From positions 5,551 through 69,550 of the IMG/VR virus record IMGVR_UViG_3300045996_003062: a DNA stretch of 64,000 nucleotides. One strand, given 5' to 3'. The translations under genes and the position numbers were made by a program. Positions 1-64,000 of the stretch are shown in pieces; the stretch's first letter is position 1, and every line of letters begins with the position of its first letter. The stretch comes from a virus (Duplodnaviria > Heunggongvirae > Uroviricota > Caudoviricetes). Below the pieces are notes generated by a model. The model made no database searches. It saw only the letters and a list, made by a program, of their open reading frames with translations, and was not told the origin of the DNA.

Positions 1-1
1 G

Positions 2-325
2 CTGGCGGAGCGGTCGGCGGCGGAAGAGGCCCGGGTGAAGATGCTGAAGACGCGGCTGATGTGGTTCTTCGCGGAGCACGGACTCCGGAAGTTGGACACG
101 CCGCTGTGCTCCTTCACGGTCTGCGCGAACGGCGGGTCGCTCCCGGTCCGGCTGCTGGTGGATGCCGCGGCCCTGCCGGCGGGATACCGCGACGAGGTGG
201 TGACGTGGCGCCCGCGGACGGACGACCTGCGCGCCGCGCTGGAGTCAGGCTCCGAGATCGTGGACGACGCGGGGAATCCGGTGGCGGAGTTGGGCGAGCG
301 GGGGACGCACCTCCGCATCCGGTAG
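2..325 (+). CDS. hypothetical protein, C-terminal part (start lies left of window)
   Basis: frame open from window edge to TAG 323-325; track ORF 35..325 is the in-window portion. Confidence 0.35.
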   Translation: MAERSAAEEARVKMLKTRLMWFFAEHGLRKLDTPLCSFTVCANGGSLPVRLLVDAAALPAGYRDEVVTWRPRTDDLRAALESGSEIVDDAGNPVAELGERGTHLRIR

Positions 326-584
326 GGGACGGGAGTGGTCGGAGCGGTGGACTGACTCCGGCTCCCGATGCGGCGGCCACGGAGCCGCGACAGCCGCAGG
401 GCGTAGCGCCCGCGGCCATCTACTGACCAGCAACGACGCCAGGGGGCATCCGCCATGTAAGGGGAAGACGCCGGGCTCGGCGGTAAAGGGCGCAAGGCGC
501 TCACGTCCAGGACGCGACTTTCAAAGCGAGATACGAACGACCCCTGCCGGCGGGTGAATCTGCCGACAGGGCATGGAGGGAGGA

Positions 585-716
585 GAGGGCGTCCGCGCGG
601 TGGGAACGCGCTGAACACGTCAAGGCCGGGACGCGACAGCCGGGGAGGGTGGAAACCCTCCGGAGGGCATCGCGGCGTCAACAACGGCATATGGGGTTCG
701 AATCCCCACGCCCTCT
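585..716 (+). ncRNA. tRNA-like structured RNA candidate (acceptor-like stem, D-arm, GNRA hairpin, T-arm); not a canonical tRNA
   Basis: GAGGGCG 585-591 pairs with CGCCCTC 709-715, and the helix continues outward (575-584 with 716-724); U at 592; D-stem CGCG/CGCG 594-610; hairpin with GGAA tetraloop 640-663; T-arm TGGGG-TTCGAAT-CCCCA 692-708. Confidence 0.3.
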
Positions 717-926
717 CCCTCTCCAGAACGTAGCCCGCAGGCGGCAGTAGGCCCGGCAGGGTAACGCCGGTGTCCGAAGGGCAATGCGGCCGGCAAGACC
801 AGCGAGCCGGAAGGCGGAGCGGAGCGAGCGTCGGGAAGGGGCGCCGCCACCGGAATCCGCGAGGGAAGTGCCGCCTACTCATCATCATGCGGATGGTCCC
901 GGCATCGCCTCCACGATGGCCGGCAC

Positions 927-999
927 GCTCCTGTAGCTCAGATGGCAGAGCGGGCGATTTGTAATCGCCAGGCCGTCGGTTCGATTCCGACCGGGAGCT
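927..999 (+). tRNA. tRNA-Thr (anticodon TGT)
   Basis: cloverleaf read by hand: acceptor GCTCCTG/CGGGAGC, D-arm TAGCTCAGATGGCAGAGCG, anticodon arm GGCGA-TTTGTAA-TCGCC, T-arm GTCGG-TTCGATT-CCGAC; no encoded CCA. Confidence 0.8.
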
Positions 1000-1301
1000 T
1001 TTCAGCAGACGAGACGAGGGCGCCACCGCAGCCACGCGGGACGCCCTCGAAGGAAGGACCGGACGGCTGCAACCGACCGGGTGACAGAAACCTACGCAAC
1101 CCGCGTACCCATGTCTACGCTGGCCCGTCCGTACCCGCCTCCGCAGAAGTACCCCTCGCACTACGCGCGCGCCGACGCCTGGCTCGTCGCACGTCTCGCC
1201 GAGGTGCTGCCCAGCGAGGCGCACCCGAGCGCCGACCGCTGGACGAACGAGGCCGCCGCCCGCGGGCTCGTCCTCTCCACTGCCGCCAACTGAGGCACCC
1301 C

Positions 1302-1757
1302 ATGACGCATGGGCCGAAGTTCGATCTGACCTCGTGGCAGCAGGCCGCGTTCGATGCCGGGCGGCTGACGGTGCTGCACGTCCCCATCGTCGGGCACGTC
1401 CGCATCCGCGACGGCCGAGCCTATCACCCGGCGTCGCAGCCGCACTCTCCGACGATCGCGGTCCCTCCGATCCACGGAGGGCAGGTCGCGACACTGGCGA
1501 ACCCGCGGACGGGGCGGGCGGTGACGGTGACGGTGGCCGCCGTGGTGGCGATCCCCGACAGCGACAGCATCCGGCCGGTGGCTGCGCTCGCGGCGGGCGG
1601 TAGCGCGCTCCGCCAGGAGATGCGCCTCCCGCCGACTCACCCGATCCACACGCTCTACGCTTCCGTCCTGTGGGCCGCGCACCGCACCTCGGGTCCGTGG
1701 TGGGAGATCACGCTCGTCGCGGAGGCAGGGACGGGCGACGACCCGGTGGCAGCGTGA
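1302..1757 (+). CDS. hypothetical protein
   Basis: ATG at residue 121 of track ORF 942..1757, chosen so that it does not overlap tRNA-Thr; stop overlaps next start (GTGA). Confidence 0.45.
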   Translation: MTHGPKFDLTSWQQAAFDAGRLTVLHVPIVGHVRIRDGRAYHPASQPHSPTIAVPPIHGGQVATLANPRTGRAVTVTVAAVVAIPDSDSIRPVAALAAGGSALRQEMRLPPTHPIHTLYASVLWAAHRTSGPWWEITLVAEAGTGDDPVAA

Positions 1758-2173
1758 AGCGGGGGAAGCCGCTCAAGCGCACCCCGCTCGCCAGGAAGAC
1801 GCCCCTCCGCGCCAAGCCGCCGGAGTCGGGCGAGCCGCAGAAGGCGAAGACTCGGGTGCGGGCGGTGAACCCGAAGCGGAAGGCGCAGCGGTTCGCCCGC
1901 GACTTCGGGGACCACGCGGACTTCATCCGCTCCCTGCCCTGCGTCGTCGGCGCCGGGTGCACGGGTGGGATCGAGGCGCACCACGAGCCGCCGCGGGGAT
2001 CGGGAGGACGGAGGTCGGACCTGGTGCCGGTCTGCACGGGGCACCACCGGGAGCGACACAGCAAGGGGCGACCCGCGTTCGAGCTACGGTACGGGCTGGA
2101 CCTGAAGGCGACAGCCGCGCGGCTCTGGGGTGTGAGCCCGCACAACGACGACAGCATGGGGAGGGCAGCGTGA
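1754..2173 (+). CDS. HNH endonuclease (basic N-terminus, HNH core GIEAHHEPPRG...CTGHHRERH)
   Basis: GTG start coupled to upstream stop; conserved His/Asn/His and Cys pattern of HNH nucleases. Confidence 0.7.
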   Translation: MKRGKPLKRTPLARKTPLRAKPPESGEPQKAKTRVRAVNPKRKAQRFARDFGDHADFIRSLPCVVGAGCTGGIEAHHEPPRGSGGRRSDLVPVCTGHHRERHSKGRPAFELRYGLDLKATAARLWGVSPHNDDSMGRAA

Positions 2174-2400
2174 GGGGCGACTTTGAGGGTTTCCTGAGCG
2201 GGTTTTTCATTGCCGCGCTCGTCGGGATCGGCCTGATGATGCTTGTGTGGTCGGCGGGCCGAGCGTCGGTGCACCGGCAGGTGTGCGAGGGCGCTGGTGG
2301 TGCGTGGTCCAGCGACGGGGTCCGCCTCTACGGCGACAGCCTCACCCACTGCATTCGCGTCCCTGCGCCGACGGCTGATTCCGCGGAGGTGGCCCAATGA
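2170..2400 (+). CDS. small membrane protein
   Basis: GTG start overlapping HNH stop; one predicted TM helix (FFIAALVGIGLMMLVW). Confidence 0.3.
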   Translation: MRGDFEGFLSGFFIAALVGIGLMMLVWSAGRASVHRQVCEGAGGAWSSDGVRLYGDSLTHCIRVPAPTADSAEVAQ

Positions 2401-2521
2401 GCACCCGGGCCGAGATGATCCTCATCGTGGCTGCGCTCTTCGTCGCCTTCGGTGGCGGCACGGTGGCGGGTCTGCTCATCGCCCACGTTCCCCCGCGGGT
2501 GTGCGTCGCGGAGGCGGTCCA

Positions 2522-2761
2522 GTGAGCGCCGAGCCCGGCTTCAACCTGTGCGCGTCCGACGCCCTCTCGGTTCTCCGCCTGCTGGCGCAGGGCCACGAGG
2601 ACGAGGTGCGGATCGCGGCCGGTGAGATCCCGGCGCCGGAGCCTCAGCTCCGCGTCCAGCCGGGTCGCACGGCCATCCTCCTCCGGTCCGCGATCACGGC
2701 GCTCGCCGCCGAGCTGGCTGAGCAGGACGCCGCACTTTCAACGCTGAGGGCCACGCGATGA
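2522..2761 (+). CDS. hypothetical protein
   Basis: GTG start overlapping the stop of a 42 aa TM ORF (2397..2525); in frame with track ORF 2243..2761. Confidence 0.3.
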   Translation: MSAEPGFNLCASDALSVLRLLAQGHEDEVRIAAGEIPAPEPQLRVQPGRTAILLRSAITALAAELAEQDAALSTLRATR

Positions 2762-3021
2762 GCGACATCAAGCGCGACCCCGCGATGGACGTCGCGGTGG
2801 AACTGGCGGACCTTCGGGTCGGCGCGGAGATCCGGCTCGCGGAAATCATCCTCGCCGCGCGCAAGCTGCTGGACGCCCGCGAGGCGCACGCAAGGGCCCG
2901 GGCCTCCCACACGGCCAAGCCCACGACGGCGACGCGTACGGCGATGGTGGACGCGGCTACCGCCGAGCGCGAGGCCGCCACGATGCTGGGCCACCTGACC
3001 CGAGCCCGGGAGGAAATGTGA
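2758..3021 (+). CDS. hypothetical protein
   Basis: ATGA overlap with upstream stop; track ORF. Confidence 0.45.
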   Translation: MSDIKRDPAMDVAVELADLRVGAEIRLAEIILAARKLLDAREAHARARASHTAKPTTATRTAMVDAATAEREAATMLGHLTRAREEM

Positions 3022-3287
3022 CAACAGAACCTGCGGCCGACGGCGCGTTCCTCGGCCTTATGCTGGTGATCGTCGCGACGGCAGCGTTCGTCGCCGGGAG
3101 CCCGAAGGGTCGTGGGATGCGCGGTCGCCGCCCCGGGCCGCTCGTCCGCCTGGCCGCCGCCATCCGCTTCACGCTGCTGGGCGACCCGCACGCCTGGTAC
3201 AAGGAGCGCCGCGAGCGCGAGCGCGAGGAGCGGCGTCGGCTGGGCACCTGCTGGCGTCCGCAGTCCCAGCGCCGGAGCGCCGCCTGA
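3018..3287 (+). CDS. membrane protein
   Basis: TM helix LGLMLVIVATAAFVA; start/stop coupled. Confidence 0.45.
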   Translation: MTTEPAADGAFLGLMLVIVATAAFVAGSPKGRGMRGRRPGPLVRLAAAIRFTLLGDPHAWYKERREREREERRRLGTCWRPQSQRRSAA

Positions 3288-3499
3288 TGCGCCCCCGCAC
3301 CCGCGACCCGCACCTCTGGGTGGTGCAGCCTCCGCCGGCCGAGACGGGCGACCCGGTGAAGAACGACCCGGCGTGGCGTCTCCACAGCAGGACGACAGGA
3401 CGGCGCATCCGCTGGACCGTGCCGGTGGTGAGCGACGACGACCTGGCGGCGCTGGACGGGCTGCCCAGCGGGCTCCACGAGACGAGGAGGGTCGCATGA
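3287..3499 (+). CDS. hypothetical protein
   Basis: track ORF, coupled to neighbours. Confidence 0.4.
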   Translation: MRPRTRDPHLWVVQPPPAETGDPVKNDPAWRLHSRTTGRRIRWTVPVVSDDDLAALDGLPSGLHETRRVA

Positions 3500-3882
3500 T
3501 GAGTAGCGACAGCGCGCCTGCCGGATGCGTGTGGCTGCTGATCGTGAGTGTCGTCGCCGGGTGCGTCCTTCTCGCGAGCGACTGCGCGGGCGGGTCTTCC
3601 CACACCGCCGACGGAGTCGTCCTTGGGCGAGCGCACGTCCCCGCTCATACGACGGTCGCGACCCAGTGCATCAGCTCGGGCAACTCGACGAGCTGCCTCC
3701 CGGTCGTGACGTACCACCCCGCGCTGTGGGAGGTGTTCGTGTCCTGCAATGGGCACGACGCGGAAGTGGAGAACAAGGACGCCTTCCACCGCCTGAAGGA
3801 CGGGGCGCGCGTGCGGGTTTCGTACACGGCGGGGCGCTGGACGGGGGAGCACTACGACCACCACTTCACGTCCGACTGGTGA
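3496..3882 (+). CDS. membrane-anchored/secreted protein (signal-anchor, Cys-rich)
   Basis: ATG at residue 129 of track ORF 3112..3882; N-terminal hydrophobic segment CVWLLIVSVVAGCVLLASDC. Confidence 0.5.
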   Translation: MMSSDSAPAGCVWLLIVSVVAGCVLLASDCAGGSSHTADGVVLGRAHVPAHTTVATQCISSGNSTSCLPVVTYHPALWEVFVSCNGHDAEVENKDAFHRLKDGARVRVSYTAGRWTGEHYDHHFTSDW

Positions 3883-3889
3883 GGGCACC

Positions 3890-5383
3890 GTGCAATTCGA
3901 TCTGAGTAGCTACGCGCAGGTGGCAGACCGCCTGGTGGAGTTTTACAAGCTCTTCCCGGACGGCTCCATCCGCACGTCGATCGTGAAGGACGAGGACGGC
4001 GAGGTGGTGATCCGGGCCAAGGTCTACCGCACCCGCGAGGACGTGCGCGACGGCGTGTACACCAGCGGCTTCGCCCGCGAGGTGGAGGGGAAGACGCCCG
4101 TCAATCGCACGTCTCATGTGGAGAACTGCGTTCCCCTGTCCGTGCCCGCGCTGACCCGTCTCGGCTGGAGGTTTTACCACCAGCTTCGTGTAGGTGAGGA
4201 GGTCCTGACCTACAACGTTGGCACCGGAGTGATGGAGTGGCGACCTCTCCTGGCAGTGACGGAGTTCGGGAAGCGGGCGCTCGTGCGGATCGGCAACTCC
4301 CGGTTCTCCGCCGACTGCACCCCCGAGCACAGGTGGGTCATCAACGGTCGCCTGATGGAGTGGCGTTCCGCCTGCATCGGGCGAGGGGGCCAGAAGATCA
4401 CGATCGCTGCCCGACTCGCAGAGTCGGAGATGGGGAACGTCGAGGACGCCGCGCGCTTGGGCTGGATCTTCGGTGACTGCACGATCGGCTACAGCAACGG
4501 CCTTCCATCTCGTGCGACGGTGGTGCAGTCCAAGCCGCAGTACTTCGAGGAACTGGATGCGCTGTTCGGCGAGCGCCACCTGAAGGCGGCTGCGGGCATG
4601 CGGGACTGGGGTGCGGGGCTCCCCGCGAGCGCAGTGCTGCCCGGATACGGATGGGCCGTGCCCGCAGCCACGATCCGTCGCGTCCTCGGGAGGTACGGCA
4701 TCGCTGGGGAGCGCGATCTCGTGCAGGCCGTATGCCGAATGACGAGTGCTGAACTGGACGCGTTCCTCGACGGGATGCTGAAGTCCGACGGATCTCGGGG
4801 CGTCTACGCGAAGACCAGCCCCGATCTCTGCGAGGCGGTGCAGCTCGCGATGTTCCTTACGGGCCACGCGACGGGTGCCATCACTGAGCGCGCGGCTGGT
4901 CCGCTGACTACGAAGCCGTGCTACACCGTACCCATGCACCGGACGGGGGCGAAGTACCTGTCGGAGTTCACGGAGGAGACGATCCCGCCCCAGCAGGTGT
5001 GGTGCCCCACGACCGAGAACGGCACGTGGGTCGGCAGGTTCAACGGGCGACCTGCGATCACGGGCAACTGCGAGACGAGCGCGATCGGCCGGGCCCTCGC
5101 CAACCTCGGTTTCGCTGCGAGCACCAAGCGCCCCAGCCGCACCGAGATGGAGAAGACGCAGCGCCAGACGGCCGACCACGATAGCTACCTCGCCTACATC
5201 CGCTCGGCCTCGGAGCAGGGCGGCGCGGATCTGATGGTCGACGTGAGCGGACGGAGCCTCGCCCTCCAGGAGTACGTGAAGGAGATGTGGCGGAAGGCGA
5301 AGGAGCGCATCCAGGTCGCCAAGCAGCTTGCCGCGGTGGTTGAGCGCGCGACCGGCATTCCGCTGCACGAGGAGGCCGCGTGA
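3890..5383 (+). CDS. Rad52-like single-strand annealing protein interrupted by an intein
   Basis: GTG start with GAGGG RBS; the two exteins join to ...TSHVEN|CETSAIGRALANLGF, which resembles the Rad52/Sak annealing motif; the middle 314 aa have intein hallmarks. Confidence 0.6.
   Translation: MQFDLSSYAQVADRLVEFYKLFPDGSIRTSIVKDEDGEVVIRAKVYRTREDVRDGVYTSGFAREVEGKTPVNRTSHVENCVPLSVPALTRLGWRFYHQLRVGEEVLTYNVGTGVMEWRPLLAVTEFGKRALVRIGNSRFSADCTPEHRWVINGRLMEWRSACIGRGGQKITIAARLAESEMGNVEDAARLGWIFGDCTIGYSNGLPSRATVVQSKPQYFEELDALFGERHLKAAAGMRDWGAGLPASAVLPGYGWAVPAATIRRVLGRYGIAGERDLVQAVCRMTSAELDAFLDGMLKSDGSRGVYAKTSPDLCEAVQLAMFLTGHATGAITERAAGPLTTKPCYTVPMHRTGAKYLSEFTEETIPPQQVWCPTTENGTWVGRFNGRPAITGNCETSAIGRALANLGFAASTKRPSRTEMEKTQRQTADHDSYLAYIRSASEQGGADLMVDVSGRSLALQEYVKEMWRKAKERIQVAKQLAAVVERATGIPLHEEAA
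4127..5068 (+). other. intein with LAGLIDADG homing endonuclease domain (residues 80-393 of the SSAP ORF)
   Basis: N-terminal Cys (CVPLSVPALTRLGW), block B TPEH, two LAGLIDADG-like motifs (LGWIFGDCTIG, LDAFLDGMLKSDGS), C-terminal ...ITGN followed by the +1 Cys. Confidence 0.55.
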
Positions 5384-5886
5384 GCGCCCTCCTCCGCTCC
5401 GTGGAGAACGAAATGCGCCGGCGTCGGGAGCGCCACGCCGCGGAATACCCTGGCCTGGAGCTGTCGAAGGCCGTGCCGTCGGGTGACCGCGGTGAGATGC
5501 GCGTGGTGGCCGAAGGGCGCTGGCCGGCGCGTGATCCCCGGTGGTACCGGCTCGCCGTCGCGCAGGCCGTCCTCCGACTCCGCCGGCAGAAGGACGTCAC
5601 GCACATCCCCGTGGGCTCGGTGGTGGTCATCCACTACGCGAGGCCGTCGAAGAACCAGCCGATCGACCTCCGCACCGGTCCGGTGTCCCCGACGCGGCGG
5701 CGGGTGGCGCGCGGCCCGACCGCGGCCGTCCCAGAGAAGGTGCACACGCCGGTCAAGCGCGCTCCGCTCCGGCCGGAGGACCGCATGCGGATCGCCGCCG
5801 ACCGGGGCGTCCCGGCCGCGCCCGTCCTCCCGCCGCCGGTTGTGGATCGCCGGGGACAGTTCTGTCTCTTCGCAGAGGCCGCCTGA
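5380..5886 (+). CDS. hypothetical protein
   Basis: GTG start overlapping upstream stop. Confidence 0.4.
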   Translation: MSALLRSVENEMRRRRERHAAEYPGLELSKAVPSGDRGEMRVVAEGRWPARDPRWYRLAVAQAVLRLRRQKDVTHIPVGSVVVIHYARPSKNQPIDLRTGPVSPTRRRVARGPTAAVPEKVHTPVKRAPLRPEDRMRIAADRGVPAAPVLPPPVVDRRGQFCLFAEAA

Positions 5887-6089
5887 TGTCGAGCGATTCG
5901 CAGTCCCGCGGCTGGCACTTCTTCCACCGCATGGACGTGGTGCGCGGAGAGGCGGGACGTACCGGCCTGGTGCTGGAGGCGGGCGCCCTGTACGCCTCCA
6001 TCCGGTGGTTCGACACCGGCGAGGTGACGTCGGTCGAGCAGCACGACCCCACGGTGTGGATCACGGGTGAGAAGGAGGAGGCGGCATGA
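5886..6089 (+). CDS. small hypothetical protein
   Basis: ATG at residue 116 of track ORF 5541..6089, overlapping upstream stop. Confidence 0.35.
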   Translation: MSSDSQSRGWHFFHRMDVVRGEAGRTGLVLEAGALYASIRWFDTGEVTSVEQHDPTVWITGEKEEAA

Positions 6090-6643
6090 CGACGGACGGA
6101 GTCACAGCCAGGGTGACTACGCGGCCCATCCCAGGGGCCAGCGGGAAGTACGAAGCCGGGGATGACGGGGGCATTTACTGCTACTCCCGTGCGCGGTGCA
6201 ACGCAAAGAAGCCGTACCCGTTTCGACTGGCGGTGTCGCTTCCCCGGGACGGATACCCTCACGTCGCGATCCTGCTCGGCGGCAAGCGGGTCACTAAGGC
6301 CGTGCACACCTTGGTCTGCACCGCTTTCCACGGGCAGAAACCCTCACCCATCCACGAAGTCCGCCATCTTGATGGCGACCGGATGAATAGCCGTCCTTCC
6401 AACCTTTGCTGGGGCACGCCATCGGAGAACGAGGCCGATAAGCGGAGGCACGGCCGTGTAGCGGAGGGCGAGAGGCATGGTAACGCGCGATTGAACGACG
6501 AGGCAGTGCGGATTCTGCGAATCGCGATTCCGGACGGTCGTTGGAACGCGGTAGACGCCGCAGCCGTCTTCGGGGTGGACCCCTCAACGATCCGTCGGAT
6601 CGTCGCCGGTCGCGATTGGCGTAGCGTGGAGGTCGCCGCATGA
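6086..6643 (+). CDS. HNH homing endonuclease (HNH_3 type with AP2/NUMOD-like C-terminus)
   Basis: RBS GAAGGAGGAG; motif HTLVCTAFHG...HEVRHLDGDRMNSRPSNLCWGTPSEN. Confidence 0.7.
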   Translation: MTTDGVTARVTTRPIPGASGKYEAGDDGGIYCYSRARCNAKKPYPFRLAVSLPRDGYPHVAILLGGKRVTKAVHTLVCTAFHGQKPSPIHEVRHLDGDRMNSRPSNLCWGTPSENEADKRRHGRVAEGERHGNARLNDEAVRILRIAIPDGRWNAVDAAAVFGVDPSTIRRIVAGRDWRSVEVAA

Positions 6644-7410
6644 CGCGCCGAAGCCCCCGCGAGCGCGCCCTCCGCTTCCGCGGTCCCCACGCTGACGAGC
6701 TGGTGCGAGGGCTGATTGCAGGTACGGTGACGCAGATCCGGGAGCCGGTGTTGCCATGGACGCGCAAGGGCGGCGAGACGTGGGTGGCGGACTGGCAGGA
6801 CCGGGCGTTCGCCGACAGCGGCTACCTGAGCGAGGGTGAGCAGTACGTGCGCGCTCCGTTCGCCTGGGCCGACCCCGCGGACGGCGAGGGCGTCGACCGC
6901 ATCTTCGCCCCGTGGTCGGTCGGCGAGCGCCGATGGCTACAGGAGGCGCACAGGCGCCGCGACACGGGGAAGCCAGCAGCAGACCGGCCGAAGGCGGGGG
7001 CGTCCGTGCCATGGGAGCACTTCGAGCGCGAGATCGTGTACCGCGCCGACGGCTCGGTCCGCCGTCAGGTCGTGACGCTGGACGACTGGCGAGTCGGTGA
7101 CGAGCCGTGCCGCGAGTGCGCCTGCACGTACTGGCTCCCGGCCGGCAGGATGCCGCGCCTCGCGTCTCGCTGGATCGGCGAGGTGGTGAGCGTCCGGGCG
7201 CAACGGCTGGGGGACGCAACCGAGGGCGACGCTGTAGCCGAAGGGTGCTCGGCGCGGACGTGGATGTACGAAACCGAATTCGGAACGGAGTACGAAGGCG
7301 AGCCGGCCGGCGCCGATCTGGTTGACCGGTGGGACCACACCTTCCCCGCATGTCCCGCGGCGGGCAACCCCTGGACGTTCGTCGCGACCCTGCGTCGCGT
7401 GGAGGACTGA
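6640..7410 (+). CDS. hypothetical protein
   Basis: track ORF, coupled start. Confidence 0.45.
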   Translation: MTRRSPRERALRFRGPHADELVRGLIAGTVTQIREPVLPWTRKGGETWVADWQDRAFADSGYLSEGEQYVRAPFAWADPADGEGVDRIFAPWSVGERRWLQEAHRRRDTGKPAADRPKAGASVPWEHFEREIVYRADGSVRRQVVTLDDWRVGDEPCRECACTYWLPAGRMPRLASRWIGEVVSVRAQRLGDATEGDAVAEGCSARTWMYETEFGTEYEGEPAGADLVDRWDHTFPACPAAGNPWTFVATLRRVED

Positions 7411-7414
7411 ACCG

Positions 7415-7645
7415 ATGGGATACTTCAGCAACGGTACCGAGGGGGAGGGCTTCGAGGAGGTGGTGTGCCGCCGCTGCACCCACTTCAAGGAGCCCGAGGA
7501 CGGGACGTGCCCCGTATGGACGGCTCATCTGCTGTTCAACAACGACCAGCACGAGAACGCCGTTGTTGAGCAGATACTGTCGCTGCTGATTCCGCTAACG
7601 GGGCAGTGGTACGAGTGCGCCATGTTCGTGGAGCGCGCCGCTTGA
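7415..7645 (+). CDS. small Cys-containing protein
   Basis: ATG at residue 32 of track ORF 7322..7645. Confidence 0.4.
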   Translation: MGYFSNGTEGEGFEEVVCRRCTHFKEPEDGTCPVWTAHLLFNNDQHENAVVEQILSLLIPLTGQWYECAMFVERAA

Positions 7646-7910
7646 ACGCCCCGCCCCCGCCCGGCGGCTTCCGCCTCCACCTGGATCCGGACTGCACCGG
7701 GACGTGGAGACGAGAGGTGGTCCCCGCGATGAACGCCCTCGTGCTGTCGGAGGACTGGACCTGCGCAGTGTGCGGGGCCCAGCACGCCAACGTCGAAGGA
7801 CCGGCGAGGGACGCACTGAGCCTGGAGAACCGGATCGGCTGGTCGGCGGAGGCCCTGAGCCGGAAGGGGCGGGCGCTGGTGAACGTGAGCATCCCACGTC
7901 GGAGGTGCGC

Positions 7911-8090
7911 GTGAGACACGTATGCGGGTGCGGACGCCCCGCGCTCTACCGACGCACCAAGAGCAGGAAGCCGCGGGCGTCCGCCGACCACGACCTGTGC
8001 CGCCGCTGCTGGCGTGCTACCCTGGATCGTGAGTACGCCCGGAGACGAGCAGTAGCCGCAGGGACGACGACGTACCGACTGGCCGCCTGA
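7911..8090 (+). CDS. small zinc-ribbon protein
   Basis: GTG start; CGCG...CRRC motif. Confidence 0.3.
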   Translation: MRHVCGCGRPALYRRTKSRKPRASADHDLCRRCWRATLDREYARRRAVAAGTTTYRLAA

Positions 8091-8119
8091 GACGACGCAT
8101 AACCGACGAGGGACGCACG

Positions 8120-8509
8120 ATGGGACGCAAGCCGCAGCAACGAGGGGAGAGGCCGGAGACGCTGGCGGAGCTTCCGACATGGTTCCGCGAGCGGGCGGCC
8201 GAGCTCGCCGTGTACGCCCCCGTCGCGGCGCACGCGTTCATCGAGGCGGCCGAGGCGGCCGATCTGGTCCTCCGCCGGTACAACGAGGAGCCGCTGACGC
8301 CGGCGCAGGCTGAGGCTGAGCACCTGTGCGACGCGGAGACGCTTCGCCGGGCGGTGCGCGAAGGGCGCGCCGAAAACGTCGGGACGCCGGGCGCCATCCG
8401 GGTCCCCCGGGCTCAGGTGCCCCGCGGCCGGAAGGCGGGGACGGCGGCCCAGCGCCTCGCCGCGCGTCATCGGCAGGTCGCGCTCCCGGGCGAGAAGGCG
8501 GCGGCCTGA
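8120..8509 (+). CDS. excisionase-like DNA-binding protein
   Basis: immediately upstream of int with ATGA overlap; C-terminal segment LTPAQAEAEHLCDAETLRRAVREGRAENVGTPGAIRVPRAQV fits excisionase-type HTH spacing. Confidence 0.4.
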   Translation: MGRKPQQRGERPETLAELPTWFRERAAELAVYAPVAAHAFIEAAEAADLVLRRYNEEPLTPAQAEAEHLCDAETLRRAVREGRAENVGTPGAIRVPRAQVPRGRKAGTAAQRLAARHRQVALPGEKAAA

Positions 8510-9996
8510 TGCCCAAGTTCACGGCTGTCTTCGAGGTCGGCGGACGCGGGCACCGCGTGTTCGTGGTGCGCCGACCGGGACGCTTCGGGCTCTGGCTTAA
8601 ATGGTTTGACGCCAGCCTGAAGGACGGGAAAGGGGACAACGCGTTCCAGCCGCTCGACCACGACGACGTGGCACGGGCGGAGGACGAAGCGCGTGACCTC
8701 GCGGCCACGCTGCTCAAGAGCGGGAACAGCGGGAGCCAGCGACGAACGCGCCGCCGGCAGAACGTGTCGGACGGCGGTGTGACGCTCGCCCGCCTCTTCG
8801 CGGAGTACGAGGCGCACAAGATCGCCGCGCCCTCGCCGGGAATGCCGGAGCGCAAGAGCCGCACGCAGGCGGCGATGGACAGGCGCCGGATGGCCTACTT
8901 CCAGGCCGCGTTCGGGAGCGACCGCGACGTCCTCTCGCTCGACGGCGACGCTCTGAGCGACTACGTAGCGTGGCGCCGCCAGCAGCCGGGGCTCTATACG
9001 GGCCGGATCTCCGACACCACGATCGGTCACGAGCTGTCGTTCCTGCGCTCGGTTACGCGATGGGCGGCCGGGAAGCGAATGCCGGACGGGAGGCCGCTCC
9101 TCGGCTACGATCCGCTCCCGGAGGGGCGACGGATGCGGTCCGCCGCGCCGAATGCCCCAGAGGCGGACGCAGAGTGGTTCCTGCGAGTCTACCGCATCTC
9201 GGATCGCGTGGACCCGTCCGGGCTCCTCCGCCCGCTGCTGCGTCTCGCAGAGGCCCACGGATGGCGGTTGTCGGCGTGGCTCACGCTCAGGATCGACGGA
9301 CTGGACTTCCGGCCGGGGCGCTTCAATCCGGACGGCCAGATCCGCAAGGCGGGGAAGTACGACAAGAAGGGCAAGGACGCGTGGACGCCGCTGACTCCCG
9401 CGTCGCGCCGGGCGGCCGAGTTGCTGATCCGGAGGAGCGGCGCGCAGCCCGGACAACCGCTGATGACGCCGCGCTCGGCGAAGGCGGTGAAGCCCATGAC
9501 AGAGCAGCGGGCGCTTGAGCTCCTTCACGCGGCGGAACTGTACGTGGGCCACCGGGAGAGGCTAGATTTCATCCGCCACTCGGCGCCGCTCGTCGGCGAC
9601 CGCATCGCCATCAGGCACGGTCGAAGCGAGCACCCGCTGCCGGTGTATCTGGACCGCTGCTGGTTCCTCATCGAGCGGAACCCGAGCTACGCGGCGACGC
9701 TGGTGGGACGGATCAACGAGACGCTGGGGACGTCCTGGCGAGCGACGGTAGAGCCGGAGAAGGGCCGTGGCTTCCACTCGCTCCGCCGCCTCTGGGGAAG
9801 CCGCCGCAAGCACCTGCCGCTCGTGGACGTGGCGGACGCGGGGCAGTGGCACCCGGGGACGCTGTACAACCACTACCAGCGCAGCGACCGCGAGACGACG
9901 CTGGCGGTGGTGAGGTTGGACACGAAGGGCGGCGGGCTGGAAAGCGGAACGAAACCCGGACCAAACCCCGGACCAAAGAAACAGCGAAAGAGGTAG
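8509..9996 (+). CDS. int: tyrosine integrase/site-specific recombinase
   Basis: 495 aa; C-terminal catalytic region FHSLRRLWGS...WHPGTLYNHYQRSD (R..H..R..Y pattern). Confidence 0.8.
   Translation: MPKFTAVFEVGGRGHRVFVVRRPGRFGLWLKWFDASLKDGKGDNAFQPLDHDDVARAEDEARDLAATLLKSGNSGSQRRTRRRQNVSDGGVTLARLFAEYEAHKIAAPSPGMPERKSRTQAAMDRRRMAYFQAAFGSDRDVLSLDGDALSDYVAWRRQQPGLYTGRISDTTIGHELSFLRSVTRWAAGKRMPDGRPLLGYDPLPEGRRMRSAAPNAPEADAEWFLRVYRISDRVDPSGLLRPLLRLAEAHGWRLSAWLTLRIDGLDFRPGRFNPDGQIRKAGKYDKKGKDAWTPLTPASRRAAELLIRRSGAQPGQPLMTPRSAKAVKPMTEQRALELLHAAELYVGHRERLDFIRHSAPLVGDRIAIRHGRSEHPLPVYLDRCWFLIERNPSYAATLVGRINETLGTSWRATVEPEKGRGFHSLRRLWGSRRKHLPLVDVADAGQWHPGTLYNHYQRSDRETTLAVVRLDTKGGGLESGTKPGPNPGPKKQRKR
9949..9985 (+). 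repeat. arm-type direct repeats (2x CCCGGACCAAA) at the int 3' end
   Basis: AAACCCGGACCAAACCCCGGACCAAAGAAA matches 10184-10219 across the tRNA-like core. Confidence 0.45.
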
Positions 9997-10030
9997 TCGG
10001 TAAGCGGCGAAGATGTTGGTGTGGTGCGAC

Positions 10031-10105
10031 TTGGTTAGGATTGCCCCCGGAGGATTCGAACCTCCACTAGAAGTTCCAAAGACCGTTTGGGGTAGTGCCT
10101 GCGGA
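10031..10105 (-). other. candidate attP core: tRNA 3'-half-like sequence (T-arm GGAGGTTCGAATCCTCC plus acceptor strand)
   Basis: reverse complement reads ...GGAGG-TTCGAAT-CCTCC-GGGGGCA-A; no 5' acceptor strand or anticodon arm found, so partial tRNA identity as in phage att sites. Confidence 0.4.
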
Positions 10106-10183
10106 GCGCGGAAGTAGTAAATGCGCGGCGTTCCGCCCGACCAAGTAGCATCCTGCCGACCGGCCTTCGGGTCGGAATCTTCG

Positions 10184-10219
10184 CCAAACCCGGACCAGAA
10201 CCCGGACCAAAGAGATGCC
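10184..10219 (+). repeat. arm-type direct repeats (second set)
   Basis: CAAACCCGGACCAGAACCCGGACCAAAGAGA. Confidence 0.45.
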
Positions 10220-10359
10220 GAACCGGCGTCTCGGTCCGCACCCTTGGCATCGGAGGCGGCGTGCGTCACGTCCCCACCCCATATGTGTCCCTCCCCCTAC
10301 CCTGCTGCCCCCATCGGGCGCGGGGCGGACGTCGTTCCCCATGCCTGCGAGGTGTGTGA

Positions 10360-10809
10360 GTGAGCACTCCACTGAAGGCGTACGTCGTCCGTCCGAAGTG
10401 GGACGACGAGGAGATGGCCGGCGGAGTCTACATCGCTCGAAGCCGGGGCGCCGCGGTCAGCGCCTACCTGCCGCTCCTCCGGGACGTGGTCTTCGACGCT
10501 CGCTTCACGGACATCCGCGCCGTTCGAGCGCCGGAGTACGACCGCGTGGACCCGCTCCGGAGCGGCGTCCGGCCGGAGTGCGCTGACCGGATGCTTGCCC
10601 AGAAGCGGGCGGTCGCCGCCTGGAATGCGGCCCACGCGCCGGGCGCCCCCGTGCGGGTCCGGATGGACAGCGGCGAGGTGCGTGAGACCGTCACGCGGTC
10701 TAGCGCCGCCCTCGTGTCGGAGCACGCCGTCGTGTGGCTGGAGGGAATCGTCGGGTGCTACGCCCTGTCGCATGTGACCCCGCTTCTGCCTGCGGAGGTG
10801 ACCGCGTGA
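10360..10809 (+). CDS. hypothetical protein
   Basis: GTG start; track ORF. Confidence 0.45.
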   Translation: MSTPLKAYVVRPKWDDEEMAGGVYIARSRGAAVSAYLPLLRDVVFDARFTDIRAVRAPEYDRVDPLRSGVRPECADRMLAQKRAVAAWNAAHAPGAPVRVRMDSGEVRETVTRSSAALVSEHAVVWLEGIVGCYALSHVTPLLPAEVTA

Positions 10810-10970
10810 GAACGTTCAGCGCGCTATCGGCGGGGTTCAACTTGGCGGTGCTCATCTGCTCGGTGGCGTACGGCTTGGGCGCGGGCTCAGTCGCTCTGCA
10901 CGCCGGCGGGCTTCTCTTCTGGCTCATGTACTGGGCCGATCTGGTCATCACGGCTCGACGCACCGGCTGA
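10806..10970 (+). CDS. small membrane protein
   Basis: GTG overlapping upstream stop; two hydrophobic helices. Confidence 0.3.
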   Translation: MRTFSALSAGFNLAVLICSVAYGLGAGSVALHAGGLLFWLMYWADLVITARRTG

Positions 10971-11010
10971 CGGCGCCCCCTACACCCTGAGATGAGAGGC
11001 TGGACCCCGT

Positions 11011-11370
11011 ATGAGTGAGACGAAGGAGACGGGCCAGGCGGAGACGCCGCTCACCCGTCACGACCCGGCGAACTACGCGAAGCTGCGGACGCCGATGCAG
11101 TCGCTCGACGAGATGAACGCGCTGGTGGCGAAGTTCGCGGTCAAGGTGCGCGAGGCCCGGCAGGCGTGCTTCCTCCCCGACGTCCTCGTGGCCGTTGCCG
11201 CCGACTACGTGGGCGAGGATGGCGAGGTGCGGATGGGGTGCACGCACGTGCACTTCGGGGACACGGGGCGTTCGGAGGAACTGGCCGCAATCGTCGTCGG
11301 GCGCGAACGCACCAGGCACCAGCAGTACATCAACGCGCTGCTGAACCGATCGACGGAGAGCGCCGCATGA
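11011..11370 (+). CDS. hypothetical protein
   Basis: track ORF. Confidence 0.45.
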   Translation: MSETKETGQAETPLTRHDPANYAKLRTPMQSLDEMNALVAKFAVKVREARQACFLPDVLVAVAADYVGEDGEVRMGCTHVHFGDTGRSEELAAIVVGRERTRHQQYINALLNRSTESAA

Positions 11371-11909
11371 CCACCTCCCCTACCCCGCCTGTGGGCGGAG
11401 ACGCCATCGACCTGCGCACGCGGCTGGAGGAACTGGTGTCCGACTTCGAGGGCCGTGAGATGGCGCTCCGGGGCCACGGCGACATCGCTGGCTCCGAAGC
11501 CCTGCTCGAAGTCGTGGACGAACTCCGCGCCCTCCTGGCCGCTCCTTCCGCTGACGCGGGGGCATTCGCCCCGGTGAAAGGATACGTCGTCCGCGAGGTG
11601 GATCTGACCGGCGAGGCGCACGCCGTCTCGGGGACGTTCACACTAAGTGAAGCGGGCTCCCGGCACCTCGCTGAACGCCGCTACGGAAAGCGCCGGACAG
11701 GCACGCTTGAGGACGCCGGTCTGGTGGCTTATGTCCGTGCCGTCCTGTCGCCGCTCGCCCTTGCTGCCGTGCTGCTGAGCGCGTGCAGCCCGGCGCCGGA
11801 CGCCTACGCCCTCCCCGCTGACTCCCTCGTCTCCCACCGTCCGGAGATGGTGGATACGACGTCCCACACCCCACGCTGCACGTCCTCTGGGGCGTGCATG
11901 GCCCCCTGA
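11367..11909 (+). CDS. hypothetical protein
   Basis: ATG at residue 68 of track ORF, ATGA overlap. Confidence 0.45.
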   Translation: MTTSPTPPVGGDAIDLRTRLEELVSDFEGREMALRGHGDIAGSEALLEVVDELRALLAAPSADAGAFAPVKGYVVREVDLTGEAHAVSGTFTLSEAGSRHLAERRYGKRRTGTLEDAGLVAYVRAVLSPLALAAVLLSACSPAPDAYALPADSLVSHRPEMVDTTSHTPRCTSSGACMAP

Positions 11910-11923
11910 AACCGGGAGAGACG

Positions 11924-12670
11924 ATGCGGACGCTTGTGCTGGGCGACGTCCACGGGGCCGCAAAGGCGCTGGACCAAGTGCTGGAGCGGAGCGGCTTCGA
12001 CCGCGCGACGGACCGGCTGATCGTGCTGGGGGACGTCGCCGACGGCGGACCACAGACGCGGGAGGTGATCGACACGATCCTCTCCATCCCGAACCGCGTC
12101 TGCCTGCTGGGCAACCACGACGCGTGGTTTCTGGAGTGGCTGGATGACGATACGGCCCTGCCCTCGGCCGCCTGGTACAACCAGGGCGGCAAGGCAACGC
12201 TGGAGAGCTACGCCGACCGCGACACGGGCGTCACGCGGAAGGCCAGCATCCCGCGCGAGCACGTCGCTTACCTGCGCGCCGGGAAGCTGTGGCACGAAGA
12301 GGAGGGCCGGATGTTCGTCCACGCCGGATGGCGCGGGCTACACGACCTGCACCCGATGTACGATCCCGAGGGCTGTCTCTGGGACCGGTCGCTGTGGACG
12401 GAGGCGTTTCGACGTGAGGCGATCGCGCAGGCGTGGGGCGAGACCGCCGCGCCGCTGACGCGATTCCGGGAGGTGTTCATCGGCCACACCACGACGACCC
12501 GACACGGCTTCACGGAGCCGGTCCAGCGATGCGAGGTGTGGAACCTGGACCAAGGGGCCGGCTGGGAAGGACGCCTCTCCCTGATGGACGTGGACACGAA
12601 GGAGTTCTGGCAGAGCGACGTGGTTTCCACCCTGTACCCTGAACACGCCGGAAGGCGGAGGGCTGCATGA
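11924..12670 (+). CDS. serine/threonine protein phosphatase (calcineurin-like metallophosphoesterase, lambda PPase type)
   Basis: motifs LVLGDVHG, LIVLGDVADGG, GNHD; RBS GGGAGAG. Confidence 0.75.
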   Translation: MRTLVLGDVHGAAKALDQVLERSGFDRATDRLIVLGDVADGGPQTREVIDTILSIPNRVCLLGNHDAWFLEWLDDDTALPSAAWYNQGGKATLESYADRDTGVTRKASIPREHVAYLRAGKLWHEEEGRMFVHAGWRGLHDLHPMYDPEGCLWDRSLWTEAFRREAIAQAWGETAAPLTRFREVFIGHTTTTRHGFTEPVQRCEVWNLDQGAGWEGRLSLMDVDTKEFWQSDVVSTLYPEHAGRRRAA

Positions 12671-13698
12671 ACGACACGAACGACACCGCGGCGCCCGCGC
12701 CGCAGCAGGACGAGGGGACGCTGACGCACGATGCCGTGCGCAGGGCGGCCGCGATGGCGATGGCGACCCTGACGGTGGAGGCGGAGGAGGTGCAGATGTA
12801 CGCGGACACCGACGTCGCGGAGCGCCACACTGAAGCGCTGGCGGTGATGCGCCGCCTCGCCCGCGGCGAGCGCCCCGCCGAGGCGCAGCCGGAGCCGTGG
12901 GGCTGGTGGGTGGAGCCGCGCCGCCGGCCGGTGTCTCCGTTTGTCGAGAGGGACGCGACCGCCGCGGGCCAGCACTCCGCGGACGGCATGCTCATCACGC
13001 CCCTCTACGCCGCCCCGCCCGTGCTGCCCGCCGGGGGAGGGCGGGAGGCTGAGGAGATCGTGGCGGCGCTGGCCGCCGGGTCGTGGCTGGCCCGCGACAG
13101 CTACGAGGAGCCCATCTGCCACTTCTGTGGGGTGTCGGCCTACTTCGCCGCGCCCGAGTCGTCGGAGCACACGGCGGACCACGCCGCGGTCTGCCTGTGG
13201 GTTCGCGCGCAGCGGCACGCCGCCCTCTCCGCCCCCGCGGAGCCGCGCCCGCAGGGGGAAACGCTCTCGCTCGTCAACCGCGAGCCCAGCGAGGAGGACT
13301 TCCTCGCGGCGCGTGACGACGGCCGGTGCCCGTGGTGCGGCACCAGCGATCCGGAGATCGCCGACCTGGGAGAATGCGCGGCGTGCGGGCGGTACATCCC
13401 CAGCACCGAGACGCTGGGCAAGGCGGAGGCATACGACTCCGTGATGGACGCGCTGAGGGTGGCGCTGGACGGGGACACCGACTACGGACAGGACCCGGCC
13501 GAGCTGGTGTGGCGGCTGCGCAACCAGCGAGACGAGGCGCAGGCCGTCCCCTCGCCGCGGTTCAGCGAGGAGGAGCGGGAGGCGCTGGGTGCGGTGCTGC
13601 GAAGGGCGAATGCATTCGGCTCGTCGCCGCAGCCTGTGTCCGAGGCGATGGCCGTGATCAGCCGCATGCTCTCCGTCGACGAAGGAGGTGCAGGATGA
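12667..13698 (+). CDS. hypothetical Cys-rich protein
   Basis: track ORF; CxxC pairs. Confidence 0.45.
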   Translation: MNDTNDTAAPAPQQDEGTLTHDAVRRAAAMAMATLTVEAEEVQMYADTDVAERHTEALAVMRRLARGERPAEAQPEPWGWWVEPRRRPVSPFVERDATAAGQHSADGMLITPLYAAPPVLPAGGGREAEEIVAALAAGSWLARDSYEEPICHFCGVSAYFAAPESSEHTADHAAVCLWVRAQRHAALSAPAEPRPQGETLSLVNREPSEEDFLAARDDGRCPWCGTSDPEIADLGECAACGRYIPSTETLGKAEAYDSVMDALRVALDGDTDYGQDPAELVWRLRNQRDEAQAVPSPRFSEEEREALGAVLRRANAFGSSPQPVSEAMAVISRMLSVDEGGAG

Positions 13699-14165
13699 GC
13701 GAGGCCAGGTCGCCGGAGCGGGGGGAGGAGGGAGAGACGTGCACGTGCCCCGACTGCCTGCCGTATGGCGTATGCGACACATGCGGGGAGGACGCGGATC
13801 GCTGCGACCCCGTGACCCCGGAGGAGCCGGAGATGCCGTGCGGTCTCTGCGGCCTGTCCATGTCGCGCAACCCGCATCCGGAGGCCGGAGCCCCCGCTGG
13901 GGTGAGCGAGGTCGGTCCCGTGTGGGCCTGCATCCCGTGCATCGTTGCCTCCCGGCGACGGGCGACGCGGGCTCGGTACGCCGCAGAAAGGCGGGTGGAG
14001 GAGCTGGAGGAGGAGCGCGGCCGGCTGCGGGAGACGCTGGTGCGGATCGCCGGTCCAGACCTGCACCGTGAGCGGCGGTGCGGCGACACGGACTGGTGCG
14101 GCTGCGAACGCCGAGAGGCAGCCGCCGCCCTTGCCCCGCTCCCCGCACCGACGGCTGCGGAGTAG
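13695..14165 (+). CDS. Cys-rich hypothetical protein
   Basis: RBS GAAGGAGG; multiple CxxC. Confidence 0.45.
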   Translation: MSEARSPERGEEGETCTCPDCLPYGVCDTCGEDADRCDPVTPEEPEMPCGLCGLSMSRNPHPEAGAPAGVSEVGPVWACIPCIVASRRRATRARYAAERRVEELEEERGRLRETLVRIAGPDLHRERRCGDTDWCGCERREAAAALAPLPAPTAAE

Positions 14166-14346
14166 GCACGTGGTCCCCGGCCCCTGCGCCTACTGCGGCG
14201 CTCCACTGAGGCGGGACAAGGGCGGCAGGCTCCGGCCGTGTACGGGGTGCGGGAGAACGGCGTAGGGAGCGGTGGACGGGCAGCGATGCATGACGCGACC
14301 GCTCAACGGAGTGGCGCGAATTCGAACACCCGGAGAGGCCGCACCG

Positions 14347-15375
14347 ATGGATGACGAAGCGCGCGACGGGAAGCCTATGGGCCGCGGGCACCTCGCGCTC
14401 TCCCGGAAGATGTTCGATGGGAATGATGCACTATGGGAGGGCGACGAGCCGTTCGATCGCCGGTCCGCCTGGATCGACCTGCTCCAGCTCGCGGCCATCA
14501 ACCCGAGGCGCCGGATTGTCGGCACGGCGGTCATTGTCTTGGACCGCGGGGAGGCGCTGGCCAGCGAGCGTTTTCTCGCCGCTCGCTGGCACTGGACGCG
14601 AGGCAAGGTTGAGCGGTTTCTGGCGCTCCTGGAAAAGCTCGGGAGAATCGCCCGAAAAACGAGCCACGGGTCAAGCCAGGTGCCGGGCATAGTAAGCATC
14701 GTCAACTACGACACTTACAACACACCACGCACCACCAGCCGAGCCAGCGACCGAGCCGCGGGCGAGCCAGGTACGAGCCAGGTACGAGCCAAAGAAGAAG
14801 AAAGGAAAGAAAGGAAAGAAGAAAAGAAGGTAGTTGGTCATCACGAAACGCGTGTGGACGAAGCGCAGGGAGAGGGGACGCCGGTGATCCGCCTGCCAAC
14901 GCCGGGCACCGCCGACCGCGACACCCAAGCGGACGAGATCATCCGCGCCGCCAACGCCGGCATGGCGAAGAATCCAGCGTTGGGCCCCAACGGGTACGCG
15001 CCGATCTACCCGGGGCACGCTTCAAGGCAGGTGGTGGTGGACTGGCTGAGCGACGGCATACCCACCGAGCTATGCCGCTCCGAGGTCTACCGGCAGGCGA
15101 ACGAGTTCAAGCCCAGCGGGAGGAACAAGCAGGTGAGTTCCATGGCGTACTTCGACGCGGCGGTGCGAGACGCGGACGAGCGCCGGAAAGCAACCTCAGC
15201 GGAGGTGCCGGAGGATGATGGACGACGAGACGACGGACGCAGGTTCGTTGCAACCGGCACGGACGGGGCTGGACCCCGCGGCCGAAGCGGCAGCGATGGA
15301 AAAGTTGCAGGCGCGATTCGCCCAGCGCGGCGCGGCGAAGCCGGCGGAACCCGGCCGCGAATTCCAATTGACTGA
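14347..15375 (+). CDS. replication initiator/replisome organizer (winged-helix N domain)
   Basis: RBS GGAGAGG; N-terminal DLLQLAAINPRR...RGE...RFLALLEKLGRI resembles phage O/DnaD-type organizer domain; 3' end overlaps the loader gene. Confidence 0.5.
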   Translation: MDDEARDGKPMGRGHLALSRKMFDGNDALWEGDEPFDRRSAWIDLLQLAAINPRRRIVGTAVIVLDRGEALASERFLAARWHWTRGKVERFLALLEKLGRIARKTSHGSSQVPGIVSIVNYDTYNTPRTTSRASDRAAGEPGTSQVRAKEEERKERKEEKKVVGHHETRVDEAQGEGTPVIRLPTPGTADRDTQADEIIRAANAGMAKNPALGPNGYAPIYPGHASRQVVVDWLSDGIPTELCRSEVYRQANEFKPSGRNKQVSSMAYFDAAVRDADERRKATSAEVPEDDGRRDDGRRFVATGTDGAGPRGRSGSDGKVAGAIRPARRGEAGGTRPRIPID

Positions 15376-16234
15376 GCGCGTTCCCAGCGGCACCGCCGCG
15401 GAGCACACGACGCACTGCCCCGAGTGCGACTCCGACTGGACCTACACGGTCATCTCCGTCAAGGGCCGGTGGGTTCCGGAACGCGTTGCTAAGCGCGAGT
15501 GCCAGCCGTGCACCGAGCGTGCCCGGGAGCAGCTTCGGCTCGCCGCCGAGGACGTGCTGCTGCGCGAGAAGCGGGAGCGGCAGGCAGAGGAGCGTGAGCA
15601 TCGGCTGACCCACGTCCTCGACATGCTCGCGGATGCCGGGGTGGTGACTCCGGACCTGGGGCACTGCACGTTCGACAACTGGGTTCCAGACGGTCCCACG
15701 GGACACCGCCCGCGGATGGCGGTCGTTGACCTGCTGGCTGCTGCGAAGGCTGCTGGACCCCACGACCCGGTGCGAAGCGTCTACCTCCTCGGTGACACCG
15801 GCCGCGGGAAGTCCCACCTCGCCGCTGCGGCACTCCGCGACTGCCTGCTGGACGCCGTTCTGCCGCGGGACTGGGTCGTCTACGACATCGCCCTGGAGTT
15901 GATCGGGGAGATTCAGGACTGCTACAGCAGCAACAAGAGCGTTCGTGCCGTGCTGGAGAAGCGGAAGAGGTGTGGGCTGTGGATCTTGGACGACTTCGGG
16001 AGCGAGGCGCCCAGCGCGGATGTCGTACGACGCATGACGGAGATATTCGTCGCGCGCGCCAAGCGGGCTACGCTCGTCACGAGCAACGTGGACCCCAACG
16101 ATCTGGAGTCCAAGAACCACGAGTACTTCCGCCTCTTCAGTCGGCTCGGCCCGTCGTACTTCCACGTCGTGAGCGTGTCCGGCCGAGACCGCCGGATGGA
16201 CAACCCGAACCCGCCCCTGCGAGGTGTAGCATGA
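15215..16234 (+). CDS. DnaC/IstB-like AAA+ helicase loader
   Basis: Walker A LLGDTGRGKSHL, Walker B WILDDFGSE. Confidence 0.75.
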   Translation: MMDDETTDAGSLQPARTGLDPAAEAAAMEKLQARFAQRGAAKPAEPGREFQLTERVPSGTAAEHTTHCPECDSDWTYTVISVKGRWVPERVAKRECQPCTERAREQLRLAAEDVLLREKRERQAEEREHRLTHVLDMLADAGVVTPDLGHCTFDNWVPDGPTGHRPRMAVVDLLAAAKAAGPHDPVRSVYLLGDTGRGKSHLAAAALRDCLLDAVLPRDWVVYDIALELIGEIQDCYSSNKSVRAVLEKRKRCGLWILDDFGSEAPSADVVRRMTEIFVARAKRATLVTSNVDPNDLESKNHEYFRLFSRLGPSYFHVVSVSGRDRRMDNPNPPLRGVA

Positions 16235-16419
16235 CGATCGAACGCGTGGCCTGCACCTGCGACGACGCGGGCGAGATGTGCGACCCGTGCCTCTCCGTCC
16301 TGCGGGACGAGGTGGACCCGCCGATCTCGCTCCTCAACGCCCGGTGGCTGGGACGCTGCCGCGAGCACGGCATCCGGACGCTGGCCGACGGGGACACGTC
16401 GATGCTGAAGGCAGCGTGA
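16231..16419 (+). CDS. small Cys-rich protein
   Basis: ATGA overlap. Confidence 0.35.
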   Translation: MTIERVACTCDDAGEMCDPCLSVLRDEVDPPISLLNARWLGRCREHGIRTLADGDTSMLKAA

Positions 16420-17369
16420 AGGCGCCCCCCGCCGACACGCGGACCACGATGTACGACCGCATCGTGGGGAACCAGTCGATCTTCCCCGACTGGGCGCCGA
16501 CTGGCACTGACGAGTTCGACGCCTACTTCGCGGACGTGAAGGAGACCGTTCTCTCCGCCGTAGTGATCGTCGCGGACAACGTGGTCGAGCACTACTTCGA
16601 GGGCACCGGGCAGGAGCACTGGGATCTCACGCGCGACTACCCGACGATCGCGCCGCCGTTCGAGCGGTTCTGGATAGAGGCGTACGCGCCTTCAAAGATC
16701 GTCAGCGACCAGAAGGGCGTGAGTCCGTTCCGCCTCTGCCGCGCATTCGGTATGGCGGTGAAGGCGGACCCGTGGGCGCCCCGCTCTCGGCACGACCCGC
16801 GGCGCTGGCTGATCCAAACAACGATGTACATCGAACAGCTCAATGGGTTGATCGTTGGGCCCTTCGCCTCGTCACACTTCGCGCTCGACGCGGCTGGAAA
16901 GGTGGTGGAGGCCGGTGATGCTACGTACCGCATCTTCACCCCCGTCTGCGAGGACGTGCCGGCGGAGAAGTGCGACTGGATTCGGCAGGTCATGACGAGC
17001 TTGGAGTTGCCGCTCTGGCTGGCCGTCTCGTTCATGCACTGCAAGAACGTGGAGGTGACTGAGGTGGTCCCACCGCGGCCGAAGCAGGCGGCGCGGCGCG
17101 CGAGACTTCGCCCTCGTGTCCGCTACCACACCATCGACATCGATCCGATGCGGAAGGTGCTGCGGACGGAGGGGAAGAGCGACGAGGTAGGCTTGCGGAA
17201 GGCGCTGCACATCTGCCGCGGTCACTTCGCGACCTACACGCCCGAGAAGCCGCTCTTCGGCCGCGTCGTCGGCACATTCTGGAAGCCGCTGCACGTCCGG
17301 GGAAGCATGAGCGAGGGGCGGGTGGAATCCGGCTACCGGGTCAAGCCGGACACGCGGGAGGGCAGTTGA
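16416..17369 (+). CDS. hypothetical protein
   Basis: GTGA overlap; 317 aa. Confidence 0.45.
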   Translation: MKAPPADTRTTMYDRIVGNQSIFPDWAPTGTDEFDAYFADVKETVLSAVVIVADNVVEHYFEGTGQEHWDLTRDYPTIAPPFERFWIEAYAPSKIVSDQKGVSPFRLCRAFGMAVKADPWAPRSRHDPRRWLIQTTMYIEQLNGLIVGPFASSHFALDAAGKVVEAGDATYRIFTPVCEDVPAEKCDWIRQVMTSLELPLWLAVSFMHCKNVEVTEVVPPRPKQAARRARLRPRVRYHTIDIDPMRKVLRTEGKSDEVGLRKALHICRGHFATYTPEKPLFGRVVGTFWKPLHVRGSMSEGRVESGYRVKPDTREGS

Positions 17370-18085
17370 GCCACGGTGCCATGAACCCACTGCACATGCG
17401 GCAGCTCGCCGCGATCCGCGACATGGAGCGGGTGGCCGCGCTCACCAAGGAGCCGCCCGGCGTGGCACCGTCCATGTCGGCGTACCAGCGGCTCGGCACT
17501 TTCTCGATCCGACGCGTCTGCAAGTGGGCGGGCGCCAGGAAGTGGAGCGAGGCGGTCCGGACGCTGGGATTCCAGCCGGCGCGCAACGGGTGGCGTGACC
17601 GTCCGACCGGAGCCCGCCGCCGGGCACTCATCGACGCGGTGCGGCAACTCGCGGTGGACCTGGGACATCCCGGCACCATGCCTAAGTTCGCCGACTTCTC
17701 GCGCCACGCGCCGTCTGGCTACACGTGGCGCGACCTGTGGATGCTGATGGAGGAGACGCCCCCGCCGCCCGATCCCGGCCACGGGTTCTGGCACCGCGCA
17801 GCCATCGTCGTCGGGCTCCGTCCTCGCCGGCTCACCCTGGTCCCGTACACGAAGGAGCGGGTGTTGGCGGACTACCGGAGGCTGGCGGCCGAGCGGAAGT
17901 GCAGGAAGGGCGGACCCGGGCCCACGCGGATGCAGTTCATGGTGGAGGTCGGGTACGGGCACAAGGTGCTTAAGCAGACGTGGGGCAGTTTCAATGGCTT
18001 GGTGGAGGCCGCCGGGTTCGTCCCGCGCCCGCCCAAGCGCCGCCCAGTGACGACGGAGGAGGTGGCGTATGCTCGCGCCGCCTGA
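17366..18085 (+). CDS. hypothetical protein
   Basis: track ORF. Confidence 0.45.
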   Translation: MSHGAMNPLHMRQLAAIRDMERVAALTKEPPGVAPSMSAYQRLGTFSIRRVCKWAGARKWSEAVRTLGFQPARNGWRDRPTGARRRALIDAVRQLAVDLGHPGTMPKFADFSRHAPSGYTWRDLWMLMEETPPPPDPGHGFWHRAAIVVGLRPRRLTLVPYTKERVLADYRRLAAERKCRKGGPGPTRMQFMVEVGYGHKVLKQTWGSFNGLVEAAGFVPRPPKRRPVTTEEVAYARAA

Positions 18086-18341
18086 GACGGAGTGGGAGTG
18101 CGCCGAGTGCCCGCCGGACGAGAACCGCTGGCCGGTCTCCTCCTTCCGGGACAGCGGCAACGCCTTCAAGCAGAAGAAGCGCTGCAACGACTGCTTCGCC
18201 AAGCGCTACGGCCGGCGCCGCACCACGGCGTGCGCAGGCGGATGCGGGAGGCGGGTCCAGACACGGAAGGAAGCGGGGATGTGCAGAGCGTGCCAGGGAT
18301 GGAAGTCGGCGGGTTCTCCTCTCCAGAGGGAGGCAGCGTGA
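18069..18341 (+). CDS. small zinc-finger protein
   Basis: CAEC...CNDC...CAGGC...CRAC. Confidence 0.4.
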   Translation: MLAPPETEWECAECPPDENRWPVSSFRDSGNAFKQKKRCNDCFAKRYGRRRTTACAGGCGRRVQTRKEAGMCRACQGWKSAGSPLQREAA

Positions 18342-19246
18342 GCGGTGTCCTTAAGGCCCCGTTCCCTTGGTTCGGGGGGAAGTCGCGCGTGGCGCACCTC
18401 GTGTGGGAGCGGTTTGGGGACGTGCCCAATTACGTGGAACCGTTCGCGGGTTCGCTTGCCGTGCTCTTGGGGAGACCACACGCGTCGAGAGTTGAGACGG
18501 TTAATGACGCGGACGCGCTGCTGGTGAACTTCTGGCGCGCCGTTCGTGCGGACCCTGCCTCCGTGGCGCGATGGGCAGACTGGCCGCTGACGGAGGTTGA
18601 TCTCGCCGCCCGGCATGGATACCAGAGGGCGCACGCCGAAACGCTGGCTGATCGCCTGCGTTCGGATCCCGAAGTCTTCGATGTCCAACTCGCGGGCTGG
18701 TGGGTATGGGGTCTGTCCGGTTCGATAGGGGAGGCGTGGCTTCGAACGTCGCCCCAGCGTCCTGCCGCAGCGCATCCCGGCGGCGGGATTCTGTCGCTCG
18801 AACGTCCCGGTGAAGCGCTAGGACGGTTGCAGGCGCGGCTAGCCCGCACGCGTGTTCTTTGCGGCGATTGGACACGGACTGTCACACCGACGCGGCTCAG
18901 CCCCAGCCCATGCGCCGTGTTCTTGGACCCTCCGTACTCGGACGAAGAGCACGGCGGCGCTGCGTACGCCACGCGGACGGCCATCGCAACAGAAGTGCGG
19001 GAGTGGGCGCTAGAGCACGGTGACGACCCCTCGTTGCGCATCGCACTCTGCGGCTACGACGGAGAGCACGAGATGCCGGCGACATGGTCCGTGAAGCGGT
19101 GGAAGGCGATGGGAGGGTTCGGTAGCCGCACGGCCGTCGGGCGAGGTCGGGAGAACGCCGCCCGCGAGACCATCTGGTTCTCCCCCCACTGCCTCAAGCC
19201 ATCGGCACGCGCGCCCGACCTCTTCGACCTCGCGGAGGCGGCGTGA
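18338..19246 (+). CDS. DNA N6-adenine methyltransferase (Dam/D12 class)
   Basis: motifs FPWFGGKSR, VEPFAGSLAV, DPPY. Confidence 0.75.
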   Translation: MSGVLKAPFPWFGGKSRVAHLVWERFGDVPNYVEPFAGSLAVLLGRPHASRVETVNDADALLVNFWRAVRADPASVARWADWPLTEVDLAARHGYQRAHAETLADRLRSDPEVFDVQLAGWWVWGLSGSIGEAWLRTSPQRPAAAHPGGGILSLERPGEALGRLQARLARTRVLCGDWTRTVTPTRLSPSPCAVFLDPPYSDEEHGGAAYATRTAIATEVREWALEHGDDPSLRIALCGYDGEHEMPATWSVKRWKAMGGFGSRTAVGRGRENAARETIWFSPHCLKPSARAPDLFDLAEAA

Positions 19247-19767
19247 GACGCGTGGAGGACATGACCGGCGCCGAGCTGGAGCGGATGCGCGACAGCAACC
19301 CGACCCTCGCGCACGTCTTCCAGCGGGAGATTGACCGGCGCATGGCTCGGCCTCCCGGGGTGGACGAAGCGACGAGTGAGCAGCGGAAGGCGAAGCCGGA
19401 CCCGCGTCGCGGGGAGATGAACGGCGTCGAGGCGCGGTTCGCCCGCGAGTGGCTGGAGCCGCGACAGCAGGCCGGGGAGATCATCCGCTGGGATTTCGAG
19501 CCCGTCACCTGGCACCTGTACGTGACGGACGGAGAAGGGAAGGTCACGGACACCAAGTACACCCCGGACTTCTACGCCCTATGCGCCGACGGAACGGAGT
19601 GGTGGATCGAGGTGAAGGGGAGGCAGCTTCACGCACGGACGAGGGTGGCGCTGCCGACGCACGCCGCCGCCCGTCCCTGGTTCCGCTGGACGCTGGTGAG
19701 GAGGAAGGACGGGAGATGGTCCGTCGTCCACGACTTCGCGCCGCGTCGGGAGGCCAGGGCCGCGTAG
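19243..19767 (+). CDS. PD-(D/E)XK nuclease (possible resolvase)
   Basis: YTPDF...EWWIEVKG core. Confidence 0.5.
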   Translation: MRRVEDMTGAELERMRDSNPTLAHVFQREIDRRMARPPGVDEATSEQRKAKPDPRRGEMNGVEARFAREWLEPRQQAGEIIRWDFEPVTWHLYVTDGEGKVTDTKYTPDFYALCADGTEWWIEVKGRQLHARTRVALPTHAAARPWFRWTLVRRKDGRWSVVHDFAPRREARAA

Positions 19768-19814
19768 CCGACGAGGCGGAGCTGAGGCACCGGATCGCGC
19801 GTGGCCGGGCGGAT

Positions 19815-20249
19815 GTGCGTGCGATCCTCGCCCAGCCCGCGTCCCGCTCCCGACGTGAACGGCTCGCCCTGGTGAAGCGCCAGGTGGAGGAAGCGAAGAC
19901 GGCGCTGCGGAAGGCCCGGCGCCAGGACAGGAAGCTGCGGGCGGAGCGGGACAACGAGGCGTGGGAGGCGTTCCACCGGACCGCAGACCGCTGCTACTAC
20001 TGTGGCGAGGTGCTGACGGAAGGGGTCGGCGAGGGACAGCGGGCGCCACCGACGATGCGGACGCGCGACCACCTGATCCCCCGCTCCCGAGGCGGTCCGA
20101 CGCACCCGCTCAACCTCGTCCACGCCTGCGCGGGGTGCAACGCGAGGAAGGCGAACCGCACGCTGGAGGAGTACCGCCACGCACTGGTGTCGCGAGGGCA
20201 CGGCGGGGTGTTCTGGGGAGAGGAGCGGGAGGCGAGGAAGGCGGCCTAA
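19815..20249 (+). CDS. HNH endonuclease (start uncertain)
   Basis: CYYCG...TRDHLIPRSRGGPTHPLNLVHACAGCNARK. Confidence 0.55.
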   Translation: MRAILAQPASRSRRERLALVKRQVEEAKTALRKARRQDRKLRAERDNEAWEAFHRTADRCYYCGEVLTEGVGEGQRAPPTMRTRDHLIPRSRGGPTHPLNLVHACAGCNARKANRTLEEYRHALVSRGHGGVFWGEEREARKAA

Positions 20250-20415
20250 CGCAGGCCCCGCCTGAAGCGGAGCCGGGCGAGGGTGCGGAGGACGAACGCG
20301 AGCCACGCCGGGCGTTTGCCTGTCTGCGGAGTTGGACGCGGAGCGCCGGACCGGACGGGGATGCGGATGCCGGCGGCGCGGTACGCCTCGTCCCTCCGTC
20401 TGAGCAGGTCGTCGT

Positions 20416-20667
20416 TCATCGGCGCTTCCCTCGCTTGCGGGTGGACCGCTCCACCCGCTCGTCCGCCGCGGCTTCCACGTCCAGTTCACGGGCTTCGTGA
20501 AGGCAAACGCCAGCATGGGTGCGGAGCGCGTCGGCGAGGCGGCGCTTGTGCTCCGCCGTCGCACCACCGTGGGCGACCGTGTAGAGGGTGCGGCGCGACC
20601 ACCCGGCCAACCGGGCGAGCCCTTGGCGCGTTAGCTCAACCCGTTTCAGTAGCGATTCCATGTCCAT
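20416..20667 (-). CDS. HTH (XRE/Cro-CI type) transcriptional regulator
   Basis: only convincing minus-strand gene in the early half; HTH LTRQGLARLAGWSRRTLYTVAHG; divergent from downstream + genes. Confidence 0.6.
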   Translation of the reverse strand: MDMESLLKRVELTRQGLARLAGWSRRTLYTVAHGGATAEHKRRLADALRTHAGVCLHEARELDVEAAADERVERSTRKRGKRR

Positions 20668-20796
20668 GGAGGGTAAAGTTAATGCTTCCCAAATCTGGGC
20701 GCCAGAACCCTTGACTTCCGGCATTCGCTTCCCATATTTGAGAAGTGAAACGATGGAGTGCCACAGTTGAAGGCGTTCACTTCCGGGAGGCCGAGT
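20668..20796. promoter_or_regulatory. divergent promoter/operator region (lower GC)
   Basis: TTGACT-N18-TATTTG on + strand; repeats GCTTCCCA(A/T)AT(C/T)TG at about 20687 and 20733, and CTTCCGG twice. Confidence 0.4.
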
Positions 20797-21057
20797 ATGG
20801 GTGAGAAGGCGGACCGCTTCATCGCGCTCTTCAAAGCGTCCGGCATCCCGGTTCACTCGGTGGACGCTTTCGGTCCGCGCGTGATCGTGACGTGCTGGTG
20901 TGAGGGCACGGCCCGGAAGATCGCTCGGGCGCTTGAGCGGGCGACGTTCACGATCAACGGCATCGTCAAGAGCGTCGAGTACACCCAGGAGAACCGCGGC
21001 ACCTGCCTGCGGCCCACGACCTACGACGTGTGGCGGGTGCATGCTATCGCGGAGTAG
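20797..21057 (+). CDS. hypothetical protein
   Basis: RBS GGAGG. Confidence 0.45.
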   Translation: MGEKADRFIALFKASGIPVHSVDAFGPRVIVTCWCEGTARKIARALERATFTINGIVKSVEYTQENRGTCLRPTTYDVWRVHAIAE

Positions 21058-21220
21058 GACGCGCGCCCGCTGGACGTGCACACCTGCACCTGCGCGGACG
21101 ACTCGCTGCTGCGGGAGGCCCTGATGGCCCAGGACTGACGCACGGCGCGGCTTCCCGCAGTCCAGTGTCTCTCCCCTGTAGGTGGGGCACCGGACTGACA
21201 CACCGAACCGAGGACGACGC

Positions 21221-21484
21221 ATGGAAGCGCTGAGCGGGACGGGCCCGTGGCCGGGGTGGATGTTCGGCGTCGCTCGCGAGGTGGGCGGGCACAAGGTGGG
21301 CGACGTGGTGACGGTGCGTGTCGCCGGGATGGGGTGCTTCTCGGGGCGGCAAGTCGTGGTGCGCGCATGGCGAGAAGACGCCGCCGTCGGCGCCACGTAC
21401 GACGTCGAGCGCGTCCGACCGTGCCAGCACGCGCAGTGCGCCGGGCGCGTCCGCACGTTCGCCGCCGCCGACCTGAGTGGATAG
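21221..21484 (+). CDS. hypothetical protein
   Basis: internal ATG with RBS. Confidence 0.4.
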   Translation: MEALSGTGPWPGWMFGVAREVGGHKVGDVVTVRVAGMGCFSGRQVVVRAWREDAAVGATYDVERVRPCQHAQCAGRVRTFAAADLSG

Positions 21485-21494
21485 GGCGCAGCGC

Positions 21495-21692
21495 ATGGAG
21501 ATGAGCCCCAGCCAAGCTGCTGTGCTGGCGATGTACCCGGATGCCCGCGCCGTGAAGTCCGGGATCAGCTTTCAGGTATACCTTGCCGCCGAGGCCACGA
21601 CGTCGGTCGGCGCTGGGTTCACGGCATGGCAAGCGTGGCGGGACGCAGCCAACCAACTGGCAGCACGGCGCCCCTACCACGGCGAGGTCTGA
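21495..21692 (+). CDS. hypothetical protein
   Basis: track ORF 21477..21692, internal Met. Confidence 0.3.
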   Translation: MEMSPSQAAVLAMYPDARAVKSGISFQVYLAAEATTSVGAGFTAWQAWRDAANQLAARRPYHGEV

Positions 21693-21723
21693 CCTCCATC
21701 CTGAACAACGAAGAGGAGCGCCG

Positions 21724-22032
21724 ATGCCGGTCGCCGAGATCCGCGAGCGCAACCGCTCCCTGCTGGGTAGCGTGACGATGATCCGCGAGGTGGAGGACGA
21801 CGTGTACCACGCCTACACCGGACAGGGGAAGCACGTCGTCACGGTCCGGCGGGAGGGCGAGGGTGGAGACTGGACCGCCCGCCGGCAGGGCGACGCGGGC
21901 GAGGGGCGGCCGGTGGCCCCCGCGACCCGCTACCTCAACGACCTGGCCTCGTGGTGCGGTGACCGGCACCATGCGTACGTGTTGAACCTGCCGTGGCCCC
22001 GCGTCGCACCCCAGCAGAGCGAGGCGAGATGA
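21724..22032 (+). CDS. hypothetical protein
   Basis: RBS GAAGAGGAG. Confidence 0.5.
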   Translation: MPVAEIRERNRSLLGSVTMIREVEDDVYHAYTGQGKHVVTVRREGEGGDWTARRQGDAGEGRPVAPATRYLNDLASWCGDRHHAYVLNLPWPRVAPQQSEAR

Positions 22033-22229
22033 CGCAGCACTACGCGAAGGGCTCACGGGTTCGCGTGACGACGGACGCCTTCCCTGTCCTCGCCCCTGTC
22101 GGAAGCGTCTTCGTGGTGGAGTCCGTGACGACCGCCAACGCTCCGCCCGTGCCGTACTACGTCGGGTACTTCGAGGGGCACCGTCTCGGCTTCTACGCTG
22201 AGGAACTGGCACCCGCAACGAGCCGCTGA
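22029..22229 (+). CDS. small hypothetical protein
   Basis: ATGA overlap. Confidence 0.4.
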   Translation: MTQHYAKGSRVRVTTDAFPVLAPVGSVFVVESVTTANAPPVPYYVGYFEGHRLGFYAEELAPATSR

Positions 22230-22241
22230 GGGAGGTGCGCT

Positions 22242-22589
22242 ATGTCCGCATGGAAGGTGGGAGAGACGTACCCGACGAAGGGCGGGAGGGAGGCACGGGT
22301 GGACAGCGTGACGGAGGACGCCGTCCACGGATGGATGGAGTACGGCTCGGTCTCTTGGCGACACGACGGCCAGTGCTTCACTCTGACGGGGAGTCGCATC
22401 CCCGCAGGCCGGACCGCGTTCTTCGACCTGCTCCCTCCCACTTCGGAGGCTCCGTCCACGCTGATCGGCGAGGTCTCCGCTGTGCCTGTCTACTGGCTTC
22501 CGAGTGGAGAGGCGATCATAGCGCGGGGGAACGTTGGGCCCATTCCGTCGCTGGATCTCGTTCCTCCCTCTCCTCCGGAGGCACCATGA
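22242..22589 (+). CDS. hypothetical protein (paralog 1 of a tandem pair)
   Basis: MSAWKVGETYPTKGGREARV... ending DLLPPTSE. Confidence 0.5.
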   Translation: MSAWKVGETYPTKGGREARVDSVTEDAVHGWMEYGSVSWRHDGQCFTLTGSRIPAGRTAFFDLLPPTSEAPSTLIGEVSAVPVYWLPSGEAIIARGNVGPIPSLDLVPPSPPEAP

Positions 22590-22795
22590 ACCCGATGTGG
22601 AAGGTTGGGGAGACGTACCGCACCAGAGGCGGGGCGGAAGCGAAGGTGATGGACGTTCGGGAGGTGAGTATGGCCGGGGCCGTGGACGGGGTCGAGACGA
22701 CGTGGGCGACGGAGGACGGGCTCTGCATCACGCATGGCCCATCGCACGTCGGCAATTGGGACGGACTGGACCTGCTCCCTCCCTCTGGAGAGTGA
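22586..22795 (+). CDS. hypothetical protein (paralog 2 of a tandem pair)
   Basis: MNPMWKVGETYRTRGGAEAKV... ending DLLPPSGE; ATGA overlap. Confidence 0.5.
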   Translation: MNPMWKVGETYRTRGGAEAKVMDVREVSMAGAVDGVETTWATEDGLCITHGPSHVGNWDGLDLLPPSGE

Positions 22796-22800
22796 GCCCC

Positions 22801-22885
22801 GGAACGGTGGCAGAGCGGTAACGCACCCGCTTGGAAAGCGGCGGTCCCCCTAACGGGGGCGAGGGTTCGATCCCCTCCCGTTCCG
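22801..22885 (+). tRNA. tRNA-Ser (anticodon GGA)
   Basis: acceptor GGAACGG/CCGTTCC, anticodon loop TTGGAAA, long variable arm CCCCC-TAAC-GGGGG, T-arm GAGGG-TTCGATC-CCCTC. Confidence 0.8.
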
Positions 22886-22890
22886 CTGTT

Positions 22891-22977
22891 GGAGAGATGG
22901 CCGAGTGGCAAGGCGCCGGTTTGCTAAACCGAGGCCGGGATGAAAGTCCCGCGGGGGTTCGATTCCCCCTCTCTCCG
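22891..22977 (+). tRNA. tRNA-Ser (anticodon GCT)
   Basis: acceptor GGAGAGA/TCTCTCC, anticodon loop TTGCTAA, variable arm CGGGA-TGAAAG-TCCCG, T-arm GGGGG-TTCGATT-CCCCC. Confidence 0.8.
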
Positions 22978-23019
22978 TGGAGTGCCCGCAGGTCATGAGG
23001 AACCCGAGAGGAGGCAGCA

Positions 23020-23136
23020 ATGCGCGAGGTGTGGCTTGCTCAGGAGAACGCGGACCTGACGGAGGGTCGCGGGCCGATGGTGACGAAGGGCGCCTTCTAC
23101 AATCCGGCCGAGGCCGAAGAGCGGCGAAGCGGTTGA
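23020..23136 (+). CDS. small hypothetical protein
   Basis: strong RBS GAGAGGAGG 7 nt upstream. Confidence 0.3.
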   Translation: MREVWLAQENADLTEGRGPMVTKGAFYNPAEAEERRSG

Positions 23137-23291
23137 TGGGGGTGATGGGTGGCGGGACGGGTGAAGTGGCGAAGCAGCCGCTTCGGGTGTTCGACACGAT
23201 GGAGGAGTGGTGGGAGGACTACAACGCGGACCTGCGTCGCCGCGCGCTGAACCGACTGTCCTTCGAGGAGCGGCGGGCCTTGGGGCTCTGA
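23136..23291 (+). CDS. small hypothetical protein
   Basis: TGATG overlap. Confidence 0.3.
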   Translation: MGVMGGGTGEVAKQPLRVFDTMEEWWEDYNADLRRRALNRLSFEERRALGL

Positions 23292-23293
23292 CG

Positions 23294-23587
23294 ATGATCC
23301 TGATGGACCGCGAGAACGCGATGGCCCCGGGTTGGTCGCACGCCCACAGCGACGCCCCGACGCACGATGGACAGGTGGCCGAGCTGGAGGCGTTCCGGAA
23401 GCGAGTCGGCGCCCCGCCCTCGGCTCTCCAGTACGGGTCGTGGATTCATCTCGACATCATGCGGGCACCACGAAGGAAAGCGCTGGCGATGGAGGGCGAC
23501 GAAGTGCGGGTGTTCGAGCCGTCGCGCGACCTTGTGGTCTACCTGCGCGGCCACGTCCTCCGCGGACCAGCGAGCCGCGCCGCCTGA
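23294..23587 (+). CDS. hypothetical protein
   Basis: internal ATG after upstream stop. Confidence 0.45.
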   Translation: MILMDRENAMAPGWSHAHSDAPTHDGQVAELEAFRKRVGAPPSALQYGSWIHLDIMRAPRRKALAMEGDEVRVFEPSRDLVVYLRGHVLRGPASRAA

Positions 23588-23608
23588 ACCGAGAGAGAGG
23601 CTACGCGA

Positions 23609-23833
23609 ATGGAGCCCGGGAGGAACGACGTGAGCGAGAGACGACTGCGGGTGGTGCCCGACCCCGACATCAGCAGCGGGGTCGTCTGGCGGCACTACGA
23701 CGGGCGGTTGGAGTGCGGCTGGCCTGCAACGCATGGCCTGTTCTGGCATCCTTCCCCGGCCATCGTCCCGAACGCCGAGCGCGTTGCGATGTGGGCTGAC
23801 CTGCTGGCGAACCCCTATGAGGAGGAGGGATGA
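23609..23833 (+). CDS. hypothetical protein
   Basis: track ORF. Confidence 0.4.
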   Translation: MEPGRNDVSERRLRVVPDPDISSGVVWRHYDGRLECGWPATHGLFWHPSPAIVPNAERVAMWADLLANPYEEEG

Positions 23834-24132
23834 GCGAGGGACGGGACTGCGAGTGGTGCGCAGGCGGGGACGAGCCCCTGATGCTAGACGCCGACGGCGT
23901 GGAGGTGGGGCACAGTGGGAAGCCGGGGCGGCTCTCGCATACATGGCACGACGGCTTCTGGCGCTGCCGGTTCGCGGCTCGCTCCGATGCTGGGCAGCCG
24001 TGGCACCGGCGCGCTCTCGCCCGCATCTCGACCCTGATGGACGCTGCGCCTGCGGATCGGAGCCGAGAAGCACGTGAGATGCGGGCGCTCGCCATTCAAG
24101 TGGATGCTTACGAGCGACGCGTGTTCGGCTGA
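23830..24132 (+). CDS. hypothetical Cys-containing protein
   Basis: ATGA overlap. Confidence 0.4.
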   Translation: MSEGRDCEWCAGGDEPLMLDADGVEVGHSGKPGRLSHTWHDGFWRCRFAARSDAGQPWHRRALARISTLMDAAPADRSREAREMRALAIQVDAYERRVFG

Positions 24133-24137
24133 TGCGC

Positions 24138-24209
24138 GGCCCTATCGTCTATCGGTTAGGACGCCACCCTTTCAAGGTGGAGAGCGGGGTTCAACTCCCC
24201 GTGGGGTTA
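24138..24209 (+). tRNA. tRNA-Glu (anticodon TTC), G-U-rich acceptor stem
   Basis: D-arm GTCTATCGGTTAGGAC, anticodon arm CCACC-CTTTCAA-GGTGG, T-arm CGGGG-TTCAACT-CCCCG; acceptor GGCCCTA/TGGGGTT needs 3 wobble pairs. Confidence 0.55.
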
Positions 24210-24269
24210 CTCACCCAAGCGAAAGAAGTGCACGTGACGGATCGTACGAGCGAGAGGCGGTACGCCCGG

Positions 24270-24788
24270 ATGTCCCTGCTCTCCGTCCTGAACGGCGCTG
24301 ACGATATCTACCCCTGCGCGCACCCGTGGCCGCAGGACTGCTTCGTACAGGCCGGGGGAGACGGAGTCGTGGTCGCGAAGGAAGGGTCGTACCGCACCGC
24401 GTTCTTTGAGGCGTTCCCCCGCTCGCCGGACGTGTTCATTCGCGGGGAGGGCGAGACGGTGGACGCGGCGGAGGAGGACGCATGGCGGCGCTACATGCGC
24501 GTGGTGGATGGGCACGAACACGAATGGGACCGGCGCGACCGCACGGATGGCTACGCCCACTGCCTCGCCTGCGGCATCGGGTGCATGGTATTTGAGCCGC
24601 TGACCAACTGCGCGGTGTGCGCGATTCCGGCGGCGTACGGACAGGATGCGGAGGCCGCTTGGTACTGCGAGGCTCACCACAAGGAGTTGCCGGACGACCG
24701 CCTCCCGGAGTGGTCTCGGCGCATGCGGCAATGGGTGAGGGAGATTCATGCGGAGGACGAAGCGGAGAGGGAAGCGACGGCAGGGTGA
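24270..24788 (+). CDS. Cys-rich hypothetical protein
   Basis: start moved to residue 47 of the track ORF to clear tRNA-Glu. Confidence 0.45.
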   Translation: MSLLSVLNGADDIYPCAHPWPQDCFVQAGGDGVVVAKEGSYRTAFFEAFPRSPDVFIRGEGETVDAAEEDAWRRYMRVVDGHEHEWDRRDRTDGYAHCLACGIGCMVFEPLTNCAVCAIPAAYGQDAEAAWYCEAHHKELPDDRLPEWSRRMRQWVREIHAEDEAEREATAG

Positions 24789-24862
24789 CGGAATCGGTAG
24801 ACGTACCCGCCTCAAAAGCGGGTGCCAGCGATGGCGTGCGGGTTCGAGTCCCGCCCCTGCTA
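24779..24862 (+). tRNA. tRNA-Leu (anticodon CAA)
   Basis: acceptor GGCAGGG/CCCTGCT (G1-U72), D-arm ACG-GAATCGGTAGA-CGT, anticodon arm CCCGC-CTCAAAA-GCGGG, variable arm GCCA-GCGA-TGGC, T-arm GCGGG-TTCGAGT-CCCGC. Confidence 0.75.
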
Positions 24863-24885
24863 CTCACCTACGGAAGCAAGAGCAC

Positions 24886-25212
24886 ATGAAGCGGATCGCG
24901 ATAGGAGAAGTGGTCCAGTGGACTTCGCAGTCGGCGGGAATCAAGACGGCGAAGCGGGGGGCGGTCCTCGCTTTCGTCGCAGATGGCGCACTGTCGGAGG
25001 GTGAGGGAGCGTTCCCCCGCACCTACACACCGTCGCACCCCGCCATCCCTGCGGGAACCCCCGCCGGCCGGTGCCAGTGGCGCTTTGACGGGTTCAGCGC
25101 CCGGCCCCGCTACCTGGTGGAAGTGCCCCGCGAGGGGAAGGCTCCTCTCTACTACGCTCCTCTTGCCTCTGTAGTAGAGGAGCAGAACCCCGACGCAGAG
25201 AGGACGCCGTGA
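24886..25212 (+). CDS. hypothetical protein
   Basis: internal ATG of track ORF 24748..25212, placed after tRNA-Leu. Confidence 0.45.
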   Translation: MKRIAIGEVVQWTSQSAGIKTAKRGAVLAFVADGALSEGEGAFPRTYTPSHPAIPAGTPAGRCQWRFDGFSARPRYLVEVPREGKAPLYYAPLASVVEEQNPDAERTP

Positions 25213-25374
25213 CTGAGCGACACCGCCGGAAGGTGCGCCGCCCCACGCTCGCGACGGCCGAGGCTGAGGACCACTTGCAGATCATGCGCCTGGAGGCGAT
25301 GGACGACGAGGTGGACGTGTGGAACGCGCAGCAGCTGCGCGACCTAGACTTCCCCAGCGACGGAGACGGACTCG

Positions 25375-25617
25375 ATGAGTGCTGACGCCGCGATGCGAGT
25401 GGAGGTGAGGCCCGGTCAGGTATGGGCCGACAATGACCCGCGGGCGAAGGGGCGGACGTTCCGCGTCATCGAGCGGCTGCCGAACGGCGCCCGGTGCGTG
25501 GTACTGACGGACCGGGAAGGTGCGAAGGTGTCCCGCGTCGGATGGGAGTTCCTGTGCCTCGCCCGTCGTTTCCGCCCCACCTCTTCGGGCTACCGTCTGG
25601 TAGAGGACGTGACGTGA
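25375..25617 (+). CDS. hypothetical protein
   Basis: track ORF. Confidence 0.4.
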   Translation: MSADAAMRVEVRPGQVWADNDPRAKGRTFRVIERLPNGARCVVLTDREGAKVSRVGWEFLCLARRFRPTSSGYRLVEDVT

Positions 25618-25886
25618 ACGAACCCGACAAGGTGCTGGACCTGAGCGCCTACCGCCAGCGTGCGCGGTCGAGGCATGAACACGCGACACCGGGAGAGCAC
25701 GATCCGCTTGCGGGCTGCCCGTTCTGCGGCGAGAGGGAGAAGCTGACGGTGCATACCGCGAGCGACGATGACATACCCGACGAGGTGCGCGCGGGAGTCT
25801 ATTGCTTCGGGTGCGACGCCAACGGCCCGCCCGCGGCAACAGAGCAGGAAGCAGCGCAGAAGTGGAACGCCCGTGCCACCGCCTGA
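25614..25886 (+). CDS. small zinc-binding protein, possible Lar-type restriction alleviation protein
   Basis: GCPFCGEREK ... CFGCDANG. Confidence 0.35.
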   Translation: MNEPDKVLDLSAYRQRARSRHEHATPGEHDPLAGCPFCGEREKLTVHTASDDDIPDEVRAGVYCFGCDANGPPAATEQEAAQKWNARATA

Positions 25887-25893
25887 CCCGCGC

Positions 25894-25965
25894 TCCTCCC
25901 TCGTCTAGCGGTGAGGACGCCGCCCTTTGAAGGCGGAGGCGCCGGTTCGATCCCGGCGGGAGGAT
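25894..25965 (+). tRNA. tRNA-Gln (anticodon TTG)
   Basis: U1-A72 acceptor TCCTCCC/GGGAGGA, D-arm GTCTAGCGGTGAGGAC, anticodon arm CCGCC-CTTTGAA-GGCGG, T-arm GCCGG-TTCGATC-CCGGC. Confidence 0.8.
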
Positions 25966-26001
25966 TCCCCCAGCTCGTGAACCTGAACGTGGAGCGCACG
26001 C

Positions 26002-26268
26002 ATGGCGATCGGACCGAAGGACCGTGACTGGCTGAAGGCGGCGGAGGCGAGGGTGGACGACGCCATCGTCAAGTCCCTGCCCGGTGAGTCGGTGCGGGTG
26101 GAGTTGCCGAACGGGGCGACGGCGGTGAGGGCCGTGCTTCTGGAGCGTTACCGCGCGGTGGGGTGGGCGCACCTCGTGTACGAGTACGGCGACCAGCGCG
26201 AGGGCGGCACCTACCTCGTCCTCGCCCAGCACGCTCCCGGGACCGTTCTCCGCGGAGGCTCACGATGA
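26002..26268 (+). CDS. hypothetical protein
   Basis: track ORF. Confidence 0.4.
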   Translation: MAIGPKDRDWLKAAEARVDDAIVKSLPGESVRVELPNGATAVRAVLLERYRAVGWAHLVYEYGDQREGGTYLVLAQHAPGTVLRGGSR

Positions 26269-26492
26269 AGGCGGCGGCGGATCGGGCGGCGGAGTTTCTG
26301 GCGGTGTTCGACCTCCACGCGGAGGCGGCGGTGTTGGGCGCCCTCACCCTCTCGTTCAAGGAGCACGCCCGCGACCAGCGGCACCTCTGCGCGGAAGCAG
26401 TCACGTCAGCGGAACCGTTCACGGCGCGGCTAGGCCCAGACTATCACGCCGTCGTCATGAACACGCGGGCTCCCGGCGAGGCGAAGCGCTGA
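26265..26492 (+). CDS. hypothetical protein
   Basis: ATGA overlap. Confidence 0.4.
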   Translation: MKAAADRAAEFLAVFDLHAEAAVLGALTLSFKEHARDQRHLCAEAVTSAEPFTARLGPDYHAVVMNTRAPGEAKR

Positions 26493-26630
26493 ACGACGCA
26501 GGTCGGTAGAGTGTCCGGAGCCCAGCGTAGCCGCTGGACGGTCTCCCGGCCGTACTCCCGCTGAAGGGGCGTAGCGTCCCCTCGGATGCTCCCGACCCGC
26601 GCACCTCACACACGACGGAGAGGCCGCCGC

Positions 26631-27842
26631 ATGATCCGCACGACGAACGCCGCCCTGAAGCTCGACGAGGTGGACCGCACGGAGTTCAGCGTCTCAGCGC
26701 GCGACGGTCGGGTGCTGACCGCCCCGCGCAAGTCGAAGTTCCGGTGGCTCTCCGCGGAGTACGGCGCGCGCTCCCTGTTGACGGACGCTGCGGGCAACGT
26801 GGTGTCCGCCGGCTTCCCCAAGTTCTTCAACCTTGGGGAGGACGCGACGTACGACGCGAGCTTCCGCCAAGCCCTCAGCGCGGGGGCGGTGACGTTCACG
26901 GACAAGGCGGACGGGACGCTCGTCATCGTGGACCGCATCGACGGCGAGCCGCACTTCCGGACCCGAGGCAACCACGACCTCGGCGTGTTCAGTGAACCGG
27001 TGATGGCGCTGGTGCGCGAGCGCTACCCCGCCCTTCTGGAGTGGGCAACGCGGCGGACGATGGCGGACCACTGGAGCTTGTTGCTGGAGTACACGGCTCC
27101 GGACAACCGCATCGTCGTGGCCTACAGCGAAGCCCGCCTGACGCTCCTCGGCGCGGTGGACAAGCGGACGCTCAACCCGATCATCGACGCTGCCCCGCTG
27201 GCGATGGTGGCGAGCACGATCGGCGTCGGCATGGTCGGGGCGTACAACCGAGAGAGCGCCGAGGATCTACTCCGGTCCGTCCGCGGGTGGAAGGACGGCG
27301 AGGGTGTGGTCGCCCGGTGGCACGACCCCGATCTCGGCCCGTGTCTCCTGAAGGTGAAGAGCGACTGGTACGTCGCGCTCCACGCGCTGCGGTTCCGGCT
27401 CTCTGACGCGCGGCTCCGGAAGTTCTGCTTCCTACGCGGCATTCACACGGAGGGTGACTTCGTGGACGCGCTGGCGGAGATGGGATACGACTTCGAGGCG
27501 ATGGAGTTCTTCCGCCAGCCGTTCGCGGAGTACGCGCATCGCCGCGCTTCCCTGCTCTTCGCGTTCCGCCCCTTCGTCGGTGACGCATGCATGCGGGAGC
27601 AACCGGACGAAGGGCGCCGCGCGTTTGTGGAACGGACCCGTGCGTACATCGCACAATTTGATCTCCCGCCGGAGTTCTTCGGCGCGGTCATGTGCGTCGC
27701 CAACGGGAAGGACGAAGACGCGATGCTGGCGGTAGAGGCGCTGGCGCTGGAGGAGCCGGTCAACACCGTCCGGCAGTGGGTGAGGAACCGGGACGCCGAG
27801 CTGGCCGCCATCCTGAAGGCGGACGTGGGAGACGACGGATGA
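26631..27842 (+). CDS. ATP-dependent RNA ligase (nucleotidyltransferase superfamily)
   Basis: RBS GGAGAGG; motif I KADGT (FTDKADGTLVIV), motif V-like EGVVARWHD...LLKVK. Confidence 0.6.
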   Translation: MIRTTNAALKLDEVDRTEFSVSARDGRVLTAPRKSKFRWLSAEYGARSLLTDAAGNVVSAGFPKFFNLGEDATYDASFRQALSAGAVTFTDKADGTLVIVDRIDGEPHFRTRGNHDLGVFSEPVMALVRERYPALLEWATRRTMADHWSLLLEYTAPDNRIVVAYSEARLTLLGAVDKRTLNPIIDAAPLAMVASTIGVGMVGAYNRESAEDLLRSVRGWKDGEGVVARWHDPDLGPCLLKVKSDWYVALHALRFRLSDARLRKFCFLRGIHTEGDFVDALAEMGYDFEAMEFFRQPFAEYAHRRASLLFAFRPFVGDACMREQPDEGRRAFVERTRAYIAQFDLPPEFFGAVMCVANGKDEDAMLAVEALALEEPVNTVRQWVRNRDAELAAILKADVGDDG

Positions 27843-28093
27843 GCGCCGCCTTCACGTGTGCGGACTGCAACGTGTCGGGTACGAGCGTTCGCCTCTACCG
27901 CCCCTACGGGGAGTTCCTGCGTCCGGGGCGCATCCGGTGCCGGACGCACGTCCCGCCGGCTCTCGCCGAGTGCTACGTGCCCGCCATCCCCGACGGAAAC
28001 GGAGGTGCGTGGGGGTACACCAGTGCGCCCGAAGACGCGCTGGCCTCCTTCCGCGCCCTCCCTGACGCGTCGACCAACGAGGGGGCCGCTTGA
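27839..28093 (+). CDS. small Cys-rich protein
   Basis: ATGA overlap. Confidence 0.4.
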   Translation: MSAAFTCADCNVSGTSVRLYRPYGEFLRPGRIRCRTHVPPALAECYVPAIPDGNGGAWGYTSAPEDALASFRALPDASTNEGAA

Positions 28094-28497
28094 GCATCAG
28101 CTTCTTGGACATTGACACCGGCAACCACAGGTGGAAGCAGTCGCGAGAGAGAGTGGCGGAGATTCGGCGGTCGGCCGCGGTGGGGTTCATGGCTGGAGTG
28201 GCCGCAGCACTCGCCGCTATGGTCGCCGGCGCGGCCGTCGTCCGTCCCTACGTCGCCGCCCCCGCGGACCTGAGCGTCGCCGTCTTCGTCTGCAACTCGC
28301 TGGTGATCGCGGCTCTGGGCGCCCTGCTCCTCGCAGGGTACTTCCGAGGCCAGTGGGCGGGCCTCGGCGCCAACCTGTCGCGGGATGAGTGGACCGGCCA
28401 TCGGTACGCCGCGACCGACCGCCTCTCCCGGAGCTGGTTCCAAGTCGCCGCGTTCCTCGCCCTCGTCCACGTCTGGTTCCGCCTGGTGCTCCCGTGA
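28090..28497 (+). CDS. membrane protein (multi-TM)
   Basis: TTG/alternative start per track; 3-4 hydrophobic helices. Confidence 0.4.
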   Translation: MSISFLDIDTGNHRWKQSRERVAEIRRSAAVGFMAGVAAALAAMVAGAAVVRPYVAAPADLSVAVFVCNSLVIAALGALLLAGYFRGQWAGLGANLSRDEWTGHRYAATDRLSRSWFQVAAFLALVHVWFRLVLP

Positions 28498-28739
28498 GCG
28501 GCCGACCTCCGATCCCACTGCACAGCAGGGGTGTTCCTCCTGGCTTCGTGCAGGTGGAGGCGAGGTGCCCGGCCTGCATGACCCTGGTGCGGCTGGATAC
28601 GTCGTTGGAGGTAGCGGCTCACGTCGCCCGCTCCTTCGCGCCTACCCGCGTCGTCCACCGCGTCCCGTGCGAGAACCGGAAGTGCCCGACCGGGGGGTGG
28701 TTCGACGTACAAGCAAAGGCATACCGGAAAGCGGCTTGA
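28494..28739 (+). CDS. zinc-ribbon protein
   Basis: CPAC...CENRKC. Confidence 0.4.
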   Translation: MSGRPPIPLHSRGVPPGFVQVEARCPACMTLVRLDTSLEVAAHVARSFAPTRVVHRVPCENRKCPTGGWFDVQAKAYRKAA

Positions 28740-28771
28740 CGGTGTAGATTACGTGCAGATGGTGGACGTGC

Positions 28772-28830
28772 GCGGCTCAGTTGGTAGAGTGCCGAGAGGT
28801 TGCGGGTTCGAGGCCCGCCGCGTCCACCAA
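28772..28830 (+). pseudogene. truncated tRNA-like remnant with T-arm and encoded CCA, no anticodon arm
   Basis: GTGGACG...GCTCAGTTGGTAGAGTG...GCGGG-TTCGAGG-CCCGC-CGCGTCC-A-CCA; only about 58 nt. Confidence 0.3.
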
Positions 28831-28917
28831 GAGGGTGTAGGACCACAACCACACAGGCTCGCCTCCAATGGCCGGGGGCGGGCCTGTCGTGCTTCCAACC
28901 CACGAGAGAGGGCGCGG

Positions 28918-29244
28918 ATGGACATTGTCGGCGCGGTGGCGTTCGTCGTGGCCCTGTACGTCGTGATGGCTCGCCACACGATGCAGGCTTGGCCCAAGCC
29001 GTGGAACCTGTTCCGACGTACGTATCGCCGAGGCCACCTCCACTCCCTCGCGGAGGACGCGGCCTCGGGCCGCCTGACACCTAAGGCCGCCGTGGACGAG
29101 TACGACCGTCGGGTCGGGGCTGAGGCTGCGGCCTTCCTGGGGCATCGGGACTGTCCGATCGACACAATGTTCAACGCCGAGTGGAGGGCGGTGTGCGCTC
29201 TGCGCGGCTGGCAGTACCGCGCGCTGCGGCACACCGGATCATGA
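28918..29244 (+). CDS. membrane protein
   Basis: start moved to clear the tRNA-like remnant; TM helix IVGAVAFVVALYVVMA. Confidence 0.4.
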   Translation: MDIVGAVAFVVALYVVMARHTMQAWPKPWNLFRRTYRRGHLHSLAEDAASGRLTPKAAVDEYDRRVGAEAAAFLGHRDCPIDTMFNAEWRAVCALRGWQYRALRHTGS

Positions 29245-29403
29245 GCCCCGCCCGCCTCGGCGCGACTCTGACGGTGCTTGGCGCTGCCGCCGCCCTGCTG
29301 GGTCTGGGCTGGCGTATCGCCCTCCCGACGTACGACCGACCCCGAAGCACGCTGAACGGCGTGCGGGCTGCTGGACTCTGAACCTGAACGACTGGAGGCG
29401 ACG

Positions 29404-29622
29404 ATGAGCGTGTCATGCTCGAACGCTGGGACGGTGGCGGTGGACGTGGTGCACCTGAACGGATTCCCGCCCTACACCGTCGGCACCGGGACATGGGTCA
29501 CCACGCCCAAGCCTGCCCCCTCGCTCGCTGACGCTGCCGTTCTCGCCACCGCCGTCGCCGGCAACCCCGAGGCTGAGGCGGCCCTGAAGCGGGTGCTGGA
29601 CGCACTGGACGCAAGGCGCTGA
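29404..29622 (+). CDS. hypothetical protein
   Basis: track ORF; first gene of a coupled block. Confidence 0.4.
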   Translation: MSVSCSNAGTVAVDVVHLNGFPPYTVGTGTWVTTPKPAPSLADAAVLATAVAGNPEAEAALKRVLDALDARR

Positions 29623-30890
29623 TGCAGAGCGCCGCGAGCATGTACGACGCCGTCCTCTCTGCCCTGCAATCGCAGGTCGGTGCCGGCGTCATCGCCCTCT
29701 CCATCGTCGGCTCCGTCCTCGCCGCCTGCCGGAAGCTGCCGGGCCACCTCCTCCGGGCCGTCCAGCGGCAGTGCGTCGTCTCCGTGGACATCATCGGCGG
29801 CGACCCGCTCTACCGGATGCTGACGGAGTGGCTGGACGCCCAGCCCTACAGCCGCAAGACGCGGCTGCTGACGGCCAGCGCCCAGCCCGCCAGCGACAGC
29901 AACGGCCAGCGCACCAGCGTGCTCCTAACGCCGGCTCCCGGCCATCACCTGCTGTGGCACCGCGGCCGGCCCGTGTGGCTCAGCCGGGAGCGCAAGGAGA
30001 TGGACGGCGGAACGATGCCGGGGAGCGACTGGACCGGATACCGGGAGACGATCACGCTCCGCATGCTCGGCCGCAGCCAGACCGTCGCCCGCGCCATCCT
30101 GGAGGAAGCGGCTCATGTCGCCAGCCGCGCTGGTCGCAGGACGCGCGTCTACTTCTTCCGCTGGGGTGAGTGGGTGCCGCTGCGGGAGACGCCGCCCCGG
30201 GCGCTGGAGAGCGTGGTCCTCCCGGCTGGTGTGATGGAGCGCATGGTCAAGACGGCCAGCGACTTCCTCGCCCAGCGCGACTGGTACGAGGACCGCGGAC
30301 TCTCGTGGCGCATCGCCTACCTGCTGGAGGGCGACCCCGGCACGGGCAAGACGAGCACGGTCCGCGCCCTCGCCGGCCACCTCGGCATCGACCTGTACGT
30401 GGTGCCCATCACCGATCACGGGATGACGGACGGCCAGCTCGCCAACATGCTCAGCCGGATCCCGGAGCGGTCCATCGTCACGATGGAAGACATCGACTGC
30501 GCGGTGGACGGCCGACGGGTGACGGGCGAGGCGGGAGGCGTGTCGTTCGCCGGGCTGCTCAACGCGCTCGACGGCGCCGCCTCCCGGGACGGGATCATCA
30601 CCGTCCTCACGACGAACCACGCCGAGCGGCTGGACCCGGCGCTGATCCGACCTGGCCGCGTCGACCACCGCGTCACGTTCGGACCGGCGACGAGCGAGCA
30701 GTCCGCCCGCCTCTTCGCTCGGTTCTTCGAGCGCCCCGTGGACGCGACCGCCGTGGCGTTCGGTGCGGCGACGGCGGGCCGGACCACGGCTGACATCCAG
30801 GGGCTGCTGATGGACCACCGGGACAGCCCGCACCGCGCGCTCGCCGCGGCCCGGCCACCTCGCACCGCCCGTCTCGCAGGAGCGGCCTGA
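29622..30890 (+). CDS. membrane-anchored AAA+ ATPase, BCS1-like
   Basis: N-terminal TM; Walker A GDPGTGKTS; Walker B MEDID; second region of homology TNHAERLDPALIRPGRVDHRV. Confidence 0.7.
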   Translation: MQSAASMYDAVLSALQSQVGAGVIALSIVGSVLAACRKLPGHLLRAVQRQCVVSVDIIGGDPLYRMLTEWLDAQPYSRKTRLLTASAQPASDSNGQRTSVLLTPAPGHHLLWHRGRPVWLSRERKEMDGGTMPGSDWTGYRETITLRMLGRSQTVARAILEEAAHVASRAGRRTRVYFFRWGEWVPLRETPPRALESVVLPAGVMERMVKTASDFLAQRDWYEDRGLSWRIAYLLEGDPGTGKTSTVRALAGHLGIDLYVVPITDHGMTDGQLANMLSRIPERSIVTMEDIDCAVDGRRVTGEAGGVSFAGLLNALDGAASRDGIITVLTTNHAERLDPALIRPGRVDHRVTFGPATSEQSARLFARFFERPVDATAVAFGAATAGRTTADIQGLLMDHRDSPHRALAAARPPRTARLAGAA

Positions 30891-31150
30891 TGCGCTGGGT
30901 GACGAGGCCTCGCTACGTGGAGGGCGCCGTCTGGAACGGCGAGGCCCACCCGGCGATCTCCCGCGTCGTCCGAGACGGGAGGGAGGAGCACGTCATCCAC
31001 ACGCCGACCGGCTACACCGTCGTCCACCCCGGCGACGTCGTGTACCAGGACCACCGCGGCCACTGGAACGCCATCATGGTGGAGACGTTCCTCCGCCTGT
31101 ACGAACCGGCACCTGACGCCGACGACACCCCCGAGCGGGAGGCAGCATGA
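30890..31150 (+). CDS. hypothetical protein
   Basis: ATGA overlap. Confidence 0.4.
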   Translation: MRWVTRPRYVEGAVWNGEAHPAISRVVRDGREEHVIHTPTGYTVVHPGDVVYQDHRGHWNAIMVETFLRLYEPAPDADDTPEREAA

Positions 31151-31356
31151 CCACCGAGACCCGGCTGTTGCAGGCTTGCCCCCACGTGGCCGACGGCACG
31201 TGCGGGCCCTGCTGCCCGACCTGCGGAGGGAGCCGCACGGCCGCCGCGTACGACCCGCACCGCGCCGCCCTCGCCGTCCGGGAGCGCGCTGAGGCCGCGG
31301 GCTACCTGACGCTGTGCGTCGACGTCCAGTATCCCGGGTGGGAGGTGACGACGTGA
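31147..31356 (+). CDS. small Cys-rich protein
   Basis: CPHVADGTCGPCCPTCGG. Confidence 0.4.
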   Translation: MTTETRLLQACPHVADGTCGPCCPTCGGSRTAAAYDPHRAALAVRERAEAAGYLTLCVDVQYPGWEVTT

Positions 31357-31736
31357 CGCCGGGTGAGTGGGCGCCTCTCCTCGGCTTCGTGGCGTGGCTC
31401 TGCCTCTGGAGCTGGACGATGCGCTACGTCCTCCGTCGGGTCGACGCTGTCCATGCGGAGGCCACGCGCGCCGCGAAGGAGCGTGGGCGGGTCGCACGGG
31501 CTGAGGCCGTAGCGTGGGACTGGTCTGCCCACCCCGACGGCCCGTCCGAGCCCTGCTTCCGGTGTGCCGGCACCGGCGGTCCCGCCTGCCGTGAATGCGG
31601 CGGAGAAGGCGTGACGTACCGGCTGGCGCGCTGCCGTGCCGTCCTTGATCGCGTCCGAGAAGCACTCCGGGTGCCGGAGGGCGAGAGCGTGGTCGACTTC
31701 GCACGACGGCTCCGCCAACAGACCGCGGAAGGGTAG
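31353..31736 (+). CDS. membrane protein with DnaJ-type zinc finger
   Basis: TM LLGFVAWLCLWSW; CFRCAGTGGPACRECGGEG. Confidence 0.45.
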   Translation: MTPGEWAPLLGFVAWLCLWSWTMRYVLRRVDAVHAEATRAAKERGRVARAEAVAWDWSAHPDGPSEPCFRCAGTGGPACRECGGEGVTYRLARCRAVLDRVREALRVPEGESVVDFARRLRQQTAEG

Positions 31737-32267
31737 ATGCAAGCCCTCGTCGACTTCCTCATCCGCAACCTCGCCCGCATGTGGCCGGTCCGCAGGGTCA
31801 ACCCGTGGAACGGAGCCATGCTGGTGCGCGGCGGTAAGATGCGAGGGGCGCTGGAGCCGGGCCTACACTGGTGCTGGCCGTTCCTGGACGAGGTCTTCCT
31901 CGTGATCTCGACCGAACAAGCCATCGACCTGCCCGCGGGCACTGCCATCACGACGGACGGTGTGTCGTTCGCCTACTCTGCGAACCTCACCTACAAGGTC
32001 ACCGATGCGCCGCGCAATTGGTCAACGGTCTACAACCCCGACGCCAGCATCCGCAACCTCGCGTTCGGCATCCTCTCCCGCTCCCTCGCAGCCCACACTT
32101 GGGACGAGCTAAGGGAGAGGCGCACTTCCATCGAGGCCGCGGCCCTCGCCGCGATCGGTGCGGAGGTCAGCGCCTGGGGCGTGGCGACCACACGGCTTCA
32201 GGTGACGGACCTCACCACCGTCCGTGCGCTCAAGCTGTTCGGCGACGGCCCGGCGAAGGCCGCATGA
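31737..32267 (+). CDS. SPFH/band-7 (stomatin/HflC-like) domain protein
   Basis: SPFH-like core VRRVNPWNGAMLVRGGKMRGALEPGLHWCWPFLDEV...TTDGVSFAYSANLTYKVTD. Confidence 0.55.
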   Translation: MQALVDFLIRNLARMWPVRRVNPWNGAMLVRGGKMRGALEPGLHWCWPFLDEVFLVISTEQAIDLPAGTAITTDGVSFAYSANLTYKVTDAPRNWSTVYNPDASIRNLAFGILSRSLAAHTWDELRERRTSIEAAALAAIGAEVSAWGVATTRLQVTDLTTVRALKLFGDGPAKAA

Positions 32268-32527
32268 CCGCGACCCCCGCCCGCTGCTGCGCCACTGCGC
32301 CGAGCGTACGCGCCCACGCCAGCGGCGGGGTCACTCGCTTCGAGGAGGACGATCACCGGCGCTGCCGCACACCGGTAGGTATCCTCCCCGCAGGCTACAC
32401 GCCCACTCGGGTGGTCATGCACTTCCACGAGGTCGCCACGAGGGACGGTGCCGTCGGGTTCTACTGCAAGCGGTGCAACCGGATCACGGAGTACAGCGCC
32501 ACCACTCCCACGAAGGCGGCTGCATGA
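32264..32527 (+). CDS. small Cys protein
   Basis: ATGA overlap. Confidence 0.4.
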   Translation: MTATPARCCATAPSVRAHASGGVTRFEEDDHRRCRTPVGILPAGYTPTRVVMHFHEVATRDGAVGFYCKRCNRITEYSATTPTKAAA

Positions 32528-33360
32528 GAATCAGCATCACGGCCATGGCCGCAGAGGTGAAGTCCGTCCTCCGTGGGTTCGAGAGCCAGGTGCCGTTCGC
32601 GGCCGCGCGGGCGATCAACCAGACGGCGCTCGACGCGCAGGACGCGCAGCGCAAGCACCAGCACGTCGTCTTCACCTTCCGCCGCCCCGCGTCGCAGAAC
32701 TTCGGCGACAAGGCGGTGAAGCTCAAGCCGTTCGCCACCAAGGCGCGCCTTGAAGCCGTCATCGCCATGGACGGACCAGCGGGCGCCTCGAAGGACGACC
32801 TCTTCACGAAGTTCGAGCGCGGCGGGAAGAAGCGCAGCCGGAAGCCCGGCGGCCGACTCGCCATCCCCAACATCCGGGAAGCTCGCACCTCCAGGTCCGA
32901 CAACAGCCGCCGCAACAAGCGGCCGAAGGATTTCAACTTCACGGAGGTCGTCCCCCGCGGCGGCGGGTTCAAGGGCCACGTCGCCCGCCAGGCCAACCGC
33001 AACGGCCGCGTCCGCGTGTTCCGCGGGAAGGGCCGCACCTTCATGATCCAGAACCCCGACGGCACCGGCGGCATCTTCCTCCGCATGGGCCGCCGCTCTG
33101 GAGGGAAGCGCAAGAAGGGAGGGCGCGCCCGGCTCGCCTCGAACCTCAGCACCCGGAAGGTGTTCGACACGAACATCCAGACGCTCTACCGCTTCACCAA
33201 GGAGGCGCCCATCGACAACCGCCTCCAGTTCGAGACGACCATCACCGGCTCGGTGCGAGCCGTGTTCAAGCGCCACTTCGAGGTACAGCTCGGCGAGGCG
33301 ATCAAGACCAGCAAGGAACGCTCGGCGGCGCACCGAGCGAGGCGGAGGGCGGCCCAGTGA
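32524..33360 (+). CDS. basic hypothetical protein
   Basis: ATGA overlap; very Lys/Arg-rich middle. Confidence 0.45.
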   Translation: MRISITAMAAEVKSVLRGFESQVPFAAARAINQTALDAQDAQRKHQHVVFTFRRPASQNFGDKAVKLKPFATKARLEAVIAMDGPAGASKDDLFTKFERGGKKRSRKPGGRLAIPNIREARTSRSDNSRRNKRPKDFNFTEVVPRGGGFKGHVARQANRNGRVRVFRGKGRTFMIQNPDGTGGIFLRMGRRSGGKRKKGGRARLASNLSTRKVFDTNIQTLYRFTKEAPIDNRLQFETTITGSVRAVFKRHFEVQLGEAIKTSKERSAAHRARRRAAQ

Positions 33361-33647
33361 CGGCCGAGACCGTCGCGTGGGTCATGGTGGTCGCCCTCTC
33401 AATCCTCGCAGGCTCGGCGTGGTACAGCGCTGTGGTGTGGATGCGGAAGGCCAAGAGGGCCGAGCAGGCCGCTCTCGATGCGGAGCGCCGCACTGCGATG
33501 GTCGCCGCAGTCGGAGCCCGCGCTCTCGCCGCAGCGTCGGCCGGCTTGACAGCGGCCCAGGACGCGATCGACCGGATAAACGCTCAGGCGGAGCAGTCGA
33601 ACACGGAGGCGTGGGTGCACGTGGCGAAGCTGACACCGCCGTGCTGA
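33357..33647 (+). CDS. membrane protein
   Basis: TM VAWVMVVALSILAGSAWYSAVVW. Confidence 0.4.
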   Translation: MTAETVAWVMVVALSILAGSAWYSAVVWMRKAKRAEQAALDAERRTAMVAAVGARALAAASAGLTAAQDAIDRINAQAEQSNTEAWVHVAKLTPPC

Positions 33648-33863
33648 GCCGCCAACGGCAAGAAAGCCCCCGGCAATTACGCCACTTCCGGCGCCCCGGC
33701 CAGGCTTCGGAGGGGGCTGTGTCAACCAAAGAGGAGGGGTCCCTCCTGGGTGCCATATGGCGGGAAACGCGCGAGTTTCGTGACGTTGTAGCGTCCCACT
33801 CACCAGAAACTCACTTCCGCTTCCTCTCCGGCACCCGGACGATCCGGCATAGGATCAAGCCAT

Positions 33864-34427
33864 ATGAAGGCAGAAACCCCAGGAAAGAGCGGAAGTCGGC
33901 AGCCGATTCCCGACTTCCTGAACCAGATCCAAGTGGCCGACCTCCTTGGCGTCTCGGACCGACAGGTCCGGAATCTGGAGGCGAAAGGCCTACCGTGGGA
34001 TGAGACGAGCGGCGAAAAGCTATACCCGAAGCGGGCTTGTCAGGCATGGTATGTCCGTTTCAAGCAGGAGGAGGCGCTGTCCCGCGTGGAGCGGAACACC
34101 GACGCGGACCTCAGCGACGCGGAGCGGCGGAAGGCTATGGCCGAGGCACGCCTCGCGGAAATCAAGGTCGCGCGCGAAGAGGGCTCCGTTATTCCACTGG
34201 ATGTCCACGTCTCGGTGGTGGGCGAGTTGTGCGACCGGCTCATGGCGGCGTGCACGGGCGTGCGCGGCGACTTCGAGCTGGACATGGAAGCGGCCGGCGT
34301 GCCGCCCGCGGAGGCGGAGCGGATCCTCGACAGCATAACGGAGCGCCTGACGCTCCTCCTCCGAAACGCGGCGGGCGAGTTGGAGACGGACGACGAGAGG
34401 GAAGGGCCGGGGTCGGATGGAGATTGA
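33864..34427 (+). CDS. terminase small subunit (HTH N-terminus)
   Basis: IQVADLLGVSDRQVRNLEAKGLP HTH; overlaps TerL start. Confidence 0.6.
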   Translation: MKAETPGKSGSRQPIPDFLNQIQVADLLGVSDRQVRNLEAKGLPWDETSGEKLYPKRACQAWYVRFKQEEALSRVERNTDADLSDAERRKAMAEARLAEIKVAREEGSVIPLDVHVSVVGELCDRLMAACTGVRGDFELDMEAAGVPPAEAERILDSITERLTLLLRNAAGELETDDEREGPGSDGD

Positions 34428-36465
34428 CATCACCGCGGCCACGAGACGGGCACGGGCCGCGGCAGCCACAGCCGCTAGACTGCGCCTGCGCCTCCCGCCG
34501 CGGCTGCGCATGTCGGAGTGGGCAGAGCGGCACCGCGTGCTGTCCGCGGAAAGCTCGGCCAATCATGGCGAGTGGCGGAATGAGCGCACCCCGTACGGCG
34601 TCGAGATCATGGACACGATCTCCGGCCGCTTGTTCAACGACATCACGGTCGTGGCCCCGTCTCAGAGCGCCAAGACAGAGCTGGGGATCCTGAATCCGAT
34701 CGGCTACTACATGGACCAGGAGCCCAGCTCCATCCTTGTGATTCAGCCGAACGTGAAGCCGATGGCGGAGTCGTTCTCAAAAGAGCGGCTGGCGCCCATG
34801 ATCCGCGATACGCCGCGGCTGCGCGGACGCGTGAAGGACGCGAAGTCGCGGGACTCCGGCAACACGATCCTCCAGAAGACGTTCCCGGGCGGGTTCATCG
34901 TCGTCGTCGGCGCCAACTCACCCGCCGGCCTCGCGTCGCGACCGATCCGGGTGGTGCTCGCCGACGAGATCGACCGCTGGCCGGCTTCGGCGGGTACAGA
35001 GGGCGACCCGCTGGCTCTCGCCGAGGCGCGAACGAAGACGTTCCGGCACCGAAAGAAGGTGGTGAAGGTCAGTTCTCCGGGCAACGAGGGCGAGAGTCGC
35101 ATTGAGAAGGAGTGGGCCAAGAGCGACCAGCGGCACTTTGAGGTGCCCTGTCCGCACTGCTCGCAGGTCGCGGGCGGGCCGTCTGGATGGCAGGTCCTTG
35201 AATGGCGCTGCACAGGTGGGAAGCCCGACATCCGTCCCGGCAAAGGGCCATTCCGCCTCGTTTGGGAGAAGACGGAGGACGAGCAGGGCCAGGTCACCCA
35301 TCATCCCGAGACGGTCGCGTACTTGTGCCGGCATTGCCACGCCCTCATTGAGGAGACGGCGAAGACGTGGATGCTCGCCAATGGTCGGTGGGTGCGGCAC
35401 AACCCCAACTCTTCGCGCGCCGGGTTCCACATCCCGGCGATGCTCCTGACGTGGGTGCGCTGGCACGAGATTGCCGAGGCGTGGCTGCGAGCAAAGGACG
35501 ACGACGAGGAGCGTAAGGCGTTCTTCAATACGGTGCTCGGCCTCCTCTACGTTCACGACGGCGTGCAGCTCGACCCGGACGCGCTCGCCAACCGGCGCGA
35601 GGCATTCTCCGCCGAGGTGCCTGGCGGAGCAGCCGTTCTGACAATGTCGCTTGACGTGCAGGGCAACCGCCTGGAGGCGGCAGTGTGGGCGTGGGGGGAG
35701 GGTGAGGAGTGCTGGCTGGTCTACTTCGAGCGGCTGGACGGAGATCCCAGCCAGGAGGACACGGAAGCGGAGAACGTCTGGGTCCGAGCAGAGAAGATAC
35801 TCAACCGCGAGTGGATCCACGAAAGCGGCGCGCGCATGCGGATCATGCGGTGCGCGGTGGACGCGGGTTACCTCACCGACCGCGTGTACAAGTTCACAAA
35901 ACCGCGGGAGGGTCGGGGGGTGTACGCGGTGATGGGGTCGGACGACCTGAAGGTCCCGCTCTCCCGCGCCACGCGGAACAACCGCGACAAGGTGAAGCTC
36001 TGGACGTTCAATCCCACAGCGTTCAAGGACGTTGTGTTCCCCCGCCTCACGAAGCCGTCGCCGGGTCCGGGCTACATGCACTTCGGCCTGTACGAGACGA
36101 CCAAGGTGGATGACGAGTTCCTTCGCCAGTTCGCGGCGGAGAAGCGGTCGGTGGAGTTCAAGGGCAACAAGGTGAAGGTGCGGTATGTGAAGCTGGCAGG
36201 AAAGCGGAATGAGGCCGTGGACCTCGCCACGATGGGGCTCGTCGCGCTCCGGACTCTGGGCGACTCGTTCGTGCGCAGTCTGGGGGTGGAGGTGAAGCGT
36301 CTGTGGAAGCGCGGCGTGAAAGAGAAGGAGGAGCGGGCTGAGGAGGAGCGGTCGAACCCCAAGCCGAGCGAACCCGACCCCCCCCCGTCTCCACCGCCGC
36401 CAGCCGCCCGCCGCCCGCCGCCTAGGCGGAGTGGGGGCGGCTGGGTGAACGGGTGGAAACGATGA
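34417..36465 (+). CDS. terminase large subunit, GpA family
   Basis: 682 aa; lambda gpA-like ATPase N-terminus and nuclease C-terminus. Confidence 0.85.
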   Translation: MEIDITAATRRARAAAATAARLRLRLPPRLRMSEWAERHRVLSAESSANHGEWRNERTPYGVEIMDTISGRLFNDITVVAPSQSAKTELGILNPIGYYMDQEPSSILVIQPNVKPMAESFSKERLAPMIRDTPRLRGRVKDAKSRDSGNTILQKTFPGGFIVVVGANSPAGLASRPIRVVLADEIDRWPASAGTEGDPLALAEARTKTFRHRKKVVKVSSPGNEGESRIEKEWAKSDQRHFEVPCPHCSQVAGGPSGWQVLEWRCTGGKPDIRPGKGPFRLVWEKTEDEQGQVTHHPETVAYLCRHCHALIEETAKTWMLANGRWVRHNPNSSRAGFHIPAMLLTWVRWHEIAEAWLRAKDDDEERKAFFNTVLGLLYVHDGVQLDPDALANRREAFSAEVPGGAAVLTMSLDVQGNRLEAAVWAWGEGEECWLVYFERLDGDPSQEDTEAENVWVRAEKILNREWIHESGARMRIMRCAVDAGYLTDRVYKFTKPREGRGVYAVMGSDDLKVPLSRATRNNRDKVKLWTFNPTAFKDVVFPRLTKPSPGPGYMHFGLYETTKVDDEFLRQFAAEKRSVEFKGNKVKVRYVKLAGKRNEAVDLATMGLVALRTLGDSFVRSLGVEVKRLWKRGVKEKEERAEEERSNPKPSEPDPPPSPPPPAARRPPPRRSGGGWVNGWKR

Positions 36466-36481
36466 CGATTGACGATGGCGC

Positions 36482-36626
36482 TTGACCCGTTGCCCGCGCG
36501 CCTGTAGTTTGTAGTCGTACGCGCGGGAGACCGCGCAAGCCATAGGGGCGCAGGCCCCGTGACGGACCCGTACGTGGGGGCCGTGCTGGAATCTTCGGAT
36601 TCCGGCACGGCCCCTTTCGCGTTTCT
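36482..36626 (+). promoter_or_regulatory. repeated late promoter-like plus structured leader element, copy 1
   Basis: TTGACC-N17-TAGTTT, then CAAGCCATAGGGGCGCAGGCCCC, box CGTGACGGACCCGTACGTGGGGGCCGTG and UUCG-capped hairpin GCCGTGCTGGAATC/GATTCCGGCACGGC. Confidence 0.45.
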
Positions 36627-36645
36627 TCCGCCCTGACCCCGCGCG

Positions 36646-37200
36646 ATGGCGACCACGACCTACACCCCACCGACCCGAGAGCCCGCCGAGCTGGTGGCCG
36701 GCGACTCGTGGCGGTGGGACAGGACCGTGGAGGAGTTCCCGCCGAGCGGCGGGTGGTCGCTGATCTACTACTTCAACGGCCCGTCCGCCTTCAGCGTCAC
36801 CGCGGCGACGTCCTCGCTCGGCGACTACTTCGAGGTGCGCGAGGCCGCAGCTACGAACGCGGCGCGGACGGCGGGCAACTACCGAGTCTCGGGCTACGCG
36901 ACGGGTGGAGCCGACCGGTTCCTCGTGTTCGACGGACGGGTCCAGGTGCATCCGAACCTCGCGACCGCGGCAGCGACCGTGACGCACGCGCGGCGGATGC
37001 TGACGCAGATCGAGGAAGCGCTGGAGGCGGTCACTCCGACCAGCGGGACGTTCGCGAAGATCGCAGTGAACGGGCGGGAGGTCACCTACGACCATGCGGG
37101 CCTGATGAAGATGCGCGGAATCTACGCGGCGATGGTCGCGGCGGAGGAGAACCCCCGCGGACGCTTCAGGGAGATTCCGTTCCGCTTCGCCCGGAGGTAG
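36646..37200 (+). CDS. hypothetical head/connector protein (gpW position)
   Basis: between terminase and portal. Confidence 0.4.
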   Translation: MATTTYTPPTREPAELVAGDSWRWDRTVEEFPPSGGWSLIYYFNGPSAFSVTAATSSLGDYFEVREAAATNAARTAGNYRVSGYATGGADRFLVFDGRVQVHPNLATAAATVTHARRMLTQIEEALEAVTPTSGTFAKIAVNGREVTYDHAGLMKMRGIYAAMVAAEENPRGRFREIPFRFARR

Positions 37201-37203
37201 CCC

Positions 37204-38856
37204 ATGCGCTCGTTCGAGATGCCGCGGCGCGCAGGGCTGAGCGAGCGGCTACGGAGCGCGGTGGCAGATGCGTTCGGCGGTCCACAGGCGGTGCGGATCG
37301 GCCATATCCGAGGGGCGCCGCAGGCGCAGGCCGCCGCCACTCCGGCGCCGCCGATGCGGATTCGCGCCAACTACCAGGGCGCCGCGGGCGGCCGGCTGCT
37401 GGGCGACTTCGCGGCGCCGATCGGCCACCCGGACACCGCGATCCGGTACGCGCTGCCGAATCTGCGGGCCAGGTCGCGGGACCTGTGGCGGAACAACTCT
37501 TATGTCGCCGGCTTTGCCAACTCGCTCCGCGACAACGTCATCGGGTCCGAGGGGATTCAGCTCCAGGCGCAGATCCGGAAGGCGGACGGCAAACTCGCAC
37601 TGCCCACGTGCAGGAAGATCGAGGACGGGTGGAGGCAGTGGGGCGAGGCCGGCACGGCGACGATTGACGGGATGACTTCGTGGCTCGACGTCGAGTGGTT
37701 GTGCATCGAGAGCGTGGCGCGGGATGGAGAGGTGTTCGTCCGCGAGCGCCCCGGGGCCGACAACCGCTTCGGGTACACGGTCGAACTGATCGCGGCGGAC
37801 CTGCTGGATGAGACCTACGACGTGCCGCTGAACGCGGCCGGGGTCGAGATCCGGATGGGGGTGGAGTTCGACACCGCGACGGGGAAGCGCCTGGGCTACT
37901 GGTTCTGGCCGCGCCACCCGGACAGCAGGTACGGCGGCGGCCGGGGGCAGAAGCGGGTGTGGGTGGCCGCGTCGGAGATCATCCACCTCTTCGTCCAGCA
38001 GTACGTCGGCCAGACCCGGGGAGTGCCGTGGCTGGCGCCGGTGATCGCGGACCTCTGGATGTTCGCGGGGCTGACGGAGGCGGAGTTGACCGCTGCCAGA
38101 CTGGAAGCCTGCAAGATGGGCTTCCTCGTGAACAAGTCGGACGCCGCGATCCAGTCCTACACCGACCAGCAGGCGCTGGTGAACCCGACCGGCGACGGGG
38201 AGCGAGAGCCGATTTCGATCGACGTCGCCCCTGCCCTGTTCTCGGAACTGCCGCCCGGGGTCGAGTTCCAGCAGTTCGACCCGAGCCACCCGAACGGCAA
38301 CATCGGGAACTTCTCGAAACTGATTCTCCGCGGGATCGCCCGCGGCATCGGCATCTCCTACGGCACCCTGACCGGCGACCTGTCGGAGGCCAACTACAGC
38401 AGCATGCGGGCGGGACTGCTGCCGGAACGGGACCGGTGGCGAACGGTGCAGAAGTGGTTCTGGACGCGGTTGCACTCGCGGGTCTACCGCGGGTGGGTGC
38501 GGATGGCGGTGCTGACGCCGTCGCTGCGGGTGGATAGCCGCCTCGCCTCCGACTACTACGCGGTCACGTGGAAGGGCCGGGGCTGGCGCCCGGTCGACCC
38601 GCTGAAGGACCGGCAGGCGGACCTACTCGCCTGGCAGATGAGGGTGAAGCCGCTGGCCGACATCGCGGCGGATGAGGGGCGCGATCTGGAGGAAGTGTTC
38701 GCGCAGATCGCATACGAACAGGAGCTGGCGGCAGAGATGGGGATCGTGTTGCCGGCGCCGCTCGACGCAGCCGGAGCCACGGGCCCGGGCCAGCCGGACG
38801 ACGAACAGCCGCAAGCAGAACCAAGCGCCCAGCGCGCGTCCCTGCGCGTGGCCTGA
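37204..38856 (+). CDS. portal protein, lambda family
   Basis: 550 aa; lambda gpB-like conserved core. Confidence 0.8.
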   Translation: MRSFEMPRRAGLSERLRSAVADAFGGPQAVRIGHIRGAPQAQAAATPAPPMRIRANYQGAAGGRLLGDFAAPIGHPDTAIRYALPNLRARSRDLWRNNSYVAGFANSLRDNVIGSEGIQLQAQIRKADGKLALPTCRKIEDGWRQWGEAGTATIDGMTSWLDVEWLCIESVARDGEVFVRERPGADNRFGYTVELIAADLLDETYDVPLNAAGVEIRMGVEFDTATGKRLGYWFWPRHPDSRYGGGRGQKRVWVAASEIIHLFVQQYVGQTRGVPWLAPVIADLWMFAGLTEAELTAARLEACKMGFLVNKSDAAIQSYTDQQALVNPTGDGEREPISIDVAPALFSELPPGVEFQQFDPSHPNGNIGNFSKLILRGIARGIGISYGTLTGDLSEANYSSMRAGLLPERDRWRTVQKWFWTRLHSRVYRGWVRMAVLTPSLRVDSRLASDYYAVTWKGRGWRPVDPLKDRQADLLAWQMRVKPLADIAADEGRDLEEVFAQIAYEQELAAEMGIVLPAPLDAAGATGPGQPDDEQPQAEPSAQRASLRVA

Positions 38857-38862
38857 ACGGAG

Positions 38863-41436
38863 ATGCCGATGCAGACCAGAGTACCGAGGCGAGTCCTACA
38901 AGCGGTGAACGGCACCCCGTTGGCCGTCACCGCTGCGAAGGCGGCGGAGGTGTCGGCGTTCCTGGCGGCCGTCGCGGCCGGCGAGCGGATGACGAAGGGG
39001 GCGGCCCGCCAGAAGTTCGGCGCCGCTCGTCGGCCCTCGCCGATGCAGGGTGGCGGCGTGGCGATAGTGCCGATTCACGGGACGATCGTTCACCGCATGG
39101 ACGGCATGTACTCCTCGCTCGGCACGAGCATGGAGCGGCTAGTTCGCCAGATCGACGCCGCCGAGGCCAACGACGACGTCGCCGAAATCATCTTCGACGT
39201 GGACTCCCCAGGCGGGTTCGTCTCCCTGGTCGGCGAGACGGCCGAGCGCATCCGGGCGATGAAGAAGCCCACCACCGCGGTCATCAACACACAGGGGTGC
39301 AGCGCCGCCTACGACCTCGCTGCGGCTGCTGACGAGGTGGTCATCTCCCCGTCAGGCGAGGCGTGCAGCATCGGTGTCTTCATGGTCCACATGGAGTTCT
39401 CCGAGATGGCCGAGCGGGAGGGTATCCGCCACACCGTCATCAAGTTCGGAGCGAACAAGGCCGAGGGGAACCCGTACGAGCCGCTGTCGCCCGAAGCACT
39501 CGCCCACATGCAGGAGCAGGTGGACGAGTTCGGCACCGCCTTCGTTGCGCGTGTCGCGAAGCATCGCGGCGTGACGCCGGCGCAGGTGCGGGAGCTGATG
39601 GGCGACGGCCGCTCGCTGACCGCGAAGCAGGCTGTGAAGGCGAAGGCCGCTGATCGCGTGGCCTCGTTCGAGGATGTCCTCGCCGAGCGCGGAGTCCGCC
39701 GTTCCGCCTCCGCGCGAGCCGCGATGGAGCTTCCCGCTCGCGCCGCCCTGGCCGCGACAGCCGGCTGGAACGTGGACTGGCGGCCTCTCGCCGTCGCCCC
39801 GCGGGTCCAGATCCTCGTGCCTTCGCACCTTGCCGCGGCCGAGCCCACGACTGAAGAGCCGGAGATGTGCCCCGACTGCGGCGAGGACCTGGACGGCGAA
39901 GGCGCGTGCCCGGAGTGCGCCGATGCGGAAGCCGCGAGCGTGACGCCGATGTCGGAGACGCCCCGGGCTGGGGTGGTGGAGACGCCGCCCGCCGAGCAGG
40001 CCCAGGCACCGCCGGGCGGAACGCAGGACGCCGCGAGTACCGAGACGACTGAAGAGCCGAGCGCGGGCGGGGCCGCGGCACCGGCAGCGAATGACCCCCC
40101 CGCATCCCAACCGGCCCCCGAGGCCAGGAGTTCGACCATGGCTGAGAACATGGAGCAGGTCCCGGCCGCCGGGGCCACTGCGGTGCAGGACACGGCCGCC
40201 GCCGTTGCAGCGGAGCGCCAGCGGATCTCGGAGGTGACTGCGATGGCGATGGAGTACAACGTCGACGCCACCACACTCGCCGCGTGGCAGAACAACCCGA
40301 ACGCGACGCTCGGATCCGTCTCGCAGGAGATCCTTCGGCGCAACAAGGAGGCTGACGCCGCTCGCCCCTCCATCGCCGTGGGCGCGGACCGCGCGACCAC
40401 GAGGGCGTGGAGCAGCTTCGGTGAGCAGCTTACGGCCATCGCCGAGGCGGCGCGGCCGGGCGGGCGCACCGACCCGCGGCTCTACGCTGCCTCCGGCGCG
40501 TCGGCGGGCGTCGGCAGCGACGGTGGGTTCCTCATCCAGAAGGACTTCTCGTCGGAGGTCTACGAGAAGGCGTACGAGACCGGCATCCTCGCCTCCCGCT
40601 GCGACCAGGTGGAGATCAGCGAAAACTCCGACGGGCTGGAGGTGCCGTACATCGACGAGACCTCGCGCGCCAACGGCTCGCGCTGGGGTGGCGTCCGCGT
40701 GTACCGCCGCGCCGAGGCCGCCACCGTGACCGCGTCGAAGCCGGCGCTCGGCAAGTTCGAGGTCCGGCTGGAGGACCTGATGGGCATCGCCTACGCGACC
40801 GGCCGGCTCCTCCAGGACGCGACCGCGCTGGAGCAGGTGATGACCCGGGCGTTCTCGTCCGAGTTCGCGTTCAAGCTGGACGACGAGATCATCCGCGGCA
40901 CCGGCGCAGGGGAGTGCCTGGGCGTGCTCAACAGCCCGGCCCTCGTGTCCGTCGCGAAGGAGACCGGGCAGACCGCCGACACGATCGTCGCGGAGAACGT
41001 GCAGAAGATCTGGGCGCGCACCTGGGCTCGCAGCCGCACCAACGGCGTCTGGCTCTACAACCAGGAGTGCGAGCCGCAGCTTCAGTCGATGCAGATCGGC
41101 ACCGGCACCTCGGCGCAGCTCGTCTACCTGCCCGCGGGCGGCCTCTCCGGCCAGCAGTTCGCCACGATCTACGGGCGCCCCGCTCTGCCGATCGAGCAGG
41201 CGTCCGCTCTCGGCGACCTGGGCGACATCATGTTCGTCGACCTCGCCGAGTACGCCCTGATCCGCAAGGGCGGGATGCAGGCCGACCAGAGCATGCACGT
41301 CCGGTTCATCTACGACGAGATGGCCTTCCGCTTCATCATGCGCGTGAACGGCAAGCCCAAGTGGGCCTCGGCCCTCACCCCGTTCAAGGGCAGCGGTACG
41401 CAGTCGCCGTTCGTCGCCCTCGCGGCTCGCGCCTAA
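38863..41436 (+). CDS. fused prohead protease (S49/ClpP-like), scaffold/linker and HK97-fold major capsid protein
   Basis: single 857 aa ORF; N-terminal S49 peptidase region; zinc ribbon CPDCGEDLDGEGACPEC; C-terminal HK97 capsid core. Confidence 0.7.
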   Translation: MPMQTRVPRRVLQAVNGTPLAVTAAKAAEVSAFLAAVAAGERMTKGAARQKFGAARRPSPMQGGGVAIVPIHGTIVHRMDGMYSSLGTSMERLVRQIDAAEANDDVAEIIFDVDSPGGFVSLVGETAERIRAMKKPTTAVINTQGCSAAYDLAAAADEVVISPSGEACSIGVFMVHMEFSEMAEREGIRHTVIKFGANKAEGNPYEPLSPEALAHMQEQVDEFGTAFVARVAKHRGVTPAQVRELMGDGRSLTAKQAVKAKAADRVASFEDVLAERGVRRSASARAAMELPARAALAATAGWNVDWRPLAVAPRVQILVPSHLAAAEPTTEEPEMCPDCGEDLDGEGACPECADAEAASVTPMSETPRAGVVETPPAEQAQAPPGGTQDAASTETTEEPSAGGAAAPAANDPPASQPAPEARSSTMAENMEQVPAAGATAVQDTAAAVAAERQRISEVTAMAMEYNVDATTLAAWQNNPNATLGSVSQEILRRNKEADAARPSIAVGADRATTRAWSSFGEQLTAIAEAARPGGRTDPRLYAASGASAGVGSDGGFLIQKDFSSEVYEKAYETGILASRCDQVEISENSDGLEVPYIDETSRANGSRWGGVRVYRRAEAATVTASKPALGKFEVRLEDLMGIAYATGRLLQDATALEQVMTRAFSSEFAFKLDDEIIRGTGAGECLGVLNSPALVSVAKETGQTADTIVAENVQKIWARTWARSRTNGVWLYNQECEPQLQSMQIGTGTSAQLVYLPAGGLSGQQFATIYGRPALPIEQASALGDLGDIMFVDLAEYALIRKGGMQADQSMHVRFIYDEMAFRFIMRVNGKPKWASALTPFKGSGTQSPFVALAARA

Positions 41437-41454
41437 CCCGAAAGGACGACTTCC

Positions 41455-41931
41455 ATGACCAGTCAGTGGACCGAGCGGAACCACGTCGTGAAGGGGCTGG
41501 ACCCGGTGGCGGATGCCTTCGCGGGCACCGTCACGAGTGACGTGGTGAGCCTGCGCGCGCACAACAAGGCCATCTTCGAGATCTACAAGGGCGTCGGCGC
41601 GACCGGCACCTCCACCGTCACCGTCGAGGCGTGCGACGACTTCGCCGCCTCGAACACCACCGCCGTCCCGTTCCGCTACCGTCGGTGCTGCAACACGGCC
41701 GACGTGCAGGGCGTGCTCACCGAGGCAACCGCCTCCGGGTTCGCCACCACGGCGGGGTCGTCCGAGATCTACGTGATCGAGGTCGCGGCGGCAGACCTGG
41801 CGGGGACGGACAAGGGCAACGTCCGGCTCAAGATGGTCGAGGTCGTCGACAGCCCGGTTCTCGGCGGCATCACGATCCGCCTCGCGGAGCCGACGTACGC
41901 GCAGGACGTCCAGCCCACCGCGATCGCGTAA
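41455..41931 (+). CDS. hypothetical head protein (possible decoration)
   Basis: position after capsid. Confidence 0.4.
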   Translation: MTSQWTERNHVVKGLDPVADAFAGTVTSDVVSLRAHNKAIFEIYKGVGATGTSTVTVEACDDFAASNTTAVPFRYRRCCNTADVQGVLTEATASGFATTAGSSEIYVIEVAAADLAGTDKGNVRLKMVEVVDSPVLGGITIRLAEPTYAQDVQPTAIA

Positions 41932-42026
41932 CCGACAGGAGGCGGCGGGCGGATGCCCGCCGCCTCGCCCCTGTTTCGGTCAACCACTGATCGGCGCCAG
42001 ACGGCGTCGGAACAGGAGATGTTCGG

Positions 42027-42764
42027 ATGTCCATCAAGGCCAAGTACGCAAGCCAGACGCTGCGCCACTTCGAGAGCACGACCCACGAGTCGGTACAGAT
42101 CCTCGCGCCGGTCCAGTACTACGACGACTTCCTCGGCGCCGCGACGGTGATCCCCGCCGCGGGATCGCCGGAGTCGGGGACCGAGTGGGTGAAGAAGATC
42201 GTGGGCGCCGCGCCCCCGACGCTGGCCGTCAAGGCAGATGCGGTGAGTGGCGTAGTGGAGGCCGCGCTCACGGCGGACTCCCAGAAGCAGAACGCCGAGC
42301 TGTACATGGACGACCAGCGGCAGTTCTCGCTGCTCCAGGGGCTGGTCTTCGAGGCGCGCTTCCGAGCGACCGTTCTCCCCACGGGGAACGCAGAGGCCGT
42401 GATCGGGCTCGTCGGAGACTGGGCCGATGGCCTGGACGCGGCCACCTACTCCGTGTTCGTCACGCTCGATGGTTCCGGCGAGATCATCTGCGAGATGGAC
42501 GACAACGCCACCGACCGCTCGGCGACCTCCGGCGTGACGCTGGTGGCGGACGAGTGGGCCATCGTCCGCATCGACGCCTCCGATCCGGCCGACGTTCTCT
42601 TCTATGTGAACGGCAACCGCGTGGCGTCGGGCACCACCTTCGCCTACGCGGCCACTGGCGCCAACGCCGTGCTCCAGCCGATCGCGGGCGTCTACAAGGC
42701 GAGCGGCACCGGCGTCGGCACGCTGGAGGTGGACTACATCCGCATCGCTCAGGAGCGGAGCTAA
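42027..42764 (+). CDS. hypothetical structural protein (beta-rich)
   Basis: track ORF. Confidence 0.4.
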   Translation: MSIKAKYASQTLRHFESTTHESVQILAPVQYYDDFLGAATVIPAAGSPESGTEWVKKIVGAAPPTLAVKADAVSGVVEAALTADSQKQNAELYMDDQRQFSLLQGLVFEARFRATVLPTGNAEAVIGLVGDWADGLDAATYSVFVTLDGSGEIICEMDDNATDRSATSGVTLVADEWAIVRIDASDPADVLFYVNGNRVASGTTFAYAATGANAVLQPIAGVYKASGTGVGTLEVDYIRIAQERS

Positions 42765-42771
42765 GCCGAAC

Positions 42772-43038
42772 ATGGGTGTCAAGTTCATGTCTGTTCCGGT
42801 GACGGCTCTCCTCCGCGCTGGAGAGGGCGGGTGGGCCGTCACGGTCCGCCCGCCTAGCGAGGCGATTCCGCCCGATGCGCGCGTCGTGGCCGCGGAACTG
42901 AGGACCGACCCGGAAGACGGAAGCCAGCAGGTCGAGCTGAAGATCGAAAGCTCCTCCTACCCGGCGGACAACGGGTGGAGGAACCGTGTGCCGGGGCGCC
43001 TGCTGGTCTCTCACCCTGACGGGACCTGGGAGCGGTGA
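42772..43038 (+). CDS. hypothetical protein
   Basis: track ORF. Confidence 0.35.
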   Translation: MGVKFMSVPVTALLRAGEGGWAVTVRPPSEAIPPDARVVAAELRTDPEDGSQQVELKIESSSYPADNGWRNRVPGRLLVSHPDGTWER

Positions 43039-43331
43039 ACGCCGCCCTGACCGAGGCCCTGTTCCGCGCCGCGTTCGGAGCGGCCGGTGTGTTCAACGGC
43101 GCGACGACCTACGGCCATCTGGACGTGGCCGACGAGGTCATGCTGGACAGCGCCGGCTACGACGGCGGCGTGACCGATGGCGTGCTGATCTACCGGTTCG
43201 CCACCGGGCGGCTCCCGGGCCTGCGCACCAACTCCGAAATGACGGTGGACGGAAACGCCTACCGCGTGTGGAAACTGATGCGGGAACAGGACGGCGGGGT
43301 CTCCGCCGCCTACCTCATCGACCCTGACTGA
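43035..43331 (+). CDS. head-tail connector-like protein
   Basis: position, size. Confidence 0.35.
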   Translation: MNAALTEALFRAAFGAAGVFNGATTYGHLDVADEVMLDSAGYDGGVTDGVLIYRFATGRLPGLRTNSEMTVDGNAYRVWKLMREQDGGVSAAYLIDPD

Positions 43332-43346
43332 CGAAAGGAGGACGGC

Positions 43347-43679
43347 GTGGCCGCTCTCTCGATCCAGACCGCCACCACGGCCGGCTTCGTCCCCTCGTTC
43401 GCCTCGGCGGCAGGCGGCGGAGACACGTTCGCGAACACCTACGGCGACGTGGTCCTCTACGTCGTCAACGGCGCCGGTGCGCCGATCACCGTGACGATCG
43501 ACTCGCCGACGACGTGCAGTCAGGGCGGGACGCATGATGTCGCGGTTGCCGTCACGAACGGCACCCGGCAGATCATCGGGCCCTTCGCCGTGTCGCGGTT
43601 CTCGTCCACCGTCTCGGTGACGTACAGCTCGGCGACGTCCGTGACCGTCGCTGCCGTCCGCGTCCCGCGCGCCGACTGA
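43347..43679 (+). CDS. hypothetical head-tail protein
   Basis: position. Confidence 0.35.
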   Translation: MAALSIQTATTAGFVPSFASAAGGGDTFANTYGDVVLYVVNGAGAPITVTIDSPTTCSQGGTHDVAVAVTNGTRQIIGPFAVSRFSSTVSVTYSSATSVTVAAVRVPRAD

Positions 43680-43682
43680 CCC

Positions 43683-44141
43683 ATGGCCGACAGCATCCGG
43701 GAGCGGATCATCGAGTTCTGCGTTCGGGCGCTGTCCGGCCCCGGGAAGCCGGCGGACCTCCACGTCCACCGCTACCGCACGACACCCCTGGAGAGCGACA
43801 CGCTCCCGGCGACGGTGGTCTACCTCGGTTCTCCCACGGACCGGATCGACGACGAGTCCGTGAACGCGGACCACGACAACGCCGTCGAGCGGGAGTTGAC
43901 CTTCACCCTGGAGCATCGGGTGAAGGCGGGCATCCCCGACAAGGCGCTGGGGCCGCTGCTCACGTGGGGCACCCAGGCGATGATGGCGGACCAGAAGTGC
44001 GGAGGGCTCGCCGTGAAGATGGACGAGATCGGCATCGGCTGGGAGGCGGTGCAGGCGGCCCACACGCTGGGCGCGGCGCACCAGATCTTCAAGGTGCTCT
44101 ACTACACGAAGAAGACCGACGACACGGAGCTGCCGGCATGA
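43683..44141 (+). CDS. tail terminator/completion-like protein
   Basis: position before major tail gene. Confidence 0.4.
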   Translation: MADSIRERIIEFCVRALSGPGKPADLHVHRYRTTPLESDTLPATVVYLGSPTDRIDDESVNADHDNAVERELTFTLEHRVKAGIPDKALGPLLTWGTQAMMADQKCGGLAVKMDEIGIGWEAVQAAHTLGAAHQIFKVLYYTKKTDDTELPA

Positions 44142-44374
44142 CCGAGAAGCGAGAGCGCCCGAAGTCCGCCGCCACGGCCGCGAAGTCGCCGCCCGCACCG
44201 GCCGGCGATCCGTGGACGACGGATGTGTGGGGGAGGTCGCGCCGGTTCGCCGGACACATCCGCTACCAGTGCAAGCTCTGCCCGCGCGACACGCTCGACG
44301 CGGACGAGATCCGAGAGCACGTGCAGCAGGCGCATGGGCTGCTGCTGGACGACAACGCCACGCCACAGGAGTAG
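44138..44374 (+). CDS. small zinc-finger protein
   Basis: YQCKLCPRDTLDADEIREHVQQAH. Confidence 0.4.
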   Translation: MTEKRERPKSAATAAKSPPAPAGDPWTTDVWGRSRRFAGHIRYQCKLCPRDTLDADEIREHVQQAHGLLLDDNATPQE

Positions 44375-44377
44375 CAC

Positions 44378-44806
44378 ATGGCCCGCTACGCTGCGAAGGG
44401 AACGCTGCTGAAGATCGGTGACGGGGGCGGCTCGGAAGTCTTCACGACCATCGCCCAGGTCATGACGATCTCCGGCCCCAGCCTGTCCATGGACACGCTC
44501 GACACCACCGACCACGATGCCGCGTCGTTCAAGACGTTCGTCGGATCGTACCGCGACGGCGGTGAGGTGACGCTGGAGATCCACTGGGACCCCGCGACGG
44601 CGACGCACGGGGTGACCACCGGTCTTCTGAAGAAGTTCAAGGACTCCAGCTCGCCGACGAACTACCAGCTCGTGTTCCCCGACACTGGGGCTACGACGTG
44701 GTCGTTCGCCGCGCTGGTCACGGCGTTCGCGCCCTCGGCCCCGCACGACGGCAAGCTCACGGCCTCCGTCACCCTGAAGGTCTCCGGCGCTCCGACGCTG
44801 GCGTAA
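44378..44806 (+). CDS. major tail (tube) protein
   Basis: 142 aa; immediately upstream of G/GT chaperones. Confidence 0.6.
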   Translation: MARYAAKGTLLKIGDGGGSEVFTTIAQVMTISGPSLSMDTLDTTDHDAASFKTFVGSYRDGGEVTLEIHWDPATATHGVTTGLLKKFKDSSSPTNYQLVFPDTGATTWSFAALVTAFAPSAPHDGKLTASVTLKVSGAPTLA

Positions 44807-44824
44807 CCCTGAACCGGATCTCTC

Positions 44825-45178
44825 ATGAGTATCCTCGTGCCCACCGTGACGGTGGAGATGGACAAGCCGCGGACGATGCGGATGGACTACAACGCCCTGG
44901 TCGCGATCAAGAAGCGGACGGGCGTCAACATCCTCGGTGGCGGCTTCGACGTGTCGGACCCGGAGCTTCAGGTCGTACTCATCTGGGCGTTGCTCCGGGC
45001 TGAGGATCCGTCGCTGACCGAGGAGCAGGTAGGCTCCATGCTCCACCTCGGGAACATCGCCGCGGTGTCCGCGAAGGCCACTGAGCTGATGTCGTCCGCG
45101 TTCGCGCCGGCATCCACCGGCGACGCGCCCGCCGCGGAGGTGGCCGAGGCCGCCGACCCTTTGCCCGCCGCGGCCTGA
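44825..45178 (+). CDS. tail assembly chaperone (gpG-like)
   Basis: position before tape measure; frameshift partner downstream. Confidence 0.6.
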   Translation: MSILVPTVTVEMDKPRTMRMDYNALVAIKKRTGVNILGGGFDVSDPELQVVLIWALLRAEDPSLTEEQVGSMLHLGNIAAVSAKATELMSSAFAPASTGDAPAAEVAEAADPLPAAA

Positions 45179-45489
45179 GCCTCGAAGAGACGTGGGCCGT
45201 CGCAGTGTACGACCTGCGTCTCTCCGAGGAAGCGTTCGGGCGAATCACCCCGGTGCTGTTCGCGCAACTGCTGGAGCGTCACGCGCAGGCCCAGCGGGGC
45301 GCGATGCTCCGCGCCGGCCTGGTGGCTGCGGCCGTCATCAACTCGCAGGGCGGGATCAAGGGGCGAGCGGTCACGCCCCAGGAGATGATCGGCGAGGAGG
45401 AGCCCATGCAGGACATCTCCGCGTTCATCGGATTGCTTGAGGCGAACGGGGTAGAGTTGGAGCGGGGCGAGGCGGAGGTGGAAGGATAG
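44825..45489 (+). CDS. tail assembly chaperone GT-like fusion via programmed -1 frameshift
   Basis: slippery heptamer C CCT TTG at 45157-45163 in the zero frame; the -1 frame is open from there into ORF 45205..45489. Confidence 0.5.
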
Positions 45490-45490
45490 A

Positions 45491-45526
45491 AGCGGGGCCG
45501 CAGGCATCGCGCCTGCGGCCCCGCTC
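45491..45526 (+). terminator. perfect 14 bp GC hairpin after the GT stop
   Basis: GCGGGGCCGCAGGC-ATCGC-GCCTGCGGCCCCGC. Confidence 0.45.
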
Positions 45527-45574
45527 CTCTGCAACCATCCTGCCCCGCCAGACCTCACCTTGACTCGCCGTAAC

Positions 45575-45795
45575 AAGCCTTGCCATGCCTGCCCCACCTC
45601 GCCTCTCCATGCCTAGCCGCACCTGCCGAGCCATGCCATGCCTCGCCATGCCGCGCCACGCCTCGCGAGGCCTTGCCTGCCTCGCCGTGCCCCTCCTCAC
45701 CTCACCACGCCAAACCATGCCTAGCCGCGCCTGCCGGCCCTGCCGTGCCTAGACTTACCATGCCCGTCCTCGCCATGCCATGCCTGCCGCGTATC
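45575..45795. repeat. degenerate microsatellite of CCATGCC / GCCTSGCC units
   Basis: at least 9 CCATGCC copies in 220 bp of noncoding DNA between convergent units. Confidence 0.55.
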
Positions 45796-45801
45796 GCCGA
45801 T

Positions 45802-46290
45802 CTACGCTGCTGGGTTCCCTACCCTGTCGATCTCCGCAAAGATGGATGCCAACTCCGACAGGTGCTCGTAGCGCTTCCTCCACTGCTTCGCCTCGTCCAT
45901 CGCCCGGAACACGACCTGGCGGCGCAGGTCCGCGTCCGACATCGCGACGACGGTGGAAGTATATCCGCGCTCCTCGTTCTCCACCACGCTCACGAAGGCG
46001 CGCACCGCCACCGGCGCCGCCTTCGTCTCGGCGCGGTCCACTCGTACGACGACGGAGCGGATGAGTTGGCGCGCCTGCACCTCCCGGTAGCGCTCCGCCG
46101 CCGCGCCGTCGTTCCACTCGAAGCAGGGGTGGAGCGGCGAAGCGATGTCGCGCGCATCCTCGACGACCTGGCCGGGAGCCAGCGAGCCTCCAGCCTCGAC
46201 CCGCAGTGCCTCCAGGCGCTCGCCGATGACCTGCGCGTCGCCGGGAATGCGCGCGTCCGGTTTCCACTCGTATCTGTACACCATCGCCAT
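45802..46290 (-). CDS. moron operon gene 4, hypothetical protein
   Basis: RBS GGAGGG; 3 nt after upstream stop. Confidence 0.55.
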   Translation of the reverse strand: MAMVYRYEWKPDARIPGDAQVIGERLEALRVEAGGSLAPGQVVEDARDIASPLHPCFEWNDGAAAERYREVQARQLIRSVVVRVDRAETKAAPVAVRAFVSVVENEERGYTSTVVAMSDADLRRQVVFRAMDEAKQWRKRYEHLSELASIFAEIDRVGNPAA

Positions 46291-46293
46291 CGG

Positions 46294-46923
46294 TCAGCCC
46301 TCCGCCTCGGTCGCGACGTGAAACATGCCGAAGGAGCCGTCCTTCGCCGGTCGCCACTCGCCGACGCCGATCGCGAAGCCTGCGGTGTTGAACAGGTTCA
46401 CGATCTGCTCCGCGGAAAGGACGCCGGCGTTGTGGCGGACCGGGAGGACGACAGACCACGCCTTGAACTCCGCGCGGTGGCGGATGTCGGCCGTCCCCAT
46501 CCCGATGCGGACCATGTCCTCGCGAATCTCGGGAGATCCGTGGATCTCCACAAACTCGCCGGTGACGTGGAACGCGCCGCGCGCTTGGACCTTCGTGACG
46601 CCCTCGATGTGCGAGCACGCGTCCACCGCCGCGGCCTTGAAGCCGACCACCGGGAAGCCGAAGCGCGCGGCCGCGACGTCCTCCGGGCTCGGGTTCGCGG
46701 GACGCGGGCTCAGCCAGTACAGCGAGTCGCAGTAGTCGCGGAACGGGTCCTTGGCCTCCTTCGCTGCCTTCGCCTTCTTCATCTGCTTGTCCAGCATCAT
46801 CTTCTTCGCCTTGTCGCTCCATGCGTGCACGATCAGCGGCGAGTCGCCGACGAGCTTGATGTGCAGCGTGCGCAGGTCCAGCCTGGGGAGTTCGATCGAC
46901 TCGGCCTGAGGGATACGTGCCAT
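46294..46923 (-). CDS. moron operon gene 3, hypothetical protein
   Basis: start MARIPQ with RBS GAGAGG; track ORF 46294..46992. Confidence 0.55.
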   Translation of the reverse strand: MARIPQAESIELPRLDLRTLHIKLVGDSPLIVHAWSDKAKKMMLDKQMKKAKAAKEAKDPFRDYCDSLYWLSPRPANPSPEDVAAARFGFPVVGFKAAAVDACSHIEGVTKVQARGAFHVTGEFVEIHGSPEIREDMVRIGMGTADIRHRAEFKAWSVVLPVRHNAGVLSAEQIVNLFNTAGFAIGVGEWRPAKDGSFGMFHVATEAEG

Positions 46924-47017
46924 GTGCGTGACCTCTCGTGAGTATGGGGGGAGAACGATGCAGGGATACGCGCCGGAAAGCAATGGCTCCACCGGGGCGC
47001 ATCCCTGCGATGGTTGC

Positions 47018-47434
47018 CTACCGCAGCACCGCGGCGAGATCGAACTTCCCGTCGTGGTCTAGCCGCAGGTCCTGACGGAGCGAGTCCAACGCGGCGCAGA
47101 CGAGCGCGTCGTGGTCCGCCTCCAGCCGGGTGTCGGTCGACAGCGACACGAGCGCGCAGACCCGTCCCGCGAAGACCCCCCACTTCTCGTTCCACTCGTT
47201 GTCCTTCGCCCAGTTGGCGCGGAGCCCGTCCCGGAGGCCGTGCCAGTCGTCGCGGAGCTGCGTCCACGTCGGCTGGATGTGCTCAGTCATCTGCGGCGGA
47301 TCGGTCTCGCCGTCCACCCGCACCCGGTCCGCCATCGCGAAGAACGGGGCGAGCCGGGCGTCCACGTACAGAACCGCCGCGGCGGAGACCGGCATCCCCT
47401 CGGCGCTCGCCGCCTTCCAGTCGCCGCGGCTCAT
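47018..47434 (-). CDS. moron operon gene 2, hypothetical protein
   Basis: start MSRGDW with RBS GGAGGG; ATGA overlap with gene 1. Confidence 0.55.
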   Translation of the reverse strand: MSRGDWKAASAEGMPVSAAAVLYVDARLAPFFAMADRVRVDGETDPPQMTEHIQPTWTQLRDDWHGLRDGLRANWAKDNEWNEKWGVFAGRVCALVSLSTDTRLEADHDALVCAALDSLRQDLRLDHDGKFDLAAVLR

Positions 47435-47598
47435 CGGACGCCCTCCGCGTCGGCGTCCATGCACCACCCGCAGACCCCCGCCGGCTCCCCCGCAACGACC
47501 GTGGCGAACATCGGCTCCCACTCCCGCATCTCACGCGCGCAGATGTAGCACGTCGCCTCCGTGCCCGCCTTGCGCTCCACCACTACCGCTGCGCTCAT
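47431..47598 (-). CDS. moron operon gene 1, small zinc-ribbon protein
   Basis: CYIC...CGWC; RBS GGAGGG. Confidence 0.5.
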   Translation of the reverse strand: MSAAVVVERKAGTEATCYICAREMREWEPMFATVVAGEPAGVCGWCMDADAEGVR

Positions 47599-47738
47599 GT
47601 GCACCCTCCGGCTGTTGACCCGGCCGACGGCGAGGGCGAGATTGAGCACGCCGGGCCTTCGGGTCTGGTGAGTTTGGGGGAGTCGGCGCGTGTCTCTTGG
47701 AGGGGATGTCGCGTCGGCTCCCTTGTTCTTCCTCGCTC

Positions 47739-47790
47739 GTGTCAATATACTCTATAGACAGAGCGTGTCAATAGCCACAGTAGACAGGCA
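47739..47790. promoter_or_regulatory. divergent promoter/operator; lowest-GC patch of the window
   Basis: minus strand TTGACA-N16-TATATT (-35 at 47766-47771, -10 at 47744-47749); + strand TATACT at 47746-47751; two 26 bp direct repeats starting GTGTCAATA at 47739 and 47765. Confidence 0.5.
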
Positions 47791-48012
47791 ATGGAATTCC
47801 GCGAGGCGGTGGCAGTGCTGGGCCAGACGGTCACAACGGCCGAGATTGCGGATGCAGCCGGGGTCTCGGTGGACTCCGTCCGCCAGGCGAGGCTGAGGCC
47901 GGGAGGGTCTGGCTATCGACCTCCTCCGCAAGGATGGAGGGATGTCGTCATCCGGCTCGCGGAGGAACGAATCCGGCGGCTGGAGCAACTGGTGAAGGAG
48001 CTGAGGGGCTAA
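47791..48012 (+). CDS. small HTH regulator
   Basis: TTAEIADAAGVSVDSVRQARL. Confidence 0.5.
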   Translation: MEFREAVAVLGQTVTTAEIADAAGVSVDSVRQARLRPGGSGYRPPPQGWRDVVIRLAEERIRRLEQLVKELRG

Positions 48013-48105
48013 CGCCCTTCGGCTCCTTTTCGCTTGCGAAACTGTCGCGAGAGGCGCTACCGTGTGAGCCCCTAGGAGCGCAGTGTCCCCTCCCCCCTCC
48101 GCCTC

Positions 48106-48810
48106 ATGCGCCGCTACCTGCTCGCCGCCATCGCTGCCGCCTCGCCGCTTCTCACCTCGTGCGCCATGGGCGCGCACGGCGCAAGATACGAATTGTCGCT
48201 CCAACGGGTGGAGCGGCCGGCTGACGCGACCGCGCAGTACGGCGCCCAGCGCGTGGACCGAATCGCAGATGCGGCAGGTAGGCAGTTCCGCTTCTCGGAC
48301 GACGTGGTCGAGGTCGAGTGGACCGTGACCAGCGAACGCATCGGGCTTCGCCTCAGAAACAAGTCCGACCACAGCATCCGAGTCCTCTGGGACAACGCTG
48401 CATACGTGAGCCCGGATGGCGTAAGCCACCGTGTTATGCACACGGGCGTGCCTTACGCATCCCGGAACGAGCCGCAGCCGCCAAGCGTCGTGGTTCGGGG
48501 AGGCGAGATCCGCGACGAGATCGTCCCCACCGACTATGTGTTCCTTGCAACCGCCGTGAACTGGGAGACACGTCCGTTCCTGCAACTTGTCGGCGGCAAT
48601 CCCGAGAAGCAGTCAGAGGCCCTGGTCGGCAGGACGGTGCGGGTACTGCTCCCGCTGGAGATTCGGGGCGTTCAGAACGACTACCTGTTCACGTTCGGCA
48701 TCGACCGCGTATGCTTCTGGCCGCCGAGGTACGACGCGCTCGGTCGTATGTTCGTTCCAGAGCCGAAGAACCAGAAGTGCGTACCTGCGGTTGCGGCGGA
48801 CAAGGCGTAG
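48106..48810 (+). CDS. lipoprotein
   Basis: signal peptide with lipobox LLTSC. Confidence 0.6.
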   Translation: MRRYLLAAIAAASPLLTSCAMGAHGARYELSLQRVERPADATAQYGAQRVDRIADAAGRQFRFSDDVVEVEWTVTSERIGLRLRNKSDHSIRVLWDNAAYVSPDGVSHRVMHTGVPYASRNEPQPPSVVVRGGEIRDEIVPTDYVFLATAVNWETRPFLQLVGGNPEKQSEALVGRTVRVLLPLEIRGVQNDYLFTFGIDRVCFWPPRYDALGRMFVPEPKNQKCVPAVAADKA

Positions 48811-48904
48811 CAGCCTTAGGGCGCTCGGCTCGACCGCGGCGACCGCGAAGTGTGCGCAGCAGCCAGAATGGCTCGGTGGAAATCCCGTCACCCCAGGGCC
48901 CAAC

Positions 48905-49240
48905 GTGAGGACTCGCCACCTGCTGCTTGCTGTCGCAGTGTGCCCGCTAGTCGCATCCGGATGCGCAGGCCTCGGTGACATCTCGGCGGCTCCGGACGTC
49001 GCCGCTGCCCAGGAAGCCTGTAACAAGGAAGTCACGTCACGCTTACTCGCTCCTTCGCAGGCCGTGGTCCAGCCGGACCCGCTCCGGCTGCGGGAGCCGT
49101 ATGACAACGAGAACGTGTACAGATCCTCGTTCTACGTGGATGCTCCGAACGCGTACGGAGTGATGCTCCGCTCCCGGCATTCGTGCGTCGCCGTTGCCGA
49201 AGAAGACGGATGGTACGTTGTGTCCGTGAAGGATGAGTGA
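48905..49240 (+). CDS. lipoprotein
   Basis: GTG start; lipobox LVASGC. Confidence 0.5.
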   Translation: MRTRHLLLAVAVCPLVASGCAGLGDISAAPDVAAAQEACNKEVTSRLLAPSQAVVQPDPLRLREPYDNENVYRSSFYVDAPNAYGVMLRSRHSCVAVAEEDGWYVVSVKDE

Positions 49241-49249
49241 ACCTTCCCG

Positions 49250-49370
49250 TTGAGCCGGCGGCGCAGATGTAGTAGATTACAAGCCATAGGGGCGCAGGCC
49301 CCGTGACGGACCCGTACGTGGGGGCCGTGCTGGAATCTTCGGATTCCGGCACGGCCCTTTTCGCGTTTCT
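49250..49370 (+). promoter_or_regulatory. repeated late promoter-like plus structured leader element, copy 2
   Basis: TTGAGC-N17-TAGATT, then the same CAAGCCATAGGGG...CGTGACGGACCCGTACGTGGGGGCCGTG box and UUCG hairpin as copy 1. Confidence 0.45.
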
Positions 49371-49372
49371 AC

Positions 49373-52300
49373 ATGCGGACCATGGCAAATCCCACGCTCC
49401 TCATTCGCATCGCAGGCGACATCGCAGACCTCCAGCGGAAGACGCAGGAGGCGAACGCGCTGGTTGCCAACGTCGCGACGCGGATGCAGCAGATGGGTAC
49501 GCAGATGACCGCCGCACTGAGCGTTCCGCTCATCGCGCTCGGGGCCATCTCGGTGCGCTCCGCGGTCCAGGTGGAGTCCGCGTTCAACGCAGTGAAGAAG
49601 ACGACGGGCCAGAGCGCCGAGGAAATCCAAGCGCTCAAGGTTGCGTTCAAGGAAATGAGCGAGGGGTTCGCTGTCCAAGGGGGCGTAAAGCAACTCGCCT
49701 CCATCGCAGCGACGGCCGGGCAGCTTAACGTCGCCGCTCAGTTCATGGAGGAGTTTGTCCAGACGACGGCGAGGCTGGATGTTGCGGTCGAATCGCTGAG
49801 CGCAGAGGAAGCGGCCACGGGGCTCGCGCAGTTCGCGAACATCACGCGGACGTCACAAGCCGAGTTCGACAACCTCGCCTCGGCGCTTGTCGACCTTGGC
49901 AACAACGGCGCGTCCACTGAACGCGCCATCATGGACATGGGTCTGCGGCTGGCCGGCGCGGGCGCTCAGGTCGGCATGTCGCAGGGCCAGATCCTCGGCT
50001 TTGCCAACGCTTTGGCGTCAGTGGGGATTGAGGCGGAGAGCGGCGGCAGCGCGTTCAGCCGCTTGTTCGCTGAGATCGGGAGCGCAGCCGCCAGCGGCGG
50101 AAAGCAACTGGAGAAGTTCGCCCGTGTCGCTGGGACTCCGACGGCTGCATTCCGGGAGTTGGCGAAGACGGATTCGGCCGCGGCAGTCATCGCCTTCGTG
50201 GAAGGCCTGAAGCGGTTGAAGGATCAGGGTGAAAACGTCTTCGCGGTCTTGGAGAACCTAGGCATCTCGGAGATCCGGATGCGGGACGCGCTCCTCCGCG
50301 CGGCGGGCGCAGGCGACCTCCTCCGCGAGAGCGTAGAGCGTGGTTCGCGTGCGTACGCGGAGAACACCGCGCTGGCGAAAGAGGCGGACCAGGCGAACCA
50401 GAGCACGGCGGCGCAGTTCCAGCGACTCCGGAATGCGGCGGAGAACGTGGTCGCGGAGTTCGGCGAGGGGCTTCTCCCTGCGTTCCGTACGATGATCGAA
50501 GTGCTGCGGGCCGCGGTCGAGCCGCTTCGCGCGGTCATGGCCGGGTTCGGGGCGTTGCCAGAGTGGGTTAAGGGCACGACCGTAGCCGTAGCTGCCCTCG
50601 CGGTCGCGATCGGCCCTGCGATGCTGGCGGTCTCCGGACTCGCCCGCGCCATGCTGGTCCTGCAAACTGCTGCGGCGGTCGCGACGGTCGGCATGGCGGG
50701 ATTCCGTAACGTCATCGCAGCCGTGTCACTGGTGTCGTCAATCCGCTCCGCAGCCGATGCAACGGCCCTGCTAAAAATGTCGCTGGGCGGGCTCGCCGGT
50801 CTCGTCTCGCCCGGCGGGCTAGTGATGGTGGGGCTCGCCGCCCTCGCAGTTCTTTTCGTGAACGCGGGCCGCCGCGCGCAGGAAGCTGCACGCGCCGCTC
50901 AGGAGGCCGCAGATAAGTTCCGCACCGCCTTGGCGGGTATGGGGCTGGCATCCATTCACATCGAGTTGGATGTCAAATACGAACGCCGGAAAACTCTCCG
51001 CTCGGCCTTGCCCCAGCGCATGGCTGAACAGGAGGCCGAGGATGCACGCATGGCCGGCGCCAGGGCGCGCGCCGGCCGCGGCGCCGTATCGCTTGAGGAC
51101 TCGCCTGAGGCGCGGGAGAGACGCAAGTGGATCGCAGACTCTCTGGAGGAACTACAGAGACTCGACCGCGAGATCAACGAGTTGAACGAGCGGGCGGTGG
51201 CGATTGGGGTGGAGGAAGAGAAGCTCCGCGCCGTCGTCGGAGCCGGACCCGCGTCGGGGCTGGACACCGTCACGGAGGGCACGGAGAAGAAGAAGCAGCC
51301 GTACGAGGACCTTCGACGCCGCATTGAGGGGACGGCCGAGGCGTTGCAGTACCTGCGCACCAAGGTGCGCGAAACGAGCGATTACGCGCAGATGGTGGAG
51401 GCGCTTGACACGCTTACCGCCGCGCAGGCGGAGGCGGCCAAGGAAGCGAGCCGCCACGGCCTTGCGATTACCGACGAGGCGCGCGCCGCTCGACAACTCG
51501 CCACGGCCGCGCGGGAGGCCGCCGCGGGAGCCGGGATGGCGCCGGACTTCACGCTCCAGAACAGCTTCGGAGTCAAGCCGCCGACCGCGTTCATCGATCC
51601 CGACGAGTACCGTCGTAGGTTCGGCGTCCCCGCGCTCCAAGACGCGTCAGACGCAGCCGAGCTCTTCGACCAGCGCTTGGAAGAGTTGGCCCAGCGGGTG
51701 CGCGGGCTTTCGTCCTTGGGCCGGGTGTTTGGAGCCTTCGGCAACTCCCTCGCGAGGGTCGCCGACGATGCGGCCAACCTCATCTCAGGATTCAAAGACC
51801 TCGGGAGTGTCGGCGGTGGCGTGACTGGCATCCCGTCGATGACTGAGTTGCTGACCAGCGGTCCCGGCTTGCAGGTGATGGGTGCCATTGGGTCGCTGGC
51901 AAGCGGGCTGCTCGGAAGCATGTTCGGGGAGTCGGAGGCAGAGCGCGAGCGGAACAACCTGATGCGCCAGAACAACCAGGCGCTGAAGGATCTGACCGCC
52001 CGCGCCGCCGGGCTGATGGTGTCCGGCAACTCGCTCGTCGCCGCGCGCGGCGCCCTCGGCGGCGTCACCGCGTCGGGCCTGAGCAGCCTGAAGGGGCTGG
52101 GCCTGGGCGCCGTCAACGGGTCGAATCAGCGGGCGTTCCTTGAAGGGATCGGGATGTCGCTGGCGCAGCTCAAGCTCATCGCGGAGAGCGCCGGCATCAC
52201 GATCGTGGACGAGCAGGGCCGGCTCATTGGGGCAGCGCTGAAGCAGCTCGGGGAGGCGATTGGGCCGCTGATCGACACACTCACGAAGTTCAACAAGAAC

Positions 52301-52975
52301 AGCTTTGCGGACCTCACGACGCTCGCCGACGCGCGCGCCCAGATCTACGGGACGGCGGACGACCCGATGGCGGCGTTGCAGGCGCAGCTCGCCACGTTCG
52401 AGGCGGTGGCGGGTGGGGCTGCGGGCGCGTTCGGTCTGGACGACGCGCTCGCAAGCTCCGCAGAGGGACGCGCCGCCATCCAGGAGGGGATCAAGCAGCT
52501 CTTCGAGATGATCGCCAGCAACACGCTGACGCCGGAGATGCTGGGCGGGTTCACTTCGGTCCAGGAGATGTTGCAGGCGTTGCTCGGCGTGAACACGGCG
52601 CTTGGCGGCCTGGCCGACGCGGCAGGCAAGGCGGCGGGGTCGATGCAGAACGTCGCGTCCGGCTTCAAGTACCAACTCCGCGCATTCCAGGCGATGGATG
52701 CTCGGATCATCGGTGGCGCTGCGCCGACGATGCCGCCTCCGTTCACGGGCGCAGCGCCCGTGGGGGGACGGACGCCCACGTCTCGCCCGCGTACGGGGGA
52801 GACGGGCGGAGCGCTTACGCTGAATGGTGGCCTGACGGTCAACGTCGTCGCGCCGGCAGGCAGCGACCCGGACGCGTTCGCGCGCGCCATCTACCCGGCG
52901 CTCCGCCGTGAGATCGTGTCGAAGGCGGCGAGCCGCGGGCGTCGGGCCCAAGAGATCGCCGAAGCACTTCCCTGA
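49373..52975 (+). CDS. tail tape measure protein
   Basis: 1200 aa, Ala-rich coiled-coil, directly after G/GT region. Confidence 0.85.
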   Translation: MRTMANPTLLIRIAGDIADLQRKTQEANALVANVATRMQQMGTQMTAALSVPLIALGAISVRSAVQVESAFNAVKKTTGQSAEEIQALKVAFKEMSEGFAVQGGVKQLASIAATAGQLNVAAQFMEEFVQTTARLDVAVESLSAEEAATGLAQFANITRTSQAEFDNLASALVDLGNNGASTERAIMDMGLRLAGAGAQVGMSQGQILGFANALASVGIEAESGGSAFSRLFAEIGSAAASGGKQLEKFARVAGTPTAAFRELAKTDSAAAVIAFVEGLKRLKDQGENVFAVLENLGISEIRMRDALLRAAGAGDLLRESVERGSRAYAENTALAKEADQANQSTAAQFQRLRNAAENVVAEFGEGLLPAFRTMIEVLRAAVEPLRAVMAGFGALPEWVKGTTVAVAALAVAIGPAMLAVSGLARAMLVLQTAAAVATVGMAGFRNVIAAVSLVSSIRSAADATALLKMSLGGLAGLVSPGGLVMVGLAALAVLFVNAGRRAQEAARAAQEAADKFRTALAGMGLASIHIELDVKYERRKTLRSALPQRMAEQEAEDARMAGARARAGRGAVSLEDSPEARERRKWIADSLEELQRLDREINELNERAVAIGVEEEKLRAVVGAGPASGLDTVTEGTEKKKQPYEDLRRRIEGTAEALQYLRTKVRETSDYAQMVEALDTLTAAQAEAAKEASRHGLAITDEARAARQLATAAREAAAGAGMAPDFTLQNSFGVKPPTAFIDPDEYRRRFGVPALQDASDAAELFDQRLEELAQRVRGLSSLGRVFGAFGNSLARVADDAANLISGFKDLGSVGGGVTGIPSMTELLTSGPGLQVMGAIGSLASGLLGSMFGESEAERERNNLMRQNNQALKDLTARAAGLMVSGNSLVAARGALGGVTASGLSSLKGLGLGAVNGSNQRAFLEGIGMSLAQLKLIAESAGITIVDEQGRLIGAALKQLGEAIGPLIDTLTKFNKNSFADLTTLADARAQIYGTADDPMAALQAQLATFEAVAGGAAGAFGLDDALASSAEGRAAIQEGIKQLFEMIASNTLTPEMLGGFTSVQEMLQALLGVNTALGGLADAAGKAAGSMQNVASGFKYQLRAFQAMDARIIGGAAPTMPPPFTGAAPVGGRTPTSRPRTGETGGALTLNGGLTVNVVAPAGSDPDAFARAIYPALRREIVSKAASRGRRAQEIAEALP

Positions 52976-52982
52976 CCGCGGG

Positions 52983-53122
52983 TTGAGCCGTGGCGGCAAA
53001 CGTTGTAAGTTTGTCGCAGCAGCAGAATCGACCGCGATAGCGCCTTCGGGCGCGTGACGGACCTGTACGTGGGGGCCGTGGCTTCATCGGAGACGATGGG
53101 GCTACGGCCCATTTCGCGTTCC
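52983..53122 (+). promoter_or_regulatory. repeated late promoter-like plus structured leader element, copy 3 (diverged hairpin)
   Basis: TTGAGC-N17-TAAGTT, then CGTGACGGACCTGTACGTGGGGGCCGTG and an imperfect hairpin. Confidence 0.4.
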
Positions 53123-53146
53123 CCTTCCCCACTGGTGGTGTCGCCG

Positions 53147-53491
53147 ATGCCGGCCCTTGTTGTCGCCGCGCTCACGATCCCCGTCGCCGCTGACGGGGGG
53201 TTCCGCCTCTCGTTCAGCACGACGGGGGGCGTCACCGTGGCGTTCGACAACTCCGCGCTGTCCGACCAGGCCAACTACAAGCGGCAGTGGGAGGTGACGA
53301 CGCGCCTCCTCACCGCCGCCGAGTATGCGCCCATCGTGGCCGCCTTGCAGGGCACGCCGCCCCTCACGTGCTCCGGCGACCTGCTGGGCGGATCGGTGTC
53401 GTGCGTCCCCACGCTTGGCACGGTGGACATCCGGCCGATGGGGAACAGCGTCGTCCGCTACGTCCTCTCCTTCACCCTGCGGGAGGCGTAG
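53147..53491 (+). CDS. minor tail protein
   Basis: internal ATG downstream of copy 3. Confidence 0.4.
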   Translation: MPALVVAALTIPVAADGGFRLSFSTTGGVTVAFDNSALSDQANYKRQWEVTTRLLTAAEYAPIVAALQGTPPLTCSGDLLGGSVSCVPTLGTVDIRPMGNSVVRYVLSFTLREA

Positions 53492-53496
53492 CCCCC

Positions 53497-55704
53497 ATGT
53501 GGCCGCGCACCGCAGGAGAGACGACCGCGCTGGAAGGGGCGCACCGGAGCCACTACCTCAAAGTGGAGGTGGAGGACGGGAGCGGCGCGTTCCGCAACCT
53601 GTGCAGCCTGAACGGCGAAGACTGGGTCGAGGACGTCACCTTCGGCGCCCACGTGGACCAGCCGGTCATGACCGCGTCGGTGCACATCAAGACGCAGGTC
53701 GGCACCTCGTACCTCAGCCCGTTCGTGCAGTCGTCGTCGCTCAACCAGATCGCGGCCGTCTACAACCCGCTGCTGGACGTGGGCCGGGAGATCCGGATCA
53801 GCACGGCCACCACCGCGCGCGGCGCCGCGGCTCCATCGTCCGGCGACTTCAAACTCCTCTTCACGGGAGAGATCGACCGGGTGGACCCGGCCAGCCGGAC
53901 GCTGGAGTGCCGCGATCTCGGCGGCGTGCTGATGGACGCGCAGATCGAGACGGAGCTCGTCTACGGCTCCGACGACGGGGTGGACGTGGAGGTCGTGCAG
54001 CAGGCGATCCTCGACGACACGCTCGGCGGTACGGTCACGCTGCACACGCCCGTCTCCCCGTCGTTCGCGATCACCACCTACCGCCAGTCGGTCGGCGGCC
54101 TGCTGGAGACGCTTCGCACGATCGCGCTCCAGAACCTCGGCTGGGACGTTCGCTACCGCCCGGACCACGACGACGCGAGCGAGTGGAAACTCACGCTGTA
54201 CGAGCCGGATCGCGCGAACGTCACGCCCGACTGGACGTTCGGCCCCAGCCGCTACAACGGGATCGGCCGGCTGGAGATCGACCGCGAGCCGGTGCGCAAC
54301 GTCGTGCGGGTGGAGTACCGCGCGGCCGGCACCGGCGCCGCGGCGTACGAGCAGGTGGAGGACGCCGCGTCCATCGCCAAGTACGGGCGGCGGTTCATGC
54401 GCCTCGCGTTCGGCGACGGGAGCCAGATCGACACGCCGGAGGAAGCGACGGCCGTGGCCGAGGCGGCCCTCGCGGACCTCGCCAGCCCCGTGGCCGACCA
54501 GGAGGTGACGCTCCCGTTCTTCTGGCCGGTCGAGATCGGCGACCTGTACGCCTTCACCACGAACAGCCGGCTCTACGACACGACGCAGACGCTCGCCGTC
54601 GTGGGCTACCGGCACACCCTCTCGGCCACCTCGCAGACGACCACGCTCCAGTGCCGCGGCACTCCGGCCGGCGCGTACCGCGCATGGCAGGACGTGGTCG
54701 CGCAGCTCGCGGGCAGCAACGCGGCCGACCGGCTGGAGACGTACCTCGCGCTCAACGGATTCCGGGAGACCGCGCGGACGCAGAGCAGCGTCACCTACAC
54801 GGCGACCTGCGGCCCCGGCGTCTCCGAGGTGTGGGAGTACCAGAACGAGGTGACGCAGCCGGTCACGGCGGACCCGTGGCCCGACGGCGCGACCACCGAC
54901 TTCGAGGTCCACAGCGACCGCCCGACCACGTTCACGTACGACGTGCCCCCGGCGGGGAAGGTCCGCTACGTCCAGCTCGAACCCCGCGACTCGAACCTCA
55001 AGAGCGGCCCCGTCCGGCGGATCGTCATCCAGCCGGCGCTCGTGGACCCGCGGCTGCTGAGCGTCACCGTCTCGGGGCAGACCATCTCCATCGTCGCCAA
55101 CCAGGACACGCAGTCGATCAAGGTCGCCCACACGGGCGGCACCTGGGAGTACCACGTCGACGGGCTCTCGGCCACGATCCTCGCCACCGCCACGGGCACC
55201 AACGCCGTTGCGGGCATCGGCGCTACGGACGTGTGGCCGATCGAGATCTGCGCGTACGCGGAGCCGGTCGTCGCCGTGGACGGAGACACCGCATACGACT
55301 GCGTGGACCGGACCGTCTCCGGGTCGGGCGCCTCGGCCGAGCCGACGTGGACGACATGCCTCGCGGCGGGCCCTGCCATCGTCACCGACAGCGACATCAC
55401 ACTCACACTCCAGGCCAGCAGCGCCCCGGCCCTGTACACGGCGCGCGTCTCCGAGCGGCACCGGGTGACGGGTGGGACGTGGACGGCGTTCGCGGACATC
55501 ACGGCAAACCTCAGCCCGTCGCTGACTGCGCCGCCGACGTCGTCCACGGCCTACACCTACACCTCCGCCTACGAGCGCACCACCACCAGCGGCGCATCGC
55601 TCGTCACCTACGAGCTTCGCGCCGAGATCCTGAACGGAAGCTCGGCCGTCGTGGCGACGCAGACGGCGCAGGCGAGCTGGTACCAGGGCGGAGACCAGGT
55701 CTGA
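53497..55704 (+). CDS. distal tail/host-specificity-like protein
   Basis: 735 aa, after tape measure. Confidence 0.55.
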   Translation: MWPRTAGETTALEGAHRSHYLKVEVEDGSGAFRNLCSLNGEDWVEDVTFGAHVDQPVMTASVHIKTQVGTSYLSPFVQSSSLNQIAAVYNPLLDVGREIRISTATTARGAAAPSSGDFKLLFTGEIDRVDPASRTLECRDLGGVLMDAQIETELVYGSDDGVDVEVVQQAILDDTLGGTVTLHTPVSPSFAITTYRQSVGGLLETLRTIALQNLGWDVRYRPDHDDASEWKLTLYEPDRANVTPDWTFGPSRYNGIGRLEIDREPVRNVVRVEYRAAGTGAAAYEQVEDAASIAKYGRRFMRLAFGDGSQIDTPEEATAVAEAALADLASPVADQEVTLPFFWPVEIGDLYAFTTNSRLYDTTQTLAVVGYRHTLSATSQTTTLQCRGTPAGAYRAWQDVVAQLAGSNAADRLETYLALNGFRETARTQSSVTYTATCGPGVSEVWEYQNEVTQPVTADPWPDGATTDFEVHSDRPTTFTYDVPPAGKVRYVQLEPRDSNLKSGPVRRIVIQPALVDPRLLSVTVSGQTISIVANQDTQSIKVAHTGGTWEYHVDGLSATILATATGTNAVAGIGATDVWPIEICAYAEPVVAVDGDTAYDCVDRTVSGSGASAEPTWTTCLAAGPAIVTDSDITLTLQASSAPALYTARVSERHRVTGGTWTAFADITANLSPSLTAPPTSSTAYTYTSAYERTTTSGASLVTYELRAEILNGSSAVVATQTAQASWYQGGDQV

Positions 55705-55955
55705 TGGCGCGCGACCGCATCGCCCCGACCGGGGCCACGGTGGAAGCTGCCGAGTCGGGCGTGGCCGCGACGCTCGTCCGGCTCTACCTCGCGCTCGACG
55801 CGACGACGGGGCAGTACGGCTTCACGACGGTGGCGTCCGAGGCGAGCGCCGCGTTCGCAACCGACTCCGGCAGCGGGTTGGTGGGCATCGACACGACCAC
55901 GACGACCGGGCTGTCCATCGCACGACACGCCACGCGCGGCGTGCTGATCTACTAG
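55704..55955 (+). CDS. hypothetical tail protein
   Basis: TGATG overlap. Confidence 0.4.
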   Translation: MARDRIAPTGATVEAAESGVAATLVRLYLALDATTGQYGFTTVASEASAAFATDSGSGLVGIDTTTTTGLSIARHATRGVLIY

Positions 55956-55965
55956 GAGGCGACAC

Positions 55966-58020
55966 ATGGCCGTCAGTCTGGACACACCACTGTCTGCACG
56001 AGTCCACGACCGTGGGGGCGCGTTCACCCACGTCTCGGGGTTCGCGGCGGTGGGCGACGGGAAGCAGGCGACCGGCGGGGCGATGACCAGCGCCTCGGCC
56101 GTGCTGACGACGACGGCGGGGACCGCGTTCACCGCGGCGCACGTCGGGAAGGAGATCCGCGTGCCGGGCGCCGGTGCGGCGGGGGCGGAGCTGGTGACGA
56201 CCATCAGCGCCTACACCTCGGCGACGCAGGTCACGCTCACCGTGGCGGCCTCCACGACCGTCGCGTCCAAGACGATCACGTGGGGGACGAACGACACCGT
56301 GGCGATCGCGACGGCTGCCGCGGCTGCGACTGCGCTGGGCTCCACGACGCTCGTCTTCAACCACGGCGTCACCGGCAAGTACATGGTGGACAGCACCTTG
56401 TCGCTGTCCGGGTTCACACTGGTCGGGGACGGCAGCCCGTCGTTTCTCGGGGTCGCGGACACGATATCCAACTGGAACACGTCGTCGTCCACCAACGCCA
56501 TCACCATCCGGAGCCAGGCGTGGTCCGCTGTGGCTCCCACTCTCAACCAGGTGCCGGTATGGGACGGCTCGCAGTGGGTGCCGGGTGCCACTGCTTCGTC
56601 GGCGTCCATCACGCAGGGCGGCGGCACGGCATCCATCAACGGCAGCGGCGCAATCTCCCTCGCCCCGGCGGCGGGCCAGGGCGTGTCGGCTCCTACGAAC
56701 GGCGTGGCAGACACGGTCTCCATCGGCCCTGCCACGGCCAGTGCGCAGTTCACGTCGGCAGTGGGGAAGATCGCGACCGCCACCGGCTCCGCGGCCTCGT
56801 CGTTCGGCTACAACGCCCGGGCGCAGGTCGCGTCGGGCACGGCCATCGGGGCCAACGCGCTGGCCTCCACCGCGAGCGGCGCCACGGCGCTGGGGGCGGA
56901 CTGCACGGCGTCCGCGACCAACGCCCTCGCGATCGGAAAGAGCGCCACCGCCTCCGCCTCGTCCTCGATCGCCATCGGCAGCAGCGCCGCGGCGGCCAGT
57001 GCGTCAGGCATCTCCATCGGAACGTCCACCTCGTCGGGCGTGGATGCGGTGGCGATCGGTGCGTCGGCCAACGGGAACCAGACTAACGCCACGATCGTGG
57101 GGAAGTCAGGGTCCGCCACCGGCGCCAACAGCGTCGGCGTCGGGAAGTCGTGCGTGGCGGCGTCGGAGTGCGTGGCGATCGGCTCGGGGGCCAGCACGAC
57201 GGCGAACCAGAACGTGTGCGTCGGGATGACGTCGTCCGTCTCGGCTGCGTCGTGCGTCGTTATCGGGCACACGGCGTCATCCGCGTCCAGCAAGAGCATC
57301 GTGATCGGCCGCGACGCGTCCTCCATCTCGACGGAGACGGAGACGGTCGTCATCGGCTACCAGGCCAAGGCGTACACCGACGCCACGATCCCGTCCACGG
57401 GCGGCGGGCAGAACGTGGCGATCGGCGCCTACGCCGAGGCGGGGTGCTACCGCGGGACGGCGATCGGCTGGAAGGCGAAGGCGTGGGAGGTGTCGGCCAC
57501 CGCCATCGGCCGCGGCGCGCTCGCGACGGGGTCGCACTCGGTTGCGATCGGACGCGGCGCATGGGCGAACGTGGACAACACGATCTCCATCGGGTTCTCC
57601 GGGGCGAACGCGGCCTCCCACATCTATTTCGAGTCCGGGCACACCCACAAGTACGTGGACTTGGACGGCAGCACGATCACCCGCGTCCCGGCGTCCACGC
57701 CGATCGTGCTGCACGGGTTCGACGCGTACGACGCCACCGCCAGCGTCAGCAACGTGGCGGGGGGTCCGCTCCAGCTCGCGGGCGGGGCACCGACGGGGAG
57801 CGGAACGGCGGGGACGGTGGACGTGCAGACGGCCGGTGCCGGGGCCGGCGGGAATGTGAAGGGTACGCTGGTCACCGTTGCGCAGTTCGATCACAGCTCG
57901 ACCGCAGGAGATACGCGCATGCTCCTGTGGGATGTGACGGCGGGAAGTCTGAAGCGCGTGAGCATCGGCGCCGCCGACTCGGGTGGAACCGGATTCAAGC
58001 TGCTCCGCGTCGCCAACTAA
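55966..58020 (+). CDS. tail fibre with pectate-lyase-like N-terminal region and YadA-head-like Ala/Ser/Gly repeats
   Basis: repeated ...SVAIG.GA.A... units; 684 aa. Confidence 0.65.
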   Translation: MAVSLDTPLSARVHDRGGAFTHVSGFAAVGDGKQATGGAMTSASAVLTTTAGTAFTAAHVGKEIRVPGAGAAGAELVTTISAYTSATQVTLTVAASTTVASKTITWGTNDTVAIATAAAAATALGSTTLVFNHGVTGKYMVDSTLSLSGFTLVGDGSPSFLGVADTISNWNTSSSTNAITIRSQAWSAVAPTLNQVPVWDGSQWVPGATASSASITQGGGTASINGSGAISLAPAAGQGVSAPTNGVADTVSIGPATASAQFTSAVGKIATATGSAASSFGYNARAQVASGTAIGANALASTASGATALGADCTASATNALAIGKSATASASSSIAIGSSAAAASASGISIGTSTSSGVDAVAIGASANGNQTNATIVGKSGSATGANSVGVGKSCVAASECVAIGSGASTTANQNVCVGMTSSVSAASCVVIGHTASSASSKSIVIGRDASSISTETETVVIGYQAKAYTDATIPSTGGGQNVAIGAYAEAGCYRGTAIGWKAKAWEVSATAIGRGALATGSHSVAIGRGAWANVDNTISIGFSGANAASHIYFESGHTHKYVDLDGSTITRVPASTPIVLHGFDAYDATASVSNVAGGPLQLAGGAPTGSGTAGTVDVQTAGAGAGGNVKGTLVTVAQFDHSSTAGDTRMLLWDVTAGSLKRVSIGAADSGGTGFKLLRVAN

Positions 58021-58037
58021 ACGAAGGAGGGCCGATC

Positions 58038-58385
58038 ATGAACCAGCAGAACCAGCAGGCTCGCTTCATCGCCATCGGACACGGGACGTGGGCCGCCTGC
58101 GACGCGACCATCAACGGGAACACGCACCGCTACTCGGACGCAGCGCCGTGCCGGGTGGGAGACGGGAGCCGGACCGTGTCGCTGGGCCGGAGCGATGCCG
58201 CCGCGGACGGGACGGCCCGCTACGTCCTCAACATCGAGGGGATGACGCTGGAGCCCGGCACTCGGATGGTGATCGACACCTCGCCACGGCACGGCGAAGC
58301 CCCGATCCGCGTGGAGCACGACGGACCGGGGCTGCCGAGGGTGGAGTTCCTGAAGCTGGAGCTTCGCCGCGAGGAGCGGGCGTGA
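58038..58385 (+). CDS. hypothetical protein
   Basis: RBS AAGGAGGG. Confidence 0.45.
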   Translation: MNQQNQQARFIAIGHGTWAACDATINGNTHRYSDAAPCRVGDGSRTVSLGRSDAAADGTARYVLNIEGMTLEPGTRMVIDTSPRHGEAPIRVEHDGPGLPRVEFLKLELRREERA

Positions 58386-58616
58386 ACGCGGTAGGGCGGG
58401 GCGCGTCGGCGTCGGGCGCCTCTCACGTCGCCGTGGGTGTGAGCGCCACGCCGTCGCGGCCGAAGCCGGAGGAGGTCGGGAGCGTGGCCTTGGGCTACAG
58501 CGCGAACGCCAGCGGCGCGGCATCTCTCGCGGTCGGGCTCAGCCGCCACCGCCCACGCCAATCGTGACCCGACCACGAGGAGCGGCAAGCAATCCTTCCC
58601 CAGGAGCCGTAAACGC

Positions 58617-58865
58617 ATGCCTACACCGAACGTAGGACCCGCCGATCCGCAGCCCACCGAGCACCGCCTCAACCTCTCGGCCGACCAGCGCGCGGACTTC
58701 GAGCCGCTGACGGCGGCGGCCAACCAGGCGCAGGCGGAGCGGGACCGCGGCGCGCGTCTGCTGGGCGTCCCTCGCGCCGCGCTCGGCTGGGCGTACTCCG
58801 ACGGCGTGCTGACGTGGACGATGCCCGACGAGGTGTCCCAGACCGGACCGCCCGCAGAGGGCTGA
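58617..58865 (+). CDS. hypothetical protein
   Basis: track ORF. Confidence 0.35.
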   Translation: MPTPNVGPADPQPTEHRLNLSADQRADFEPLTAAANQAQAERDRGARLLGVPRAALGWAYSDGVLTWTMPDEVSQTGPPAEG

Positions 58866-58918
58866 CCCTCCCTCGCCGCTCGGCAGACGCCGGGTGGCAT
58901 CCGCTCGAAAGGACGACG

Positions 58919-59302
58919 ATGAGCCCACGCGAGGCCGCCGCGCGCAGCCGCACCCTCTGGCAGGACATCCCCGCCGGGTGGCGGAAGATCTTGGAGTTGC
59001 TGGCGACGGCCGCGGTCCTCGTCGGTGGCGGGGCCGCGTTCGGGGAGCGGTTCGGCGCGCACTCCGGGTTGCCGGACAAGGTGCGCATCCTCACTGCTGA
59101 CGTGGACACGCTGAAAGCGGGGATGGGCGCCCTGCGTGGCGACGTCACCCAGCTCCAGCAGGACCGCGACAGCACGAACGCCTACCTCCGCCTGCTCGCC
59201 TGCCGGGCGTGGGCACAGGACCATGACGCCCCGGTCAACGACTGCTGGAGCCCCGGGCGGCTGGATCCCATCAACTACCTGCGACCCGCGGGGGCCCGAT
59301 GA
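58919..59302 (+). CDS. single-pass membrane protein with coiled coil
   Basis: TM ILELLATAAVLVGGGAAF. Confidence 0.4.
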   Translation: MSPREAAARSRTLWQDIPAGWRKILELLATAAVLVGGGAAFGERFGAHSGLPDKVRILTADVDTLKAGMGALRGDVTQLQQDRDSTNAYLRLLACRAWAQDHDAPVNDCWSPGRLDPINYLRPAGAR

Positions 59303-59550
59303 TCCGACGACTCTTGAACCGACTGCTGGACGCCATCGCGGACCGCGTGGTGGCGAAGCTGGGACGCGAGGCGAGCGACGCTGTGCCGTCGCGGCCGAAC
59401 GACTCCCCGCCGCCGATCACGTACAACGGCACCGACGAGCACGGCGTCCACCGGTTCGTACAGGTGTTCTCGACCCCGGCCGAGACGGGCACCTACACCG
59501 CGGTCCGGTGCGATGGCGGCGCATGGACGCGTAGTGAGGGAGCCGCATGA
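59299..59550 (+). CDS. hypothetical protein
   Basis: ATGA overlap. Confidence 0.35.
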   Translation: MIRRLLNRLLDAIADRVVAKLGREASDAVPSRPNDSPPPITYNGTDEHGVHRFVQVFSTPAETGTYTAVRCDGGAWTRSEGAA

Positions 59551-59801
59551 CTGCCGCGCCGAAGCCCCTCACCCGCAGCCGCACGTTCTGGACGAATCTG
59601 GTCGTCGGCGCCTCTGCCCTCGCGCTGATCCTCGCGGACCTGCTGAACCTCGTGACCGCGGGCGGGCTTCCGTTCAACGTGTCGCCCGCGACGTACCAGT
59701 GGGTCGCCCTGCTGACGGCGATCCTGAACATCCTGCTCCGCCGCCTCACCTCCGCGCCCATTGCCGGACGCGCCGAGGCTGCGCGGGAGGACGCCGCGTG
59801 A
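59547..59801 (+). CDS. holin-like protein (two TM helices)
   Basis: two hydrophobic helices, charged C-terminus, directly upstream of the lysin. Confidence 0.5.
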   Translation: MTAAPKPLTRSRTFWTNLVVGASALALILADLLNLVTAGGLPFNVSPATYQWVALLTAILNILLRRLTSAPIAGRAEAAREDAA

Positions 59802-60334
59802 CGCCCCGGGCCCTCCCTTCCCTGCCGGTGACGCTGCGCGAGCTGACGGCCATCGTGGCGCGCGGGTTCGTCGGCGTCCGCGAGACCGGCAACAACCGCG
59901 GCGCCTGGGTGCAGGCGTTCCAGCACGCGGCCAAGATCGCGCCGGGCGACCCTTGGTGCATGGCGTTCGTGAACGCGTGCGCGGAGATCGCGGCTGCGTC
60001 CCTCGGGCTGGTCTCTCCACTGGAGCGGATGCCGCTGCAAGGCTACGTCGCGAACCTCGTCACGAAGTTTCCCGCCGTCCCGCTGGCGGTGGCGCTGCCC
60101 GGAGACCTGCTGGCGGTGTGGAGCGCCGGCCTCAACCGACACGCCCACGTCGCCCTCATCGAGGCGATCCGGACGGACGGGACGCTGGAGACCATCGAGG
60201 GCAACAGCAACGACGAGGGGAGCCGAGAAGGCTACGAAGTGTGCCGCCGCACCCGGAAGGTCGGCGAGCGCGACGTCATCGTGCGGTGGACGAGGACGGT
60301 GGACCTGGCTCCGGCAGCGAAGGCGGCGGCATGA
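59798..60334 (+). CDS. endolysin (CHAP/NlpC-P60-like cysteine peptidase)
   Basis: GTGA overlap; Cys in GDPWCMAFVNAC, His in HVALIEAI. Confidence 0.5.
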   Translation: MTPRALPSLPVTLRELTAIVARGFVGVRETGNNRGAWVQAFQHAAKIAPGDPWCMAFVNACAEIAAASLGLVSPLERMPLQGYVANLVTKFPAVPLAVALPGDLLAVWSAGLNRHAHVALIEAIRTDGTLETIEGNSNDEGSREGYEVCRRTRKVGERDVIVRWTRTVDLAPAAKAAA

Positions 60335-60771
60335 TGATCCGCCACGCCCGCCAGGAAGACCCGTACGGGTGCGCGATCGCCTGCGTAGCCATGCTGACAG
60401 GGGCGACCTACGGCGAGTTGCGCGCTGAGTACCTGGACGGATTGCCCCCGTCGAACTTCGCGCACCGCCGCCCGCTTGTGGACTGCGGCACGACGCACCC
60501 ATGCACGGACGGGTTACTCGCGAGGCGCGGATTCGCGGTCGCCCGCGTGTGGGTTTCGGGGTTCAATGCCTCGCCTGTCCCCGACCCCTGGGCAGACGCC
60601 CACATGGTGAGTCTGCAACTCCCGGTAGGGCAGCATTGCATCGTTCTCCTCCGCGATGGGACCGTTCTTGATCCCGCGAAGGACGCGCCCGGGCGGTGGG
60701 AGTCGTACCGCCTCTACCCCGTGGATTATGTCGCCGCGGTCGTTCCCGTTCACCAAGCGAGGGCGGCATGA
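60331..60771 (+). CDS. papain/C39-like peptidase domain protein
   Basis: PYGCAIACVAMLTG ... HCIVLL. Confidence 0.4.
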   Translation: MMIRHARQEDPYGCAIACVAMLTGATYGELRAEYLDGLPPSNFAHRRPLVDCGTTHPCTDGLLARRGFAVARVWVSGFNASPVPDPWADAHMVSLQLPVGQHCIVLLRDGTVLDPAKDAPGRWESYRLYPVDYVAAVVPVHQARAA

Positions 60772-61160
60772 GCGAGAAGCCAATCCCCAACCTGCTGCCG
60801 GCGATCTACGCCTGCATCCTCCCGCACATGACCTCAGCGGCGCGCGAGCATGGGTACGCGCTCGCCGTGCACGGGTCGCTCGTCCGCGACTTCGACGTGG
60901 TCGCGATCCCGTGGAAGTCCGACGCCGGGCCGGCGGCGACGGTCGCCGAGGCCATCCGCGCGAGCGTGGGCGGCGTCTTCTCCGAGTACGACAACAACGG
61001 CTCTCCCACCGAGAAGCCGCACGGTCGCCGGTGCTGGACGGTCCACCTCGGCGGGGGAACGGTGGACCTGAGCGTCATGCCGCGGACGTCCCCCGTCTAC
61101 TACGACGGCCCGTTCCCGCACCTGCTGGACGAAGCCCCAGCCCCGAGGGAGACCGCGTGA
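60768..61160 (+). CDS. hypothetical protein
   Basis: ATGA overlap. Confidence 0.4.
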   Translation: MSEKPIPNLLPAIYACILPHMTSAAREHGYALAVHGSLVRDFDVVAIPWKSDAGPAATVAEAIRASVGGVFSEYDNNGSPTEKPHGRRCWTVHLGGGTVDLSVMPRTSPVYYDGPFPHLLDEAPAPRETA

Positions 61161-61284
61161 GCGAGCGGCACGCTTAATCCGCCACCCTCGGTGTTCCCTG
61201 CTGAGGGAACGCACGCCCACAGAGGGAACATCGGCTTCTGACTCGCCGCGCGCTGCGGCATCAACCGACCATTACGGAGGAGTG

Positions 61285-61572
61285 ATGTCTACCACTACGA
61301 CCTACACCGACGCGGACCTCACGTACGCCGCCACCTTCCGGTGCCCGTGCGGCGCTGGGCTCGCCTACGCCCACGCCGCCGACACGATGGCGTCGAGCTG
61401 GGATTGCGCCGACATCCTGACCGGCCGGGCGATCCCAGCGGGGCGAGACGGAGCCGTGACGCACACCTCGCCGCTTCCCTTCGCGTTCTGGGAGGTGAAG
61501 AGCGAGCGCCAGTCGTCCGCGTACGGGATGACCACGCGGCCGGCCTCGCAGGCGGAGGAGGTGGCCCCGTGA
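61285..61572 (+). CDS. hypothetical protein
   Basis: RBS GGAGG. Confidence 0.35.
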   Translation: MSTTTTYTDADLTYAATFRCPCGAGLAYAHAADTMASSWDCADILTGRAIPAGRDGAVTHTSPLPFAFWEVKSERQSSAYGMTTRPASQAEEVAP

Positions 61573-62036
61573 CCATCGCCACATCGAATGCCGCTCAGCC
61601 GCTCGTCTCTGCGCCGATCGGAAGCCAGGTCTGGTTCGCCGCAGAGAAGCGGCCGTACACCATCCGTGCACGCGGAGCACGATACCTCATCTGCACCAAG
61701 GCCTTCGCCGCCCGGCGGACCGTGATCTATACGGTGGTGGATCTTGAGGAACAGGTCCGCGGCACGGAGAACCTGATCTTCGGGATGGGCGCAGAGACCG
61801 ACGAGGAGTGCGCCGAGATGCTTGCCCGGCTGGAGCAACCGGCGCCGCGGTTCCCAGAAGACTACGAGGAGCGGGATGGACAGTGGTTCACGCCGATGCG
61901 GGCTCCCACGGAGGTGTCGCACCGGAATCGCGTCCTGCTCGACGTCGTGAAAGTGCAGACGTCTCGCGCCTCCCGGCATCGCGGGTCGCGCGCCGACCCT
62001 GCGCCTTCTGACAACTCGGTCGCCATCGCGGCCTGA
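61569..62036 (+). CDS. hypothetical protein
   Basis: GTGA overlap. Confidence 0.4.
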   Translation: MTIATSNAAQPLVSAPIGSQVWFAAEKRPYTIRARGARYLICTKAFAARRTVIYTVVDLEEQVRGTENLIFGMGAETDEECAEMLARLEQPAPRFPEDYEERDGQWFTPMRAPTEVSHRNRVLLDVVKVQTSRASRHRGSRADPAPSDNSVAIAA

Positions 62037-62103
62037 CCCCCTCACACCCACCACCCAACCCAGGCCAGCCAACCATGCCGCCGCCGATCTAGGAGACACG
62101 CCC

Positions 62104-62871
62104 ATGCACCGACTCGCCGCAGTCCTCGCCCTCGCGCTCGCCGCGTGCTCCCCCGCACCGGCAGGCTCACCCGCTCCCCAGCGTGCACCGCTGACGCTCT
62201 GCGTCGCCAACCGCACCCTGGACGTGCTGACGATCCGTCTGGGCTCGCCCGCAGGTATCCGCCTGGGCTCCGTCCAGCCGGGCCGGGTGGAGCGCGTGTC
62301 GATCCCCCGTGGGATGGAGAACGCGCGCGTGGTGGCGGTGCCGGTCGGCGGCGGGCGGCTCTGGACGTCACCCTACTTCGGGCGACAGCAGGCCAGCGGG
62401 TGGCGGTGGAGTCTCGGCGTGTCGCACACCACGGAGATCGACCTCGCTCCGGCTCGCGGCGACTGCGCGGGCGCGGCGTACGCGCAGAACCCCGACCACA
62501 TCATGGGCGTCACCGTCTGGCCCTCGGACCAGCGGCAGCCGTCGGGATGGGTGCGGGCGGAGCTGGTGGTTGGCGACCCCCAGGAAGCGGCGTCCGTCGC
62601 GGTCCACGAGATGGCGCACGGCGTCAGCGCCCAGCGGCTCGGCCGCGACGCGTGGCGGGCTCGCATCCGGACGACGCACGGCGCGGCGGCCGAGGAGGCG
62701 TTCGCGTTCTGCGTCCAGGCTCACTACGCCCACGGTGCGCAGCGGCGGTTCCTCTCGTTCGACCTGGCCGCGTGGCACTACGCCGAGTACCTGTCGACAG
62801 GCTATCCGTTCGGGCTGTCGCGCGAGGCGGCGGCGACGCTGATCCGCGGCGCGTGCGCCCCGAAGTCGTGA
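62104..62871 (+). CDS. lipoprotein zinc metallopeptidase (HExxH)
   Basis: lipobox LALAAC; VAVHEMAHGV. Confidence 0.55.
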   Translation: MHRLAAVLALALAACSPAPAGSPAPQRAPLTLCVANRTLDVLTIRLGSPAGIRLGSVQPGRVERVSIPRGMENARVVAVPVGGGRLWTSPYFGRQQASGWRWSLGVSHTTEIDLAPARGDCAGAAYAQNPDHIMGVTVWPSDQRQPSGWVRAELVVGDPQEAASVAVHEMAHGVSAQRLGRDAWRARIRTTHGAAAEEAFAFCVQAHYAHGAQRRFLSFDLAAWHYAEYLSTGYPFGLSREAAATLIRGACAPKS

Positions 62872-62879
62872 GGAGCCCC

Positions 62880-63176
62880 ATGCTCCGCGTCATCGCGTTC
62901 GTCGCGCTGGGTGTCGTCGGCGCTGCAGTCGTCGGCCTGTACGTCTCACGTCCACGCCCAAGGAGGCGCACCGTGGAACCGCCCATCCTGCACCGCGACC
63001 CGGGCGACGAGACGCCCAGCGATCCCGGAGCGAGCCCGGCGCACCTGGCCGGCCGCTGCCCTCGCGTCTTCCGCCATGCCGCTCTCCGCCTGGACGATGG
63101 CTCCGTGTTCTGCCGCGCCTGCGAGGATGCGTACGGCGAGGGCGTGTTCCTCGCAGGCGCGCGGGAGGCTGCGTAG
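62880..63176 (+). CDS. membrane protein with C-terminal Cys cluster
   Basis: TM VIAFVALGVVGAAVVGLYV; CPR...CRAC. Confidence 0.4.
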   Translation: MLRVIAFVALGVVGAAVVGLYVSRPRPRRRTVEPPILHRDPGDETPSDPGASPAHLAGRCPRVFRHAALRLDDGSVFCRACEDAYGEGVFLAGAREAA

Positions 63177-64000
63177 TGGCGGGCCGGGCGTGGTCCGACG
63201 CCGAGGTGACGAAACTCCGGGCGCTGTGCTCCGCCGGCACGCCACGCGATCGCATCGCCCAGGAGCTCGGGCGGAAGCTCAACTCGGTGCGGATGAAAAC
63301 GGTCGAGCTGGGGTTGGTGTTCCCGCACTCGTCTGCCGACAAGCGGGTGAAGCCGGAGTCCCAGCGGTCGCGCTACCACCAGGCCACGCCGCCGGCTGGC
63401 GCACCCGGGACCACTCCGCCGATGGGTAGCGAGAGCATGGACCGGGAGGGGACGGCGGAGGCCGAGACCATCACCTCGCGGTCGTTCCACGTCCGCACGC
63501 TGGACGAGCTGCTGGCGAAGGCAGAGGTGGACCAGACCATCTGGGAGGTGGACCGCCACGTCATCAACCAGTGGGAGATGGGCGCGAAGAACGAGGCCGG
63601 TGAGATCGTCACGAAGCCGCTCTACCAGATCAAGGCGTGGCTCCGCCGCAACAAGGCACGCGCCGACATGCACGCCATCGCGGAGTCGCTTCTCGCCCGC
63701 ATCGCCGCAGCCTCGCCGGTGCGGGCGGCGCCCGCGTACGTCCGGCCCCAGCGGGACCGCCACATGCTGGAGGTCTGCATCATGGACCTGCACATGGGCA
63801 AACTCTCGTGGCACGAAGAGACGGGAGAGGACTACGACCTCACCATCGCCGAGCGACTGGCGGAGAACGTGGTTGAGGACCTGCTCCAGAAGGCCGCAGG
63901 GTTCCCGTTGGAGCAGATCGTCATGCCGATCGGCAATGACCTCGTCCAGGTGGACAACGGCGAGAACGCGACCACGGCAGGCACGCGGCAGGACACCGAC
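63176..64000 (+). CDS. HTH plus metallophosphoesterase-like protein, N-terminal part (runs off window)
   Basis: GTG start; frame open to window end; motif CIMDLHMG; absent from track because no stop in window. Confidence 0.35.
   Translation, partial: MAGRAWSDAEVTKLRALCSAGTPRDRIAQELGRKLNSVRMKTVELGLVFPHSSADKRVKPESQRSRYHQATPPAGAPGTTPPMGSESMDREGTAEAETITSRSFHVRTLDELLAKAEVDQTIWEVDRHVINQWEMGAKNEAGEIVTKPLYQIKAWLRRNKARADMHAIAESLLARIAAASPVRAAPAYVRPQRDRHMLEVCIMDLHMGKLSWHEETGEDYDLTIAERLAENVVEDLLQKAAGFPLEQIVMPIGNDLVQVDNGENATTAGTRQDTD

Follow-up and report, generated by a model that had tools for sequence, protein, structure and literature searches.

Three copies of a promoter-like module joined to a conserved structured leader RNA precede late-gene blocks of a high-GC siphovirus

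A composite element that couples a host-type promoter-like module to a conserved, structured leader RNA of about 86 nt is found three times in the 64-kb window, i.e., the whole stretch of 64,000 nucleotides analysed here. All three copies are on the + strand (36482-36626, 49250-49370, and 52983-53123), and each lies at a boundary between late-gene blocks, before the head, tape-measure, and distal-tail genes, respectively. We propose that late promoters fire into this leader, whose long hairpin would act as a promoter-proximal attenuator, with an invariant linker and the base of the hairpin stem as the recognition site for read-through; the probability given to this reading is roughly 0.37. A first-pass annotation made from the sequence alone had reported three such copies at the edges of late-gene blocks, and each was recovered at its place.

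The leader is laid out as a 5-bp hairpin (P1), an invariant 13-nt linker (GUGACGGACCYGU), a 22-23-bp hairpin (P2), and a UUUCGCGUU tail. The features of the three copies and the genes that follow them are:

36482..36510, + strand: copy 1 promoter-like module (TTGACC at 36482-36487, 17-nt spacer, TAGTTT at 36505-36510)
36521..36536, + strand: hairpin unique to copy 1 (GCGCGG-GAGA-CCGCGC), past the predicted start and ahead of the conserved RNA; read from the sequence, the MFE fold of 36510-36645 pairing this stretch otherwise
36541..36626, + strand: copy 1 leader RNA (model R1, 111.6 bits; dG -38.2)
36545-36558, + strand: copy 1 P1 (GGGGC-GCAG-GCCCC)
36559-36571, + strand: copy 1 linker (GUGACGGACCCGU)
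36572-36622, + strand: copy 1 P2 (ACGUG, then 17 bp with a UUCG loop; bulge at 36615-36617; CGCGU at 36618-36622), followed by a U-rich tail that extends to 36626
36646..37200, + strand: head-tail joining protein gene (phrog_5774), first gene after copy 1
49250..49278, + strand: copy 2 promoter-like module (TTGAGC, 17-nt spacer, TAGATT)
49285..49370, + strand: copy 2 leader RNA (one mismatch relative to copy 1; model R1, 110.1 bits)
49289-49302, 49303-49315, and 49316-49366, + strand: copy 2 P1, linker, and P2
49373..52975, + strand: tape-measure protein gene (1200 aa; phrog_13339, E=1.4e-77), with copies 2 and 3 on either side
52983..53011, + strand: copy 3 promoter-like module (TTGAGC, 17-nt spacer, TAAGTT)
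53036..53123, + strand: copy 3 leader RNA, the diverged copy (model R1, 93.2 bits; dG -33.4)
53040-53053, + strand: copy 3 P1 (GCGCC-UUCG-GGCGC)
53054-53066, + strand: copy 3 linker (GUGACGGACCUGU)
53067-53119, + strand: copy 3 P2 (different upper stem, GAGA loop; bulge at 53112-53114)
53147..53491, + strand: gene for a small protein of unknown function, first after copy 3 (start ATG 53147 or GTG 53135)

Every copy opens with TTGA(C/G)C, a 17-nt spacer, and TA(G/A)NTT, a pattern already described in the first-pass annotation and present in 3/3 copies, before continuing into the leader. On both strands of the 64 kb, the strict motif TTGNNN-17-TANNTT matched the three copies only. The looser TTGNNN-16..18-TANNNT gave 6 matches, against 11.4+/-3.3 in shuffled sequences; all 6 were intergenic and half of them were the elements. 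Judged by their hexamers, these putative promoters fit the ordinary sigma-70 type (TTGAsC-17-TAnnTT), a form at odds with the earlier description of them as phage-specific. The copy 1 module begins 16 nt past the terminase stop, with a predicted start near 36517; copy 2 follows the stop of the upstream ORF by 9 nt (predicted start near 49285) and copy 3 that of the tape-measure gene by 8 nt (predicted start near 53018). The three copies cannot be aligned over their spacers and initially transcribed regions, and the conserved block begins at about +1, +20, or +25 relative to the predicted start, depending on the copy.

Within this conserved block, a 28-nt box, CGTGACGGACCYGTACGTGGGGGCCGTG, is present three times on the + strand (36558, 49302, and 53053) and had no match in 100 shuffles, even with 3 mismatches allowed. 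Its near-identity among copies had been correctly seen, although the distance between the -10 hexamer and the box is 47, 23, and 41 nt rather than the 25-40 nt previously given. Copies 1 and 2 are closest, with 99% identity across 91 nt (36536-36626 and 49280-49370). The 5' edge of this identity block lies 1 nt past the copy 2 -10 hexamer and corresponds to the predicted copy 2 start, and its 3' edge falls in the U-rich tail; the block therefore equals the predicted short transcript. Model R1, run over the whole window with filters off, returned the three copies and unrelated hairpins, with no fourth copy.

The structure of the leader RNA is real, as indicated by compensatory changes, by the strand asymmetry of its folding energy, and by the pattern of substitutions, while its function can only be inferred. 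P2 carries a conserved UUU bulge, across which ACGUG pairs with CGCGU; the strong hairpin noticed earlier is thus longer than had been described, reaching 22-23 bp. Likewise, the two hairpins recognized in copies 1 and 2 are both found in copy 3 as well, with a different sequence. When copy 3 is compared with copies 1 and 2, six pairs are altered on both sides, against 2.0+/-1.2 such double changes in shuffles and at most 2 in slid controls, and 98.8% of the cells are paired, a comparative signal that comes entirely from one diverged copy (three sequences, two of them near-identical). The + strand folds at -55.3, -53.6, and -49.9 kcal/mol and the - strand at -46.5, -43.2, and -34.2 kcal/mol, a difference of 9-16 kcal/mol in favour of the + strand that places the constraint on the sense RNA. 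Substitutions affect 22/38 columns in P1 and the top of P2 and only 2/42 columns in the linker, the P2 base, the bulge, and the extension (Fisher p=2.3e-7). This uneven constraint along the RNA suggests that the linker and the stem base are recognized by their sequence. Two other interpretations of the conserved region were discarded. By inspection, the 3' strand of P1 can pair as an antiterminator with the 5' strand of P2 (GGCCCC with GGGGCC) in copies 1 and 2 but not in copy 3. A leader peptide or coding role for the box was rejected since the reading frame is not kept between copies: the VTD(P/L)YVGAV frame runs for 25 codons to a stop in copy 1, enters the tape-measure gene out of frame in copy 2, and is in frame in copy 3 only, as expected from the by-product that the annotation took it to be.

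Copy 1 is located between the gpA-type large terminase gene (34417-36465) and the genes for the head-tail joining protein, the portal, and a protease-capsid fusion. ATG 36646 is the sole possible start of the head-tail joining gene and has no Shine-Dalgarno sequence. The tape-measure ATG (49373), 3 nt past the end of copy 2, also lacks one. Copy 3 comes after the tape-measure stop at 52975, and the small gene that follows it has a high third-position GC in its frame. The late genes do not form the single operon initially assumed, being broken by an insertion of about 3.9 kb that carries a small HTH gene, genes on the minus strand (45802-47649), and divergent promoters of its own. This insertion separates the tape-measure gene from the major-tail gene and a likely chaperone gene, the latter named by its position and one PHROG 'tail protein' match. 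The copy 2 leader looks like a recent copy of the copy 1 leader behind a different promoter sequence, and it seems to have been placed there after the insertion severed the tape-measure gene from upstream transcription. A scan of ca. 60 ORFs of the 64-kb window, based on Pfam with 8 ORFs covered by PHROGs only, gave no Q-like, N-like, sigma, or RNA polymerase protein; of the 97-kb source contig, about 33 kb lie outside the window.

Database searches suggest that the leader RNA belongs to no described family; IMG/VR, GTDB genomes, and JGI metagenomes yielded no homologue. With Rfam 15 at gathering threshold, the whole window yielded six tRNAs only and nothing matching the element; permissive scans of copies 1 and 3 gave only chance hairpin matches, to miRNA models, with E about 1-10 and scores well short of gathering. 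Linker patterns of 21-24 nt were absent from IMG/VR and JGI metagenomes and had two chance matches in GTDB genomes, both in coding sequence, while none of the 10 IMG/VR matches to a 16-base pattern fitted model R1. The P2-base-plus-tail pattern was found in no viral sequence and in 10 metagenome sequences, all devoid of P1 and linker, which were set aside as coding sequence or unrelated terminators. The phage itself has only distant relatives: its portal protein is a singleton whose next best match is 48% identical, its terminase relatives in IMG/VR do not exceed 38% identity, and model R1 detected nothing in the latter. Of 7 distant relatives, L052 alone repeats a sequence within its genome at the same positions; no within-genome repeat was seen in the others (L053-L058). 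In L052, a 47-nt leader hairpin occurs in two copies, 87% identical, before the head gene and the tape-measure gene. This hairpin is a repeat of L052's own, unrelated to the three-copy element. The L052 head-gene copy is preceded by TTGACA-17-TACGTT and its hairpin has no U-tract; the tape-measure copy has no promoter at all. Upstream of the homologous head gene, hairpins with a clear U-tract are found in L053 (TTTTTTCG) and L054 (TTTTCTGTTT), and promoter-like hexamers precede the hairpin in L054 and, less clearly, in L053.

Under the attenuator reading, each copy would head one late transcription unit. A host-type (sigma-70-like) promoter would start transcription 8-16 nt past the stop of the preceding gene, and the polymerase would first make the leader, from P1 through the single-stranded linker and the bulged P2 to the tail. 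P2 and the U-rich tail may then act as a promoter-proximal terminator or attenuator, and may also stop or mark transcripts coming from the upstream block. At the invariant linker and P2 base, a phage or host factor would bind, or the RNA itself would act on the polymerase, which would then read into the head, tape-measure, and distal-tail genes. The 3' ends of the short transcripts are predicted to fall in the UUUCGCGUUUCU tails. Consistent with a terminator, the P2 hairpins are three of the four strongest + strand hairpins in the window, and their hairpin-plus-U-tail scores (+12.5, +5.7, and -3.5) are its only positive or near-zero ones. The U-tract hairpins ahead of the head gene in L053 and L054 and the parallel case of the L052 repeat also speak for the attenuator reading. 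The U-tract is poor (UUU, then CGCG, then UUUCU) and partly able to pair with ACGUG, and a consensus terminator scan of the window did not call the three P2 sites. With 17-18 bp, the P2 stems also exceed the 7-9 bp of usual terminators. In one studied system, stems of 15 bp make terminators resistant to processive antitermination (PMC10325885), so that an efficient P2 terminator might not be bypassable.

The logic of such a unit resembles that of lambda PR'-tR', a constitutive promoter with an immediate terminator, supplemented with a nut- or put-like RNA signal and repeated three times. Common to both would be an activator-free host-type promoter and a hairpin with a U-rich tail within about 100 nt, before late genes. 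In contrast to the single lambda unit, there are three units here, none before lysis genes, and the series begins after the terminase genes; the spacer contains no conserved DNA site, no -10-like pause element recurs at a set distance, no Q-like protein was found in the 64-kb window, and the conserved part resides in the RNA, at a variable distance from the start. The unconserved spacer and initially transcribed region argue against a lambda-Q-type DNA site. Lambda nut was dismissed after inspection of the alignment: the boxA consensus is CGCUCUUA, no word of this kind is present, and the small hairpin lacks the constant loop of a boxB (GCAG vs. UUCG among the copies). Without read-through, PR'-tR' yields a short RNA, 6S RNA in lambda and StxS in Stx phages (PMC7547250), and a short RNA is likewise the product predicted for the element.

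HK022 put sites offer a further parallel. They are about 70 nt long, with two stem-loops and bulged adjacent stems downstream of a sigma-70 promoter (PMC9378689), and they act in cis without a protein, via the beta' zinc-binding domain. The element resembles putL and putR in having two stem-loops and several sequence-sharing copies per genome, and its stem-loops lie downstream of promoter-like sites. It differs by its length of 86 nt, its near-perfect stems, its 13-nt invariant linker, and the U-rich tail after P2, and it serves late blocks whereas put serves early operons. Model R1 revealed no similarity to put in sequence or structure: on the whole HK022 genome with filters off, its best hit was 8.1 bits (E=2.3), and nothing was found between about 22.5 and 39.7 kb, the interval in which we take the put sites, not annotated in the record, to lie. 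No Rfam match occurs in HK022 at 27.6-30.1 kb, which implies that Rfam holds no put model. The conAn processive antitermination system of Gram-positive conjugative plasmids is described as pairing a main promoter with a structured 5' leader, conAn2, for read-through of long operons (PMC8191782, PMC10325885). As far as these descriptions go, conAn requires a small protein encoded nearby (conAn1), none being evident here, and is present as one copy per operon. A new class of cis-acting antitermination RNA, which would load onto the polymerase at each of the late promoters in a high-GC siphovirus, either alone (put-like) or with a phage protein reading the linker and the bulged P2 base, and of which relatives such as L052 would have private versions, is the boldest reading and a rather unlikely one.

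Other explanations would assign the hairpins a different task. It is somewhat unlikely that the elements are processing or stability sites of the T7 kind, with P2 cut by RNase III or another double-strand-specific nuclease. T7 RNase III sites (R1.1, R3.8, R4.7, R6.5, and R13) are related hairpins at gene-block boundaries, and T7 promoters reportedly lie just upstream of several of them, in the 1983 account of Dunn and Studier; the T7 RefSeq record lists the promoters, the RNase III sites being unannotated. Like these sites, the element is a repeated hairpin that spans about two turns, is interrupted by a bulge or internal loop, and lies in intergenic space just behind a promoter or promoter-like module. 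If P2 were cut at the bulge, the upstream mRNA would keep a protective 3' hairpin and the downstream block would gain a defined 5' end; the promoter would merely boost transcription of each block. E. coli RNase III substrates, whose rules may not be those of this host, typically span two helical turns, and bulges or internal loops confine cleavage to one strand, giving exonuclease-protective 3' hairpins (PMC1540722). P2 has such a helix, 17-18 bp plus 5 bp around the UUU bulge, in the diverged copy included; its total of 22-23 bp is kept there despite a new upper stem and loop, as is the 5-bp distance of the 3-nt bulge from the base. Ordinary terminators do not have stems of this length, and the similar L052 tape-measure hairpin stands without a promoter. 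What nuclease cleavage leaves unexplained is the invariance of the single-stranded linker and P2 base amid drift elsewhere, as RNase III requires no such sequence; the equivalent hairpins of relatives, moreover, bear the plain U-tracts typical of terminators. T7 also differs in that its promoters serve the phage's own polymerase, its sites have internal loops instead of a 3-nt bulge, and the linker has no T7 counterpart, cleavage being hypothetical here. The copies might also each encode the same small regulatory RNA of about 85-110 nt, acting in trans on host or phage mRNAs like StxS, with its own promoter and the linker as a single-stranded seed. The usual form of small regulatory RNAs, a 5' hairpin, a single-stranded seed, and a terminator hairpin, fits the anatomy of the element, in which the seed-like linker is the most conserved part, and the block common to copies 1 and 2 coincides with the unit predicted from start to terminator. 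StxS, a short PR'-tR' transcript of Shiga-toxin phages, provides a precedent (PMC7547250), and such an RNA is compatible with attenuation, as a by-product or second function. As the main role it is improbable: the best duplex of the linker in the window (-27.5 kcal/mol) does not surpass the mean best of shuffled seeds (-28.6), the position directly before the first genes of late blocks is left unexplained, and efficient termination would still shut off essential late genes.

Lower still is the chance of a translational operator or enhancer of the first gene of each block, with a putative protein on the linker and P2 base, or S1 on the U-rich tail, controlling ribosome loading at starts that lack a Shine-Dalgarno sequence, 3-25 nt behind P2. 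Most other genes in the window have a Shine-Dalgarno sequence, whereas those after copies 1 and 2 have none and the one after copy 3 a weak one at most; the tape-measure ATG lies 3 nt beyond the element, and in relatives the homologous head gene similarly follows a hairpin and a U-rich stretch without a Shine-Dalgarno sequence. However, the distance from the last paired P2 base to the start codon varies (24, 7, and 28 nt), and three genes of this type would be expected by chance with an estimated probability of about 4%. We consider very improbable that the site works at the DNA level, as a repressor operator or roadblock or as a recombination linker similar to the PeSL of T4-type phages. Repressor sites of this kind include the L5 stoperators and the conserved inverted repeats of phiC31, and the element is indeed repeated, always in one orientation, in intergenic space behind promoters; a gene conversion or recent duplication is evident from how nearly identical copies 1 and 2 are. 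A PeSL combines, as here, a sigma-70-like promoter and a stable GC-rich stem-loop in a conserved, repeated intergenic unit of about 100 bp, through which modules are shuffled (PMC2839356, PMC4122927). Its stem-loop lies ahead of the promoter or overlaps it and terminates transcription from upstream; a Shine-Dalgarno sequence closes the unit, and dozens of copies flank orphan genes in hyperplastic regions. Here the order is reversed, with hairpins downstream of the promoter, and only three copies precede core structural genes, with no Shine-Dalgarno sequence after them, which led us to reject PeSL membership. Conservation as double-stranded DNA, and with it the stoperator and inverted-repeat class, fails in view of the six double changes, the G-U pairs that keep the hairpin in + strand RNA only, and the energy advantage of that strand. 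The sole linker change, C to U, keeps a G-U pair and weakens the DNA palindrome ACGGACCCGT. The binding array for a late activator, put forward as an option in the first-pass annotation, is disfavoured on the same grounds, the conserved part lying downstream of the predicted start at a variable distance (about +4 to +30).

To our knowledge, only a handful of model phages (lambda Q, Mu C, P2 Ogr, and T4 gp55) have a late-gene control that is well understood, and the large majority of uncultivated high-GC tailed phages, to which this one belongs, do not. In the present phage, a host-type promoter is always coupled to one structured RNA, whose parts are under different kinds of constraint. If the three-copy element is merely a processing or terminator hairpin, it would belong to ordinary phage punctuation. 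If the leader gates read-through, it would represent a compact and portable promoter-plus-RNA switch and a new case of polymerase control at the RNA level. The near-identity of the copy 1 and copy 2 leaders behind unrelated promoter sequences, the second located after a 3.9-kb insertion, illustrates how a phage can mend an operon cut by an insertion.

The window, with a G+C content of about 69% throughout and nearly all of its genes on the plus strand, is a piece of the genome of an uncultivated tailed phage. Its portal protein has an identical match in one JGI protein encoded on a 97-kb contig, the next best match among 5.8 billion proteins being 48% identical, and no DNA-level match to any cultured phage was found. 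The late region is organized as follows.

Late genes and the three copies of the promoter-leader element (window positions)
33864-34427, Nu1-like small terminase
34417-36465, gpA-type large terminase
36482-36626, plus strand, copy 1
36646-37200, head-tail joining protein
37204-38856, lambda-family portal
38863-41436, S49 protease-HK97 capsid fusion
after the capsid fusion and before the major tail protein, tail terminator
44378-44806, major tail protein
44825-45489, likely chaperones, named by position and one PHROG 'tail protein' match
49250-49370, plus strand, copy 2
49373-52975, tape-measure protein, 1200 aa
52983-53123, plus strand, copy 3
after the tape-measure gene, distal tail genes

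A single 857-aa ORF (38863-41436) encodes an S49 prohead protease fused to an HK97-fold major capsid protein, an arrangement kept in all seven relatives fetched. Strong GC-rich hairpins lacking U-tracts (stems of 12-14 bp, -28 to -29 kcal/mol) occur between plus-strand genes at 41939-41966, 42825-42855 and 28853-28887, one of them directly 3' of the gene that comes after the capsid gene. The window also carries six tRNA genes (Thr, two Ser, Glu, Leu and Gln), a T4 Rnl1-like RNA ligase and a metallophosphatase (927-999, 22801-25965, 26586-27842 and 11894-12670), an association suggesting a tRNA repair set. An early intergenic stretch contains a 37-nt repeat pair of AAACCCGGACCA words (9952-9988 and 10186-10222; 84% identical).

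All three copies were found where the first-pass annotation had placed them, at the boundaries of the late-gene blocks. The 28-nt box that it described as near-identical among them occurred three times in the window and never in shuffles, and the hexamers TTGA(C/G)C and TA(G/A)NTT with a 17-nt spacer are indeed present in each copy. Copies 1 and 2 share 99% identity across 91 nt. In each case the promoter begins just 8-16 nt past the preceding stop codon, so that these intergenic spaces are almost wholly promoter and leader. Within the 64 kb, both strands scanned, the pattern TTGNNN-17-TANNTT is unique to the three copies. The very loose pattern TTGNNN-16..18-TANNNT matches six times, less often than in shuffled sequences (11.4+/-3.3), and always in intergenic sequence; three are the elements and three lie around an inserted cassette at 47.7-48.1 kb. 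The promoter-like part of the element is thus not a product of chance, and is one of the very few sigma-70-type sites that this phage has. The loose pattern has no match on either strand from 1 to 36000, all six being located at 36-53 kb, and transcription of early and middle genes may come from promoters of another type or from ones outside the window.

Folding revealed one architecture common to the three copies.

Parts of the leader RNA, 5' to 3'
P1 (by folding), 5-bp hairpin with a tetraloop
linker, 13 nt, GUGACGGACCYGU
P2 (by folding), ACGUG/CGCGU (5 bp), then 17-18 more pairs above a 3'-side UUU bulge
tail, pyrimidine-rich, 3' of P2

Fold z-scores against shuffles ranged from -4.3 to -6.1 for 95-nt stretches with the conserved RNA, and reached -2.65 for a longer copy-3 stretch (53008-53147). 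In the three-way alignment, 98.8% of cells are paired, and six pairs (two in P1, four in upper P2) have both partners changed in copy 3 relative to copies 1 and 2, a number reached by no shuffle and no slid register. Since the RNA includes several G-U pairs and the plus strand folds better than its complement by 9-16 kcal/mol, the constraint acts on the sense-strand RNA rather than on duplex DNA. Substitutions between copies 1 and 3 are very unevenly spread, affecting 22 of 38 columns for P1 plus the top of P2 and 2 of 42 for the linker, P2 base, bulge and extension (Fisher p=2.3e-7); hence there is constraint on sequence in the linker and stem base, and on pairing only in the remainder of the leader. 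With the sole linker change, C to U, a small ACG/YGU pairing stays possible through G-U. A covariance model based on all three copies, a check proposed in the first-pass annotation, retrieved exactly these three from the window. In copy 3, a frame that begins with a GTG within the box (53054-53491) stays open and joins the downstream gene in frame, the likely start of that gene still being ATG 53147 or GTG 53135.

Copy 2 is associated with about 3.9 kb of inserted material (45490-49372) that separates the tape-measure gene (49373) from the genes for the major tail protein and the likely chaperones (to 45489).

Features of the insertion (window positions)
45491-45525, strong hairpin of 15 bp
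45530-45800, array of degenerate words (CCATGCC, GCCATGCC and CCTCGCC), C-rich and strand-asymmetric, flanked by this hairpin and by the 3' end of one of the minus-strand genes
45802-47649, minus strand, four genes, two of which match PHROGs of unknown function (E=1e-25 and 3e-27)
47720-47790, AT-rich divergent control region
47791-48012, plus strand, small HTH gene with its own terminator-like hairpin
48106-49240, plus strand, two ORFs

The divergent region has two operator-like 21-bp sites, TGTCAATA-N5-WRTAGACA, and promoter-like sites on the minus (TTGACA-16-TATATT, 47771) and plus (TTGTTC-17-TATACT, 47723) strands. The insertion may represent a moron or else a cassette for immunity or defence. 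In the relatives, the chaperone genes lie next to the tape-measure gene, and after such an insertion the tape-measure gene would need new transcription. Hexamers excepted, the copy 2 promoter is unrelated in sequence to that of copy 1; the leaders are 99% identical, the identity block starting one base past the -10 hexamer. That the leader travelled with promoter function to copy 2 suggests that productive late expression requires it and that it is more than a stop signal.

Seven distant-relative contigs (L052-L058), chosen by portal similarity (46-48% identical), display the gene order of the window, most having cargo genes after the terminase and then an intergenic gap that directly precedes the head-tail joining gene. 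In L052 (portal 48% identical), this gap contains TTGACA-17-TACGTT followed about 50 nt on by a hairpin, AGCCCCC...GGGGGCU. The 47-nt hairpin element occurs there in two copies (87% identical), one behind this promoter-like site and before the head-tail joining gene (9330-9376), the other directly before the tape-measure gene (17218-17264), with no promoter and followed by TTTTTGTTTT; L052 has independently duplicated its own version before the tape-measure gene. The L053 and L054 gaps hold a hairpin, then TTTTTTCG or TTTTCTGTTT, then a start codon without Shine-Dalgarno; promoter-like hexamers are also present in L054, and in L053 a TTGACC lacks any matching -10 and a weaker match lies upstream. 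The gaps of L055-L058 are structured, and a search for a within-genome repeat found none. Because the head-gene gaps of relatives hold such leaders, a structured leader with a terminator-like hairpin before the head block is recurrent in the clade. Their sequences are unrelated to the window's element, which is confined to one uncultivated genome. At gathering scores Rfam searches returned only tRNAs, and with permissive thresholds nothing more than chance hairpin matches. Scans for exact patterns in IMG/VR, JGI metagenomes and one genome from each GTDB species yielded only chance coding matches or unrelated terminators, and the covariance model had no match in 49 terminase-related viral contigs, the seven portal-related contigs or phage HK022.

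Our tentative reading, with a probability of roughly 0.37, is that the leader is a gate or attenuator. P2 would act as a promoter-proximal attenuator directly downstream of the promoter, an anatomy resembling lambda PR'-tR', where the promoter is always active and transcription halts immediately unless the polymerase is modified (PMC7547250). The linker and stem base would be the recognition site for whatever permits read-through, which fits their constraint at the sequence level; the variable promoter-leader distance favours an RNA signal (like nut or put) over a DNA signal (like Q). In strength the P2 hairpins surpass every other hairpin of the plus strand save 45491-45525, and only they are followed by a T-rich tail. 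Our own computation of a d'Aubenton-Carafa-type score gave +12.5, +5.7 and -3.5 for P2, every other plus-strand hairpin scoring -7 or lower. Against termination, the P2 U-tract is interrupted and partly pairable, a consensus terminator scan did not call these sites, and the stems are twice as long as is usual for terminators; in the one system studied, terminators with long stems resist processive antitermination (PMC10325885). No antiterminator-like protein was found among about 60 ORFs scanned (Pfam; 8 of these by PHROGs only).

The main rival, a T7-like processing or stability site, is rather unlikely. In its favour, P2 retains two helical turns and a bulge despite sequence turnover, matching known RNase III requirements and single-strand cuts that leave protective 3' hairpins (PMC1540722), but the invariant linker is left unaccounted for. 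A small RNA, an improbable reading, fits the anatomy, but no target was found in the window. A translational role, still more doubtful, would be in line with the missing Shine-Dalgarno sequences: most other window genes have GGAG or AGGAGG, and none precedes the first genes after copies 1 and 2 (36646 and 49373), gene 48106 after the promoter-like site at 48034 or the homologous head gene of L052-L054, the gene after copy 3 (53147) having at most a weak one, GGTGGTG. Distances from the elements to the start codons vary, however. Compensatory changes and strand asymmetry speak against a DNA site or recombination linker, a very improbable reading. Part of the probability is assigned to none of these readings.

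Among known systems, those nearest to the element are lambda PR'-tR'/Q, the HK022 put RNAs, the pairs of T7 promoters and RNase III sites, the promoter and stem-loop cassettes (PeSL) of T4-type phages (PMC2839356, PMC4122927) and the conAn leaders. By analogy, the put RNAs, of about 70 nt with two stem-loops and located downstream of PL and PR (PMC9378689), would be the nearest functional counterpart of the leader. The element shares its logic with each of these systems but differs from them in testable features: no sequence or structure match was found in Rfam or HK022, the order of parts is reversed relative to PeSL, there is neither a Q gene among the ORFs scanned nor a fixed pause element as for lambda Q, and neither boxA nor boxB as in lambda nut. 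With its function put forward as a proposal only, the element is best called a repeated phage promoter-leader cassette, whose structure is unusually well supported for an element in three copies.

What the first reader, a model, noticed from the sequence alone, without database searches (positions are those of the whole stretch)
45802..49240. Self-regulated moron cassette between the tail chaperone genes and the tape measure gene
A roughly 3.4 kb block interrupts the otherwise + strand late operon. It holds four tightly coupled minus-strand genes (47431-47598, 47018-47434, 46294-46923, 45802-46290). Each has a GGAGGG ribosome-binding site, and the first is a small zinc ribbon. They are driven from a near-consensus sigma70 promoter (TTGACA-N16-TATATT). 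That promoter lies in the lowest-GC patch of the window and overlaps two 26 bp direct repeats that begin GTGTCAATA (47739-47790). Divergently, a small HTH regulator (47791-48012) and two lipoproteins (48106-48810, 48905-49240) are encoded. None of the four minus-strand proteins shows a motif I can assign. An unrecognised family in the classic moron site, with its own host-type promoter, operator-like repeats and surface lipoproteins, is the usual signature of a prophage-encoded superinfection-exclusion, defence or host-modulation system. This is the strongest candidate in the window for an undescribed system.
Basis: partly seen in the sequence, partly recalled or inferred. Interest (0 to 1): 0.7.

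Follow-up and report, generated by a model that had tools for sequence, protein, structure and literature searches.

The report
Phage-encoded VIPR RNA-guided silencing system

Summary
The observed features are real: four minus-strand genes, a near-consensus promoter, operator-like repeats, a divergent small HTH gene and two lipoproteins. The claim of an "undescribed system" is not supported.

- **Vipr.** The 209-aa protein is a Vipr, the RAMP/Cas7-like protein of VIPR systems (bioRxiv 10.64898/2026.04.26.720920). It matches the solved SUSP1 Vipr, has a Cas7/Csm3 fold, and conserves the GGY-binding residues.
- **Partner.** The 162-aa protein is its conserved partner, found in 78 of 88 related loci. 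It has a weak winged-helix-like fold.
- **Array.** It has six units, each an exact multiple of 5 nt and each ending in GGCAG. An 18-bp hairpin closes it.
- **Targets.** Under the published 1-nt-skip rule, guide v1 matches the conserved IIDRIKYT codons of gpE-like major capsid genes exactly (117 of 120 viral hits). Guide v3 matches a virion fibre/decoration domain at 18–19 of 20 positions. No self-target exists.
- **Other genes.** The zinc ribbon, the 138-aa orphan, the HTH and the lipoproteins are locus-specific.

Verdict: a new member of a known kind.

The parts
47744..47771 (-). Predicted sigma70-type promoter (TTGACA-N16-TATATT) for the vipr operon
   Evidence: 11/12 match, the only hit in 45,400–49,500, against 0.3 expected. 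Function is inferred, not shown.
47738..47787 (.). Two 24-nt operator-like direct repeats, each an imperfect palindrome TGTCAATA-N5-TAnAGACA, covering the −10 and −35 hexamers
   Evidence: family D1, 79 % identity, 26-nt spacing. Binding by the neighbouring HTH protein is inferred only.
47791..48012 (+). Divergent 73-aa putative HTH protein. Candidate regulator of the operon; locus-specific.
   Evidence: sub-threshold HTH_15, Sigma70_r3/r4 and TetR_N hits; no homolog in 88 related loci. Other VIPR loci carry unrelated HTH/Cro-like genes upstream.
47431..47598 (-). 55-aa CxxC…CxxC zinc-ribbon-like ORF, first gene of the operon. Variable cargo, not a conserved VIPR part.
   Evidence: GC3 0.89, GGAGGG RBS; only a weak phrog_27988 hit; no homolog in related loci.
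47018..47434 (-). 138-aa orphan protein, second gene of the operon
   Evidence: GC3 0.95; no family; only itself found among 5.8 billion proteins; absent from related loci.
46294..46923 (-). vipr: 209-aa RAMP (Cas7-like) protein that would coat the GGY repeats of the vrRNA
45802..46290 (-). vap-like accessory gene: 162-aa protein with a winged-helix-like domain, the conserved partner of this Vipr clade
45540..45798 (-). vrRNA array of GGY-NN pentamers in a staggered layout, where units share one G at each GGCA[G] boundary. Units: leader remnant 45,784–45,798; v1 45,740–45,784 (9 pentamers); v2 45,731–45,740 (2, vestigial); v3 45,677–45,731 (11); v4 45,623–45,677 (11); v5 45,589–45,623 (7); v6 45,540–45,589 (10).
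   Evidence: sequence; the only place in 64 kb, on either strand, with ≥8/12 GGY in 5-nt register; all six units are exact multiples of 5 nt; same arrays and boundary motif in related loci, 15,782 array bases on the vipr strand against 70 on the other.
45488..45528 (.). 18-bp perfect GC-rich hairpin. Probable bidirectional terminator closing both the vipr operon/array and the convergent tail chaperone genes.
   Evidence: ΔG −62.2 kcal/mol, z −5.6, 0 of 200 shuffles as stable. It lacks a long U tract, so one search did not score it as a terminator.

Best explanation
The locus is a VIPR (Viral Interference Programmable Repeat) system carried by a temperate siphovirus-like phage. It is inserted as an opposite-strand cassette between the tail chaperone genes and the tape measure gene.

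Proposed mechanism:
1. A sigma70-type promoter at 47,771→47,744 transcribes one operon: two locus-specific small ORFs, vipr, a winged-helix-like accessory gene, and a ~260-nt array of GGY-NN pentamers. The operon ends at an 18-bp hairpin. The promoter is overlapped by two palindromic repeats and is probably controlled by the divergent 73-aa HTH protein.
2. The array is cut at the GGCAG|G boundaries into about five guide RNAs of 7–11 pentamers.
3. Vipr protomers polymerise along each guide, one per pentamer. They sequester the GGY bases and present the NN dinucleotides.
4. The filament binds double-stranded DNA whose sequence matches NN-x-NN-x…, the 1-nt-skip rule, and blocks transcription there.
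5. Guide v1 is aimed at the conserved IIDRIKYT codons of lambda-gpE-like major capsid genes. Guide v3 (and perhaps v5) is aimed at a conserved AY(I/M)FVEEGT motif of virion fibre/decoration proteins. In both cases the skipped base falls on the codon wobble position.
6. This phage's own capsid belongs to a different family and the window holds no self-target. The system would therefore silence late structural genes of competing phages or satellites in the same cell.

Shown here: homology, fold, conserved contact residues, array anatomy, family-wide co-occurrence, and target matches. Inferred from the preprints or from anatomy: transcription, processing, RNP formation, repression, and regulation by the HTH.
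For: **Vipr identity**
- Profile hit to the solved SUSP1 Vipr, E 1.2e-7.
- hhalign to a type II Vipr, probability 96.9 %.
- H33, R150, R191 and the G-loop glycines are invariant, with E189 for D177 and W190 for W178. These align with the published GGY contacts H17, R138, D177, W178 and R179.

**Array**
- It is unique in the window.
- Its six units are all multiples of 5 nt with a 1-nt overlap. This matches the paper's 'staggered arrays'.
- In 88 related loci, 76 have arrays next to vipr, almost exclusively on its strand (15,782 against 70 bases).
- 179 of 268 units are in frame, with a mode of 9–13 pentamers and composition G95 G88 Y93 N N.

**Partner gene**
- Present in 78 of 88 loci, with a winged-helix-like fold.

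**Targeting rule, validated independently in this clade**
- A Sphingomonas soli guide matches ≥15/16 NN in the vipr genes of 40 loci.
- Shuffled guides give a mean of 0.11 such hits, and skip 0/2/3 give 0–1.

**Targets of the window's guides**
- v1 gives ≥120 exact viral hits. Of these, 117 lie in gpE-like capsid ORFs (PF03864, phrog_1005 E 7e-99), in frame, with median contig GC 0.62.
- Three other 16-base patterns gave 14, 24 and 100 hits.
- v3 gives 10 of 14 hits in one fibre/decoration family.
- No self-target exists.
- The phage's own capsid is a protease–HK97 fusion.
Against: - There are no expression, processing or binding data for this locus.
- The promoter, operator and terminator are sequence predictions.
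- v4 and v6 gave only heterogeneous, chance-like hits, v5 was too short to scan, and v2 is a 2-pentamer remnant.
- v3 has no perfect match, and its hits lie in 0.32–0.54 GC contigs.
- Several pentamers are degenerate (GGACG, GTCTA, CGCGA, GGAGG, GTTAC, GTCAA).
- The host is unknown, so it is not shown that phages carrying the targeted capsid infect the same host.
- The VIPR type number could not be assigned because the paper's data files are not held.
- VIPR biology rests on two preprints, and experimentally on type II systems (sRNA-seq also for types III and V).
Confidence: 0.88

Rival explanations
1. One reading: a four-gene protein-only defence or superinfection-exclusion system of an undescribed family. 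It would work with the two lipoproteins at the cell surface, and no RNA component would be involved.
For: - The cassette has its own promoter and operator-like repeats.
- Two lipoproteins lie next door.
- There are no Pfam, NCBIfam or PADLOC hits.
Against: - Only two of the seven proteins recur in related loci. The zinc ribbon, the 138-aa orphan, the HTH and both lipoproteins are absent from all 88.
- The conserved protein is a Vipr homolog with a RAMP fold.
- A strand-specific GGY-NN array accompanies it family-wide.
- Its guides match foreign capsid genes.
Confidence: 0.04
2. It is a VIPR system, but it serves the phage's own gene regulation or lysis–lysogeny control. It would target the phage's own or the host's genes rather than competitors.
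For: - It sits behind cro-like or repressor genes in many relatives.
- Here it has a dedicated operator and HTH.
- VIPR acts by transcriptional repression.
- Only 64 kb of a 97-kb contig and no host genome could be searched.
Against: - No site in the window exceeds shuffled-guide background. The best is ≤68 % of NN positions at any skip length.
- The paper also found no self-targets.
- v1 and v3 match structural genes of families this phage does not carry.
Confidence: 0.05
3. The vipr/vap genes are real, but the array here is decayed or non-functional. On this view the capsid match is a relic.
For: - There is a vestigial 2-pentamer unit.
- Several pentamers are degenerate.
- v5 looks like v3 with two deletions.
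- v4 and v6 gave only chance-like hits and v5 could not be scanned.
Against: - All units keep perfect 5-nt register and GGCAG ends.
- The vipr contact residues are intact.
- v1 matches its target exactly at 16/16 positions in ≥117 capsid genes.
- A degenerate pentamer (GTCCG) still pairs in the S. soli anti-vipr guide.
- The paper notes frequent internal degeneracy in vrRNAs.
Confidence: 0.03

Closest known systems
VIPR systems with staggered vrRNA arrays (bioRxiv 10.64898/2026.04.26.720920, Fig. S18; type number not determinable from the text held)
   Same: - A Vipr RAMP protein plus one adjacent accessory gene.
- An array of GGY-NN pentamers on the same strand.
- Successive vrRNAs overlap by 1 nt, so the end of one marks the start of the next.
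- Phage or prophage location.
- Guides aimed at other mobile elements, with no self-targets.
   Different: - The array lies downstream of the accessory gene. That is the commonest layout in my 88 loci, but others have it upstream or between the genes.
- Two extra orphan ORFs sit in the operon.
- A dedicated divergent HTH and operator-like repeats are present.
- The cassette is inserted in the tail chaperone–tape measure slot.
- The guides with identifiable targets hit conserved capsid and fibre motifs.
Type II VIPR (Escherichia phage SUSP1, Pseudomonas fulva prophage), the experimentally characterised systems
   Same: - Homologous Vipr: hhalign probability 96.9 % over the C-terminal third, with conserved H, R and G-loop D/E-W-R contacts.
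- GGY-NN guides of 9–16 repeats.
- The 1-nt-skip logic.
- An accessory protein predicted to bind DNA.
   Different: - About 27 % identity overall.
- The partner is unrelated in sequence to Vap1.
- There is no conserved 3' tail or pseudoknot after each guide. Units instead end in GGCAG and abut directly (one search shows both layouts side by side).
- D177 is E here.
CRISPR-Cas class 1 backbone proteins (Cas7/Csm3/Cmr4) and type IV-A CRISPR interference by transcriptional repression
   Same: - One protomer per short RNA period.
- Periodic unpaired bases.
- Binding-based silencing rather than cleavage, as for type IV-A; this last point is my recollection, not checked here.
   Different: - No repeat–spacer CRISPR array and no recognisable cas genes among the annotated neighbours.
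- 5-nt period with only 2 pairing bases.
- Gapped 3-nt periodicity on the DNA.
- Encoded by a phage.
Classical prophage morons and superinfection-exclusion genes near tail genes (for example lipoproteins of the Cor/Llp type)
   Same: - Opposite-strand, separately promoted insert in the late operon.
- Presumed benefit against competing phages.
- The two adjacent lipoprotein genes may be of this kind.
   Different: - Specificity comes from programmable RNA guides against internal genes of the competitor, not from receptor blocking.
- The lipoproteins are not conserved with the system.

Membership tests
VIPR system | Vipr protein homologous to published Vipr proteins | tested here: met
   The family profile hits PDB 36pp_D 'SUSP1 Vipr protein', E 1.2e-7. 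hhalign against the SUSP1-clade Vipr of phage Alf5 gives probability 96.9 %, E 1.6e-10.
VIPR system | Minimal RAMP fold: single RRM core, glycine-rich loop, thumb | tested here: met
   [not shown]
VIPR system | Residues that recognise the GGY bases (SUSP1 H17, R138, D177, W178, R179) | tested here: met
   They align with H33, R150, E189, W190 and R191. H33, R150 and R191 are invariant across clades. D→E is conservative, and W is Y in two relatives.
VIPR system | Adjacent vrRNA: at least 4 tandem YNNGG/GGYNN repeats on the vipr strand in intergenic DNA | tested here: met
   About 50 pentamers lie at 45,540–45,798 on the minus strand, the only such run in 64 kb.
VIPR system | GGY conserved and NN hypervariable across the clade | tested here: met
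   179 in-frame units from related loci give G 95 %, G 88 %, C/T 93 %, and near-even composition at positions 4–5.
VIPR system | Conserved vipr-accessory (vap) gene next to vipr | tested here: met
   The 162-aa family is present in 78 of 88 loci, and directly downstream on the same strand in 76. It has a winged-helix-like fold. Which of vap1–6 it is could not be determined; it is not Vap1.
VIPR system | Guides match other mobile elements under the 1-nt-skip rule, skip base on the codon wobble, no self-targets | tested here: met
   v1 matches 16/16 in 117 gpE-like capsid ORFs, in frame. v3 matches 18–19/20 in a fibre/decoration family. The self-scan is at background. v4 and v6 gave only chance-like hits, and v5 was too short for a collection scan.
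VIPR system | vrRNAs expressed, bound by Vipr, and repress transcription of matching DNA | not testable with these tools
   This needs small-RNA sequencing, a pull-down and a reporter assay. It was shown only for other VIPR systems in the preprints.
VIPR type II (SUSP1 / P. fulva) | Each vrRNA ends in a conserved structured 3' tail, and the accessory gene is vap1 | tested here: not met
   Units abut with a GGCAG|G overlap and have no tails, whereas the Alf5 arrays show tails. hhalign of the partner against Vap1 gives probability 0.2 %.
VIPR types III–V | Accessory gene encodes a predicted nuclease or helicase, with enrichment of types III and V in defence islands | tested here: not met
   The partner is a 162-aa winged-helix-like protein with no nuclease or helicase match. 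The locus sits inside a phage late operon.
CRISPR-Cas | Repeat–spacer array and cas gene set (adaptation and effector genes) | tested here: not met
   No Cas hit for the seven cassette proteins in Pfam, NCBIfam or PADLOC. The annotated neighbours are phage tail and head genes. The only repeat array has a 5-nt period. No dedicated CRISPR-repeat search of the window was run.

The most novel reading that the evidence does not exclude
This locus may represent a regulated VIPR variant that the preprint does not describe. It would have three features:
- A guide set aimed at invariant peptide-coding motifs of virion structural genes (capsid, fibre). That would give broad-spectrum, mutation-resistant exclusion of whole phage families.
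- A dedicated HTH/operator switch that ties expression to the prophage state.
- Two orphan co-transcribed proteins (a zinc ribbon and a 138-aa protein) acting as new accessory or vrRNA-processing factors.

It could even fall outside the seven published types.
Probability: 0.15. Interest if true: 0.65.

Novelty: new member of a known kind. Interest (0 to 1): 0.5.

Why it matters
VIPR is a newly described RNA-guided DNA-recognition system and a proposed ancestor of the CRISPR RAMPs. Natural examples with readable guides and identifiable targets are how its biology gets worked out.

This locus offers several things:
- **A clean guide–target pair.** v1 pairs with the IIDRIKYT codons of gpE-like capsid genes, which can be tested directly.
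- **A design principle.** Wobble-skipping lets one guide cover a whole protein family despite synonymous drift.
- **Scale and annotation.** The clade is very large: 4,768 clusters at 50 % identity, spread across many bacterial phyla and actinophages. It is unnamed in every source seen here, and in at least one GenBank phage record the array is annotated as a protein-coding gene.
- **A possible regulatory layer.** The promoter, operator and HTH are worth testing.

Tried and rejected
- **Family libraries.** Pfam, NCBIfam and PADLOC gave nothing above threshold for the seven proteins.
- **Rfam.** Only sub-threshold miRNA noise on the hairpin.
- **Exact collection scans for full-length guides.**
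  - v4: 1 viral hit at 44 % GC.
  - v3: 0 viral hits and 2 metagenome hits at 34 % and 48 % GC, with no consistent frame.
  - v6: 2 viral hits at 32–34 % GC.
  - All were judged chance matches.
- **Relaxed v4 and v6 patterns.** Hits were heterogeneous. Three near-identical 0.60–0.61 GC contigs matched v4 at 8/10 NN, which is not convincing.
- **Convergence of guides.** v3–v6 do not converge on the ±5 kb around the capsid genes hit by v1.
- **Shared neighbours.** None were found between the window and related loci.
- **Small upstream ORFs.** Those of the nearest relative, L094, are not homologous to the zinc ribbon or the 138-aa protein.
- **The window's own contig.** The exact-sequence look-up failed.
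- **Foldseek against PDB.** It could not show the Vipr structures, because that library stops at 2026-04-08.
- **Type assignment (I–VII).** Impossible, because the paper's tree and data files are not held.
- **Host identification.** Failed; the terminase is ≤40 % identical to any cultured phage.
- **Tail/assembly explanation.** Rejected for the four genes, because the pair occurs in early or immunity regions of other phages.


Full report
**1. Observation**

The window is a high-GC (~69 %) temperate phage. It carries an integrase at 8,326–9,996, a DnaC-like loader, terminase, portal, a protease–capsid fusion, tail terminator, major tail protein, chaperones and a 1,200-aa tape measure protein. 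Almost all of it is on the + strand.

Their GC3 of 0.88–0.95 is typical of coding sequence.

- The promoter TTGACA-N16-TATATT (47,771→47,744, minus strand) is the only consensus match in 4.1 kb, against 0.3 expected.
- The two 24-nt repeats at 47,738–47,787 overlap its −10 and −35 hexamers. Each is an imperfect palindrome.
- The 73-aa ORF has only sub-threshold HTH hits.
- Both downstream ORFs have lipoboxes.

Small corrections:
- GGAGGG precedes three of the four genes, not all four.
- A 94-nt gap separates genes 2 and 3.
- The promoter patch is the second-lowest GC 60-mer of the window.

**2. What the conserved part is**

Two of the four proteins belong to PHROG families of unknown function: phrog_4652 for the 209-aa protein and phrog_15946 for the 162-aa protein. 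Searched by tblastn against 50,697 phage records, they hit exactly the same 33 records as neighbouring genes. These are Cheoctovirus mycobacteriophages, Gordonia phages and one cyanophage.
- In Saal and UmaThurman the pair follows the repressor/cro region.
- In Gordonia phage ODay it lies between the tail assembly chaperone and the tape measure protein with divergent HTH genes. That is the same slot as here.

The 209-aa family is very large. It gives more than 7,600 hits in the word-indexed search and 4,768 clusters at 50 % identity with E ≤ 1e-3. No Pfam domain is recorded for any of the 120 listed hits, and no source gives them an informative name.

A profile of the family hits one solved structure, 36pp_D 'SUSP1 Vipr protein', at E 1.2e-7. 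That led to two 2026 preprints on VIPR systems, bioRxiv 10.64898/2026.04.26.720920 and .720927. They describe:
- a minimal RAMP protein, Vipr;
- one accessory gene, vap;
- vrRNAs made of alternating GGY/NN motifs, which recognise dsDNA through the NN bases with one target base skipped per repeat, and which repress transcription.

Independent support for the Vipr assignment:
- hhalign to the SUSP1-clade Vipr of phage Alf5 gives probability 96.9 %.
- The residues the structural preprint identifies as GGY contacts are H17, R138, D177, W178 and R179. They align with H33, R150, E189, W190 and R191. H33, R150 and R191 are invariant across clades.

**3.

Four nucleotides after the stop codon of the 162-aa gene, the minus strand becomes a run of GGY-NN pentamers. 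It is the only place in the 64 kb, on either strand, where at least 8 of 12 consecutive 5-nt units begin with GGY.

The register breaks always follow GGCAG. If the last G is shared with the next unit, all six units are exact multiples of 5 nt: 45, 10, 55, 55, 35 and 50 nt. This is the 'staggered array' layout of the paper's Fig. [quoted passage not shown] The array ends at an 18-bp perfect hairpin with ΔG −62 kcal/mol and z −5.6.

The same arrays with the same GGCAG|G boundaries occur beside vipr in every phage locus I looked at. Their position varies: upstream in Saal, between the two genes in ODay and UmaThurman, and 1.1 kb long in a jumbo-phage contig.

Across the 88 loci (80 from a scan of named genomes plus the 8 fetched earlier, including the type II Alf5 locus):
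- Vipr is present in all of them.
- The 162-aa partner is present in 78, and downstream on the same strand in 76.
- Arrays lie next to vipr in 76.
- Array bases number 15,782 on the vipr strand against 70 on the other.
- Of 268 units, 179 are in frame where 20 % would be expected by chance. The mode is 9–13 pentamers and the composition is G95 G88 Y93 N N.

The order vipr → partner → array, as in the window, is the commonest layout (36 loci).

**4. What is not part of the system**

The zinc ribbon, the 138-aa protein, the HTH and both lipoproteins have no homolog in any of the 88 loci. The 138-aa protein is an orphan among 5.8 billion sequences.

Relatives also carry a few small, unrelated ORFs and an HTH/Cro-like gene upstream of vipr. 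An upstream regulator plus variable cargo therefore seems to be a recurrent theme, but the proteins themselves are not conserved.

**5. Targets**

No site in the window matches any guide above shuffled-guide background at skip 0–3. The paper likewise reports no self-targets.

To check the rule in this clade, I searched 138 guides from all loci against all fetched DNA.
- One Sphingomonas soli guide matches 16/16 NN in the vipr genes of 23 loci and ≥15/16 in 40 loci.
- Order-shuffled guides give a mean of 0.11 such hits, and skip 0/2/3 give 0–1.
- Every skipped base falls on a codon wobble position of the conserved EDMVR(V/I)GM motif.
- The guide's own vipr matches only 13/16, partly through an Arg CGN→AGG codon change.
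- The window's vipr (46,498–46,522) matches 15/16.
- This analysis also showed that the terminal GGCAG is not part of the guide, and that degenerate pentamers still pair.

For the window's own guides:
  - 117 of the 120 lie in frame in ORFs homologous to lambda-gpE-like major capsid proteins (PF03864; phrog_1005, E 7e-99).
  - The site encodes IIDRIKYT.
  - Median contig GC is 0.62, and 71 contigs have GC ≥ 0.60.
  - Three other 16-base patterns gave 14, 24 and 100 hits.
- **v3** (first eight NN) gave 14 hits. Ten lie in one family of virion fibre/decoration proteins at AY(I/M)FVEEGT, which is 18–19 of 20 guide positions.
- **v4 and v6** gave only chance-like hits. **v5** is too short for a collection scan. 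Full-length exact scans of v3, v4 and v6 gave only low-GC chance matches.

The phage's own capsid belongs to a different family.

**6. Mechanism and confidence**

The most likely reading (confidence ~0.88) is a functional VIPR operon that makes about five guide RNAs. Vipr filaments on these guides would bind and silence structural genes of competing phages or satellites.

- Shown here: homology, fold, contact residues, array anatomy, co-occurrence and target matches.
- Inferred: transcription from the predicted promoter, processing at GGCAG|G, repression, and control by the HTH through the two palindromic repeats.
- Unknown: whether expression occurs in the lysogen or early in lytic growth.

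**7. Comparison and novelty**

The locus meets every VIPR criterion I could test. It fails the type II criteria, because it has no 3' tail and no Vap1. It does not fit the nuclease or helicase types III–V. The type number cannot be assigned with the text held.

It is not a CRISPR-Cas system. No cas genes were recognised in the cassette or among its annotated neighbours, and the only repeat array found has a 5-nt period. I did not run a dedicated CRISPR-repeat search of the window.

It is therefore a new member of a known, very recently described kind. Points that may go beyond the preprints:
- the regulated cassette in the chaperone–tape-measure slot;
- guides aimed at invariant capsid and fibre motifs;
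- the orphan co-transcribed ORFs;
- the widespread lack of annotation of this clade, including an array annotated as a protein-coding gene.

Interest is 0.5. The system is already explained in outline, though, and a specialist who knows the preprints would not be surprised.

Noticed in passing
L042 ~7,078–7,122 (+), Sphingomonas soli NBRC 100801, NZ_BCTZ01000003.1. Target site in the window at 46,498–46,522 (−).: An 'anti-VIPR' guide (nGAnGAnATnGTnCGnGTnGGnAT) matches 16/16 NN in the vipr genes of 23 loci and ≥15/16 in 40 loci, including this window's vipr at 15/16. The site is the conserved EDMVR(V/I)GM codons, with the skip base on the wobble position. The guide's own vipr matches only 13/16, through Arg AGG, V→I and M→L.
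   Followed up: yes
L002 6,607–6,932 (Gordonia phage UmaThurman, NC_031249.1, annotated CDS gp40, 33,362–33,685): The annotated 'hypothetical protein' gp40, between the vipr and partner homologs, coincides with a GGY-NN vrRNA array. It is probably not a protein-coding gene. Cheoctovirus mycobacteriophages such as Saal carry the array in the 'intergenic' 250 nt upstream of gp51.
   Followed up: partly
window 45,589–45,623 (v5) and 45,677–45,731 (v3): Guide v5 (GC TA AT GA GA GG) reads like v3 (GC TA AT TT GT GA GA GG AC GA) with two 2-pentamer deletions. It may be a decayed duplicate, or a guide for an indel variant of the same target. Unit v2 (45,731–45,740) is only two pentamers long.
   Followed up: partly
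window 48,106–48,810 and 48,905–49,240 (+): Two lipoprotein genes with lipoboxes LLTSC and VASGC have lower GC3 (0.80 and 0.72) than the surrounding genes. They have no homologs in related VIPR loci and only weak PHROG hits of unknown function. They are probably separate morons, possibly surface exclusion factors.
   Followed up: partly
window 56,211–57,623 (−): A second small minus-strand block of three ORFs (190, 181 and 58 aa; GC3 0.89–0.95) lies inside the + strand tail region. The two larger ORFs, the only ones searched, have no PHROG hit. It may be another moron-like insert.
   Followed up: no
window 22,801–25,965 (+) and 927–999 (+): The phage region holds a cluster of five tRNA genes: Ser-GGA, Ser-GCT, Glu-TTC, Leu-CAA and Gln-TTG. 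A tRNA-Thr lies near the left end of the window.
   Followed up: no
window 38,863–41,436 (+): A single 857-aa ORF combines a head maturation protease (phrog_53) with a major head protein (phrog_10). This fused protease–capsid gene belongs to a different capsid family from the one guide v1 targets.
   Followed up: no
window 26,586–27,842 (+); L007 6,779–7,918: An RNA-ligase-like gene (phrog_562) occurs in this phage. In a 215-kb jumbo-phage contig, an RNA ligase gene lies immediately upstream of vipr, and the vrRNA array there is 1.1 kb long. Whether RNA ligases have anything to do with vrRNA biology is unknown.
   Followed up: no
window 14,789–14,848 and 20,655–20,754: These are the lowest-GC patches of the window, at 0.37 and 0.47. 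They may be further regulatory or origin regions, and were not examined.
   Followed up: no
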